In this document: positions 1 to 64,000 of the stretch, piece by piece | Numbering within the stretch: the stretch's first letter is position 1 | Layout: every line of letters begins with the position of its first letter | Source of the DNA: Callorhinchus milii | Lineage: Eukaryota | Direction: 5' to 3' | DNA: 64,000 nucleotides | Assembly (NCBI RefSeq): GCF_018977255.1 | Contig: NW_024704743.1 | Span: 3,474,001-3,538,000, forward strand | Notes under the pieces: generated by a model | Database searches by the model: none | What the model was told of the DNA's origin: nothing | The model's input: the letters and a program-made list of their open reading frames with translations, nothing else | Position numbers and translations under genes: made by a program

Positions 1-585
1 TATTGACTATAAAAGGAAGTTATGTCGAACATTTACAAATGACTGCTTAGGCCTCAGCTGTTTTGTTGAGTTGTGTCCAATTCTGGGCACCACACTTTAG
101 GAAGGATGTCTGGACCTTGAGAGTGTGCAGAAAATATTTACAATAATGATACCAGAGATGAGGGACTGCAATTATATGGAGAGACTAGAGAGGCTGGGAT
201 TAATCTCCTTAGCGCAGAGATGGTTGAGGGGAGATTTGATAGAGATGTTCAAGATTATGAGGGGTTTTGATGGAGTAGATAGTGAGAAACTGTTTCCTCT
301 GGTGGGTGGGTCAGTAACCAGAGGTCACAGATTTAAGATAATTGGCAAAAGAACCAGAGGCGAGATGAGGAGAAATTGTTTTACCCAGAATTGTCACTGT
401 CTGGAATGCACTACCTGAAGGATGGTGGAAGCAGATTCGATAATAGCTCTCAAGAGGGAATTAGATAAGTATTTAATAAGGAAGCAGGGGAGTGGGACGA
501 GTTGGTAGCTCTTTCAAAGAGGCAGAGGCACAGGCACAATGGGCCAAATGGTCTCCTTCTGTTCTGTAATATTCTATGATTCTTT
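1..585 (+). mobile_element. CR1 LINE 3' end (ORF2 C-terminus and 3'UTR)
   Basis: Peptide YMERLERLGLISLAQRWLRGDLIEMFKIMRG...TRGHRFKI, ending in an ATTCTATGATTCT CR1-type tail. Confidence 0.9.
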
Positions 586-1258
586 ATATTAAACTCCGCA
601 GCCCATCATGTCAGTCCTTGCCAAAACACCGTCCTGGGTGAAGGATGCTATATAAATGCAAGTTGTTGTTGTTGCCAGGCTCCACATTACAGAACAGATC
701 AATTTCAAGATCCTCAGACTCGCATATAAATCACTTCATGCTCTGGGGCTTCCCTACCTCTCTGACCTCCTCACACCCACTCCTCTACCCATCCCTTTCA
801 CTCAGCTGGCTCTTGCCTCCTGCACGTCCCTCATGCCCTCTGCTCCACCAATGGCAGCCATGCTTTCAGCCTCTACGCCCCGAAATGCTGGAACTCTCTG
901 CCTCAATCCCTCCACCTTGCCTTCTCCTTGCCCGGCTTCAGATTATATCTGAAGACCTGTTTCTTCGATTGTGGAAACCGTCACCTCCCACCCCTCTCCT
1001 CAGCTCCACGTCGAGTTCCACCACTGTCAAGCGCTCAGAGTTTCTAGCCTGCGTGAACGGCGCTGCAAGATGTTGTTGTTGTTGCTGCTGCTGCTGCCCT
1101 TGGACATGAGGAAATACTGTACTAAGGAATAGTGAAGAATATAATTCTCTTTGAGGTTATGATCCTGCCTCTGTCCACTCACGCCTGTTATAAACACGCT
1201 GACTGTGTTACACTGTCTGTGAGGCTGTTGCTGAGGGGAATGTTGTGTTTGCTCACAG

Positions 1259-4200
1259 GACCTCCTTACGAAGGTGCAGCGTTCTTTCCCACTGATTTTG
1301 TGGCGCCCACAGATTTGGAACCACCTCCAATTGGTAAGTGCTGCGGTGGGAACCTGGCGCTCAGCGACATTCCAGCCTTTGGGAACAGACACTGCTGAGA
1401 GCGGCCAGCCAGCCTGCCTCATTACACAACCTGAGGAGCAGACGAGGCTGGGATTTTTCTCACTTGGCTCCTGTTATCTGTGCAAGCCAAGGCCCTAATG
1501 GTAGTGCTCGCTGAACAAACAGCAGACAGAGTCCCAATGTTGGGATTGGGGAGCTGGTTGTGCTGCAGCAGCAATACACTGTGGCCCTGTATGGGGGAGA
1601 GCCGAGAAGAAAGAGGGGAGGTAACTGTAGTTGCGATCAAAGAGACTGGTCTTCAAGCATGATCTGAAGATGGGCAAGGAGCAGGTAAGACGCAGGAATT
1701 GAGGGGCATAGTGGCTGAAAGCATGGCCGCTGATGGTGGAGTGGAGGGCTCGAGGGACGTGCAGGAGGAAAGAGCCATAGAGAATGGAGTGGGTAGAGGT
1801 GTGGGAATGAAAAGGTTGGAGAGGTAGGGAGGTTCCAGTGCACAAAATGATTTTCAGGAGCCATTGTCTTGTGTGATGGCCACTGGTGTGTAGGTGCTGT
1901 AACTCTGGGATTCCTCTGTAGTCAGATGGTATCTTGTGTGTGTGTACAGTGTGCCCGATGCCTGAGTTCAGGAAGCCATCGCCACTTCCAGTCCAAACCG
2001 AGCCACAACCATACATCGAGCGTCGCATAGGTAAGTGCTGCCATTGGTATCAGGGACCTGGGCCACTCAGCACTGTGCAGCCTCCACTGGAGAGTGTATG
2101 TGTGTGTGGTGATGGGGGGGTGGGGTTGGGTGGAGTGGAGAGGGATGTGGTGTAGTTGTAGGGGTTGGGGGGTGGGGAGGTGCGGGCAAGTAGTGTGGGG
2201 TGGGGATGGTGATGAGGAGGCCCAGAGCTCATTATTTCCTCTCTGTGGCCAGGATACAGAACGTGCACTATGCGGCCAGAGGACCTTATCCTACCCAGTA
2301 CGTTTGCGCTTGCTCCACCACCGAAAGGAAAGAGAAAAGACAGGCGTAAGTTCAACTAGAAATGTGTTGCATGACATAATATCTGGGCTCTTTGTCTGTC
2401 TCTGGGGCCACAGGCTGAGAACTACCTTCCAACCACACAGAGACACAGCGAGTATTGTAATGGTGAGTGTGGAATAGACAAAGTAGACAAGGAAAGGATT
2501 TTATGTTGTGGTGGCTGAAGGATCGAAGTGGAGACGAGAATACATGAGCTGCAGAGTTTTGGATGATCACAGTAATGTTCATCTATGGACTTACCTAGAT
2601 TCCTGCGAATGTTGGGGGGCATGGGGGTTCCTTTTGAGAACCATCACAGGTCACTTCCGGCCACAGGCCACAGATTGGCCACCACTTGGTACAGATTGAA
2701 GATAAGGGTGTGTACGTCAACGACAGACAGTATTCAATACTGAAAAATGAGAAGTGTTCAATTTTGTTCATTTGAAAAAATCTCAATTTACGATATTGTT
2801 CAATTCTGTCCTGACCGTGTGGCTGAGATTTACTGACTGTGATTTTTCTCAGTGGTTCTCTTTTCTCAACAGTACATCAGCAGCAGGCATGTCAGGCCAA
2901 AGGCCAAGGTCTGAGTGAACATCTGTTCCTTCCACATCCAGCGGCAATAGCGAGCCCAATGCAACCTAGAGCAAGTCCCCAACTTGGTGAGACCTGAAGT
3001 CGCTTCAGAGAAGCTTTTGCCCAGCATTGATATTGAATACTGAGAAATAGAGACATCCAGGGTCAGTGGCCAGCACTGATATTCTGTGATAAATGAGCAG
3101 GGCGGGCAGCTCAGTGGCAGATGCAGTTTAATAATGTAAAATATTACATTTTAGAGTTCAGAATACGGAAAGTAAATCCATCATAAATGATAAGCGGAGC
3201 AGAGGGACATTGGTGTGCAGATACACAGCAACAACAACAAAATTAAATGTATAGAGCGCCTATCACGTCGGGAGGACGTCCCAACGCGCTGAACAGTCAG
3301 ATGTCGGGGCCCGAGTAGGGATGGTGCAGGGGTGAGGGAAGGCAGAGAGGTGGGAGGGAGACTAAAGGCATAGTCGAAGAGAAGGAGATGGAGTTCCAGA
3401 TTGTGGAGGCAGAGAGGCTGAAAGCCCGGCCAACGATGGAAGGGTGGGTCGGGCAGGAGACATGGAGCAGGCCGGAACCTGATGAACAGAGGGAGCGGGC
3501 AGATTGGTAGGGAGTCAGCAGGTCAGAGAGGTAGGAGGGGGCAAGGCCATGGATGGCCTTAAAGATGAGGACGAGGATCTTGAACTCGATCCTCTGGGTG
3601 ATGGGGAGCCAATGGAGTCGGGCGAGGGTGGGAGTGATGGGGTCACGGAGCCTGGTGTGTGAGAGTACACGAGCTGCAGAGTTTGGATGTTCTGCAGCTT
3701 GTGAAGGGAAGAGTTGGTAAGGCCGATGAGGAAGGAGTTCCCGTAATCAAGCTTTGAGGTGATGAATGCATGAGTGGGGGTTTTGGCAGCCTGAGGGGTG
3801 AGGCAGGGGCGAAGTCTGGCAATGTTACGGAGGTGGTGGGAGGCGGTGCTGGTCATGGCGTGGATGTGGGGGAGAAAGGACAGTTCAGGGTCAATCAAGA
3901 CACCCAGGTTTCTAACTGACTTAGTGAGGTCACTGAAGGCAGTCAATGATTATCTCCTTAACTCTTCATACCAGGAAAAGCAGTCCCCAATATTGTGCCA
4001 TTCTGCTGTGATAGTAGCTCTCAGCCTGACATGTCCAGGTTTTGTCGTCACTGTTTCTGTTCTCTTGCAGAATTTCAACAGGAGGCACCTGAGGAGGAAG
4101 ATGAGTGTCCTTGTTTAGCAAGTCCAATGGCAGCATCAAGCCCAGTGCAGCCAGTCTCACAGTACGGTGAGTCCTGGAGTATGGGCCCAGAGAGGCCTCT

Positions 4201-7200
4201 GTGAGTCCATTCTTCTCCTGGCTTAACAGTCAGGGGCTGATGGGCAAAGTGTGGGGAGACTTTGAAATGGCGAGGAAAAAGGCATTGTGAGGGCCAGTGA
4301 CACTGATATTCAGTACTGAGGGACAGTGACACCCGGGGTCAGTGCCCAGCACTGATATTCTGTTTCATTACAGATTGGACAAAATTGACATACGCTACAG
4401 CTCCTCAGGCCCCAGGCACAGGGTCCTTTGAAGATGAAGAAATATTGGGAGGAGGTCCTGAATGTGGTGAGTGAGCTTCCCCTCATTTTCCACCTGAGCC
4501 TCTGCCCGGGGCCAGTGTGTGGGGTGGTGGGCAAGGAGGGGGCGAGGGCGGAGCGACAGTTTGGCATTGTGATTAGCTCAGGTTTAGAGGACCTGCTAAT
4601 GGGAGGGTAATTGGAGGTATGTGAAGGGTTGGGTGTGGTGGGAGGGTTGGGTGTGTTGGGTTAGGTGTTGAGCATTGTTGACTGTGTTGGGAAGGTTAGG
4701 GGTTAAGTGGGTTGAGGATGGTTCATTGGCTCCCCATCCCTCAGAGAATCGAGTACAAAACTCTTGTTCTCACCTTCAAAGCCCTCTACTCTCTTGCATC
4801 ACCTACCTCTCTAACCTCCTAATTGCCTGTCTGCTGGCTCAGCTCGGCAGGCACTGGCCTGCTTCAGGTCCCCCGTACTTCCTGCCCTACCCCTACCATT
4901 GGCAGTTGGGCATTCAGCATTTCTGCCCCCATTCTCTGGCACTCTATCCCCCAATCCCTCCGCCTCACCCTCTCTCTTGCCTCCTTAAAGTCCCGTCTAA
5001 AGAGCTTTTTCTTCGACCGTACTTTCGGCCAGTTACCCACCTACACCGCCCCCTGCCATCCACCTCTCCTGTCTGACTTCAAGTCCAAGTTCAGGTCCAA
5101 AAATCCCTGGCTGCCTAGCAACCTGGGATGTCTTTCCCAGTAATTTGTTGTTGTTAGGGGTTAGGTGTGTGCTGGGAGGGTTAAGGGTTAGGTGTCAAAC
5201 ACCAAAATATTCAGGTTCTCTGTTTCCAGGTTTATCCAGGATGGATATAGACGAACTGTCTCCATCAGTTCCACTGCCCTTAAGAAGAAGAATGCCTGTA
5301 CCTGGTAATAGCTGCCCTTCGCGATGAGGAAAGGCCTGCCCATTACACACACTCATTCCCATTACACACGCACACTCCCATTACTCACTCTAACTGTTGT
5401 TACACAAACTCACTCCTGTTACACACACTCAATCCCATTACTCACTCATCCTATTACACAAACTCACTCCTGTTACACACACTCACTCCCATTACTCACT
5501 CATCCTATTACACAAACTCACTCCTGTTACACACACTCACTCCCATTATTCACTCGCTCCCGTTACACACACTCACGCCCCGTTACAAACACTCACGCCC
5601 CGTTACAAACACTCACGCCCTGTTACACACGCTAAGTGCCTAGCACTGATATAACAGAATGGTGGAAGAGGCTTGAGGGGCTGAATGGGCTCCCATTCCT
5701 TTGCTGCTGTTGTGTTTTTAATAGCAGACCTGGTAAGCTACCAACACTCGGCCAGCGGACATTCAGGAAGCAGCTACTTTACAGACTCCTTAGAAGAGCC
5801 ACAAAGAAGGCCAGGAGGAGCGTGTGGTGAGTGAGCTTCTCATTATTCTCCATGTGTCACTGTGTCCTGGGGCCAGAGTTTGGGGCCGATTAGGATGGGG
5901 TTGATTAGGGCTCAAGAAGGAAAGCTTCTTGTTGGGGCAGAGGTCATGGCTGAGGAACTGAATGAGTACTCTGCATCTGTCCTCACAAAGAAGAGCATGC
6001 TGCCAAGGTCACGGTAAAGAAGGACGAGTAGAGAGATTGGATAAGATAAAAATAGATAGAGAGGAGGTACTTAACAGGATCACAGCGCTCAAAGTAGAAA
6101 TGTCACCTGGGATGCATCCTAGATTGATGAGCAAAGTAAGGATGGAAATAGCGGAGGCTCTGGCCACAATCTTTCAATCTTCCTTAGATATAGGAGTAGT
6201 GCCTGAGGACTGGATGGTTATAATAATAATCCTTGCATTTGATACAGCGCTTTTCACGTCGGGTGGACGTCCCAAAGCGCTTCACTGTAAAGTGAATTGA
6301 CTGTATATTTGTGGGCGAACGCGGCAGCCAATTGCGCACAACAATGTCGCACAAACAGTCGTAGATTGAAAATGACCAATTTATTATTGTTTTTGTTTTG
6401 GAGGGATTATTATTAGGCTCTGTGTGGAGTAAGGAAACTTGCCCAAGGTTTCGCCCTCTGCCTGGAATTGAACTCAGGTCTCTCACTTGCAAAGCGAGTG
6501 CTCTAACCACTGAGCTACAGAACTCCACAGTTGGAGTGGTTGTAAATGTTATACCCCTGTTCAAAGCAGAGGAGAGGAATAAATCTGGTAACGACAGACC
6601 AGTGAGCTTAATAGTCAGGCCCTGTCATTGTCAAGCACTCTGAGATGCTACAAACTTCTAGAGATCATAATCCGGGACAAAATTAAATTTTATTTGGATA
6701 AACATGGATTAATAAAAGACAGCCAACACGGATTTGTTAAAGGCAAATCGTGTCTCACTAACTTGATTGAGTTCTTCGTTGAATTACCGGAGAAGGTTGA
6801 TGAAGGTGGTGCAGTTGATGTTGTGTACATGAAGTTATGTGCACTCACACCTGTTACACACGCTCAGTGCCTTGCATTGATAGAATAGAATGGTGGAAGA
6901 GGCTTGAGGGGCTGAATGGGCTCCCATTCCTTTGCTGCTATTGTGTTTTTAATGGCAGACCTGGTAAGCTACCAACACCCGGCCAGCGGACATTCAGGAA
7001 GCAGCTACTTTACAGACTCCTTAGAAGAGCCACAAAGAAGGCCAGGAGGAGCGTGTGGTGAGTGAGCTTCTCATTATTCTCCATGTGTCACTGTGTCCTG
7101 TGGCCAGAGTTTGGGGCTGATTAGGATGGGGTTGATTAGGGCTCAAGAAGGAAAGCTTCTTGTTGGGGCAGAGGTCATGGCTGAGGAACTGAATGAGTAC

Positions 7201-10200
7201 TCTGCATCTGTCCTCACAAAGAAGAGCATGCTGCCAAGGTCACGGTAAAGAAGGACGAGTAGAGAGATTGGATAAGATTAAAAATAGATAGAGAGGAGTT
7301 ACTTAACAGGATCACAGCGATCAAAGTAGAAAAGTCACCTGGGATGCATCCTAGATTGATGAGCAAAGTAAGGGTGGAAATAACGGAGGCTCTGGCCACA
7401 ATCTTTCAATCCTCCTTGGATATAGGAGTAGTGCCTGAGGACTGGATGGTTGCAAATGTTACACCCCTGTTCAAAACAGAGGAGAGGAATAAATCTGGTA
7501 ACGACAGACCAGTGAGCCGAATAGTCAGGCCCTACCATTGTCAAGCGCTCTGAGACCCTAGAATCTTCTAGAGACAATAATCTCAGAAAAAATTTAATTT
7601 TATTTGGAAAAACATGGATTAATAAAGGACAGCCAACACGGATTTGTTAAAGGCAAATTGTGTCTATATCAGGGTCTTCGAGAGGGTGCAGGAAAGATTT
7701 ACAAGTATATACCAGTGATGAGGGACTTTAGTTATGGGGAGAAATTTAGAGAGGCTGGATTACTCTCCCTGGAGCAGAGAAGGTTGAGGGGAGATTTAAT
7801 AGAAGCTTTCCAAATTATGAGGGTGTTTCGAAAGAGTAGGTATGGAAAAACTGTTTCCTCTGGCGGATAGATCAGTAACCAGAGGATACAGATTTAAGAT
7901 AATTGGCAAAAGAACCGCAGCGGAGACGAGGAGAATTTATTTTATCCAGAGAATTGTTACAGTCTGGAATGCACTGCCTGAAAGGGTGTTGGAAGCAGAT
8001 TTGATAATAGCTTTCAAAAGGGAATCAGTTAGGCACTGAAAAGGAAGCAAGAGAGTGGGACTACTTGGTACCTCTTTCAAAGAGCTGGGGATGGCTGTGG
8101 ACAGAGGGTGGGTAGCCAAGGGTGGGTGGCAGAGGGTGGGGGGAAAAGGTTGGGGGCCCAGCATGCAGGGTCCACCTGGTAAGAGCCACCTTGATATTCC
8201 CATTGCCTTCGTCAATGGTCTCCTCAATACGAATGAGTGGGTGGGGGAGGGGTGTGTGTGTGGGGGCAGAGGGTGAGTGGCAGAGGTGGGGGAGCAGAGG
8301 GTGGGGGCTCAGCATGTAGGGTGGGGGATGTGGACATTAATCTGAATATTCCTGTTCTCTGTTCCCAGGGTTTCCCCAGGGGGCTCTGGTCCAACAACGT
8401 TCAGCAGCTCAGTCGCCCCCAAGAAGGCGAATGGCTGCACCTGGTAAGAGCTGCCTCAATGTTTCCATCGCCTTCCTCGCCGGTCTCCCCAGCTCAACCA
8501 CTGACCAAATCCAATTCATTCAAAACTCTGTCACCCACATCCTAACCGGTCCTAAACTCTGCACCCCCATTGCTTCAGTCCTTGCAAGGCTCCAGGTCTA
8601 TGGGATTGTTGCTGAGAGGATTATTGTGTTTGCTCGCAGGGCCTCCGTACGAAGGTGCAGCGTTCTTCCCCTCTGATTTTGTGGCGCCCACAGATCTGGA
8701 ACCACCTCCAATTGGTAAGTGCTGCGGTGGGAATCTGGCGCTCAGTGACGTTCCAACGTTTGGGAAGCAGACATTGCTGAGAGGGTCCAGCCAGCCTGCC
8801 TCGTCACAGGACCTGAGCAGCAGATGGGGCTGGGATTCTTCCCACTTGGTTCCTGTTAATCCTGCAAGCCACAGTCCTAATAGTAGTCCAAGCTAATCAA
8901 TCATTGGAGGCTCGTGGCTTGATCAGGGCGCAGCACTCTGGCTTCCGTATTCATGATGAATGTCTGGGACAGATTGTGGCTCTGTATGAAATCACAGAAT
9001 GCCGTAAAGCTAAGGGTAAACCTACTTACTTTGCGTTCATCGCAACGTAAGTGGGTTCACGTTGCGATGAACGTAAACCCTTTTATAAAGGTTTTCGACC
9101 TAGTGCCTCCTGAGGCCCTCAGGAGGAAACTGGAGCACATTGGATTACATGGCTGAATCCTGGATTTTATCTGGAATGTGTATTCCAGCTCCAAGCTCCG
9201 TGTAATGGTCGACAGTGGACTTGCTTAGCATATCCCTCTGGAAAGAGGGGTAAGGCAAGGCTATCGATTGTCACCCACCCTATTCGAGGTGTTCACCGTC
9301 AAAGACATGTTGGATAATCGAGAAGGATGGGGTATCTGCTCCAGGCCTCTCTGACAGGATTGCGGCACTTCTGTTTACGGATGATATTGTGCTGCTGGCA
9401 GACTCACCGTCTGAAACAGCAGGGAATTGCTAGTACCTACCATCCAGGTAGTGAGGGCTCAAACCAGAGCTTGTCGGATATCAAATGACCAACTGGTGAC
9501 TATCCTCCTAGGGTGTGGAGATAAGCAGGATCTCCTTGGAGCTCAACTGGTTCCAGATAAATGTATGGCAGGAAAATATCTGAATCGAGCCAACCCTCTG
9601 TGGTGGTCTCTAGTCCAGTTCCTAAGCCAGGCGGGTCTGCAGTACTCCAGTGCACAGCCAGTGTGGTTCATCAGCAGGACCTGGAATGACAGACTTGTCA
9701 CTATGGCAGGGAATCATCCCACTCAGTTCCTGTTAACTTTGCAAGCCAAAGCCCTAATACGTAGTCCTCGTTGGACAAGCAGTGGGAAAGCTTGCCGGGC
9801 AGTGCTCTCAATGGCATGCTGTATAGTCTTAGTTGGTTAAATTCCATCAGTTACTACAACACATACTCTGGGGTCCCCAAGCATTGGCTCTTGCCAATCT
9901 GCGCCTAATACTTTCCAGAATTAGGTAAGCATCCGTCCAGGAAAAGAGTTACATTCCATTCCAACAGTCTATCGCTGGGATTTCCATGTGAAGGTGGGAT
10001 GCATGGAATTCTCAGTTTGGTTTGGATACTGTTAAGCATGGCGATGGGTCATGTGGTATGTGTCAGACATCCGGCTGATCCACAAGAAAGAGATTGTTCA
10101 CACTGTAGAATCCCCAAGCTTGGCTCTTGCCAACGTGTGGCTAAATTTTCCGGGCTGGGGTGAGGAGAAGGCATTTCTCTTTCCGTCTTCATTGCCAACC

Positions 10201-13200
10201 TCCCCCATTGTCTTGAGTAATAGCCGCCGGTTGTGGATGCTGTAACTCTGGGATTCTCTGATAGTCAGACGGTGTCTTGTGTGTGTGTGTACAGTGTGCC
10301 CGATGCCTGCGTTCAGAAAGCCATCGCCACTTCCAGTCCAAGCCAAGGAACAACCGTACATCGCGGGTCGCATAGGTAAGCGCTGTCATTAATATCAGGG
10401 GCATGAGTCACTCAGCATTCTGTAGTCTCCACTCACAGTGTTGTGGTGTGGTGCTGGTTGGGGGGAGTGGGAATGTGTGGTGGGTGTTGTGGTTGGGAGG
10501 GTGAGTCCTGTAGCTTAGTGGTTAGAGCCTCACAAGCGAGAGGACCTGGATCGAGTCCCAGTTGGGGCAAAACCTTATGGCAAGTTTCCTTACTCCACAC
10601 ACCTCTGTTCACCTAGCAGTGAGTAGGAACCTAGTTGTTAGTGTAATATTGGATTGCTTTTCACTTTTCGGAGACTAATAATTCCTTCAATTTAAAAATT
10701 TAATAATAATAATAATTTGGTCACTCAATCCATGACTGTTTGTGCTGCTGCGCACAATTGGCCCTTCGCCCATAGAATACACCAAATCATTTTACAGTAT
10801 ATTCTGTGAAGCACTTTGAGACGTCTTGAAGACGTAAAAAGGCGCTATATCAAATAAATTTGATTTATTAATAATTTATTCCCTCCGTGGCCAGGATACA
10901 GAACGTGCACTATGCGGCCAGAGGACCTTATCCTACCCAGTACGTTTGTGCTTGCTCCACCACCGAAAGGAAAGAGAAAAGACAGGCGTAAGTTCAACTC
11001 ACGTGTTGTGTGAAATAGCTTCTGGGTTTTTTGTGTGTCTCTGGGACCTGGGGCCACAGGCAAGGCCAGATTAAGCTTGTGACAAATTTTGACAAATTTT
11101 GCAGAAAATTACGGGGCATTCATTGGTGCTATTGAGAGGCACATTTTACTGTTCGCTTACAGTTTTTCCATTTGGTGATAAAAACTAAACGTGAAGAAAT
11201 AACACGTCATAGATTGTTGGGAAAAAATTATTTATTGCTGCTCTCTTTTAACCAAAACTGGGTGGCTCACTTGGGGAGGAAACACTAGTGCAGGCGTGAA
11301 GGACGGAATCATCCGTTTCCATCCCGCACTACATGTGAAGGCCTGGAGATCTGCCGAACACCAGCACTGCTCTCCAAGCTTGGCAGTGCACTGACAGCGT
11401 GACTACAGGTCACCATCTCCTGCCTCTCGGGGCCGTCACCACACAAAGATACCCAGAGAGAGAAAAACACACACACAGATAGAGAGAGACATAACAACAA
11501 TAACTTATTAACAATAAAAATAAAAATAAAAATATAGCGCCCTCCATGCAGGGTAGCGCCTCAGAGTGCTTAACAGTGGTGGGGCCTGACTCTGAGCCGG
11601 TGGGTAGGGGGCCGTAAGCACGGTTGAAGAGGAAAGTTTTCAGGCAGGACTTGAAAGAGGGGAGAGAGGGGGCAAGGCGGAGGGATTGAGGGAGAGTGTT
11701 CCAGAGATTTGGGGCATAGTGGCTGAAAGCACGACCTCCGATGGTAAGGCGGAAGGTACAAGGGATGAGCGTGAGGCCGGTGCCAGTTGAGCGGAGGCGC
11801 TGGGTGGTGGATTGGGGAGTGAGGAGGTCGGAGAGGTAGGGAGGTGCCAGGGAGCCAATGGATTTGAACACGAGTGTGAGGATCTTGAAGTCGTTCGGTG
11901 ATGGAGAGCCAGGAGAGCCTGGGCCAGAACTGGTAAAATGTGGTTACGGAGTTTGGTCCAGGTCAGTATGTGGGCAGCAGAATGAGCTGGATTTTGTGAA
12001 TGATGGAGCTGGGGAGAATGGGGAGGAGAACATAAGAGGTAGGAGCAGGAGTAGGCCATTTGGCCCCTCAAGCTTGCCCGCCCATTTAATGAGATCATGG
12101 CTGATCTTCTAACCTCTTCTAACCTAATTCCATTTACCTGCCCTCTCCCCATATCCTTTAATCCCTTTAGTTTTTGAAAATCTACCGATTTCAGTCTTGA
12201 ATATATTCAATGACTGAGCATCCACAGCCTTCTGGGATAGAGAATTCCATTATTAGGTAAATTCATTACCCTCTGAGTGAAGAAATGTTTTCTCAACTCA
12301 GTTCTAAAGAGCTGATATTTAATCCTGAGACTACGACCCCTAGTTTTAGATTCTCCAATCAGGGGAAGCAGTCTCACAAAATCTACCCTGTCAAGACCCT
12401 TAAGAATCTTATAGGTTTCTAAGGAGTGCGTTGGAGTAATCCAGGCGGGAGGTGACAAACGTATGCACGAAGGTTTCGACTGCATTTGGGGTAAGGTATG
12501 GTCGGAGATGGGCAATGTGGCAGAGGTGGAAGAAGGCGGTCCTGGTCAGGGACTGGATGGGGGGGAGGAAGGACAGTTGGGGGTCGAAACGGACGCCTAG
12601 TTTGCGCACTAGTTCGATGAAACTGAAGGAGAGCCCAAGGAGCTTGAGGAGTTTAGATCTGCAGGAGACACATGCAGACAACAACAACATTTATAAAATA
12701 AATGTTCTTTGAATATTTCTTGATTTATGCCATAACTCAAAGAAATATTCGATCAAGAAAAACACGAACAACAACAAACAAGATTACATTTACAAAAGCA
12801 CCTTTCATGTCGGGAGGATGTCCCAAAGCGCTGGATAGTCAGGTGTCAGGACTCGAGCATGGGGGAGGGGTGGTGTAGGGGTGAGGGAAGGCAGAGAGGT
12901 GGGAGGGCGACCAAAGGCACGGTCGAAGAGAAGGGTCTTGAGACCGGCCTTGAAGGAGGCGAGGGAGGAAGCGAGGCGAAGGGACTGTGGGATGGAGTTC
13001 CAGAGTGTGGGGCAGAGAGGCTGAAAGCCTGGTCACCAAAGGTAGGGCGGGTCGGGCGGGAGACATGGAGCAGACCGGAGCCCGCTGAACGGAGGGAGCG
13101 GGCAAGTTGGTAGGGAGTCAGCAGGTCAGAGAGGTAGAGAGAGAGAGACACACACACACACTCACACACACAGAGAGAGATAGGTTGAGACATACACACA

Positions 13201-16200
13201 CACACACATACAGACTCACACACAGATAGAGAGAGTGAGACACACACACACACACACACAGAAAGAGGTACACACACAGATAGAGAGAGATACACACACA
13301 CATACAGAGCGAGACAGAGAGAGAGACACACACTCACAAACAGGCAATCTCAGCAACGGTGCAGCGTTCAGTTCTGGTTTCGGTGATGGGTTGGGATCTG
13401 GGCTAATTACTGAATGTATTTCTTCTCAGATGGAGCGGGGGCGAATGCAGCGGCAATGATCAGTCCACGACTGTCACCACACAAAGTGGCACCATCACCA
13501 GCTCCACCTGTCAAAAGGCGCTGCGACCCTTATCCCACAGTTACACCGGGTGAGCCATCCCTCTCCACACAGCAACTGTAACTGAGATATTTGCCATGAG
13601 AAGGGGCTGTATTAAAAGCAAGCTCCTTCTTTGGATCCCGATTTTAGTCATAAACGAGCAGGGTGGGCAGTTCAGTGGCAGTTGCAATTCAATGATGTAA
13701 ATGTGAAGGGTTACGTTTTGGTATTAAGAATAAGGAAAGGAAATCCACTTTAAATTATCAGTTTTTAACATGGAGCAGAGCGACCTGGTGCAGTTAAACA
13801 GGTCACTAAAGGTGACCACACAGGGAAACAATGACTCTTAATTCTTCATACCAGTAAATATCAGCTTCCAATATAATAATAATCCTCGCATTTGATATAA
13901 CGCCTTATCACGTCTTCGAAACATCTCAAAGCGCTTCGCAGAATATACTGTAAAGTGAATTGACAGTTTTTGTGACAGCCAATTGCGCACAGCACAGCAG
14001 TGACCCATAAACAATCGTGAATTGAGTGACCAATTTTGTGGTCAAATAATTTATTTTGACTTATTACCCCGGGAAAAACGATCAGCCAATCGACTAACAA
14101 CCGGGTTCCTACTTACTGCTAGGTAAGCAGAGGCACGTGGAGTAAGGAAACTTGCCCAACGTTTTGCCTTGCCCGGGAATCAAACCCAGCCCCTCTCGTT
14201 TGCGAGTACCAGGTCTTTTCATATACCACACCCAGTGCCAACAAGGAACATGACTTATGGAACAAGTCCCCAATTTGGTGAGAATCATGCCTTGCTCCCT
14301 CCCTTGCCTCCTTCAAGGCATGATTAAGACCCACCTCTTCGACCGTGCCTTCGACCACACTCCAACCCCTACCTTCCCTGCCCTCCACCCTTCCTGATCC
14401 CAACCCCAGCTCAGGTCCAACTCACTGACTGTCCAATGCCTTGGGATGTCCTCCCGACAAGAAAGGCACTATACAAATGTTGTTGTTATTGACCATACAG
14501 TCAATGATGATCCCCTTAACTCTTTATACCAGTAAATATCAATTCCCAATAATGTGCCGTTCTGCTCTGATAGTAACTCGTTGTCAGTGTTTCTGTTCTC
14601 TTCTCTCAACAGTACGTCAGCAGCAGGCATGTCAGGCCAAAGGCCAAGGTCTGAGCGAACATCTGTTCCTTCCACATCCAGCGGCAATAGCGAGCCCAAT
14701 GCAACATGGATCAAGTCCCCAACATGGTGAGACCTGAAGTGGCTACAGAGAAGCTTCTGCCCAGCATTCATAGTGAATACTGAGAAATAGAGACATCCAG
14801 GGTCAGTGGCCAGCACTGATATTCTGTGCTGAGGAACAGTGATAAATGAACAGGGCGGGCAGCTCAGTGGCAGATGAGTTTAATAATGTAAAATGTTACA
14901 TTTTAGTGTTCAGAATACAGAAAGTAAACCCATCATAAATGATAAGCGGAGCAGAGAGACATTGGTGTGCAGACACATAGGTCACTGAAGGCCACATGGT
15001 CAATGATGATCCCCTTAACTCTTCATACCAGGAAAAGCAGTCCCCAGTATTGTGCCATTCTGCTGTGATAGTAGCTCCCAGCCTCACATCTCCAGGTTTT
15101 GTCATCACTGTTTCTGTTCTCTTACAGGATTCCAACAGGAGGCACCTGAGGAGGAAGATGAGTGTCCTTATTTAGCAAGTCCAATGGCAGCATCAAGCCC
15201 AGTGCACCCAGTCTCACAGTACGGTGAGTCCTGGAGTATGGGCCCAGTGAGGCTCAACTTAATAGTCAGGGGCTGATGGGCAAGGTGTGGGGAGACTTGG
15301 AAATGGTGAGGAAAATGGCACTGGAGGGGACAATGACACTGATATTCTGTTCGAAGGACAGTGACACCCGGGGTCAGTGCCCAGCACTGATATTCTGTTT
15401 CATTACAGACTGGACAAAATTGACATATGCTACAGCTCCTCAGTCCCCAGGCATAGGGTCCTATGAAGATGAAGAAATATTGGGAGGAGGTCCTGAATAT
15501 GGTGAGTGAGTTTCCCCTCATTTTTCACCTGAGCCTCTACTCAGGACCAGTGTATTGGGCGGTGGGCACAGGGTGGGGATGGGGGGGGGGGGTTGGTGTG
15601 CATGGGGTGGGCTGAGAGAACAGTGCGGCACTGTGATTGGCTCACAGTGTGGTGCTAATGATGGGGTGAGAGAAGGGGCTAATGGGAGGGTGATTGGAAG
15701 TGTTAAGGTGTGTTGGGTGGGTTAGGGACAAAGACTTGAATATTCAGGTTCTCTGTTTGCAGGTTTTCCGAACATGGATGTGGACGAACTGCCCTTAAGA
15801 AGAAGAATGGCTGTAACTGGTAAGAGCTGTCCTTTGCAATGAGGAGAGCATACTCACTCCCACAAACACGCAAGCTCCTGTTACACACACTCACCACCGT
15901 TACACACACTCACGCCCCGTTACACACACTCACGCCCCGTTACACACACTCACGCCCCGTTACACACGCCCACGCCCCGTTACACACGCTCACGCCCCGT
16001 TACACACTCTCACGCCCCGTTACACACACTCACGCCCCGTTACAAACACTCACGCCCCGTTACACACACTCACGCCCCGTTACAAACACTCAGTGCCTTG
16101 CACTGATAGAATAGAATGGTGGAAGAGGCATGAGGGGCTGAATGGGCTCCCATTCCTTTGCTGCTGTTGTGTTTTTAATAGCAGACCTGGTAAGCTACCA

Positions 16201-19200
16201 ACACCCGGCCAGCGGACATTCAGGAAGCAGCTACTTTACAGACTCCTTAGAAGAGCCACAAAGAAGGCCAGGAGGAGCGTGTGGTGAGTGAGCTTCTCAT
16301 TATTCTCCATGTATCACTGTGTCCTGGGGCCAGAGTGTGGGGCCGATTAGGATGGGGTTGATTAGGGCCCAAAAAGGAAAGCTTCTTGTTGAGGCAGAGG
16401 TCATGGCTGAGGAACTGAATGAGTACTCTGCATCTGTCCTCACAAAAGAAGAGCATGCTGCCAAGGTCACGGTAAAGAAGGACGAGTAGAGAGATTGGAT
16501 AAGATTAAAAATAGATAGAGAGGAGTTACTTAACAGGATCACAGCGCTCAAAGTAGAAATGTCACCTGGGATGCATCCTAGATTGATGAGCAAAGTAAGG
16601 GTGGAAATAGCGGAGGCTCTGGCCACAATCTTTCAATCCTCCTTGGATATAGGAGTAGTGCTTGAGGACTGGATGGTTGCAAATGTTACACCCCTGTTCA
16701 AAACAGAGGAGAGGAATAAATCTGGTAACGACAGACCAGTGAGCCGAATAGTCAGGCCCTACCATTGTCAAGCACTCTGAGATGCTAGAAACTTCTAGCG
16801 ACCATAATTTACGAAAAAAAAATTTTTATTTGGATAAACATGGATTAATAAAGGACAGCCAACACGGATTTGTTAAAGGCAAATTGTATCTAACTAACTT
16901 GGAATATTTCTTCGTTGAAATAACGGAGAAGGTTGATGAAGGTGGTGCAGTTGATGTTGTGTACATGAAGTTACACACACTAATGAAGGGGGCAGAGGGG
17001 GAGAGGGGGTTAGATGGGCAGTGGGGGGTTAGAGGTTGGAGGCCTGGCATGTAGGGTGGGGGCTGTGGACAATAATCTAAATATTTCTGTTCTCTGTTCC
17101 CAGAGTTTCCCCAGAGAGGTCTGGCCCAACAATTTCCAGTAGCTCACTCGCCCCCGAGAAGGCGAATGGCTGGTAAGAGCCACCTCAATGTTCCCATCGC
17201 CTTCCTCGCCGGTCTCCCCAACTCAACCACTGATCAAATCCAATTCATTCTGTCGCCCACATCCTCACCTGTCCTAAACTCCGCACCCTCATCGTTTCAA
17301 TCCTTGTCAGTCTCCAGGCCCATAATAATAATGATAATCCTTGCATTTGATATAGCGCCTCATCATGTCATTGAATTGACTGTATATTTTGTGGGCGGTG
17401 TTCGACAAACAGTCATGGATGAGTGACTAATTTTTCTTAAAAAGCGATCCGCCCATCGACTAACAACCGGGTTCCTACTCACTGCTAAGGTAAACAGAGT
17501 TGTGTGGAGTAAGGAAACTTGCCCAACATTTTGTCCTGCCCAGGAATCGAACCCAGGTCTCTCGCTTGCGAGGTGAGCGCTCTAACCACTGAGCTACAGG
17601 ATTTGAGGGTGTTGCTGAGGGGATTATTGTGTTTGCTCACAGGGCCTCCGTACAAAGATGCAGCGTTCTTTCCCACTGATTTTGTGGCGCCCACAGATTT
17701 GGAACCACCTCAAATCAGTAAGTGCTGCGGTGGGAACCTGGCGCTCAGTATCGTTCCAGGCTTTGGGAAGCAGACATTGCTGAGAGAGACCAACCAGCCT
17801 GCCTCGCCACAGGGCCTGTGGAGCAGACGGGGCTGGGATTCCTCTCGCTCGGCCCTTATCACACTGATTCCAACCAGGATCCACTGGCTCCCAATTACCA
17901 AACGGATCGATTTACAAGATCCTCACACTCGTTTTCAAATCCCTTCATGCCCTTGCACCTCCCTACCTCTCCGATCTGCTTACCCCCGACCCACAATCCA
18001 CTGCCTCCGCTCGCCGGGTTCCATCCTTCTGCATGTTCCTCGTGCCCTCCATTCCACCATTGGTGGCCGCTCTTTCAGCCACTGTGCCCCGACATTCTGG
18101 AGCATTCTTCCTCTATCCCTTCACCTTGCCCCCTCCTTCCCCATCTTCAGTCGCGCCTGAAAGCCTTCCTCTTCGACCGTGCCAATGGTCACCTCCCCCT
18201 TCCCTCCTCCCACTGCTCGGAGTCGTGATCTGCTAGTGTCAGTGCGCTGCATGAGGGCCACTGGTATTTCCTCCCTCTGTGGCCAGGATACAGAACGTTG
18301 ACTATATAAGTGCAAGTTGTTGTTGAAACTCTGGAACATTCTCCCTCAATCCCTCCGTCTTGCTCCTCCCTCCCCTGTTTCAAATCCCACCTAAAGTGCT
18401 TCCTTTTTGATTGTGCTTATGGTCACCTCCCAATCCCTCTCCCCTTGGCTTGGTGGCAGACTCCGCTACTGTCAAGCGCTCCAAGACACTACCACGTGTG
18501 ATGTGCGCTGTTTCAATGCAAGTTGTTGTCGTCGTGCTCGCTGGACAAACAGCAGACAGTGTCGGAATTGCCGAGCTGGTTGAGCTTCAGTAAGAACCCT
18601 GTGTGGGGGAGCAAGGCGGGTCAGCGGGTTAGTTTGTCTTGTGTGATGGCCGCTGGTGTGTGGGTGCTGTAACTCTGGGATTCCTCTATAGTCAGATGGT
18701 ACCTTGTGTGTATGTACAGTGTGCCCGATGCCTGAGTTCAGGAAGCCATCGCCACTTCCAGTCCAAACCGAGCCACAACCATACGTTGAGCGTCGCATAG
18801 GTAAGTGCTGCCATTGGTATCAGGGGCCTGGGCCACTCAGCACTGTGCAGCCTCCACTGGAGGGGGAGTGTATTTGTGTGTGTGTGTGTAGTGAAGTGGG
18901 GTGGGTTTGGCTAGACGGGGAGGGGGTGTGGTGGAATAATAGGGGTGGGGTGTTGGTGTGGAGGGCAGTGCGAGCAGGTAGTGTGGGGTGGTGATGAGGA
19001 GGCCCAGAGCTCATTATTTCCTCTCTGTGGCCAGGATACAGAACGTGCACTATGCGGCCAGAGGACCTTATCCTACCCAGTACGTTTGTGCTTGCTCCAC
19101 CACCGAAAGGAAAGAGAAAAGACAGGCGTAAGTTCAACTAGAAATGTGTTGCATGACATAATATCTGGGCTCTTTGTGTGTCTCTGGGGCCACAGGCTGA

Positions 19201-22200
19201 GAACTACCTTCCAACCACACATAGAGACACAGTGAGTATTGTAATGGTGTAATAGACAGTGAGTATTGTAATGGTGTAATAGACAGTGAGTGCAGTAATT
19301 GTGAATGGTGTTATGGTGAGTACAGTGATGGTGAGTGGTGTAATGGACACATTAATGGTGAGTAAAGTAATGCAGTGCAAGCGTAGACAATGAGTTCCGA
19401 GTCCTGATATGGGGATTGAACCCATAACCTTCTGACTGGGAGGTCAGAGTGCTCCCCACTGAGAGAGGCTGACCCCCGCTCATTGAGTCATTGACACACA
19501 GTCCAGTGAAGGTGGCTGTGCAAGGAAACTTCAACTTCATACCAATTCTGCTCAGATGGTCGAGCTGAGCCACACAGTGAGATGGTTTGATGACTCTAGT
19601 TTCCTTCTGTTTTCAGCAGTACATCAGCAGCAGGCGTGTGAGGCCAAAGGCCAAGGTCTGAGCCAACATCTGTTCCTACCAAATACAACAGCAACAACGA
19701 GCCCAATGCAACTTGGATCAAGTTCCCAACATGGTGAGACTTGAAGTAGCTGTGTAAGGGTCGCTCTTGTTTACTACACATGTCAATCATCTGGGTTCAG
19801 GAATTGAGAGAATAATAATGAATTTTACTGAGATCTTAAATTGGAGGCAAATTGTAACAAAGATCATGAACAATTACATGAAAAACAGATAGACGAGCTG
19901 GGTGGGCAGCTCAATGGCAAGCTATGTGGTTTTAGCTGGTTAGACTCCAGGTGTCCCCAAGCCTTGGCTTTTGCCAACCTGCGCCCAATACTCTCCAGAA
20001 TCAGGTAAGCAGGATGCATCCCTCCAGGGAGAAAATGCGTATTCCATTCCAATAAATATCTCGGAAATTTCCGAGCATAGGTAGGATGCATAGAATTCTG
20101 TTTGGTTTGGATACTCAGGCATAGGTGATGGGTTTCTGCCTGTGTCAGACACCCGGCTGACCAAAAACACTATTTGGTGGGAGGGTTAGAAGTGGTGAGG
20201 AACATTGCGCACCGACTCGGTGTCCTATCAGCACTGATATTCTCTTGTTAATTACAGGCATGTCGAAATACACATTCCCTTCAAGCTTTCACTCACCAGG
20301 CGGAATGTCCTTTCAAAATAAATCGGTAGGATCACCCAAATGTGGTGAGTGAGTTTCCCTCTGTCGGGAGGTGGGGGGTGTGGAAGTGGGGGGGAAGGAG
20401 GTATGGAGCGGATCATTGGGGGAGAGGATCATTGGGGGAGAGGATTATTGGGCAGGGATTATTGGGCAGGGATTATTGGGAGCTTTATCCTCTGTTATGT
20501 TCTCTTACAGGAATTCAGCAACCACTGGGGGCACATTTGTTTCTACCCACAACAAGGGAAGCATGGAGCCCAGATTTCTCAGGAGCAGGACCGCAGCATG
20601 GTGAGTTGTAGAGAAGCAGGAGTGGCAGGGTCTGTACCCCAGAGAAACCTTTAGCCATTTCCATCATTTACATTAAGGCAAATATTTGTAGGAGTAATAC
20701 TGTCCTTTCCGCTCTGCGAGCCTATGGCCCACATCCTCCCCCGGCTCCACTGGTTCCCCATTTTCGAGGGGATCCGGGTTTGATTCCCGGACAGAGCAAA
20801 ACCTTTGGCAAGTTTCCTTACTCCACACGCCTCTGTTTACCTAGCAGTAAGTAGGAACCCAGTTGTTAGTCGATTGGCGCATTGCTTTCCAAGAGTAATA
20901 ATCCCTCAAAAAAAAATGTGGTTAATAATTTTTTAAAAAATTGGTCACTCAATCTATGAATGTTTGCCCAATTGGCTGCCGCATTTCGTCCACAAAATAT
21001 ACAGTCATTCCACTTTATAGTGTATCATGAGAAGCGCTTTGAGACGTCTCAACAACGTGATAAGGTGCTATATCAAAGGCAAAGATTATTATAATAATTG
21101 AAGCCTGGCTTTGATTGTCTTAGTTGAGGTGACTGTTTCTGGGTCTGTAGCAACAGGGTTGTCGATGAGCAGGTCTGCAGAGTTTGAGGAGTTTATGGTT
21201 GAAGATTTGAAAGCTCCATCCCAATGCTGTGAGTATCTGAATAACCAAAGTATCTCTGCTAAAAACATTACTCCTTTTTTACCCCAAAGTATTTTGCCAA
21301 ATGTCAGCCTGACTCAAGCTGCTTGAAGATTTGTCTGGGCCGGAAGGGCTCAAGCCCCCATGTCAGGATCTTTCAGCTCACAGTCCAGGCTGACACTCGA
21401 ATCAAGCACTGGGCAAACCCTGCATTGTTGGAGGCACTACATTGTCCTGCCAATGGGATGTGAAACCGAGGCCCCATCTGTGCCTGTTCAGGTGGACATT
21501 AAAGATCCTGCCTCACTTTTGAAACAGAGAATCAAAGGAATCTTACAGCACAGAAAGGAGGGCATTTGGCCCATCGTGCTTGTGCCAGCTCTTTGAAAGA
21601 GCTACTACCAACAACAACAACTTGCACTTTATAGCGCTCTCCATGCAGGGTGACGTCTCAAAGCGCTTAACAGTGGCTGAGCCTGACTCTGAGCCGGTGG
21701 GGGGGGAGGTAGCCATAAGCATGGTCGAAGAGGAAGGTTTACAGGCAGGATTTGAAAGAGGGGAGAGGGGGGGCAAGGTGGAGGGATTGAGGGAGTGTTC
21801 TAGAGTTTTGGGGCTTAGTGGCTGAAAGCACGATCTCCGATGGTGGGGTGCAGGGCACGAGGGTCGAGCTGAGGCACCAGGTGGTGGATTGGGGAGTGAG
21901 GAGGTCGGAGAGGTAGGGAGGTGCCAGAGAGTGAAAGTATTTGAATACGAGTGTGAGGTTCTTGAAGTCGATCCGTTCGGTGATGGGGAGCCAGTGGAGC
22001 CTGGGCCAGAACTGGTGAGATATGGGTACGCAGTTTGGTCTGGGTAAGTATGCTGGTGGCAGATTTCTAAATGAGCTGGATCTTTTGAAAGTGGAGCTGG
22101 GGAGACCGGCGAGGAGTGTATTTGAGTAATCTAGACGGGAGGTGACAAACACATGCACGAGGGTTTCGGTTGCATTTGGGGTAAGGTATGGTCAGAGGCG

Positions 22201-25200
22201 GGCAATGTGGCGGAGGTAGAAGAAGGCGGTCCTGGTCAGGGACCGGAGGAGGGGGAGGAAGGACAGCTGGGGGTTGAACCAGACGCCTAGATTGCGCATC
22301 GGTTCGGTGAGTGTGAGGGAGAATCTGGGGAGGTTGAGGAGTTCAGATCTGCAGGAGTAAAGACATTGACGGGAGCCAAGGAGTCTTGACCACATTCAGT
22401 TCCACCAACTAGTCCCACTCCCCGCTCTTAACCCATAGCCCTGCAATTTTTCCCTTTTCCAAGTACCTATCTTTCGAAAGCTACTATCGATTATTATTGA
22501 TTAGGCCTCCTGTTTTCCCTCGTCCCTCTGCTCCACCATCAGTGGCCACGCATTCAGCCACTATGCCCCTGGAACTCTGGACCTCTCTCCCTCAATCCCT
22601 CCACCTTGTCCCCTCCCTGCCCACCTTCAAATCCCATCTAAAGATCTTTTCTGATCATGCTTACGGTCAGCTCCCCCCTCTCCCTGGCTCGGGTTCAGAC
22701 TCCACCACTGTCAAGCACTCCGGGACACTACCCCACATAAAGGGCGCTATATAAATGCAAGTTGCTGTTGAATCTGCTTCCATGACCCTTTCAGGAAGTG
22801 CATCCAGACCATAACAACTTTCTGGGTAAGAAATAAATCGCTCACTGACCTGATGGCTGTGTGCAGGACCTTGCCATACGCAAATTGGCATTTGTCTATG
22901 ATTGATACAGTCAACAATAACTTGGATCGATCTAGCGCTGTTCGCCTAGGCTAAAGTTTCGCAGTGCCTTGCCACAATGCTCTGTGGAAGCTGTGTGAGA
23001 GGTTTCGATGGTAAAGGTGCTGGATCAGATGGGAGGCTTATACCTGATTGTGTGTTTAACCAGTATTCTCATCATTCCTGCACCTGGTGACTGAGGATAC
23101 CCTGGCGGACGAAAGTGCCAGGGCTCTCCATGACATGAATCCTGAAATGCTGAGGTCACCCTCACGCTCAGTGTACTGTAAGTACCAGAGAGACAGCAAG
23201 GCTTGTGGTAAGCCAGGCCACAGGGTGCTAACCCGCTCACAGGTACCCTGACAGGGAGGGGAGGGAAGGTTCCTTTGCCTGAATTGTGTAGGCGTTGAGG
23301 GGGTTTATACTGATAATAATACTTTCATGTTACTGCCTTTCATGTTAGTAGGACGTCTCAACTTTGTGTGTGATTAAAGGTTATAGAATCATAGAATATT
23401 ACAGCAGAGAAGAAGGCCATTTGGCCCATTGACCCTGTGTAGCTCTTTGGAAATGCTACCCAATGAGTCCCACTTCCCTGCTCTTTCCCCATAACCTTAT
23501 AAGTTTTTTCTTTTCAAGTATCTATCCAATTTCCATTTGAAAGTTGTTATTGAATCTGTTTCCACCAGCCTTTCAGGCAGTGCATTCTAGACCATAACAA
23601 CTCTCTATGTAAAAAAAAATACTCATCTCTCATATAGTTCTCTTGCTAATTATCGTAAATCTGTTTCCCCTGGTTACCAACCCACCTACCAGTGGAAACT
23701 ATTTCTCCCTATCTACTCTGTCAAAACCCCTCATAATTTTGAACACCTCTATTAAATCCTCCTGAACCTTCTCTGCTCTAAGGAGAATAATCCCAGCTTC
23801 TCTAGTCTCTCCATGTAACTGAAGCCCTACCCCTGCACCCTCTCCAAGGCCGAGACATCCTTCCTAAATCTCTATAAAATCTTGACATTGTTATTGCAGT
23901 ACTATGTACCGTTCTGGATGCCATATTACAGGAAGTGTATTGGAGCAGTATTATAGCTTGCTCTCCCTCTCTTCTCTCCAGGGTGGGGGTTGGTGTGGAG
24001 TATAAACACCTGCACAGACAGTTGAGCCAAGTGGCCGGTTTCCGTGCTGTAATGTTGCATGTATGAAAGTACGTCCATTTGATCTCATATTTCCAGAACA
24101 CCTGCCTGACCCACTTCCCATTATAGCATCAAGCTGTTCCGTAAATGAATTCCAGATGGCCTCAGTCATCATCCTGGTGACCCTGATCCCCTCCCTCTCT
24201 GGTGTCTGTCCTAACAGGGAGTGTGAAGGGCAGTTATAGGCTTGGTATATTGGAAAGTATTGTTCTGTATTTACTTTCTCAATCTCATTCAGCATGTGTA
24301 TCATATAATATAGTACTGTGCATATAACTGTTTCCCAGAGCTTATTCCTTCAACTCTGGGGATCATCCTTAGTGTTCTGCTCTGTCCTGCCTCGAGGGCA
24401 CCCCTTAAATCATGCAACAACACCATTTATGTAGCACCCCTCACCCGGGATAGCGTCCCAGAGCGCTTGAAAATGGTGGAGCACGACATCGAGCCGGGGG
24501 AGGTGACCGTAGGCAGGATTGAAGAGGAAAGTCTTCAGGTGCGACTTGAAGGTGGGGAAGGAAGGGGCAAGGTGAACGGGTAGAGGAATAGTGTTCCATA
24601 ATTTTGAGGCATAGTGGTTGAAAGCATGGTGACTGATGGTTGATTGGAGAGCACAAGGGAACGAGCAGGGGGCCGGAGCCAGTCGAGCGGAGGCAGTGGG
24701 TAGCGGGTTGGGGAGTAAACCCATCGTACATGTGCCGGCTTGTTGGAAGAGCTACCCATCAGTCCCATCATTCCCACGAGCATTCCTCATATCCTTGAAA
24801 ATGTTTCCTTTTCAAGTACCTATCCAATTCGCTTTTGAAAGTTGTTTTTGAATCTGCTTCCACGAACCTTTTAGTTAGACTAAGCTCCTGTTCTGTGTGT
24901 TTAAGGCTTAGACTGATCTCCTATTCTGTGTGTTTGAGGGTTAGACTGAGCTCCTGTTCTCTGCTTATTGACAGCGCCGTCTTCAGTGGTGAATTCCGAA
25001 TATCTGGAAAATGAGAATTTGTTCCATCCCCAAGGTAAGCCATCCCCAAGGGAATGATGAGTGAGTGAGTGAGTGAGTGAGTGAGCAAGTGCGGTGATCC
25101 GACAAGCAGAAGAGGAAGGCAAAGGGAAGCAGTGTTATCTGTCCTCTAATATCCTGGAGTGTAAGTGTTCAGCGCTGGGTTCCTCTTGGGCCGAGTCTAG

Positions 25201-28200
25201 ACTGACACTGCACACAATGCTGGGCAGCATTGTATGGTTGGAGGCATCATTCAGATGAGATGTTAAATCACCTGAATATTCACAATCCTGTGCAGTTCTA
25301 TACAATTTACATCTATACAGTGCCTTTCATGTCAGGATGACAACCAGAACATGGGAACTGGGGGAGGCCATTCAGCCCATGAAGCCTCTTCTGTCTGTTC
25401 AGTAGATCATGGCACTTTGAACTCACAGTCTAAACTGAGATGCCATTGCAGTGCTGGGGTAGGGTTGTATTACCAGAGGTGCCGTCCTTCGGATGAGACT
25501 TTAACTGAGTTGCTGTCTGCCTATTTAGGTCATTGTTAAAGATTCCGTGGCACTGTTTGGAAAGAGAAGGAAGTTTCTATCTCGGTGTTCTGGCCAACAA
25601 TCCCCCAAATAGGAATGGTTATTTACTTCACGGCTGTTTGCAGGACATTGCTGCGTGCAAATTTCCTGCTGTTTTCACACATAAAATATACAGTCACTGC
25701 ACTTTACAGTAAATCCTGTGAAGCACCTTGAGACTTCTCGATGATGTGATAAGGCGCAGTGTCAAATATAAGGTTTATTGTTATTATCTTTAATAGTTAT
25801 TATTATTTAATAATAGTAATAAATAATAATAACCTTGCATTTGAAATAGCACCTCATCGAGATGTATTAAAGTGCTTCACGGACTCTGCTGTAAAGTGAA
25901 TTGACTGTATATTTTGTGGGCGAACCACGGCAGCCAATTACGCACAGCAATTAATTCCTATTTCCTGTTTTCCGCCTTTATTCCACACGTCTCCATTTGC
26001 CAGGTCTCTATCCATCTCCCTTTTTAAACATCCCAGTCTACAACCTTCTGAGGTCATGCGTCCTCGCACTCTCTGCATGCCGACATGACATGTTCCCTGA
26101 TCCCACCTCTTAACCGTCCTGGCTTTGATGTTAAGATCACAACCCCTTATTTTGGAAGGAAATGTTGTCCACCTCCCAGCTTGTCAATTCTCTTCATTAT
26201 TTTACACACCTCCATCCAATCAAGCCCATAACGTCAGCATGCTCCAGCCTGGGCACTGTGTCTCCTCTCCAATACAGTCTCCTCTCCAATACAGGCTACA
26301 GGGGCAGCTCACCGTCAGTCCGTGAAAAATCGCAGGATCATACTCCCCGCCACTCGTCCGTCTGCAGTAAATGTGGTGAGTATCCCCATCCCAGAGCTCC
26401 GCCACTGTCATGCGCTCCAGGAAGCTACCCTGCGTAAGGGGCGCTATGTAATTGCAAGTTGTGGGAGTTGTCATTGTTGAGTTCTGGGGGCTGAGCACGG
26501 ACTGAGCCAACGTTGTTTGGGCTCTCAGTAGGATAAGATGTTGGAGTGGTTTCCAATGACAAGTTAGGGAGAAGGAAGAGAGGAGGGAGAAGGGGAGGTG
26601 ACCCCAGGTGCTGTCGATGTAGGTTTTTAGGTGGGATTTAAAGACATGTAGTGGGGTGGGGGTGGCAACGGGGACAACTATAACTACAACAAATTGCATT
26701 TACACAACGTCTTTCACGTCGGGAGGACATCCTGATTTGCTGGAAAGATGGAGGAGTAGAGGGAGTTCGAGAATGGGGGTCAATCCGTCGTTGAAAAATT
26801 CCCCAAGCTTGTTAGTTTGCTTTTGTTGGTAATTTCACCTCTAGTTCCTGACTCTCTGGCACCCCCCTCTCTGCCCCGTGCTCCCCCCTCTGCCCCGCGC
26901 TTCCCCCCTCTACCTGCGCTTCCCCCCTCTGCCCCGCTCTGTGTTATGTGACTGTGTTGCTGTGGCACTAATCCCTGTTCTCTCCTCAGTGATGAGGAAT
27001 GAATCCCTGAACAGGTCTAGGAGGCAACACCACCAGAGTGGTAAGTGGGGGCAGGAAGGGCAGCCTGGGGTGTGGTGACAGGTGGTGAGGGTGGCACTGA
27101 TTTATTGATGGAGGGGGGAGAGGGAGGGGTGCCTGTCTGACAGCTCAGTGACCCTGGCCAAGCACCTCTCCTCTTACCACAGGAACAGGCCTCAAGCCAT
27201 CCTGGCTGCTTTTCTAAACAGCCTTGGTCGGTCAATCATTCCATTTCCCTTCGCTTTCTCCCTTAATGGTTTTGCTGTTCACATTCTTAACCAGTTGCCT
27301 GTTGACCAACTCTGTCCTTCGGATGAGACGATAAACTGAGGTCCAGTCTGTGCCTATTCAGATGGATGTGAAAGATCTTGCGACGCTATTGGAAAAGAGA
27401 AGGGCGTTTCTCTTTCTCTCTCCCGGTGTCCTGGCTGATAATCCCCTAGGTATTGGTCATTCACCTCACAGCTGCTTGTGGGACATTGCTATGTGCAAAT
27501 TAGCTTCTGCCATTGTCTGCACAGTTGTCTCCATCCTGTGAACCTCCCACCAAGCCACCTCCCCCTTTATTCCAATCTTTTCAAATGGGTGTTTGATCTC
27601 AGCTTTCCTCCTCCCCCCATCCTAACCCAACTTGGATGTCCGGTTAGCCTTGTGAAGCACTTTGAGGCATTCTCCTGATGAGATAGTCGCTGTATAAATG
27701 TAAACCCACCTCCTAACTAGCCTTTGAGAGAAGAAATTGTAAGCTCTCCTCATGACCTATGCCTCTCGTTGCCAATCTTGGAGGCCAAGGACAACCCCAG
27801 GTTCCTTTTCATCACCACCAACCGACTACTCCATTCACCGCTCGCACCTCGCCTAACCTCTCCTCCAACGCCAACTGTGCAGAGATGCTGGACTTCCTCG
27901 AGACCAAAATCGAGGGGATCTGCTCAACGGCCTCTTCCCTTCCAACTACTATCCTCTCCCCATCTCCCCCTCACACTCCGGCTCCTGCCCATCCCTCCCT
28001 CTAGACCTTCGACCTTGTCTCCCTCTCCTCTCTCACCACCATTTTGACCCATATGAAACCCAACTCCTCCTCCCTCGACCCCAACCCGATCCCAGGCAGT
28101 GGAACTTGGAGGTAAGGAGAAGGGTAAGGATGGGGTCGGGGTAGAGAGTGGACAGTCTGACATTGCCTGAACTTTGGCCTGCAGGTCAGCAGCAAGTGTA

Positions 28201-30495
28201 CGAGATGCCCAGGAAGCAAAACCTACACTCGTCATTCTCCAGGCCAGCGAAGTACAGAAATGTCAATACGTCTCTGCCGCGTAAGTTTGCACTGGAGTGG
28301 CTCCAACTCGTGTAAATGATAATTGCGACCATTAACACACTGGAAACAATAACAAAAACTTGCATTTATTGTGCCCTTCATGAGGGTTAGTGTCCCAGAG
28401 TGCTTGACAGTGGTGGAGTCTGACCCTGAGCCAGGGGGGAGGGAGGAGGTGACCATAAGAACAATCCAAAAAGAAGGTCTTTAGGCGGTATTTGAAATTG
28501 GGGAGGGAGGGGGCGAGGCAGAGGGATTCATGGAGAGAGGTCGAGAGTTTCGGGGTGCAGTGGCTGAAGGCACGGCCACCGATGGTGGAGCGGAGGAGAT
28601 GAGGGACAAACAGGAGGATGGAGCCAGCCGAGTGGAGGCAGCAGGTGGTGGAGTAGGGGATAAGCAACTCAGAGAGGTAGGGAGGTGCCAGGGCTTGCAG
28701 GAATTTGAACGAGTGAGAGGATCTTGAAATCGATCCATCACCCTGTCAATGGCCTTGGGTAAACTCAACATAACAAGCAATCCAGCCAATATTCCCATAT
28801 TTTCCCAACCTCCCTCCCAAGTCAATATCCCCGCCACCGACCATTCCCTCCTGACTATCTCCCCCCACTCGACCAACACCCACCCCCGCACCCTCCACCC
28901 CCGACCGTCCCTCCCCCGAAGTGTTCATGTACACTCAGCTCAGCGTGCTGCCCTTTCACTGTTTCAGTAACAGCCAGAACGGCCTGGCCTGGGCCAGTCA
29001 TGAGAGGTCAAACTCCAAGGTGGACACCAATTCACACCGCCGCCTGCCGAGCTGCTGCTGTCAACCGGACGAGATAAACCATCAACCCGTAAGTGGCAGA
29101 ATGGAAAGTCGTTGAATTCAAACGCAATGGGTCCTGTTTACACAAGAGGAGCTCAGCAACACATAGGACCCACTATTCAGGCCTGCACTCCCTCTGGTTG
29201 GGCTCAGAGGTACCCCCATCCCCACACCACTCTCCCCTCACCACAAACTCTGCTTGTCATTGCTGACACACATTAGCCTCCCTGCCTCGTCCACTCCACA
29301 CACTACCCCCACCCACCCCGCCAGCTCTGGCTAAGCCCCGCTGGTCCACTCAACGCTTCCCCCCTACCTCTTCTCTCCCTCCAGCTCCGGTCCGGGTAAG
29401 CCCTGACTCATACCTCCCACGCACTCTCCTCCCTGCTCTTGAGTAAAGGCGCTCAGTATTCCCCTTCCCTTTCTGGAGTTTGTTTATGTGCCTTTGGAGG
29501 GAGAAGAAGGGGCAATGCCTGATTGTAGAGGGTATAGTGTTTTGTGTGAGGCGTTAAACAGAGGGCCTGATTTTTTTGTACCTTTTGGGTGGATGTTAAA
29601 GACCCTGTGCTGACTGGGGAAGGGGTTTCCTGGCCGTTTGTCCTGTTTTCCTGGCCAACAATCCCTGATAGCCCTCGGTCCTCAATCTTTCCTGAGGTGT
29701 CGGCCGCATTCCGATTGACCCTTGAACATGGGCTATGGGATGTGTGCAGTGTAATGCTGAGTATCCACACACGCCTGACTGTCCACTTATCCACAAAGGT
29801 ATCAGTCTAGCTCAGTTGGCAGCAATCTTGCCTACGATTGTGGGTTCAAGCTCCACATCGGGCTTTTCAGTTCACAGTCTGTCTGGGCTGGCGATGCGGG
29901 TGTCAGGGGTGGGGGGGACGGGATGTGCTGATTGTGGGGTATAATTGTGCCAGGTTTCTGCCCAGTCCTTCATTGTCTCAATAACAGGATCAGCAGTTTG
30001 CAGAAGATCCACAGCCAGTGCCATTTCTGCCACTTACACACACACACCATCCCAGGTAGGTCTGCCCTAGCACCCTCTCTCTCCCCATTCCCCTCTCCCT
30101 CTCCTTCCCTCCCCGGCCGGGTCCCTCTCTCTGGCCCCCACTCTTCTCCCCACCCCCTTGTAGCACCATCTCCTCACCCGCCCTCTCCCCCCTCTCCCCG
30201 GCTCCCCTCTCTCTGGGCTCTGGCCAGGTCTACCCACGCACGCTGTTTCTGATGATTATGATGATTGTGTAATGGGAATATTGATGTCTGTCCAGCTTTA
30301 CACCTGAAACTCACTACATCTGGAAAACACGATGCCTGCGGGAGAGGGGAGGTGAGCCCTAGCCAGAGCTCAGTGTCAGCCCGGGGAGAGGGGAGCGGGG
30401 AGTGGAGGGAGCCACACGGAAGCCAAAGCAGCTGCGGAGAAGGAATTGTGAACCCTCACTCCCTCGGTATTTCGTTTGGGGTAGAAAGTGATTAG
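1259..30495 (+). CDS. Unidentified multi-exon gene (5'-truncated) encoding a Pro/Ser/Gln-rich repetitive protein; about 33 exons
   Basis: AG/GT-bounded, stop-free, phase 1-1 exons with lengths divisible by 3: 1259-1333, 1950-2030, 2253-2345, 2873-2986, 4071-4166, 4374-4466, 5230-5304, 5728-5826, 6959-7057, 8369-8443, 8640-8714, 10295-10375, 10895-10987, 13430-13549, 14613-14726, 15128-15223, 15409-15501, 15763-15819, 16185-16283, 17104-17172, 17643-17717, 18720-18800, 19035-19127, 19620-19733, 20258-20344, 20511-20600, 23064-23177, 24975-25034, 26295-26375, 26990-27040, 28185-28280. These are followed by an anomalous exon ending at 29088 and a terminal exon 30296-30495. Confidence 0.8.
3235..3920 (-). 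mobile_element. L2 LINE 3' fragment
   Basis: VRNLGVLIDPELSF..HLRNIARLRPCL..HAFITSKLDYGNS peptide and (TTG)n tail. Confidence 0.9.
5880..8060 (+). mobile_element. Degenerate CR1 ORF2 fragments (duplicated with the host exon)
   Basis: SPGMHPRLM..EIAEALATIFQSSLDIGVVPEDW, DSQHGFVKGKSCLTNLIEFF and LEQRRLRGDLIE. The same fragment occurs at 16340-16970. Confidence 0.85.
6219..6528 (-). mobile_element. Full-length tRNA-derived SINE with L2-like 3' tail
   Basis: Head has A box TAGCTCAGTGG and B box GAGTTCAATTCC. Tail AAGCGCTTTGGGACGTCC..CGTGAAAAGCGCT..ATCAAATGCAAGG(ATT)n. Interrupts a CR1 fragment. Confidence 0.9.
9075..9420 (+). mobile_element. Degenerate non-LTR reverse transcriptase fragment distinct from the local CR1/L2 copies
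   Basis: KVFDLVPPEALRRKL..G..ERGVRQGYRLSPTLF..LFTDDIVLLADS with in-frame stops. Confidence 0.75.
10503..10860 (+). mobile_element. tRNA-derived SINE, related subfamily
   Basis: GAGTCCTGTAGCTTAGTGGTTAGAGC head, GGCAAGTTTCCTTACTCCAC body and L2-like tail. Similar copies at 20770-21095, 42740-43110 (minus) and 55150-55600. Confidence 0.8.
11520..12660 (-). mobile_element. L2 3' fragment with a nested CR1 3' end (about 12030-12420)
   Basis: L2 peptides ([39 protein letters not shown]) are split by the CR1 peptide ETYKILKGLDRVD..TRGRSLRI..FFTQRVMNL. Confidence 0.85.
13136..13338. repeat. Compound (CA)n/(GA)n microsatellite
   Basis: Direct observation. Confidence 0.9.
15880..16092. repeat. 20-bp minisatellite (TACACACACTCACGCCCCGT)n; related array at 5340-5632
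   Basis: About 10 direct tandem copies visible. Confidence 0.92.
16340..16970 (+). mobile_element. CR1 ORF2 fragment (paralog of the 5880-7660 copies)
   Basis: VVLEDWMVANVTPLFK and KDSQHGFVKGK peptides. Confidence 0.85.
21605..22345 (-). mobile_element. L2 LINE 3' fragment
   Basis: [33 protein letters not shown]. Confidence 0.88.
23385..23870 (-). mobile_element. CR1 3' end
   Basis: Reverse complement of the CR1 3'UTR seen at 1-585; ATAGAATCATAGAAT tail. Confidence 0.8.
25420..25790 (+). mobile_element. Deu-domain-like SINE
   Basis: GCCGTCCTTCGGATGAGAC..TTAA..GTCTGCC..AGGT..GTTAAAGAT..TGGCACT..GGCCAACAATCCCC core. Recurs at about 21380, 27310, 36780, 37820, 39550, 43800 and 54300. Confidence 0.65.
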
Positions 30496-30568
30496 AATAG
30501 GCAACAACAACAGCAAACCGCAGCATTGAGAAGAGTTTGTGTGGAGGTGGCGTTGGTTGAGTGCAAAC

Positions 30569-30574
30569 AATAAA
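30569..30574 (+). terminator. Putative polyadenylation signal of the + strand repetitive gene
   Basis: AATAAA 73 nt after the TAG at 30493-30495, followed by GT/T-rich sequence. Confidence 0.55.
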
Positions 30575-30974
30575 TTGTGTTTTATGTGGGATTTCATAGT
30601 TTTAGTCAAACCCCTTTGACTGCAGTCCGTCCGTCAGGTAGTCAGTCGCCTGATTAAATCAAATCGCTAATAGAAATATATTTTAAACACTTTGGTTTAA
30701 AGTTCTCTCAATGGTAGTTCTGTCCCCTGGCTCTGAACAAGGAGTTTGACTCAGGAAGGGGTTGGTAGAAGGGGATGATCTATGAGGGCCTCACTGCCCA
30801 CGAATGTTGGACAAGACAGGGATAATGCCCAGTGGTGGGCAAGTGGATGATGCACCCTTATTTGTGGCAGTACAATAGTGTTGCTTCTCATGATGGGCAC
30901 TGGTGGGCATGATGGGCCTACCCCAGTGGTGGGCAGGTGAGGCTGCACTCTCCGTTGGAGGGCAAGAAACACTA

Positions 30975-31180
30975 CTGCTGGTGGCGGGTAAGAGAAAGCT
31001 GCTGCCCTCTTGGGGGTGGGGGTAGTGATGGAGAGGGGAGTAAGAGAAGGCTGCTGTTTCCTAGTGGGGTGGGGTAAGAGAAGGGTGCTTCCCCCAGTGG
31101 TGGTAAGAGATGGGTGCTGCCCCCAGGTGGGGGGTAAGAGAATACTGCTGCCACCTAGTAAGGGGTAAGAGAAGGTTTTT
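30975..31180. repeat. Degenerate G-rich tandem repeat (GGGGTAAGAGAAGGCTGCTG...)
   Basis: About 6 imperfect copies of a GGTAAGAGA core. Confidence 0.75.
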
Positions 31181-32877
31181 TGGGGGGCTCGGGACGTAAG
31201 GGGTGGGGGGTGGAAGTTTTGTGTTTTCTGGGCTTGGAATGTAAGGGCGGGGTAATTGGTGTTTTTTGGGCTCGAATTGAGTCAATCTCCTCTGAGGTAG
31301 TCTCATTAGTCCAGTTCCTTAACCAAGTGGGACCACAGTAATCCACGGCACTGCTCATAATGGATTTGCCAGTCTGGCTCATTGGCAGGACTTGGAGGGA
31401 GAGACCAGTCACTGGGCATAGGGATTCTACCCACTCAGTTCCTGATAACTCTGCAAGCCGAAGCCCGAGCCGGTGGGGTGGTTCTAGCTGGACAAGCAAT
31501 GTGGAAGTTCACCAGACAGTGCTCTCAATGGCAAGCTATGCAGTTTAAGCTGGATAAACACTCGGGAGTCCCCAATACTTGGCTCCCGGCAATCTGCTCC
31601 TAACTCTCTTCGGAATTAGGTAAGAAAGATATATTCTTCCAGGGAAAGAGTGCACATTCCATTCCAGACACGGAGAAATTTCCTTGTGTAGATTGCATAT
31701 ACGTGAGGTGCTCAGTCTGGTTCGGATTCTCTTAAGCATGGCGACAGATTTCTACATGTGTCAGACACCAGATTGATCAAACCAAGAAGAATCTGACATA
31801 TTCTGGATGCTCCGAACATTAAAATAAATAAAATAAACGTGGATTCAGATGAAATTTCTCCCCATGTTGGCCTACATGTGTCAGGTTCTTGCTTGTCTAA
31901 CACCAGAAGGATGGCATTTTAATAATATCTTTAACAAAAAAGGTACTTTTAGATAAGTACAGTCTATGATTTTGAATATTTGAATATTTCTCCCATAAAA
32001 TATACAGTCAATCTACTAGACGATATGTTCTGTGAAACGCTTTGAGACATCTCAACTATGCGATAAGGTGTGATATCAAATGCAAGGGTTATGATTATTA
32101 TTTTTATTTCCCAGATGAAATGGGAAAATAACGTTCTTTAAAAATTTAGGAAGAAAAACAAAGTTACAGGGAAACGGAAATTCACTCCCATTTTGTAAAA
32201 GATGTGAGATTCACAAGCAAATTAATGATCCTTGCATTTGATAGTGCACCGTATCACGTTGTTGTGATGTCTCAAAGCTCTTCACAGGAATTGCTGTAAG
32301 GTGTAGTGAAGTGACGATGTATTTGAAGGCGAATGTGGCAGCACAGCAATGTCCCACAAACCGTTATGAAGTGAATGATCATAACTGTTTTTGGAACCAT
32401 AGGTAAGTTTACCTACTCTGCACACCTCTGTTTACCTCGCAGTCAGCAGGAACCTGGTTGTTAGTTGATTGGCAGATCACTTTTTGGGGGTAATAATCCT
32501 TTTAAAAAAAATTTGCTTCTCGAATAGATCACTAGATCATTAATGTCCACCTGAACAGGCATCAGGTGATCATGAACCCTACAAATTTCACCCCATAATC
32601 TGTTCATCCCCAAGTGCCCGTTGCTCCTTCTGACATGATTCATCACCTTGCGTTTAAGTGCTGTGAAAAGCTACCCACGTGAAAGGTGCTTTGTGTTTGT
32701 GGGACATTGCTGTGCGCAATTGGCTGCCGCGTTCGCCCACAAATATAGTCAATTCACTTTACAGTGTGTTCTGTGAAGCGCTTTGGGACGTCCTCCTATG
32801 TGAAAAGCGCTATATCAAATGCAAGGATTATTATTATTATTATTATGTAAATGCAAGTTGTGGTTGTAAAAGCCGGT

Positions 32878-33140
32878 ATCGCTCTGCCTGCAGCTGTTCT
32901 GTTATGACAGAAACTTTCACTCAAAGCAAAAGTTAACTGTTCAAAAGGAAGTTGCAATCTGACCTGAGGCAACTCTGGGAATCAATGCTATCGGATATAA
33001 AGACGCGCCCCATTGAGCAAAGCAGAAGCTGTCATTGTGTGCGCCAGAAATGGGAATTCCTTCCTTTCTGTTTCTATTTCTTGGCTCCGTGCAGACAGAT
33101 AGAGATGCTGTGAGGTCACCTAGACCCTGTAACTATGAAA
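32878..33140. promoter_or_regulatory. Conserved non-coding block 1a with kappaB-like and IRF-like motifs
   Basis: Paralogous to 44348-44612. Contains GGGAATTCC (33052-33060) next to TTTCTGTTTC (GAAACAGAAA on minus, 33065-33074), ACTTTCACTC (32913-32922) and an ETS-like GGAAGT. Confidence 0.5.
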
Positions 33141-35714
33141 AGGGAATACTGTGGATGCCGATTTGGGAGACCACTTCTGTGGGTCATTGCTGTGCGCAAT
33201 TTGGCTGTGGTGTCCAACCACAAAACGATACCGAGTTACTGCACTTTCCAGCTTATCCAATGAAGCGCTTTGGGATGTCCTCCCGACATAAAAAGGTGCT
33301 ATACCTAAATGTATGGCGCGTTTTGGAGACCGAGCATTTATCATTGTTTTTCCATGTCATGTTACAACCTCAGTGATATACAATTCTTAAGAGTCAATAA
33401 ATTTGTCCACATCCATCCATTCTTCGATAAGTGACAAGTTAAGTGTTTGACCTTCTATGTACAGGACATTAAGGGGCTGAAGTACATTAGTTACAGTGCT
33501 TGCCTACCCGACAACAACACCTTGCATTTGTGTAATGGCCTTGATGTAGGATAATCTCTCGGCGTATTGCCCAAAGACAGGGTGAGCAGGGAAGAGAGGG
33601 GGTGGGGGTGTGGAAGGGGAAGCTGACCACTGAAGCGATCAAAGAGGTGGGTTTTAAGAGAGAAGACAATTAGAGAGGGAGGGAGTTCCTGAAGTACAAC
33701 AACAAAAACTTGCATTTATGTGGCAAGTGACACAGAGCAGCATCTCGAAGCTCGTAACAGTGGGGGAGCTTGATGCCAAGCTGGAGAGAGGAGGAAGTTG
33801 ATGGGCATGGTCAAAGAGGAAGGTCTTCAGGTAGGATTTGAAGACCAGCAACGAGGACCCAGACGGAGGTACCGAGGCAGAGAATTCCATAGCGTCAGGG
33901 GTTGAAGCCACGGCTGCTGACGTGGAATGGAGGGAGGATTGGGGTGTAACCTTAATAATAATTATTATTATTAATCTGGTCAGAGAGATACGGTGGTGCC
34001 AGGGAATTAAGTGATTCGTATGAGGATCTTGCAATCCATCGGTTCTGTTGTGGGAAATCAGTGGAGCACGGCCAAGACCTGGGTGACGGGGACGCAGAGT
34101 TTGGTGCTGGTCAGGATACGGGCGGCAGAGCTTTGAATTAGTTGGGTTTTATGAATGGTGGAGCCGGGGCCAGGATGAAATGGAAAAAAGTTAGGGTAGT
34201 GTCCGTTGAAGCCAAAGGCTTTGGTTGATTTTGGGCACAGTATAATAAAAAGGATAAGTTCACACTTGTAACAAATCCTAAAAATATAAGAATTGCAAGG
34301 TGAAAGGAGACCAGGGTCCATCCAGTTTGCCTTCCACTATCCTGGCAGTAGCATACATACGTCATGTCCCGAAATATATACGTATCGTATCCCTATATAT
34401 TATTTCCTAATAGAAATCTGTGTAATTTGTTCTTTACTACTCGCTCATTAAAGTAATGCTTCCACAGATTCGTTCTGACTCATAAAATATAGATTTCAGA
34501 TCTATAATTAACAGCAGAACTTGCCATGTTCCACAAAAAGATTTGATTCAATATTAGTACATCGAATGAGTCACTCAACGTTGCATTTTTGCCTTATTTT
34601 ATGTAAAGGCTTTGAGATATTAAAAAGGCTTTGCATCAAATTGTTGGCAGATTTCAAGCAGCCATTCGTGCGGTTGCGGGCGCGTGTGTTTTAACTCTGA
34701 ATTTGTTCAATTTAAACTACCGTGAAGTTGGCTTGTACATGGTTACGGGCATGTCATGGCAAGAATAAAAAAATAAACAGAGCACACGTTTCGCATGAGT
34801 TAAGGTCAGGAGATGCTGGAATGGGGCCAGATATGTAAAATGCTCCATGTTGAAACTTGTGTATGAGTCAAGCAGGTACTTGAGTGTGTGTGTGTGTGTG
34901 TGCGCGCCTACAAAATATACAGTCACTACACTTTACAGTAGATCCTGTGAAGCGCTTTGAGACATCCGTAGAATGCTTAAGTCTCCTCACTCTCCATTCG
35001 ACTGGCATTGGCCTCCTGCTTGTCCCTCGCGCCCTCCGCTGCACCATTGGAGGTTGCGCGTTCAGCCACTATGCCCCAAAACTTTAGAACACTCTCCCTC
35101 AATCCCTCTGCCTTGCCCCCCTCTCCCCCCCCTTATTCAAGTCCCGCCTTAAAAGCTTCCTTTCCGACCGTGCTTACAGTCACCTTTCCCCATCCCCCAT
35201 CCCCCAGGCTCGGAGCCAGGCCCCACCACTGCTAAGCGCTCTGAGACGCAACTCTACGTGGAGGGCGTTGTATAAGTGCAAGTTTTGTTGTTGTATGACG
35301 TGGTAACCCGCCTGAAGGGCCCTATTTCACAGCAAATTATTGTTGTGAAAAACACGATATCAAATGTAAGTATTATTATGTGTATTTGTGTGAGGGTGGC
35401 GGGGGGTGTTGGGGGGTGGGGGGCGACGATGGTGGGGAGGAGGGTTGTGAGAAGGTCCGAGTGGGATTGATCATGAAGAGGGAGGAACTCGAGGCGAGGA
35501 CGTGATGTGTCAGCCTGACGATGGCTGAGTGAGTGACTAATGCTCTTTCAAAGGATCTGGTTAATGATTAAACACTTTGTGTTGGGCTTGAGCTGTGCTC
35601 TCTTTGCGAGGATAGAAAAACAACGACGACCTGCATTTATATATTGCCCTCATGTGGGGTAGCGTCTTGGAGAGTTGAACAGTGGTAGAACCTCTTATCG
35701 TCAAACCCNTTTTT

Positions 35715-36020
35715 TTTCAGCGCACACATTATTAAATACCCCGACTGTAGCTTCAGGTCCACAAGTTTCAGAATCTGCAGAAATGAAAGTGGAGGGATAT
35801 AATTCACACCCAGTTGCAAGCGAGCGCTGGAATTCAAACAGAAAATACAGAGCGAAACTAAAATACCTGGAAAGTCTGCTGTTTAGTAAACACGAGGAGG
35901 GGTGGGGAGGGTGAAACGGGATGAAATCAAGGAGTTAAGATGTGATGCAAAATCATAGTGAAACTGCGCCATAAGCACTTCTTCCGGGAATATGAAAGCA
36001 AAAGCGGATCGGAAATTGTA
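35715..36020. promoter_or_regulatory. Conserved non-coding block 2a, GAAA-rich (IRF-like)
   Basis: Paralogous to 45955-46250. GAAATGAAAGT at 35780-35790, plus GCGAAACTAAAA, AGTGAAACT and TGAAAGCAAAAG. Confidence 0.45.
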
Positions 36021-36113
36021 CCTCAGACAAGCTCTCTTTCCATTCTGTTTTTTTTTGGCCTGTGCTGATTTGTTTAGCGAGGTATTACTGGATAAGATTG
36101 TAATTGATGTGTA

Positions 36114-36146
<33 letters not shown>

Positions 36147-39100
36147 CCTCACATTCGATATCGCACCTTATCACGTTGTTGAGCCGCCTGAAGACATCTT
36201 ATATGAAGTTTGTTTCTGTGGTCTTTTATGGTTGTCCTTTCATTTGGGACACACGCGCACACAAACACATACATTCAGACACGTAGGTAACACTCATAAT
36301 TCTTGCATTTGATATTGTGCCCTTATCCCGCTGAAAGGCGTCTCCAAAACGCTTCACGTTACTTTTCGCCGCGAAATGGAGTGACTGTGTATTTGGAGGC
36401 AAACCCGGCAACCGCAACAAGAAAACAACAAACTACGTACGTTTTGTACAGCGCCTTTCGAGTCCGACTCGGAGGTGAGAGTGCTGCCGCTGAGCCGGGC
36501 TGACAGAGACGCGCACCCAGACACACAAGTTACACGCAAAACACGCGTACAAGTAGACAAACACAAGCATGTTAAGGTGTTAACAGCTGAGATGTTAAAT
36601 CGAGGTCTAATGTGCAAAATCATAATAAATAACAATCCTTGCATTTGATACGGAGACTTCATATCGTAGTGACATCTCAAAGCGCTGTACTGGAAACTGG
36701 TTTAACTGTACTTTGTGGGTGAAACGCGGCAGCAATTGCGCACAGCAATGGCCCGCGATCAGCCGTGGAGTGCCCAATTTTGTTTGGGGGGTTGTTGGCC
36801 AGGACAGACTCCCTTCTCTTTTCGAATAGGGCCATGAGATCTTTCCACATCCGCCTGAACGGGCAGACGGGGTCTCGGTTTAACATCTCATCCGAAGGCC
36901 GTTTAAACTCACCAGCTTTGCACGCGGCTTTATCGTGCCCTTTTGAAGAACCCAATTGGGAAATTCCGAACACTGCCAACGGAGAAGGAGAATCCACAGT
37001 AAAATATTCACACTTAGGATTGATTGTGGCAATACTTTGCAATAGTTTTAGAAACATTTCTGCAATACAAATCCTCTCAAGTGACTTATAAACAATTGTA
37101 TTTAAAGTCAAGAACGGACAATCATTAAGATACAATATTATTGCAGTTACTCCGATATTGTTACTGCTGCAGTTACTATTCAGCTCCTGTGTCCCTAAAC
37201 CCTGGACCTCTCTTCCTCCATCCCTCCGTCTTGCCCATTCTATCTCATTAAAAGATAAATTTCATTAATAGCCTACCTCTTTGACTGCACCGACAGTCGT
37301 CTTCCCTCTTCCTCCCTACTTGGCATCTGATCCCTGCCTTGTGAAGCGTTCGGAGACATTGCCCTCGTGAACTGCACTATGTAAACGTCAATAATGCTTT
37401 TGTGGAGCTGTTGGAGGACTTCGTAATAACCAGAAGCTGCAAACCTATTTGGCAATGTGTGAATGCTGCGGAAAGTGGGCGGGCAATCAGGTGGCAAAGT
37501 ATGTGCGTGCAGTCTAGATGGTGCCAAGCCAACAGGTACAGTGCCAAACTGGCAAGAGGTAGGTTTCAAAGAGGGGAATTAAAATCAGATAGAGAGGGTG
37601 TGAGGTGGAGGAGTGGAGCTCGGAAGTTGCAGTGGTGAGGGGCATAGTGGACATGGCCACCAAGCCAACACCAATAATAATATTAATAATACACTTGGCC
37701 AGGCTGTTACATGTGTGTCGGCCTGGCTTAGTCGGTGGCACGCTCGCCAAATGTTGTGGGTTCCTGGCATCAGGAGGTGGAACTCATAGAGTCGAAGCTG
37801 GCACTCTGATGCAGTGCTGGGGGAGGTCTGCATTGTTGGAGGTGTCATCCTTTGGATGAGACATTAAACCGATGCCCCATCTACCTGTTCAGACGCCACA
37901 TGATGAAGATACCTTGGATTTATTCGAAACGAGAAGGGAGTTTCTCCTGGTGTTCTGGCCAACAATCCCCCAGATAAAACTGGGCACTCACTATGGGGCA
38001 TTGCAGTGCCCAAATAGGCTGCCGGTTTATAGTAATAATATTCCTTGCATTTGATATAGGGGTTTGCCCACAAAGCACACAGGTACTATATTGTACAGTA
38101 TATCCTGTGAAATGCTTTAGGCCATCTTCTCGATGTGAAAGGTACTGTACCAAATGTAAGGCTTATTATTATTATGTTCGAAGGATTAGGAAAGATCCAG
38201 ATAATAATAATAATCATCTTTACACTTGATACAGCACCTACACTAATAAAGACAAAATGTCTGTCTGTGGGCCAAGAGCTCAATAAACGATTGATGTAGA
38301 GACATCATTTATACCTCATCGGAAAAGTCTTGCATTGGGGAGTGTCATGGGCATATTTTTTTTCGGGGATCTCCTATCGTTGATGAGCTATAATATAGTA
38401 CAATAATAATTATCCTTGCATTTGATATAGCGCTTTTCACGTCGGGAGGACGTCCCAAAGCGCTTCACAGAACACACTGTAAAGTGAATTGACTGTATAT
38501 TTGTGGGCGAACGCGGCAGCCAATTGCGCACAGCAGCGTCCCACAAACAGTCGTAGATTGAAAATTACCAATTTATTATTGTTTTTGGTTTTGGAGGGAT
38601 TATTATTGTAAAAAATGCTTTAATTAAGCCCCAAAATATGAGGTATGCATGGTATTCTGCAACAAAGTAGTGACAGAGGAAATCACACACCCTCTAGAGA
38701 CAGATACATCTATAATATATACTGCAGCAAAGTAGAGACAGAGGAAAGCTAGGACCTAAACAAGCTCATCACGTGTATGCAGTCCAACAAGGAGACCTCC
38801 CACAGGAGTCCTCCCAACCAGGAGTCTTCCCAACTGGAGTTCTACCAACAGGAACCCTCCCAACCAGAAGTCTTCCCAGCAAGGAGATCTATATCTCTAT
38901 AGATTTCCAGCTTTTCATCTATAAAGCTAAACTGCGGTCTTCTAAAATGCAGCAATTTTTTCTGCAAAGGAGCCTTCGAAGCTAACTTTGACCACACTTT
39001 TTTTTCCCAAAGAATGACGGACAATATACTGGAAAGGACACGTGTTTGAGAGAAAAGGCAAGTAGAGAGTATAAGTATTGGAAATGATAATTTTTTATTT

Positions 39101-39324
39101 TCAGTTCACAAACAAAAAAATGCATAAATAACTTTTTTCTCCCAATTTGATTGTACGCGCGAGATGCAAAAAAATAATATAACTTTCTGGTCGATTGCTT
39201 TTTTTTTAATATAACAAAATTGAAACACTAATGTAAACTAAGGGAAGGGGCAAAGAGTATTGCTAAAATGAGACCCGAGCTGGTCACTATAATAATATTT
39301 TGAATTAAATTCATATTGTGGATT

Positions 39325-40507
39325 TCATTTTCTTGCGTGCCTTTGCTCAACTTGTTGAAAGATCTTTCTGGTTTCTGCGTGCACAATCTCCCAGGCACAG
39401 ACGCTGCGATTCTGTGAAGAGACCAGAGAGGGAATTATTAATGGGATGTTCAGATGTAAAGTGTGCAGTGTACAACGCTTCCAGAATATACTCCATATAC
39501 GTTCATATAGTCTAAGCTGCCACTCCTGTTGGGTGCTGGGGGTCTGATGTCCTGTCGGAGGTGCCGGCCTTCAAATGAGATGTTAACCCGAGTCCCAGTC
39601 TGCCTGTTCAGTGGGATGTTAAAGATCCCACGGGCCTATTCTAAAAGAAATGGGAGTTTCTTCCGGTATCCTGGCCAACAATCTCCCAAACAAGAAATAG
39701 TTGTTCACTTCATGGCTGTTTGTGGGACATTGCTGTGCACCAATTGGATATTACGCTTGACCACAAAACACGCAGTCTCTGCACTTCACAGTGTATCCTG
39801 TGAAGATCTTTGGGATATGCTCCCAACATGAAAGGCACTGTACTAAATGTAAGGAATACTATTATTATTGTACTGTAAAATGATTTCCAGTTATTAACTT
39901 AATCACCCACAAAACACGCACGGTCACATCATCTAACACTGTATCTTGTGACGTCTTGACGGCGCTATATCAAATACAAGGCTTATTATTTTATATTAGG
40001 AGTGAGCTACAGACTATGGAAAATAGTTGTATTTACAAAAAACAGTTATGGAGCGCCTATAACCTTCACAGATTTTCAAAGAGCTCCAAGACGTTTACCT
40101 GAATTGTACTGACTGTATTCGACAACAACAACAACAACAACAGCATTACATTTATAGAGCGCCTTTCACGTCGGGAGCACGTCCCAAAGTGCTGAATTCT
40201 AGTTAACATTCAACAATAAAATGGTTTGAGACATTGATGTTAAGGGTGAATGCTAATAGAAAGCAATTTAAATGTTACCTCATTTTCTTTTTTTTAAAAT
40301 GATAGACTCGCAGTGTGGACAGCTCTGCGCAAGAAACTGCCTAATCTGTTTTATGATCAGAAGCATTTAACCATAAAAACGGGCTACCTTCGCTTTTAAA
40401 AATCGCTCCAGTTTGGCGAACCTTTCAATTACAGTTGATCGGTGGACACTGCGGGAATCCGGAGATTGCATCTGCAAGAAGATAAAAGAAATTAATTTGT
40501 TTTCATG

Positions 40508-40563
<56 letters not shown>

Positions 40564-41845
40564 CCCCGCATTGTGTCCGGAGCGTTTGTACGCTTTGAAT
40601 AGCCCAAGCGCAAGCGAACGGCTGGTTTGGGATTGCGCGATGCTCACACAACTCTGCAGGTCAGAGAGAATTTGAGACACTTTGTTCAGAAATGTCAATG
40701 CCTTGCTGTTAGACCAGGGAGCGTCGGGTTTACTGAAGAGTTTCAACACTTCCTCCAGCACTTGAACGATGACAGCAGCTTTGTTTTGCTTCGCCTGTCG
40801 GAAGGAGAGAGACGGATTTAAAAAAAAATCTTTTTAAAAAAAAAAAAAATTTTTTGCGTCCTCAACCCACTCTCATTATGAATTATAATCCATAATGTAT
40901 AATATAATCCAATTATAAATCTTATTATAATCTTCAAAAACACCTTCGGTCGCTCAGTCCACCACTGTTTGTGGGACACTGCTGTGCGCAATTGGCTGCT
41001 GCGTTTTGCCCACAAAACACACAGTCACTACACTTTACAGTATATCACGTGAAGCTCTCTGCGATGTCTCAACGGCTTGATAAAGTGCTATATCAAATGC
41101 AAGGATTATTATCATTATTACTATTATTACTAGTTGACGCGTAAAAAAAGGGGAATGCGTCAAAGATATCGACAATTTCCGTCTGTTCAACTCACCAGTT
41201 TTGAAATCGGAGCAGATGGCGAATTTATGTCGTTTTCGTTCCTGCACTCGATTGAAAACTCGGGATTCTGCGCAAAACATTTTTGTTTTCAAAACAGGAG
41301 AAAAAAAAAGTTAGGGATCTTTTTTTGGGGAAAAAAAAATGATTCCACAGATTAATTGTCCTCAATCAGGAAATTTCTCAAGGACTTCGAAATGGGTGAC
41401 ACACAAAAACTTCGAATCAGTTAACTTTGGTAAGTAAAGGGGTTTGAAAACGAGTTATTTCTCAACATTGTTAAAGAACATTTTTGATTAACATTTTTAA
41501 AAAGATTAAATCGTTGCGTTTCCCCCCCACCCAAAAAAGGCAATGATTTGCAATTTGTAGTACCGCAGGTTGATAAACTTTAGCGACAGTTTGTGGTCTT
41601 AATTATTGTCAGGTAGAAGAGATCACACATCATTGAAATAATGGTATTAATTATTATATTAATAATCGACATTGCATAAGGCTGTGCGTTGGTTTTGGGG
41701 GCTGTTGGGGACTTACCAAACTTTCCAAGCTGGGCATGAGGTCTCTCCAGTAGCGCCTCTGCACACACAGGTGGTCAGAGCCATGACCACTGGTCCCTGG
41801 GGAGTACAGGTACAGGAGGACAACAGGGAGGACGATCCAGGACAT
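39325..41845 (-). CDS. Interferon-like class II helical cytokine, copy A (172 aa). Exons 41845-41717, 41267-41196, 40794-40648, 40471-40388, 39411-39325
   Basis: Manual splicing with GT-AG boundaries, all phase 0: [172 protein letters not shown]. Hydrophobic signal peptide, four Cys placed like IFN-alpha C1/C29/C99/C139, CAWE motif. The 5-exon/4-phase-0-intron layout matches fish interferons. Confidence 0.93.
40507..40560. repeat. (CT)n microsatellite in intron 3 of IFN copy A
   Basis: Direct observation. Confidence 0.95.
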
Positions 41846-42004
41846 CTTGTTGCAGCTTCTGGGGGTGGAGGGGAGGGGGTGGGAGGGGGGGAATGCATTC
41901 AACATGTTAACATCAAAAGGCAAAGAAAATACCCGAACCTGAACTCGCAAACGCACAGCGGCGGTTTCCACCGGAGGAGGATTGCGGTTTCCTCTGTCAC
42001 TGAC

Positions 42005-42170
42005 CTGATCAAGAGAGATTCTTGCCGGTCTGTGATGCTCTGGTTTGATTCCTCTGAGAGATGTGTTGGAGCATCTCGACTGCAGTCTATTTAAACTCTC
42101 CGGCTCCCACGTCTGCCTTCCCCGGACATTCCTGGATTGTTAAAAACAAAACCCGTTTCTCTTTTCGATA
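42005..42170 (-). promoter_or_regulatory. Core promoter and putative non-coding first exon of IFN copy A
   Basis: TATA-like TTTAAATA at 42095-42088. IRF-like GAAAAGAGAAAC at 42166-42155. Donor AG|GTCAGT at 42005/42004. Polypyrimidine tract plus AG acceptor at 41859, 13 nt before the ATG. Confidence 0.6.
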
Positions 42171-44347
42171 TCCCACTGTTTGCTCTGGGGTTCAGGGAGT
42201 GTTGGGGCTATTGAGCAATATCACACGACATTTCTGTCAAACCACTGCGTTTCCCACATGTACTATTTCTAAGGATTTCAGGTTAAATGTGGGTCCCATG
42301 CCAAATTATACTCCGGTATCCACCCATCAAACATTCCCTAATTAGAGTTGCAATATTCAGGCTTATGAATGGTCACTCCCATCTGAATTTTGCCCCGACA
42401 GATCTGCATCTGTTAAACTTTTGTGAGTATTGAGCTCAAATATAAGTGAAGCATATTTTACACCTTTATTGAGATGTAATAAGGCTCACATTTGGCGGAG
42501 GATGTCTCGAAGCACTTCACAGGGGTATGCTGTAAATAATAATCCTTGCATTTGATATAGCACTTCATCACATCTCCGAGCCTTATCACAAAGCTCGTCA
42601 CAGAATACACTGTAAAGTGAATTGATTGTATATTTTGTGGGTGAAACGCTGCAGCCAATTGCGCACAGCAGCGTCCCCCACAAACAGCCGTGGATTGAGT
42701 GACCAAATTATTATTACAGCGTGTTTTTGGTGTTTCAACTGTAATAATAATAATAATAATCCTCGCATTTGATATAGCGCCTTATCACATCTTCGAGATG
42801 TCTCAAAGTGCTTCACCGGATACACTGTAACGTGTAGTGACTGTATATTTTGTGGGTGAAATGCAGCAGCCAATTGTACACAGCAGCGTCCCACAAACAG
42901 TCACGGATTGAGTGACCAAATTTTTTAAAAAAGGACTTAATACCCCGGCAAAGTGATCCGCCAATCGACTAACAACTGGTTCCTACTTACTCCTGGGTAA
43001 GCAAGGGATTTGTGGAGTAAGGAAAATTGCCCATCGTTTCACCCTCCCGGGAATCGAACCCGGATCTCTCGCTTGCGAGGCGAGGGCTCTAACCACTGAG
43101 CTACAGGACACCAAGATAGAGAGAGAGCGAGAGAGAAAAGAGAGAGAGAGTGACCTGAGTGGGTCAGACACTCGCCTTAATATGTCACTTAGATGTCTCA
43201 ATGCGCTTCAAAGAATATTCCATCAAGTGAATTGACTGTATATTTTGTGGGCGAAACGTACGATGAACTATATATATATATATATGAACTATAAGTCCTA
43301 GAAAGTGATTAATGAAAATTATCGGAAGGGGTTTTGAATGAGTTATTTTTCAAAAAAATTTCGCCCACAAATACAATATTTGCGTATATATATAGCGCCT
43401 ATCGCCTCGGGAAGCCATCTCACATCGTTGGCTGGGTGGCAGAGGTGAAGTGGGAGCTGAAGAGTTGGGGGAAGGGAAAGACGACCGATTGCACGGTTAA
43501 AGAAATACGTCTCGAAAATCCACAGTCATTTTACGTCACAATACTAACCCTCGGGTTTGATAAAGGACCTTACAGTGTTGTCAAGGTGTCTGAAAGCACT
43601 TCGTAGGATTTATGGGGAAGAACGGTGACTGTATTTTCTAGGCAGACACGGTGGCCAATTTGCACCCAGAGCAACATCCCACGAGGGCAGTATCAGGCGC
43701 ATGTCTCAAAGTACTTTGACAGTAATTATTATCAAGCGTAGGGATTATTTTTTAGACAGGCAAACACTTTGAATTAAGATCCCACAAGCAGCCATCAGGC
43801 GCCTGACCAGTTAACTCCCTTCTTTTTTCGTACAGTGCTGTGGGATCTTTAACATCCACCTGAACAGGCAGATGGAGTGTTTCATTTAACGCCTCGTCCG
43901 AAGGACGAAACCTCCAACTATGTAAGCCCCAACAACACCTCGCCACCGCAGTCACCACCCGGGCTCGGACCCACAAGCTTCTGATTCAGAGGCAAGGTTT
44001 CTACCAACCGAGCCAGGCTGCCAACACAGAGCACGGGGAAGGAGAGGGTCCCGTTCACTTAAAGGGTACGGAGGAAAGACGGAATGAATAGTCAATAAGA
44101 TCTCAGTGCACCAAACTGACACCAGCTACACCGGCCCTTAAATTCTAAATGAATTTGTTTTAATTCTGTGATGCTTTCTGGCTGTATCGCACATTTCAAA
44201 TTGCAGTAATAAAAATAAAAACTGGTGGTAAACTTGAGCTCTGTGTGCAAGAAAGCACTCATCTCACACGTGGCGGAGTGATCAATTTCCCAAAATTACA
44301 ATTCCACCTGTTCTTCCACACAATGTCATTTCATCACCTTTGCCGGG

Positions 44348-44612
44348 ATCGCTCTGCCTGCAGCTGTTCTGCTTTGATAGATACTTTCACTCAAAGCAAA
44401 AGTTAACTGTTCAAAAGGAAGTTGTGGTGAGACCTGAGGCGACTCTGGTAACCGATGCCACTGAATATGAAGACCCGCCCAGTTGAGCAAAGCGGGAGTT
44501 GTCCTTATATGCACCAGAAATAGGAATTCCTTCCTTTCTCTTTCTATTTACAGATGTTACGTGGAGACAGGTAGAAATTCTGTGAAGCCACCTGTGCACT
44601 GCAACTATGAAA
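44348..44612. promoter_or_regulatory. Conserved non-coding block 1b (paralog of 1a)
   Basis: Aligns with 32878-33140. AGGAATTCC at 44522-44530, TTTCTCTTTC (GAAAGAGAAA on minus) at 44535-44544, ACTTTCACTC at 44383-44392. Confidence 0.5.
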
Positions 44613-45954
44613 CACACACGAGCTAACACACAATCTTCCCACAATAAGCCACAGTTTAGTATTGCCAGTTTAATAAATGTTTGCCTATTAATTGTGAGGT
44701 GGTTTATGGCATAAAGTGGCTGCAGGAAGCCGAACAGGCAAGACCTCAGTTTAACGTTCATCCAAAAAATAGATAGCAACAATAACTTGCATTTACATCG
44801 ATAATAGGATAAATGATTCTATGGAACGCGTTGCTAGACAATGTATTCACGAAACGTTTATTCTGGGGACTCTTCAGCTCTGTTCACTATATGTTGTAGC
44901 CACCACAAGAATAATAAAAACATGCACTTACAATAATAATAATAATAATTCTTGCATTTGATATAGCGCCTTATCACGTCAAATATCGAGTAAGGCATTC
45001 TACAGAAAATGCACACTAAACATTCTGGAAAACCTAGGAAGTGTTTATATTTAATATAATTTTTTTTTGAAGGGATTATTACCCCCGGAAAAGCGATCCG
45101 CCAATCGTCTAACAACCGGGTTCCTACCGTGTGGAGTAAGGAAACTTGGCCAACATTTCGCCTCTCGCTTGTGAGCTGAGTCTACAGGAGCTACAGGATT
45201 TACATAGTCTCTCACCTGGTTGAAATGTCTGAAAGAGCTGGTGTGGGAGCTTGACCAAGATGGAAGAGAAGTATTTTAATGGTTACTCCAGGAACTTATT
45301 TTTTATTATTGATTAGTTATTGGGGAAGTGCCATCCTTCGGATGAGATGTTAAACCGTGATGCGGTTCAGGTAGACGTTAAAGAACATAAGGCACTATTC
45401 CAAACGAGAAGGGAGTGCCTCGGTCAACAGTTCCCCAGACAAAAGTGGTTTGTTTGTGAGGCACTGTTGTGTGTAAATTGGTAGCCACGTTTGCCTACAA
45501 AATGCACAGTCACCGCGCTTTAGAGTAAATCCTGCGAAGCGCTTTGAGGTGTTCTCCTGACGTAAGAGGTGCTGCATCAAATGCAAAGATTATTTTATTA
45601 TTATTTTCCACAAACGTCTCAGAGTTTAGAAGTCGTCAGAATGACTTCGAGCTCTCTGATAATACTCAGCGTCAGTAATGGTAAGATTTTGGCTCTTTAT
45701 ACTGCCTTTGCCCGCAATCTTTCTCCCTCAAATGTAATAATCCTTGCATTCTCGTCTGATATAGTGCCTTTCACATCAGAAGGACATCGGAAAGCGTTTC
45801 ACAGGATTTACTGTGTCGCTGGTCTAACAATCACCGCCGGATTAATTGACATTTTTTCTGATAGACCCCTATTTTCTTCTCTGCCCATAATTAAGCACTT
45901 GTGAATGCGCGCGCGTGAGCTGTAGTCTCATTCGTAGGGTATTTCCAAGTACCT

Positions 45955-46250
45955 TTCTTTCAGCACGAAGAGCATGAAAAATATACCGACTGTTGCTTAA
46001 GGTGCAAAAGTTTCAGGCTCCGCAGAAATGAAAGTTGAGAAATAGTATGTAGTTCCAGTTAACTGCTGGAATTCGAGCAGCAATGGAATGGAAACACCTG
46101 GCAATTATGCTGGTCAGTAAACGCGAGGTGTGGGAATGGTGTAAAGTGAAGGAAATAAAAGCGATGCACAATCATAGTGAAACTGCCCTCATGTTGACAA
46201 ATGGAAGCGTGTCATTCCAGGTAAATATTAACAGGAATTGAAAGTGGGCT
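45955..46250. promoter_or_regulatory. Conserved non-coding block 2b (paralog of 2a)
   Basis: Shares CCGACTGT, AAGTTTCAG, GCAGAAATGAAAGT (core 46025-46035), GCTGGAATTC, AGTAAAC and ATCATAGTGAAACTGC with block 2a. Confidence 0.45.
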
Positions 46251-46555
46251 TGGTTTGTTGCATTCTGTTTTCCTAAGCACCGTATTACAAGTATTCCATT
46301 CACGGCCTTGCTCCCTCCTACCTCTCCGACCTACTATCCCCCTACCTACCTGCCCGTACCCTCCGTTCCTCTGGCTCCGGTCTGCTCCACGTCCCCCGCC
46401 CCAACCGCCCTACCATCGGTGGTCGGGCCTTCAGCCTCTCAGCCCCGAGGCTCTGGAACTCCATCCCCCAGTGCCTTCGCCGCTTCCTCCCTTTCCTCCT
46501 TCAAGGCCGGTCTCAAAACCTTTCTCTTTGACCGTGCCTTCAGCTCCACTCTCGA

Positions 46556-46750
46556 CTCTCTTCCCCCTCCTCGCTCCCTCCCTTCCCTCCCCTCACCCTG
46601 ACCATTTCCCCCTCCTCGCTCCCTCCCTTCCCTCCCCTCACCCTGACCATTTCCCCCCTCCTCGCTCCCTCCCTTCCCTCCCCTCACCCTGACCATTTCC
46701 CCCCTCCTCGCTCCCTCCCTTCCCTCCCCTCACCCTGACCATTTCCCCCT
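46556..46750. repeat. Pyrimidine-rich tandem repeat of about 47 bp (4 copies) in an L2 3'UTR
   Basis: TTCCCCCTCCTCGCTCCCTCCCTTCCCTCCCCTCACCCTGACCAT repeated. Confidence 0.9.
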
Positions 46751-47544
46751 GCTCGGGTCATGACCCAACTGTGCAGCGCCTTGGGACGTCCTCCTGACGT
46801 GAAAGGCGCTTTATAAATGGAATCTTGTTGTTGTTGTTGTTGTTTCTTCACCCAGTTAATATCCAATAAGATATTTGACCATAATAATAATAATAATAAT
46901 AATAATCCTTGCATTTGATACAGCGCCTCGTTGAGACACCTCAATGCGCTTCACAGAATATACTTGTAAAGTGGATATTATTATTATTATTGTTATTATT
47001 TTGTGGGCAAAACGGGGCAGCAGTGTCCGTCAATCGCCTAACAACCGGGTTCCTACTGACAGCTGGGTAAACAGAGGCAGGGTAAGGAAACTTGGCCAAG
47101 GTTTCGTTCCACCAGGAAATCAAACGTGGGCCCTCTCGCTTGCGAGGTGAGCGCTCTAACCATTACACTCCAGGGTTTAACTGATGTGCAGATTTCTGAT
47201 TTGATGCCTGTTGTCCCTCTGCAACTGTGCCGATGGTCACCTGCCCTTCGCACAGGCTTGGTGTCAAGCTCCGCCAGTGTTAAGGGTTCCAAGATGCCAT
47301 CCCACGTGAAGGACCCTATACAAATGCATTTTGTTATGATTGTTTGTTGATGCTTCCAATGGAGACACACAAGCACAAGTAACTACACACTCAGATATAC
47401 GCACACACAAGCATTGCTAACTATACTGTTTAATAACTGTTCTTATGTTAGCTACATGGAGAGAATATTTAACCTGCCAGTAATGTTGCAGCCCACTCCC
47501 ATTTTAAGCTCTCTGAGCTTGCACGAAGGGAAGATGTTGTTGTT

Positions 47545-48055
47545 GTCCAAAATTCCGCAGCTCGTGTACTCTCACGCACCAGGCTCCGCGACCCCATCAC
47601 TCCCACCCTCGCCCGACTCCACTGGCTCCCCATCCCCCAGAGGATCGAGTTCAAGATCCTCGTCCTCACCTTTAAGGCCATCCATGGCCTTGCCCCCTCC
47701 TACCTCTCTGACTTGCTGACTCCCTGCCAACCTGCCCGCTCCCTCCGTTCATCAGGCTCCGACCTGCTCCCTGTCTCCCGCCCGACCCGTCCTACCATCG
47801 GTGGCCGGGCTTTCAGCCTCTCTCCATCCAACGGTCCCTTCGCCTCGCTTCCTCCCTCGCCTTCTTCAAGGCCGGTCTCAAGACCCTTCTCTTCGACCGT
47901 GTCTTTGGTCTCCCTCCCACCTCTCTGCCTTCCCTCATCCCCTACACCTCCCCCCCTCCCCCCACGCTCGGGCCCCAACATCTGACTGTTCAGCGCTTTG
48001 GGACATCCTCCCAACGTGAAAGGCGCTCTATAAATGTAATTTTGTTGTTGTTGTT
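47545..48055 (+). mobile_element. L2 LINE 3' end
   Basis: QNSAARVL..LHWLPIPQRIEFKIL-type sequence; tail ends in (TTG)n. Confidence 0.88.
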
Positions 48056-48324
48056 TGGTACTTCAGGGAATGAACGCTTTCAGTGGTGTTTTGATGACTT
48101 TGCAGTAAATTTGCACTGTTTGTAAATTACCACATTGAAACTGTTAGAAAACGTGACATATTTCACCACATTATTCCTTAATTATTTTATGTTTGTTTTA
48201 TTTCTAATGCTTTCCTTTCATCTCCAACTTCCAGCCGCTTGCAAACAGTCTGTGTGTCAACCTGGCTGAATTGGTATTGCTCTCGCTTCTTGAGTCAGAA
48301 GACATTGGGACAGTAACAGACCCC

Positions 48325-49900
48325 GCGGCTGAGCCAGGGGGAGGGGGGGGTGAAGGTGACCAAAGGTGCGGTCGAAAAGAAAGGTCTTCAGCAGAAACCT
48401 GAAATGGGAAGGAAAGGAGTGAGACGAAGGGAGTGAGGAAGGCAATTCCAGAGCCTCGGGGCATAGTGGCTGAAGGCACGGCCGCCGAGGGTGGAGAGGA
48501 GGACTCGGGGGACGAGGAGGAGGCCAGACCCAGAGGAACGAAGGCAACAGGTACTGTTTTGAGGAGAGAGGAGGTCAGAGAGGTCGGGGGCTGCAGAGGA
48601 GTGGAGGGATTTGAATATGAGGGTGAGGCTCTTGAAGTTGATCCTCTCTGAGATAGGCGGCCGGTGCATTCTGGCTAGGACTGGGGCGATCGGGGAGCGG
48701 AGTTTGGTGCGGGTGAGAATGCGGGCGGCAGAGTTCTGAATGAGTTGGATTTTATGGATGGTAGTGGATGGGAGACTGGCGAGGAGAGCGTTAGAGTAGT
48801 CCAGCCGAGAGGTGACAAAGGCATGGACCGGGGTTTGGGGAAAGGTATTGGCGGAGACGGGCTGTGGTGATGGGTGACAAGGGGCAGGTGGATGAGGTTG
48901 CCTGGCAGATGTTAAGTATTTTAGATGAAAAGAAGTCCATGACCTCCTCGCACTTGGCATTTGATACGAGGATTGAGGAGGCCTGAGGGGGGGGTCACGG
49001 AGGAGGTAGTGGGTGGTGCAATAAAGGATTTTAGGGTTGTGTTTAGCCTCCAAGATGATGAAGGGGTAGAAGGCCGTTTTTGTGCGTGTCAAAGAACGAC
49101 GGTAGCTGTGGAGATGCTCGAGCGTTGGCGGTGGACTGTCAGGCCAGTTTTCCACCATCTGCGCTCGAGCAGACGGGTTTGGGTTTTTAGGAGGCGGAGA
49201 TGGTTGTTGTACCAGAGGGATCGGGTGGGTTTCAGGGGGATGAAGGTGGAGGAGAGGCGATCATGGAGCAGCTGGAAGGTTGCTTCAAGATCTCCGCGGG
49301 TGGAAGGCCAGAGGGATAGGATGTTTGATGATGAGAGGGACTTTGTGAGGGTCTCAGGGGGTAGCATTTTCCAAGGGCGATAGAGGATGGTTGAGGGCTT
49401 GGTGGAGGAGAGAGGAATGTAGGAGAAGGAGATGAAAAAGCGGTCCGAGATGGCCTTGTCCACTATGCTGAGGTCGGAAATGTCAAGGCCGTGGGTGATG
49501 ACGAGGTCAAGTGCACGACCACGGTTGTGGGTGGGTGAATTTCTATGAAGGGTGAGGTTTAGGGAGGAGGAGGGCAGTGAAGTCGGCAGAAGACAAGGAG
49601 GATTTTCAATGGGAGAGAGGGGTGGAAGAGGGTGAGGTGCTCGAAGGAGGGGAAACAGCCAGAGGTGTAGGGGGTGAGACCAAGGGAGGCTTTGGAAATG
49701 AAGGCCACCCCACCGTCATGTTGGTTTGCACGGGGGGGGGAGTGTGGTGGAAGGTGTAACCTGGAGGGGAGGCTTCCACTCGGGGGAACGGGGTCATTGG
49801 AGGAGAGCCAGGTTTCGGTGAGCCCAAGAATGTCAAGGTGCTCGTCCAGGACGAGCTCGTGGATGGTGAGGGCTTTATTTGAGAGGGAACGGACATGTTG
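48325..49900 (-). mobile_element. Internally deleted L2 LINE (endonuclease N-terminus plus RT C-terminus)
   Basis: HELVLDEHLDILGLTETW-type APE motif at about 49810-49865; [28 protein letters not shown] at about 48700-48830. Confidence 0.85.
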
Positions 49901-50564
49901 GAGGGAAATGCGGGTGGGTTTGTTGGAGTGGGGTGGGGGGTGGGGGGGAGGGGGGGAGAGAGCGGTGCGGAGAGGAATTTGGGTTGTACAGGAGAGATGG
50001 TTGTGGAGAGTGGTGTGGGTGGAGGGTTGGGATGCTCACTGTTTAATGCCCTAGTTTTAAAATACGCTGATTTCTTTACAACCTCTCCTCTGGATCTCCA
50101 CAGCTTTTCCTTCTATTTCTTTCCATATTTGCTGCATGACTCTATTTTGCTTCCCGAAACCTTACAGCACCGACACGACACGTCAGCTTCCACTCTTAAC
50201 AACCCACCCCAATTGAAGGCAACGAAGGGCTCCGGAGACAAAGACAGAAGTATAGCGTAAGGTCTTTATTTTCATTTTTTTTTTAAAAAAAGAAAAACAA
50301 TTCAAACACGTTGCTTAAAAATAAATAAGACACACTTTCCTATTCACAGTAATCGTTTTAACACCTCAATACTTTAACAATTTCAGTCAGCAACAACAAC
50401 AACTTGATGTGTATAGCGCCCGTCACGTAGGATAGCGTCTCAGGAGGGATGAGCAACAGGGTCGTTCGGCACCTAACCTGGGAGAAAGGGTCAGTGACCG
50501 TGGGTACGGTGGAAGAGGCGCGATCTGCAGATGGGCAAAGAGGGGGCAAGGCGGAAGGATTCAG

Positions 50565-50909
50565 ATAATAATAATAATAATAATAATAATATAATAATAA
50601 TCCTTGCATTTGATATAGCGCTTTTCACGTCGGGAGGACGTCCCAAAGCGCTTCACAGAACACACTGTAAAGTGAATTGACTGTATATTTGTGGACGAAC
50701 GCGGCAGCCAATTGCGCACAGCAGTGTCCCACAAACAGTCGTAGATTGAAAATGACCAATTTATTATTGTTTTTTGTTTTGGAGGGATTATTATTAGGCT
50801 CTGTGTGGAGTAAGGAAACTTGCCCAAGGTTTCGCCCTCTGCCTGGGATTGAACTCAGGTCTCTCACTTGCAAAGCGAGTGCTCTAACCACTGAGCTACA
50901 GAACTCCAC
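50565..50909 (-). mobile_element. Full-length tRNA-derived SINE just 3' of the IFN copy B stop codon
   Basis: Near-identical to 6219-6528 and 56130-56457; long (TTA)n tail. Confidence 0.9.
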
Positions 50910-51097
50910 AAATAGGGAGTTCCAGAGCTTAATTTAAAAGTTACAACGACATCAAAGACAAATACAAAATAAGGAGAAAGGGTGGGGGGGTGGGGGGGGA
51001 AGAAAAGTATTCTTAAAACAAGAGTGTTCTGGCTGGCCACCGTAAGGACATACTGCCAGCGGTTACGTTCAGTTACGCTGAATTCATACCGGGGATT

Positions 51098-52559
51098 TTA
51101 TTTTCTTGCATGGTTTCTTGAAACCTCCTGAAGAATTTTTCTGGTTTCCAAGTGGACAATCTCCCAAGCGCAGATGCTGTCATCCTGCGACGGTACGAGA
51201 AGCTGATTATTTTACAACGGAAACAGCGACCGCAGCTCAACATTTATATATTGTCCTTCGTTCAGGAGAGCGTCTCTCTCGGAGTGCTGAAAGGTTAATC
51301 GTGATGACTGCCGCTTAATAATCATGTAACTCGTCAATTATTATTTATGAAAAAAATATTACTATTATTGGGTTGCCTTGCGCGCCATTGGTGGGAAGAG
51401 ATTCGTTACCTTTTCGTTCAAAAATCCCTCCAGATTGGCAAACCTCGCTTTGATAGTTGAGCGGTGGACGTCAGGGAGGTCAGAAGATGTCATCTGCAGG
51501 AAAATAAAAACGAATGAGTTTTGTTTTGCTCCCCCTCACCCCCACTGCCTCCTCTGAGCCGGAGCGTGGGAATATTTTGATATAATACGGCTTGGGCTGC
51601 GCTGGTTTGGGACAGGACCAAACTTACACAGTTCTGGAGCTCATAGATAACTTGATAAACTTGGTTCAGGAACTTGCTGTTGGTCCAGGGGACCGTTGAT
51701 TTACGGAAGAGTCTCAGGATTTCTTCCAGGACTTGAAGAGTCACAGCTGCTTTGTCTTTTTTCACCTGTAGGTAAGAAAGAGTGAGTGTGAGAGAGAGGG
51801 GAGACAAGTGAGCACCGTTCCAATCTCTTCCAAATCATTTTTTTTGTTGGAATATTTGCTTCCAGTGTGAACTCACCGGGTTTAGCATCACTGGAAATTC
51901 TAGCCGCACGTCGTATTCCCCTCTGCACGCGGCGGAAAAAACAGGATTCTATGTTAGGGAAACAGAAGGAGAAGAAATTAATTTTTTTTAAACAAAAAAG
52001 GAAAAAAGGGGACTTAAATAGATTGCACGAAGAGCCCGCTTCTCACCGACGCACCTCAAATTGCATTGCGATTAAACTTTCGCCGTAACGTTGTTTGTAA
52101 GTATCTAAGCTCACGGAAACACACTTCTTTTTAAAGCAAATTGCCACCGCATTTATGTTTTCAAGCGTCGCTTTTTTTTTAACGCCATTTGAAATTAACA
52201 AACGTTATTTCGGTTATTTAATTCCCACGGTATCGTTTGATTTATCCTTATTCCTGCGTATTATTATTTTAAAACGACAAGCATTGCTTGTATTATCCTT
52301 TATCGTTATGGTTTTATTTTGAAGGTGTTATTATTCTATTTCATTACTTTATTATCATTTTTTTTGTGTGTGGTGGGGCGGGGGAGGGAGGGGGCCGAAA
52401 TGCGACGTTGTCGGGCTGTTGAGGACTTACCAAACTTTCCAAGCTGGGCATGAGGTCTCTCCAGTAGCGCCTCTGCATACACAGGTGGTCAGAGCCATGA
52501 CCACTGGTCCCTGGGGAGCATAGGTACAGGAGGACAACAGGGAGGACGATCCAGGACAT
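51098..52559 (-). CDS. Interferon-like class II helical cytokine, copy B (169 aa). Exons 52559-52431, 51948-51877, 51765-51628, 51493-51410, 51184-51098
   Basis: Spliced product: [169 protein letters not shown]. Exon sizes 129/72/138/84/87 match copy A (129/72/147/84/87) except for a 9-nt indel. Open frame, canonical splice sites. Confidence 0.93.
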
Positions 52560-52718
52560 CTTGTTGCAGCTTCTGCGGGTGGAGGGGAGAGAGGGGAGTG
52601 GGGGGGAATGCATTCAACATGTTAACATCAAAGGCAAAGAAAATACCCGAACCTGAACTCGCAAACGCACAGCGGCGGTTTCCACCGGAGGAGGATTGGG
52701 GTTTCCTCTGTCACTGAC

Positions 52719-52820
52719 CTGATCAAGAGAGATTCTTGCCGGTCTGTGATGCTCTGGTTTGATTCCTCTGAGAGATGTGTTGGAGCATCTCGACTGCAGT
52801 CTATTTAAACTTCCCGGCTC
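52719..52820 (-). promoter_or_regulatory. Core promoter and putative non-coding first exon of IFN copy B
   Basis: TTTAAATA at 52809-52802. Same donor (52718) and acceptor (52573) as copy A, giving a 146-nt 5'UTR intron in both genes. Confidence 0.55.
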
Positions 52821-53239
52821 TACACTTGATTATTAAAAACGAAACATATTTATTTCCCAATCCATTGGAGGGGTAATGTTCCTGTACAAGGGTGTGTTAA
52901 TCCATTAGTCAACACAAGTCCCAGTGGGATGTTTCCGTCCTCCAAATTACTCTTGATTTCCTACCTTCCAGCCATCGGGTCACTTTCAGGAAGAAATTGG
53001 ATCCTTACAACCAGTTTGGGGTTTTTGGAGGCTCTTAAGCAATTGGGGCCATGGGCAATGCTTACTCAACCAAAGGTGGGGGAAAAAAAATCAAACGCAA
53101 TTATAATTATTCTTCGGAACTCACGTGTGGTGTTTTTTTTAATCAGGAGTTGGCTTGCAAAGTCACTGCATTTTACAATAAATCTACGAAGTGCTTTGAG
53201 ACGTCCAGCTGATGTGAAAGATGCTGGAGTAAATAATAA

Positions 53240-53360
53240 TAATGCAATAATAATAATCCTTTCATTTGATGTTTAATAATCATAATCCTTTCATTTGATA
53301 TTTAATAATAATAATGCTTTCATTTGATATTTAATAATAATAATCCTTGCATTTGATACA
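53240..53360. repeat. Tandem reiteration of a SINE tail (AATAATAATCCTTTCATTTGATATTT) x4
   Basis: Direct observation; merges into a SINE 3' end. Confidence 0.85.
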
Positions 53361-55763
53361 GCGCCTTATCATGTCTTCGAGACGCCTCAAAGCGCTTCAC
53401 AGAATATACTGTAAAGTGAATTTTGTGGGCGAAACGTGGTAGACAATTGCGCACGGCAGCGTCCCACAGTCATGGATTGAAGGGTGGTCTCTTCTCTTCT
53501 AAAGATTTTTTTCATTTACTGTGTCTGGTAGGGCCAGCATTTGATGCCCAACCTCTCGCTGCCCTGAGATGATGGTCATTTAGTTTCTCTTCAGACAGTC
53601 CTTGTGACGGACTGAGATCTAAGAATTATTTCTGCCGCTGGATTATTTGAAGACAAGAGGGCGTGAATTAAAGATTATACAGTGGGACTCTACTATACTG
53701 CACTTTGATATAACGTGGGTCAGTATATAACACAAAGCACACAGTAGCCACACAATATACCGAAATGCAGTACAATTCCAACTTCTGGCACTGACTGTCT
53801 GGCGTCCGAATTGACAACAACAATTTGCATTTGTATCGAAGGCCTTCACACATTTGAAGTATGAAATGTTTGGCTGTTTGAGCAGAGTTGCTAAGGGCAT
53901 TTGAAAGGGAACGTTTATGTCAGCCTGACTTAGTTGGTAGCATTCTCATCGCTGCGTAAGAAGGTTCTGATTTTAAGCCCTGTGTTGGGACTTTGAGCTC
54001 ATAGTCCAGGCTGACACTTCAGTGCAGTGCTAAAGAAACACTGTGCCGATGGAGATGTCATTTTAATAAATTATAATAATCCATGCATTTGACATAGCGC
54101 ATTATCACATCGTAGATCGAAGCAATTCACCGGATTTTATGGTGAATCGTAGTGACTGTGCATTTTTGTACATCCAGTGCCTTGGGACGTCCTCCCGACC
54201 GGAAAGGCGCAATACAAATGTAATTTTGTGTTGTATTTTTAGGCAAAAGTCAATTAGCACACAGCAGTGTCCTGTCCACATGTAGGCATGAAATGACTGA
54301 CCAATTTTATCTGGGGAATTGCTGGCCAGGACAACAGGAAAAACTCCCTTCTCGCTTTTGGTTGAGATGTTAAACTGAGGTCCCGTCTGCCTCTTCAGGT
54401 GGATGTTAAAGATCCCATAGAAATGGCAGAGGTAATGGAGGCTGTCGGGGGCATTCCCCCTCCTCCCACCCCACCCCACCCCACCCCGGAGGCCTGTATG
54501 GGGCCTTTATCTCCCGCTCCATCTCTCTCCCCCTCGCTCTCCGCCTTGTCTTGTGCTTCACACGACCTAGTTCTCCGGTGTCCGGTTGATGATGGAATAG
54601 CCAGCCTGGCTCATTTGGCAAAATATGCCAATATGTCAACTTTATTCTACTCGAATATAAAGCATCAAACTATATTGAACCATGACTCCACGACTATCAC
54701 AAAATATGAGTGAGATCCATAGAATTGAGGCAAGGAATCCCATTCCAGAGATTCGGAGCATAGTGGCTGATAGCACGACCTGTGCCAGCCTAGCGAAGGT
54801 TGGAACAATTTACATAACAATTTACATTTCTATAGCGGCTTTTACACTGGGAGGATATTTTGAATGTCTCAAAGAGCTTCACACAGCTGCCTGGGAGCCC
54901 AAATATTTTTTTTGGGGTGGGTTGGGGTGGGGGGAAGGGGCGAGGGAGGGGGAGGGCTGTGAAGCTGAGGTGGGATACAAGCAGAATTCTTTTTTGAATA
55001 GTGCCATCTTTAGCACCCATCTGAAATCAGACCACCACCACCGACACCAAAATTACTTTTGTATTGCGCCTTTCACGTCAGGAGGACGTCACAAGGTCCC
55101 AAGACCTGAGTTTAATTCGGTACTGAAAGGACAGTGCTCCCCCAGTAGTGGAGTCCTATATTGTAGTGGTTACAGCACTCGCCTTCACAAGCGAGAGGAC
55201 CCGGGTTCGATTCCCGGGCAGAGAGAAACCTTAGGCAGGTTTCCATACTGCACACGTCTATGTTTAACTAGCAGTAAGTAGGAACCTGATTGTTAGTTGA
55301 TTGGCCGAACACTTTCCGGAGGTAATAGTCCCTTCAAAAATAATAATAATAATAATTTGGTCACTCAATCCATGACTATTGGTAGGACACTGCTGTGCCC
55401 AATTGGCTCCCACATTTCGCCCACAAAATATACTGTGGATTGACTTTACAACTGTTATATAGCATTTATATAGTGCCCCCTAATCAGGGTACCAGAACTC
55501 TTGAGATGCTTGGGAATGCTTTACGGTATATTCCGTGAAGCGCTTTGAGACATCTTAACAACGTGATACGACGCAGGATTAAATGCAAGGATTTACTTAT
55601 TTAAATTTTAGTGTACTGGAGTGTCCAACCGTTACTTTGAGCTGAAAGTGCCGTTGTGGGGCGGGCATGAAACAACAGCCTTTTGACACAGCGGTGACAG
55701 TGAGACCCAATGGGCCAGTCCAAAACCTGAGAAGGAAAACACGAGTAAAGTTTGAAGTGAACC

Positions 55764-55780
55764 GTTTCAGTTTCCTTTCC
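55764..55780 (-). promoter_or_regulatory. ISRE/IRF element about 3 kb upstream of IFN copy B
   Basis: GGAAAGGAAACTGAAAC on the minus strand matches GAAANNGAAA with an extra GAAA, inside an apparently unique segment at 55620-55900. Confidence 0.45.
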
Positions 55781-56129
55781 AAGATAAACCGTTCTGCTTC
55801 ACAGAATGCCTCGGTTTCCCCAAAAAGCAATCAGATTATTCACTGCATGTGCAATGAACTCCTCCCACATTGTGACAGAGAAACAGAGAAAAGTACCCTA
55901 TGAATATTTCTGAATTGGACAATTTTGTGTACCTGAAAGCAGGATGTCACAATGAGCTACATATCAGTCATCCTTACAGGTCAGCCACGCTGTCATGCGA
56001 TACTTGGAACACTTGGAATTTGGAAATTTTATATTCTCCTTGTTCTTTCTTGCTTAACAAGTGGAAACAGCCTCTCCATTTACCGTATTAAAACGACCCA
56101 GTTTTGAAACCTCAGTTACATCCTGCCAC

Positions 56130-56457
56130 AATAGTAATAATAATAATAATAATCCTGGCATTTGATATAGCGCTTTTCACGTCGGGAGGACGTCCCAAAG
56201 CGCTTCACAGAACACACTGTAAAGTGAATTGACTGTATGTTTGTGGGCGAACGCGGCAGCCAATTGCGCACAGCAATGTCCCACAAACAGTCGTAGATTG
56301 AAAATGACCAATTTATTATTGTTTTTTTGGAGGGATTATTATTAGGCTCTGTGTGGAGTAAGGAAACTTGCCAAGGTTTCGCCCTCTGCCTGGAATTGAA
56401 CTCAGGTCTATCACTTGCAAAGCGAGTGCTCTAACCACTGAGCTACAGGACTCCACA
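56130..56457 (-). mobile_element. Full-length tRNA-derived SINE
   Basis: Same family as the 6219 and 50565 copies. Confidence 0.9.
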
Positions 56458-57049
56458 AAGCTCCCCTGCTCTTTTTTGTGGTCGTTCAGGTGTCTAACCC
56501 ATGCGGAAACCAATCACCATGCGTAAGAATGTCCAGACCATGGCGGGCACTGACTGGAAAAGCGTCTTGCTGCTTGTCAAGCTAACGCCCACCGCCCTGT
56601 ACGTTAGGGCATCGGCTCGTCGGATTAACAGGAGCTGAGTGAGAATAATTGCCAGTATCTTGTTTGACTCCCAACTGTTCTTTAAGCCCCACATCTGTGC
56701 TCCGGCCCGTTCAGCTGATGTTGAGCCAAGCGTATCATTAACACTGCTCTGGTGTACTGCAGAACTTCCAGGCTCAGGGGAGCAGGTACCAGGAAGTCCC
56801 AGTGAGCTTCAGGGTAAGTAGTGCAACTCAGCATAGAATCCATGCAGAGCTTTGCCATTAACTATCTGCCCACATTTTGGGCACACATCCTTTACTGAGC
56901 AATTGCTCTCCCTGTTGGAAGTGCGAAGCTTTCAGTAGCAGCTGCTTACCTCTCTGCATACCAATCAAGGTTGATACCAGGCCCTGGCTAAATAATACAG
57001 TGCTATACAGTTCTCAAATTCTAAAGTATTTTACAGTTCTCAAAATCTC

Positions 57050-57845
57050 CAATCAGCTCAATTTAATATCAAGATCTCTGCCTCCTTCAACACTGTTGGT
57101 CACGTTATTCTTCTCTGCCTCCTCTTCCCCAGCTCCACCTTCATGGTTCTGTCCTCTCCTGATTTCACTCTCACCTATCCCGGGGTCTTCACCTTGTCTC
57201 TTCTAACGGTTTCTGCTCCCGTCCCTGCAATGTCACACGCAGCCTTCCTTGAGGCTATATCCTTTTTAATATCTACATGCTCCCTCTCAGCGATGTCAAC
57301 CACGGGTTAATTTCCATACCCAACTTTATCTCGCTGTCTCCACCATTGATTCCAGGTCCACTGCTGTCCTGACGGATTGTCTGTCAGATGTCAAGCCTTG
57401 GATGAGAGCTAACTTTCTCTAGTCGAAGGTCAACAAGACCGAGGCTCTCCTGCTCGGCTCCTGTTAGTGCCTCAATAGGCGCTGATAACATCACCATCCA
57501 CGGAACACTCCACGAGCCGATGATTCATATCCTCTTTCGACTCCAATGGCTTATCTCCCAATAGATCATATTCATCCTCACATTAAAGTCCCTCCATGGC
57601 CTCTGGGATCCTCCTGTCATTATGCTCCCTCTCTCTGGAACTCCACTCCATTGTCAGTCCGCTCTTCCCCTCTCTCCCTTTCAAGTCGATCTTAAGATCT
57701 ATCTTATGGACTGCACTTTTGATCACCTTTGCCCTCTCCACCCTCTCCATACCATCCACATTTCCCTGCCACCGGTTCAGTCTGCCAGTCAGCAGCATTG
57801 GGATGTTTTCTTGATGTGAAAGGCGTTATAAAAATGTAAATTGTT
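57050..57845 (+). mobile_element. Old degenerate L2 fragment
   Basis: CLSDVKPWMRANFL..KTEALL-like sequence and L2-type tail. Confidence 0.7.
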
Positions 57846-58443
57846 GTAATATAAATGGAATAATTTGAAATAATGTACTGTTCAACAACAACAAATTACA
57901 TTTTTTGTAATTTAAAGCACCTTTCACGTCAGGAGGACATTTATAATAATTAATCTGCAAATGAGATCTACATTATTTATTCTGTAGGGGGCCAATTTAT
58001 TTGCAATAACATAAATCACAATTTTGTGGTAGTGTTAGGAATAGTTTTATTGTCTACATTTAATTCAGGTTCAATAGCTATTTTTGTGTGAAGACTGCAT
58101 TTTCAATAACCAGAATCTCTTTCAGAGTGCAATAGCTTGGATCCGAGATCAAATCCAAGGATCAAAGCCAGTATAAATGATGTCAGATACTACAACAGAG
58201 AAGTAAGAATTTTGGTTAGATGCTGATGGTGTCTTTGTCTTAAGATGCAGGTTTACAAACAGGAATCGCAACCAAAGATCAATATCTCTGCCAAAAAGCT
58301 GGGATCGGGGATGATGGCAGTAGTAATTAAAGTCAGTAAAGACGGAGCTATATTTGGAATTTCAATCTCAGGCAGTGTTAGCAGTAATTAAACATTATGC
58401 TGTGCTTTGGTGAATGAGTCTCACTGCCTGCAGAAGGTACATC

Positions 58444-61400
58444 TTAGGAAACAGAATCAGCGCCATTAACAGGATTGGTCACATCTGCAGTCTCAGGTGC
58501 AGTCACTTCTGTGGTCTCAGGTGCAGCCACTTCTGTGGTTTCAGGCGCAGCCACTTCTGTGGTCTCAGGCGCAGTCACTTCTGTGGTCTCAGGCTCAGTC
58601 ACTTCGGTGGTCTCAGGCTCAGTCATTTCTGCAGTCTCAGGCGCAGTCACTTCGGTGGTTTCAGGTGCAGTCACTTCTGTGGTTTCAGGCTCAGTCACTT
58701 CTGTGGTCTCAGGAGCAGTCATTTCTGCAGTCTCAGGCGCAGTCACTTCTGTGGTTTCAGGTGCAGTCACTTCTGTGGTCTCAGGAGCAGTCACTTCTGC
58801 GGATTCAGGGCTAGCAGCAGCAGTGACAGCTGCAGACTCAGGGCTAGCAGCAGCAGTGACAGCTGCAGACTCAGGGCTAGCAGTAGTCACAGCTGCAGAC
58901 TCAGGGCTAGCAGTAGTCACAGCTGCAGACTCAGGGCTAGCAGTAGTCAAATCTGTAGACACAGGACTAACAGGAGCAGTCACATCAGCAGAAACAGGAG
59001 TACTAACGGGAGGAACTACATCTGAGGATTCTAGATCAGTGCTGGTAATGGGTGCAGATTCATCCAATATATTGGAATCTGGGCCAAGAATGGAGGCATC
59101 TACAGCTGGGGATTCAGACGGCACAGAGCCATCAACAGAAGATTCATCTGGCGAGGCTAATTCATCAGGGCCACGAATAGGAACCGTCATATCTTGGGAA
59201 ACAGGCTCACTAATAGAAGATTCTACATCTTGAGAAACAGGCTCACTGATAGGAGATTCTATACTTTGGGAAACAGGCTCACTGGTAGATTCTATATCCT
59301 GAGAAACGGGTTCACTGATGAGAGATTCTACATCTTGGGAGCCAGGCTCACTAACAGAAACAGGTAGATCTGCAGAGTCAGGATGGGGCACTTTGGTAGA
59401 AGTATCTGTAGCTTGGGAATCAGAGGCGATAGTGGCAGGAACAACTTTAGAAGATTCAGCTACCTCTGAAACTTCAACATCAGATTCTTCAATGAGGGCC
59501 ATTTGTGTCGGTTCACTACTTTCAATTTCTTGCATGAAAATAGTTGTGCTTGAGGAAGCAGAATCAACAGTTTGGGTGGAAGGAGACGTGTGCAGAAAGC
59601 CGGTGGTGGACATGGTTGTAGACAGGTCTGTAGTGATGAGAAAAAAATACTAAATACAGAAACCACATTTTCACATACACAAATCAATGATACAATGATA
59701 CAGAAAGAGTTTAGAGAAATAAGGAAATGTGAAAAAAGTGACAAAGAAGAAAAAAGAATCTACTCCAAACTGGGAAGTAAATTATGTGCAGAAGTCAAAT
59801 ATGCAATAATTTCTAAAGGGATTCCTCAATCAAGGAATCCAAGTAAGGTCTCTTATTGAAAATCTAAACGCATCACACATTTGTCTCACTAACTCGGAGG
59901 AACTAACTGCATAGGATCAGGATTCCTGTGAGCCAACTTGAAGAAATTCTAAATTTACTTAAAGAATCCTGTTAGAAATCATTGCATATTACAACAACTT
60001 GCATTTATGTAGTGCTCTTCACGTACAGTAATGTCTCAGACTGCTTTACAGAGACAAAGGTAGATTTTAGATTGAAGCAAGGTATATAGCAAGGTAAACA
60101 GCTAAATAAATAAGCAGCAAGACAGAGGGTTTGAAAGAAGGAGTTCCAGTCCAGAAATGGGAGCAGAAGCTTTGGCTGCCAATGGTAGGGCAGAGAGAAA
60201 AGGGGATGTACAGAAGGTCTGGGTTTGCTGTATGTAGGGAGCCAGTGGGGGCAGGAAAGACAGAAATAATGGGGCTGTGAAGTTTTGTGCAGGTAAGCAT
60301 ACGAGCAGCGGAGTTTTGGATAATTTGTCGCTTGCAGATATTGGAGCTGGGGAGGCTGGTGAGGAGGGCATTTGAGAAGTTGAGTCTGCAGTTGACAAAG
60401 GCAGGAATAAGACTTTGGGCAGTATTGGTTATGAGATAGAGACATAGGCATGCAATATGGCAAAGGTGTAGATCGGTCTGCTTCAGAGATATGAGGGGAG
60501 GACAGCTGAGGATTAGCCTGAACATTAAGGTTTTGTACTGATTCAATGAGTTGGAGATAGAGAGTAGGAAGGCTGAAGTGATTGAGAAAGAAGAAGTCAG
60601 AAAACATTGGTGGGAAATGAAGGGAATGTCTTCCATCTTGTTCATGTTTAGGTGAAGGAGGTTTAGGCTCATCCAGGACTTGAAATTTGACAGGCAGGCT
60701 TGTCAGAAGGTCAATGGCCCAGGAATCAAAGGTAGAATTAGAGAAGTACAATTGGACATAATCCGCATACAGGTTAGACCCGTATTAGATTTTTTTAAAA
60801 TTAGAAATGCACATATTAGAATTAGCTTGCTAGTTTTTTTTAAAAGTTACCTATGATAATTCCAAATTGATCAAGTACAGCTTCTCCAAAAATTAAGCGA
60901 ATATGTTGCCGAGCATGTTGGATACTGGATGAACCATGGAGTCCATTCTGTAAAATGCTTTTACCAAACTGAGCTCGAAAAGAATTAGGAAAAGACTTCT
61001 TTGCCAATTCAAGGTCTGCAGGCCCCATCAGGTCCCTCCAATCCCTGACTGCATTTTCTTTGGTTAGAATCATCATCAGCGATGTACCACTGTGTAAATA
61101 AATGAAAAAAAAATAGTAATAAAGGGAAATACTGTATACTGAAATGATTACTACCCACTTCTTACTTTGAGTTGAGATCTACCTTTGCATTCAGCTTTAC
61201 AAGATTTACAAATTTACAAGACGTGAGAGTGCTACCAAATGAGTCAGACTGACATCTACATACAAATAAATTATGCAAAAGTAATGTCCTGTAGCGTATT
61301 GGTTACAGTGCTCGCCTTGCAAGCGAGAGACCCTGGTACGATTCCTGGGCAGGGCGAAATCTTAGTTAAGTTTCCTTACCCCACAGCCTCTGTTCACCTA

Positions 61401-63624
61401 CAACAACAACAACAACAAGATTTCATTTTTAGAGCGCCTTTCACGTCGGGAGGACATCCCAACGCGCTGGACAGTTGGGTCAGGATATGACCATTTATTT
61501 CATTTATGACCAATACTAAGATTTCGAGCACTAGGATTACTTTTAGAACACAGGTGAAAGGGTGGTGGTACCCCGATCAAAGAAAAACAACTGGTTTCAG
61601 ATGGAATTGTAAATTTTTACAGTTTCTTACTCAAACTATTAAGAAATAAAATTCCAAGAGGTTGAAATTCTATTGCAGAATATCTGGAGAGTAAATAAAA
61701 ATAATACTAATCCTTGCATTTGGAACATTCCTTTCACGCTAGGGACGACATCTCATAGATTTACATAGACAGTACAGCACAGAAACAGGCCATTCGGCCC
61801 AACCAGTCTGTGCCGATGTTTATATTCCACACGTACCTCCAACTTCTCCTTACTCCTACCATATTCTTCATTCACTTCTTCCTCATGTGGATTACCTAAC
61901 TTCCTATTAAATGCATCTGCACATCCTGCTTCAACCACCACTTTGGCCAGTACTGTAGATTTCTACCTTTTCATTACCCTCTGCATGAAGTCATTCTTCC
62001 CAAAGTATCTTTTAGATTCCTTATCTTAAATCTGTATTCTGTGGTTACAAACTCCCCAACAAGAGGGAACAGTCTACTTATACTAACATTATCATTTTGT
62101 AATTTTATAATTTTAAACACGTCTATTAGTTCCTCTCTTAAACGTTTCTTTAGCCAAAAATGGCCTTTCTATCCAGTCTATCCTGATAGACAGCCCCAGG
62201 TATCATCCTACAATACCTATTCTGCATACAACAACAAAAACAACAACAACAACAAAATTACATTTATAGAACGCCTTTCATGTCAGGAGGACGTCCCAAA
62301 GCATTGTATACTTTCCGTTGTTGCTATATGCTTCTTATAGTATGGTAATGAGAATTGGACACAGTTCTCCAAAGGTGGTCCAACCAAGGTTTGTACAAAT
62401 TCAACATTACTTCTTCACTTTTATACTCTTTAGCTCTGGATATAAAGCCAAGACCCAATTGGCCTTTTATGGTCTTATCTGCTTGTGTTTTTTTTAGAAA
62501 TTTGTGGAATCTGAATTCCCAGATCTATCTTCTCCTCTACTCCTCTTACGTTCCTACCCATCTAACCTATAGATGGCTTCTTTAATCTTTTTCTGGCAAA
62601 GTGAATTGTTTCACATTTTCTTATGTTAAATTTAATTTGGCATCTGCCTGCCCAATCTGATAGCCTTTTATTTATCATGCCCCCCTCCCCAGTTTGCTGT
62701 CATCTGTAAATTTTGACACCACACCTTCTATATCTGAGTTTCAAAGCAAAATATAGTACTTGTAGTCAAATAGGGCAGCCAAAATGTGCAGCAATGTCCC
62801 ACAAACAGCCATGAATGAGCAATTTTATTTGGTGGACTGGTGGCCAGGAGACCGTGAAAAACTCCCTCCACTTTTTGAATAACGCCATGGGATCTTTAAC
62901 ATCCACAAGGTGCACAACATGGTACTGATTAATAACATTCAAATACCTTCAATGTCAATGTATACTGGCAGCACATCTCTTCCCCTTGAAAGACTCCAAC
63001 AACAACAACAACAGAATTACATTTGTACAGTGCGTTTCACTTTGGATGTTCCAAGGCACTGGACAGACAGAAGTTTGGACCCGAGCTGGGCTTTGGGGTC
63101 AGGGAGTGTGGAGGGCGAGGAGGGAAGCAGGGGGATCGAAAGCCCGGTCGAAGAGGCGGCTCTTGAGATGGGTGAAGGAAGCAAGGGAAGGGGCGAGGCG
63201 AAGCGACTGCAGGATAGCTTTCTGGAGGGTGGGGGGAGAATGGCAGGAGGACCACCATAGTGGAGCGAGCAAGGCGGGGCACGTGAAGCAGGCCGGAGCC
63301 CGCTGAGCGGAGGGAGTGAGCAGGATGGTAGGGGGTTAGGAGGTCCCATCCAGTTTATTGCATATGAGTGCACAGTCATCCCAAACATACTATACAAATT
63401 AAATAGGGTTTGCTCCCAACATTGTTGCATTAAATCACCCCACAGGAAATATTAGCTATTTCCATTATCAATTAATTACCGAGACATGTAGTTCACCAGT
63501 TCTTTGAAATGTGCTTTTCCTTTCTGATCTTTATAGAATTCTGCTGCCATTTCAGGAGTCAACTCAACTGATTTCATTGCAGAAATAATGAAGCCTGATT
63601 TCTGGATTTTGGCTATAATCTCTT
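58444..63624 (-). CDS. 3' end of an NME8/NME9 (TXNDC3/TXNDC6)-like NDP-kinase-domain gene. Exons 63624-63480, 61089-60851, 59627-58444; 5' part lies beyond the window
   Basis: Spliced in compatible phases (2, then 1): EEIIAKIQKSGFIISAMKSVELTPEMAAEFYKDQKGKAHFKELVNYMSR/GTSLMMILTKENAVRDWRDLMGPADLELAKKSFPNSFRAQFGKSILQNGLHGSSS...FGIII/DLSTTMSTTG.... NDPK-fold motifs (AAEFY, W-x-x-LMGP, P-x-S-x-RA-x-FG, N-x-x-HGS). AATAAA on minus at about 58051-58046. Confidence 0.85.
58480..58950 (-). repeat. Coding tandem repeats: 24-nt (TAPETTEV)n and 30-33-nt (TTASPESAAV)n
   Basis: Visible in the sequence and in the 389-aa ORF 58444-59613. Additional EPVSQD(I/V)ES repeats lie at about 59190-59350. Confidence 0.95.
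60000..60765 (-). mobile_element. Old L2 fragment in the last intron of the NME-like gene
   Basis: [24 protein letters not shown] peptide. Confidence 0.8.
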
Positions 63625-64000
63625 CTGCAGATGGGAGAAACAAAAAAAAATCTTATAAAGTAAGGCATTATACAGAAAATACACACTAAACCTACTGCAA
63701 AACCTAGGATGTGTTTATATTTAATATAAAATGGTGTTCCTAAAAAATACATATTTTATATGTCAAGGTATCAATGGATAATTTTAGGTTTTCTGTCAAT
63801 GTAATAATAATAATTCATGCATTTGGTATAGCGACTTATCACGACTTATTTGGTCAAGGCAGCAGACTGCAAAAGTTTCGGTGAAGCTGACTAACCATAT
63901 AGTTTGTAAGTCAAGCTGCTTTCAGTGCCTGAGAACAACAACTTACATTTATACAACGTCCTTCGCGCGGGGTAGAGTCCCGGAGTGCTGAGATTTGATC

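Follow-up and report, generated by a model that had tools for sequence, protein, structure and literature searches.

A run of 44 symmetric phase 1-1 exons in Callorhinchus milii, grown by duplication, and the disordered, possibly secreted protein it would encode

Runs of symmetric exons that share one phase are enriched in disordered proteins and arise by internal duplication, as set out by Schad et al. (2013; PMC3632108). They name calpastatin, which consists of class 1,1 exons, and likewise titin PPAK and treacle. For the schistosome micro-exon genes (MEGs), a preprint (bioRxiv 10.1101/2023.06.21.545858) gives exons of 3-81 nt, mostly 15 nt, with 10-20 per gene; the proteins have at most 189 residues, the family comprises 35 genes, and alternative splicing has been shown. 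Genes for secretory calcium-binding phosphoproteins (SCPPs; PMC9122587) have introns mostly in phase 0, lie beside sparc-L, and encode many SxE sites.

The locus described here occupies part of a 64,000-nt stretch of Callorhinchus milii DNA (the window), to which 120 kb of upstream and 40 kb of downstream sequence were added, 224 kb in all; upstream coordinates are negative, counted back from window base 1. An earlier note had placed 31 symmetric mini-exons in an unrecognised gene spanning 1259..30495. All 31 were rebuilt between 1259 and 28280 on the + strand, with the same sum of 2,739 nt, and the four example peptides lie on that strand at 1259, 1950, 2253 and 4071. Each exon has AG/GT ends, a length of 51-120 nt divisible by three, and no stop in phase 1. 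The proposed span is right for the exon run as far as 28280. It does not begin at 1259, as 13 further such exons lie upstream, and its last part, 28968-30495, holds candidate terminal exons that are asymmetric. The whole run therefore comprises 44 phase 1-1 exons (3,900 nt) in a gene whose start lies some 9 kb beyond the window's upstream edge and whose introns measure 85-2,463 nt. In the following list letters denote exon families, and the first block copy opens with the upstream exon at -264.

-9189..-9114, + strand: candidate first exon, from an ATG to a phase-1 GT donor, with a hydrophobic core
-8891..-8784, + strand: phase 1-1 exon, B, the first of 13 upstream
-7539..-7450, -7179..-7090, -6819..-6730, + strand: phase 1-1 exons, A, in three 360-nt tandem units
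-6214..-6161, + strand: phase 1-1 exon
-5427..-5320, -3991..-3893, -971..-858, + strand: phase 1-1 exons, A
-4831..-4739, -3198..-3106, -646..-575, + strand: phase 1-1 exons, B
-489..-415, -264..-190, + strand: phase 1-1 exons, C
1..1258, + strand: 3' portion of an intron of 1,448 nt, with more of the gene upstream
1259-1333 (P), 1950-2030 (V), 2253-2345 (R), 2873-2986 (Q, A-type), + strand: block copy 1, part 1
4071-4166 (A), 4374-4466 (B), 5230-5304 (C), + strand: block copy 1, part 2
5728-5826 (B-type; NAGNAG at 5725), 6959-7057 (recent tandem copy, 96.7%), + strand: block copy 1, L exons
8369-8443 (C), 8640-8714 (P), 10295-10375 (V), 10895-10987 (R), + strand: block copy 2, part 1
13430-13549, + strand: block copy 2, unique exon
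14236..14277, + strand: remnant of a Q/A-type exon, 3' end and donor remaining, outside the 31
14613-14726 (Q), 15128-15223 (A), 15409-15501 (B), + strand: block copy 2, part 2
15763-15819 (C, with an 18-nt deletion), 16185-16283 (L; NAGNAG at 16182), + strand: block copy 2, part 3
17104-17172 (C, with a 6-nt deletion), 17643-17717 (P), 18720-18800 (V), + strand: partial block copy 3, part 1
19035-19127 (R), 19620-19733 (Q; NAGNAG at 19617), + strand: partial block copy 3, part 2
20258-20344 (B), 20511-20600 (A), 23064-23177, 24975-25034, + strand: single-copy 3' exons, phase 1-1
21124..21228, + strand: possible additional phase 1-1 exon of 105 nt, or 78 nt from 21151, with weak splice scores, outside the 31
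26295-26375, 26990-27040, 28185-28280, + strand: single-copy 3' exons, phase 1-1

The level expected by chance was estimated with a scan that chose the best acceptor for each donor blind to frame, using splice matrices that are self-made approximations from general knowledge. On the + strand of 1001-28500, 29 of 59 candidates were multiples of three and open in phase 1, against 10 for phase 0 and 14 for phase 2. The - strand of the same stretch gave 4 of 23, and a control stretch (31001-58500) gave 4 of 20 (+) and 2 of 19 (-); dinucleotide shuffles (n = 40) yielded 3.0 +/- 1.7 segments, with a maximum of 10. The scan retrieved 24 of the 31 exons with exact ends. For three of the seven misses the acceptor chosen lay 3 nt upstream, at the NAGNAG sites; the other four, at the thresholds used, were the exons at 2253, 10895, 19035 and 23064. 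The exon pattern is far above chance, and it is real. Every one of the 44 exons is open in phase 1, compared with 11 open in phase 0 and 18 in phase 2; for 22, phase 1 is the sole open phase. Judged from the DNA, they would be spliced into one transcript. Skipping would be neutral for the frame in principle, as the earlier note had proposed: of 946 exon pairs, 935 can be joined with no stop arising, and the 11 stop-creating joins all begin from one upstream exon (-3198), whose last base is T.

Families of the calpastatin type are delimited, apart from their spliced mRNA and protein, by three features: at least three consecutive exons sharing one symmetric phase; predicted disorder above 40%; and internally duplicated exons. 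At the DNA level the locus has 44 consecutive phase 1-1 exons, negative FoldIndex values in 63% of sequence windows, and 35 of 44 exons that cluster with at least one other (E <= 1e-4). It thus shares with such families the phase 1-1 run, a disorder-type composition, and internal tandem exon duplication. It differs from them in that no sequence match (12 exon peptides scanned) and no conserved functional motif was detected, in a dN/dS near 1, in a candidate signal peptide, and in that the 44 symmetric exons make up almost the entire protein. A calpastatin orthologue was considered and rejected, no calpain-inhibitor repeat (PF00748) appearing among the 12 exon peptides scanned. The architecture is already known; the gene itself is probably undescribed.

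Clustering with flanks groups the exons into families A (13 members, with Q-type exons and the 14236 remnant counted in), B (10) and C (6), together with P, V and R (three members each). In the 5' part of the gene A and B exons alternate. Further on, a nine-exon block, C-P-V-R-Q-A-B-C-L, is present in two full copies and a partial third (about 2.5 copies), with aligned pieces 82-97% identical and intronic repeat insertions that differ between copies. The most recent duplications are the 360-nt exon-plus-intron triplet at -7539 and the doubled L exon. The old modules, A, B and C, are now almost too divergent to align, yet all keep a length divisible by three and their phase. The gene grew by tandem duplication in three steps. 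Two old modules, each an exon with its intron (A and B, with C following), were duplicated first; the nine-exon block was then copied to about 2.5 copies; and single-exon triplets and doublets came last. Because every unit is a multiple of three and phase 1-1, the frame survives the copying or loss of any of them. Once such a unit exists only phase 1-1 copies are tolerated, so that duplication alone makes the run and a splicing programme is needless. Profiles A1 and A2 found no additional family members in six frames of the 224 kb, and DNA and exon-peptide searches of the gene's own 991-Mb genome gave nothing outside the locus better than E 0.7; as far as these own-genome searches reach, the gene is single-copy.

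Selection on the reading frame, suggested earlier from in-frame indels between copies, is borne out. The 75- and 57-nt copies differ by a single 18-nt gap, and the 75- and 69-nt copies by a single 6-nt gap. Across the 19 self-alignments that include exons, 55 indels fall in the 4,538 intron columns, and the length of 45 is not divisible by three; at this rate the 1,849 exon columns should hold 18.3 frameshifts, and they hold no net frameshift. The exon gaps are of 18 and 6 nt, together with a 1+1+6 pattern in two alignments, in which the two single-base gaps offset each other; when the exons are aligned globally, gaps of 18 and 6 alone are left. Likewise, 80 substitutions across nine exon families created no stop, against 3.2 expected (P 0.03). 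For the residues, pooled dN/dS is 1.04 over 27 exon-copy pairs, which, like those behind the indel counts, share ancestry and are not independent. Differences in the 27 pairs number 66, 66 and 50 by codon position, and divergence is 7.6% in exons versus 8.8% in introns. By family (hand sums), dN/dS is about 0.33 for the P exon and about 1.6 for the C-type set, and the R exon is nearly unchanged. The C-type exons show 69 amino-acid changes at 306 sites versus 15 silent changes at 108 (hand-summed, six non-independent pairs). Three copies of the exon that encodes the KGKRKDR patch show 0-1 differences in 93 nt, with flanks far more divergent. Splice sites, frame and freedom from stops are thus kept by selection, and the residues are mostly unprotected. 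The similar divergence of exons and introns also fits weak or lapsed function.

Downstream of the symmetric run, three candidate exons bear on the 3' end.

28968..29088, + strand: candidate 3' exon that, if entered in phase 1, reaches a stop at 29075-29077, 11 nt before a GT donor
29988..30055, + strand: candidate 3' exon of 68 nt with a strong donor, all three frames open
30296..30574, + strand: candidate last exon, with AATAAA at 30569

The path from 28185-28280 through 29988-30055 to 30296..30574 meets a stop three codons into the last exon. There are therefore two candidate 3' ends, both compatible with the DNA: a stop in the 28968 exon, or skipping of that exon with a stop in 30296..30574. 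A third arrangement (28968-29088, 29988-30055 and 30296 onward, with an 84-codon open frame) was rejected: no phase-1 donor can lead into it, and the A profile also missed its second exon.

At the 5' end, the earlier note expected an N-terminal domain further upstream. The neighbouring gene's stop and the first phase 1-1 exon are no more than about 1.2 kb apart, and a folded domain therefore has no space. Immediately 5' of that exon there is a single strong donor (-9113), which ends an open ATG frame 25 codons and one base long. Among 400 strong donors in the 224 kb, 63 close an open ATG frame in phase 1 and four of the 400 also show an 11-residue hydropathy of at least 2.3. One of these four is the -9113 donor itself; another is a plain acceptor read-through within this gene, so that such stretches can arise by chance. 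The candidate signal peptide is the most hydrophobic stretch of the chain (every other 19-residue window is at or below 1.23), and its n-region contains no basic residue. Its ATG, however, belongs to a local interspersed repeat. An inverted copy of the donor half, 80-88% identical, lies 12 kb upstream at -21574..-21688 and reads as a 99-nt phase 1-1 segment without an ATG. The candidate first exon may accordingly be a damaged internal exon or non-coding.

With all exons included, the predicted chain has 1,361 residues (150 kDa, pI 5.4) and contains 13% Pro, 9.5% Ser, 7.9% Glu, 7.8% Ala, 7.2% Gln and 2.1% Cys. Ser and Thr together reach 14%, which is low for a mucin. The first 300 residues are acidic; Pro/Arg-rich and acidic units then alternate. 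The composition is of the disorder type, in line with the earlier note: the 63% of windows below zero are of 51 residues, disorder-promoting residues amount to 60%, and the FoldIndex of the whole chain is borderline (0.009). AlphaFold2 gave the A module no fold (pTM 0.13). That note had recognised no domain, and none of the 12 exon peptides scanned (of about 46 exons) reached the Pfam cut-off. There is no membrane helix (best 19-residue hydropathy 1.34).

Motifs were counted against shuffles, first with all exons and then with one copy per recent family. N-x-S/T sequons occupy 9 of 27 Asn versus 3.3-4.1 in shuffles (p 0.004-0.008), and 8 versus 3.1-3.6 without duplicates, an excess that is one among ten motifs initially tested. 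Paired basic residues number 29 versus 10-13 (12 versus 5.2-7.0 without duplicates), and [ST]P sites 37 versus 22-25 (25 versus 14-15, p ~0.001-0.007). The CDK regulation proposed in the earlier note did not hold up: full sites number 7 versus 2.1 expected, falling to 3 versus 1.2 (p ~0.12) without duplicates. Nor do nuclear signals find support, as three monopartite NLS patterns (ELM expressions) gave no match.

The upstream neighbours are genes that we take to be SLC52A2 (twice), FBXL6 and SMPD5. The SMPD5-like gene, which resembles a sphingomyelinase and has a weak Pfam match (PF03372, E 0.017), is encoded on the same strand and ends in a complete last exon of its own, whose stop is at about -10066. 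Two interferon-like genes (PF00143) adjoin downstream on the opposite strand. No SPARC-like exon was noticed in the 224 kb read.

Searches for relatives found none. A profile of 11 A-type exons gave 5,939 protein candidates, none at E <= 10, and the exon 28185-28280 with a few flanking codons gave no candidate. Nine HMMER matches at E <= 0.001 among 1.84 billion representatives were rejected: eight were RCC1-repeat proteins, matched through the word SSPV, and the ninth an unrelated tandem-repeat protein. In the ESM Atlas the top scores (0.84, for two exons) fell inside the range of shuffled proteins. An interferon-like exon of the window, used as a positive control, was likewise blank, so that empty protein searches are no proof of orphan status. 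Lineage specificity is nevertheless likely, because sequence turnover is fast. No published description of the gene was found in the open literature. In sequencing runs, four upstream exons (801 nt) were present in 4 of 12 rows, none recorded as RNA. Matches to 12001-32000 of two of the eight runs guessed to be RNA (X5 and X8) and of two of the four runs containing the exons (X1 and X4) were swamped by intronic repeats, and none of the 15 joints listed, from more than 7,400, lay at exon ends. Neither result speaks to expression either way. The DNA-like runs X1 and X4 include single-copy stretches with 0-4 differences per several hundred bases.

The reading that we tentatively prefer, at a rough probability of 0.45, is a single-copy, lineage-specific gene of about 46 exons (a first exon, the 44 symmetric ones, and one to three terminal exons) encoding a secreted, disordered glycoprotein whose bulk would outweigh its sequence. 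Exon 1 would supply a signal peptide, closed by a phase-1 intron, and the product would be secreted. The chain would be N-glycosylated and stay unfolded; its scattered cysteines may cross-link it; RR/KR clusters may serve as places of cleavage; and the product could be a component of matrix, gel or coat in one tissue. Bulk features (length, charge, Pro/Ser/Glu/Gln content, glycans) probably matter, because selection guards splice sites, frame and stop-freedom and hardly the residues. Secretion is weakly indicated by the signal-like exon 1 with its phase-1 intron, the sequons, the cysteines, and the lack of NLS patterns and of a membrane helix. Against it stand the repeat-derived ATG with the inverted twin of the donor segment, and the [ST]P excess, which suits an intracellular phosphoprotein equally well.

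Other secreted or disordered families help to place the secreted reading. Granins have a signal peptide, an acidic disordered chain and paired-basic clusters, with few large exons and conserved terminal domains. The locus resembles them in the (candidate) signal peptide, the acidic disordered chain and the clusters of paired basic residues, and differs in its many small exons and in the lack of a Pfam match in 12 exon peptides. LAT-type adaptors and receptor tails combine a membrane helix with enriched Tyr-based SH2 motifs. A LAT/SLP-76-type adaptor or receptor tail was rejected: there is no membrane helix, no SH2-like exon was noticed, and Tyr motifs are unenriched (YxxPhi 4 versus 7.9, YxN 1 versus 0.8). 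SCPPs, as described in PMC9122587, are similarly secreted-looking, unfolded, Pro/Gln-rich and partly acidic, with short duplicated exons. Membership was rejected all the same, since all internal introns here are in phase 1 (and 11 of 44 exons open in phase 0), the neighbours are different, and SxE sites are at chance (10 versus 10.2 expected).

A possible, if doubtful, alternative keeps the same gene and the same mode of growth and makes the product an intracellular disordered protein like calpastatin, treacle or titin PEVK. Exon 1 would then be non-coding, and translation would begin in the first B exon, at its earliest in-frame Met; binding would be tuned by proline-directed kinases together with Arg clusters, perhaps in germ cells. 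The [ST]P excess that persists without duplicates agrees with this, as do the charge pattern along the chain, the near-invariant KGKRKDR exon, CCAAT-like words noticed by eye immediately 5' of the first donor, and the class 1,1 exons of calpastatin (PMC3632108). It is opposed by the drop of full CDK sites to near chance without duplicates, the absence of NLS patterns, and the excess of sequons; a dN/dS near 1 tells against conserved binding motifs overall.

It is unlikely that the gene was functional formerly and is now silent, its 5' end recently lost through repeat insertion or local inversion and its frames a record of past selection. The first-exon ATG does come from a repeat, the donor segment does have its inverted twin, and amino acids change at the neutral rate. 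One exon, moreover, is already disrupted: the remnant 14236..14277 lies directly behind the interspersed repeat 13864-14195, where a weak cryptic acceptor would yield a 42-nt in-frame exon. However, AG/GT ends and open frames are intact in 44 of 44 exons, including young copies that are 96-99% identical, so that any death of the gene must be very recent.

Still less probable is a vertebrate counterpart of the MEGs: a secreted, fast-changing protein whose 44 cassette exons would be skipped combinatorially, giving glycoprotein or peptide diversity at a host-microbe or sperm-egg interface. Compared with the MEGs described above, the likeness lies in mostly 3n exons behind a (here candidate) signal peptide, little sequence conservation, and the potential for in-frame skipping; the difference lies in exons of 51-120 nt, 44 of them in one single-copy vertebrate gene. 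Membership of the MEG family itself is ruled out by exon size, exon number and single copy. Two observations would suit a MEG-like role: interferon-like genes adjoin, and the C-type exons change more at amino-acid than at silent sites.

Very unlikely is the reading in which this is not one stand-alone gene, being either an alternative 3' extension of the sphingomyelinase-like neighbour or a set of two or three short genes with one to each block. The neighbour, which shares the strand, has phase-1 donors; some 0.9 kb lies between its stop and the candidate first exon, and beyond that stop no AATAAA/ATTAAA occurs until -7951, within the second intron of this gene. The neighbour's complete last exon, with its own stop, tells against an extension; several genes are opposed by blocks that have no start or stop exon of their own and by introns with no intergenic-looking gap among them. 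Finally, that chance splice-like words were swollen by segmental duplication or assembly error is barely credible: the duplicated copies are not independent and no contig from the sequencing runs covers the entire region, but the frame-blind scan largely excludes chance, highly diverged A, B and C modules all keep their 3n length and phase, block copies differ by 4-18% and in repeat insertions, and the X1 and X4 stretches at 19110-19937 and 20140-20566, with 0-3 differences, speak against an assembly artefact even though no contig spans the blocks.

Together, the old modules, the block duplication and the young single-exon copies, all in one gene, provide a clean record of how a long disordered protein was assembled. 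The gene is also a test case for whether frame-neutral exons are truly skipped or merely tolerant of duplication. Should the product be secreted, it would be a candidate protein of matrix or coat, in a lineage that reportedly has no SCPP genes.

The main gene, a predicted plus-strand array of symmetric phase 1-1 exons, carries in each of its block copies one member of a 93-nt family, the R exon:

window 2253-2345, R exon copy
window 10895-10987, R exon copy
window 19035-19127, R exon copy

These copies show 0-1 differences per 93 nt, and the flanks of the 10895 copy are about 20% different. As judged from the sequence, such near-identity would reflect either strong selection or gene conversion. 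A stray 41-nt copy of the R exon acceptor lies at window 18265-18305.

Further features lie upstream (negative positions are counted back from window base 1):

-119.8 to -90 kb, plus strand, second tandem exon array, separate from the main gene
-73.5 to -70.7 kb, minus strand, pair of long open frames, in both of which Thr-rich mucin repeats follow a Cys-rich stretch
-21574..-21790, minus strand, inverted copy (80-88% identity) of the donor half of the main gene's candidate first exon plus the intron start
-15685, gap of 25 N

The second array comprises at least 22 near-identical 48-nt exons, spaced about 1.3 kb apart and read in phase 1 as Thr/Trp/Lys/Pro-rich units; the copy at -107473, at only 46 nt, would cause a frameshift. 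A Cys-rich exon, at about -89.3 kb, lies close to where the array ends. We take the Cys-rich stretches of both mucin-repeat frames to be chitin-binding-like. From about -9 to -60 kb, peptide recognition presumably identifies two SLC52A2-like genes (minus), an FBXL6-like gene (plus), and an SMPD5-like gene (plus; PF03372 match at E 0.017 only). Seen from the candidate first exon, the inverted copy lies beyond the SMPD5-like gene; it may be the trace of a local inversion or duplication.

Within the window, three features follow the main gene:

41845 to about 39300, minus strand, type I interferon-like gene 1, intron-containing
52559 to about 51050, minus strand, type I interferon-like gene 2, intron-containing, in tandem with gene 1
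58447-59649, minus strand, open frame of 400 codons, read from the sequence as acidic Thr/Glu/Pro/Ser tandem repeats

The repeat units in the last measure 24, 30, and 36 nt; further along the same strand, an exon at about 67550 presumably resembles an NME8/NME9-type NDPK domain.

For exon 3 of the interferon-like genes, the PF00143 matches have E values of 3e-4 and 0.04, both below the curated cut-off. Across 409 nt that take in the first exon and 5' flank, the pair shows 96.6% identity, whereas the later exons are far more diverged; this suggests gene conversion. Unlike the classical elephant-shark interferon cluster, which adjoins the GH/CD79 genes (PMC5332411), this pair has other neighbours. 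It may represent the second IFN1 locus, described in PMC6640115 as sister to amniote intronless interferons.
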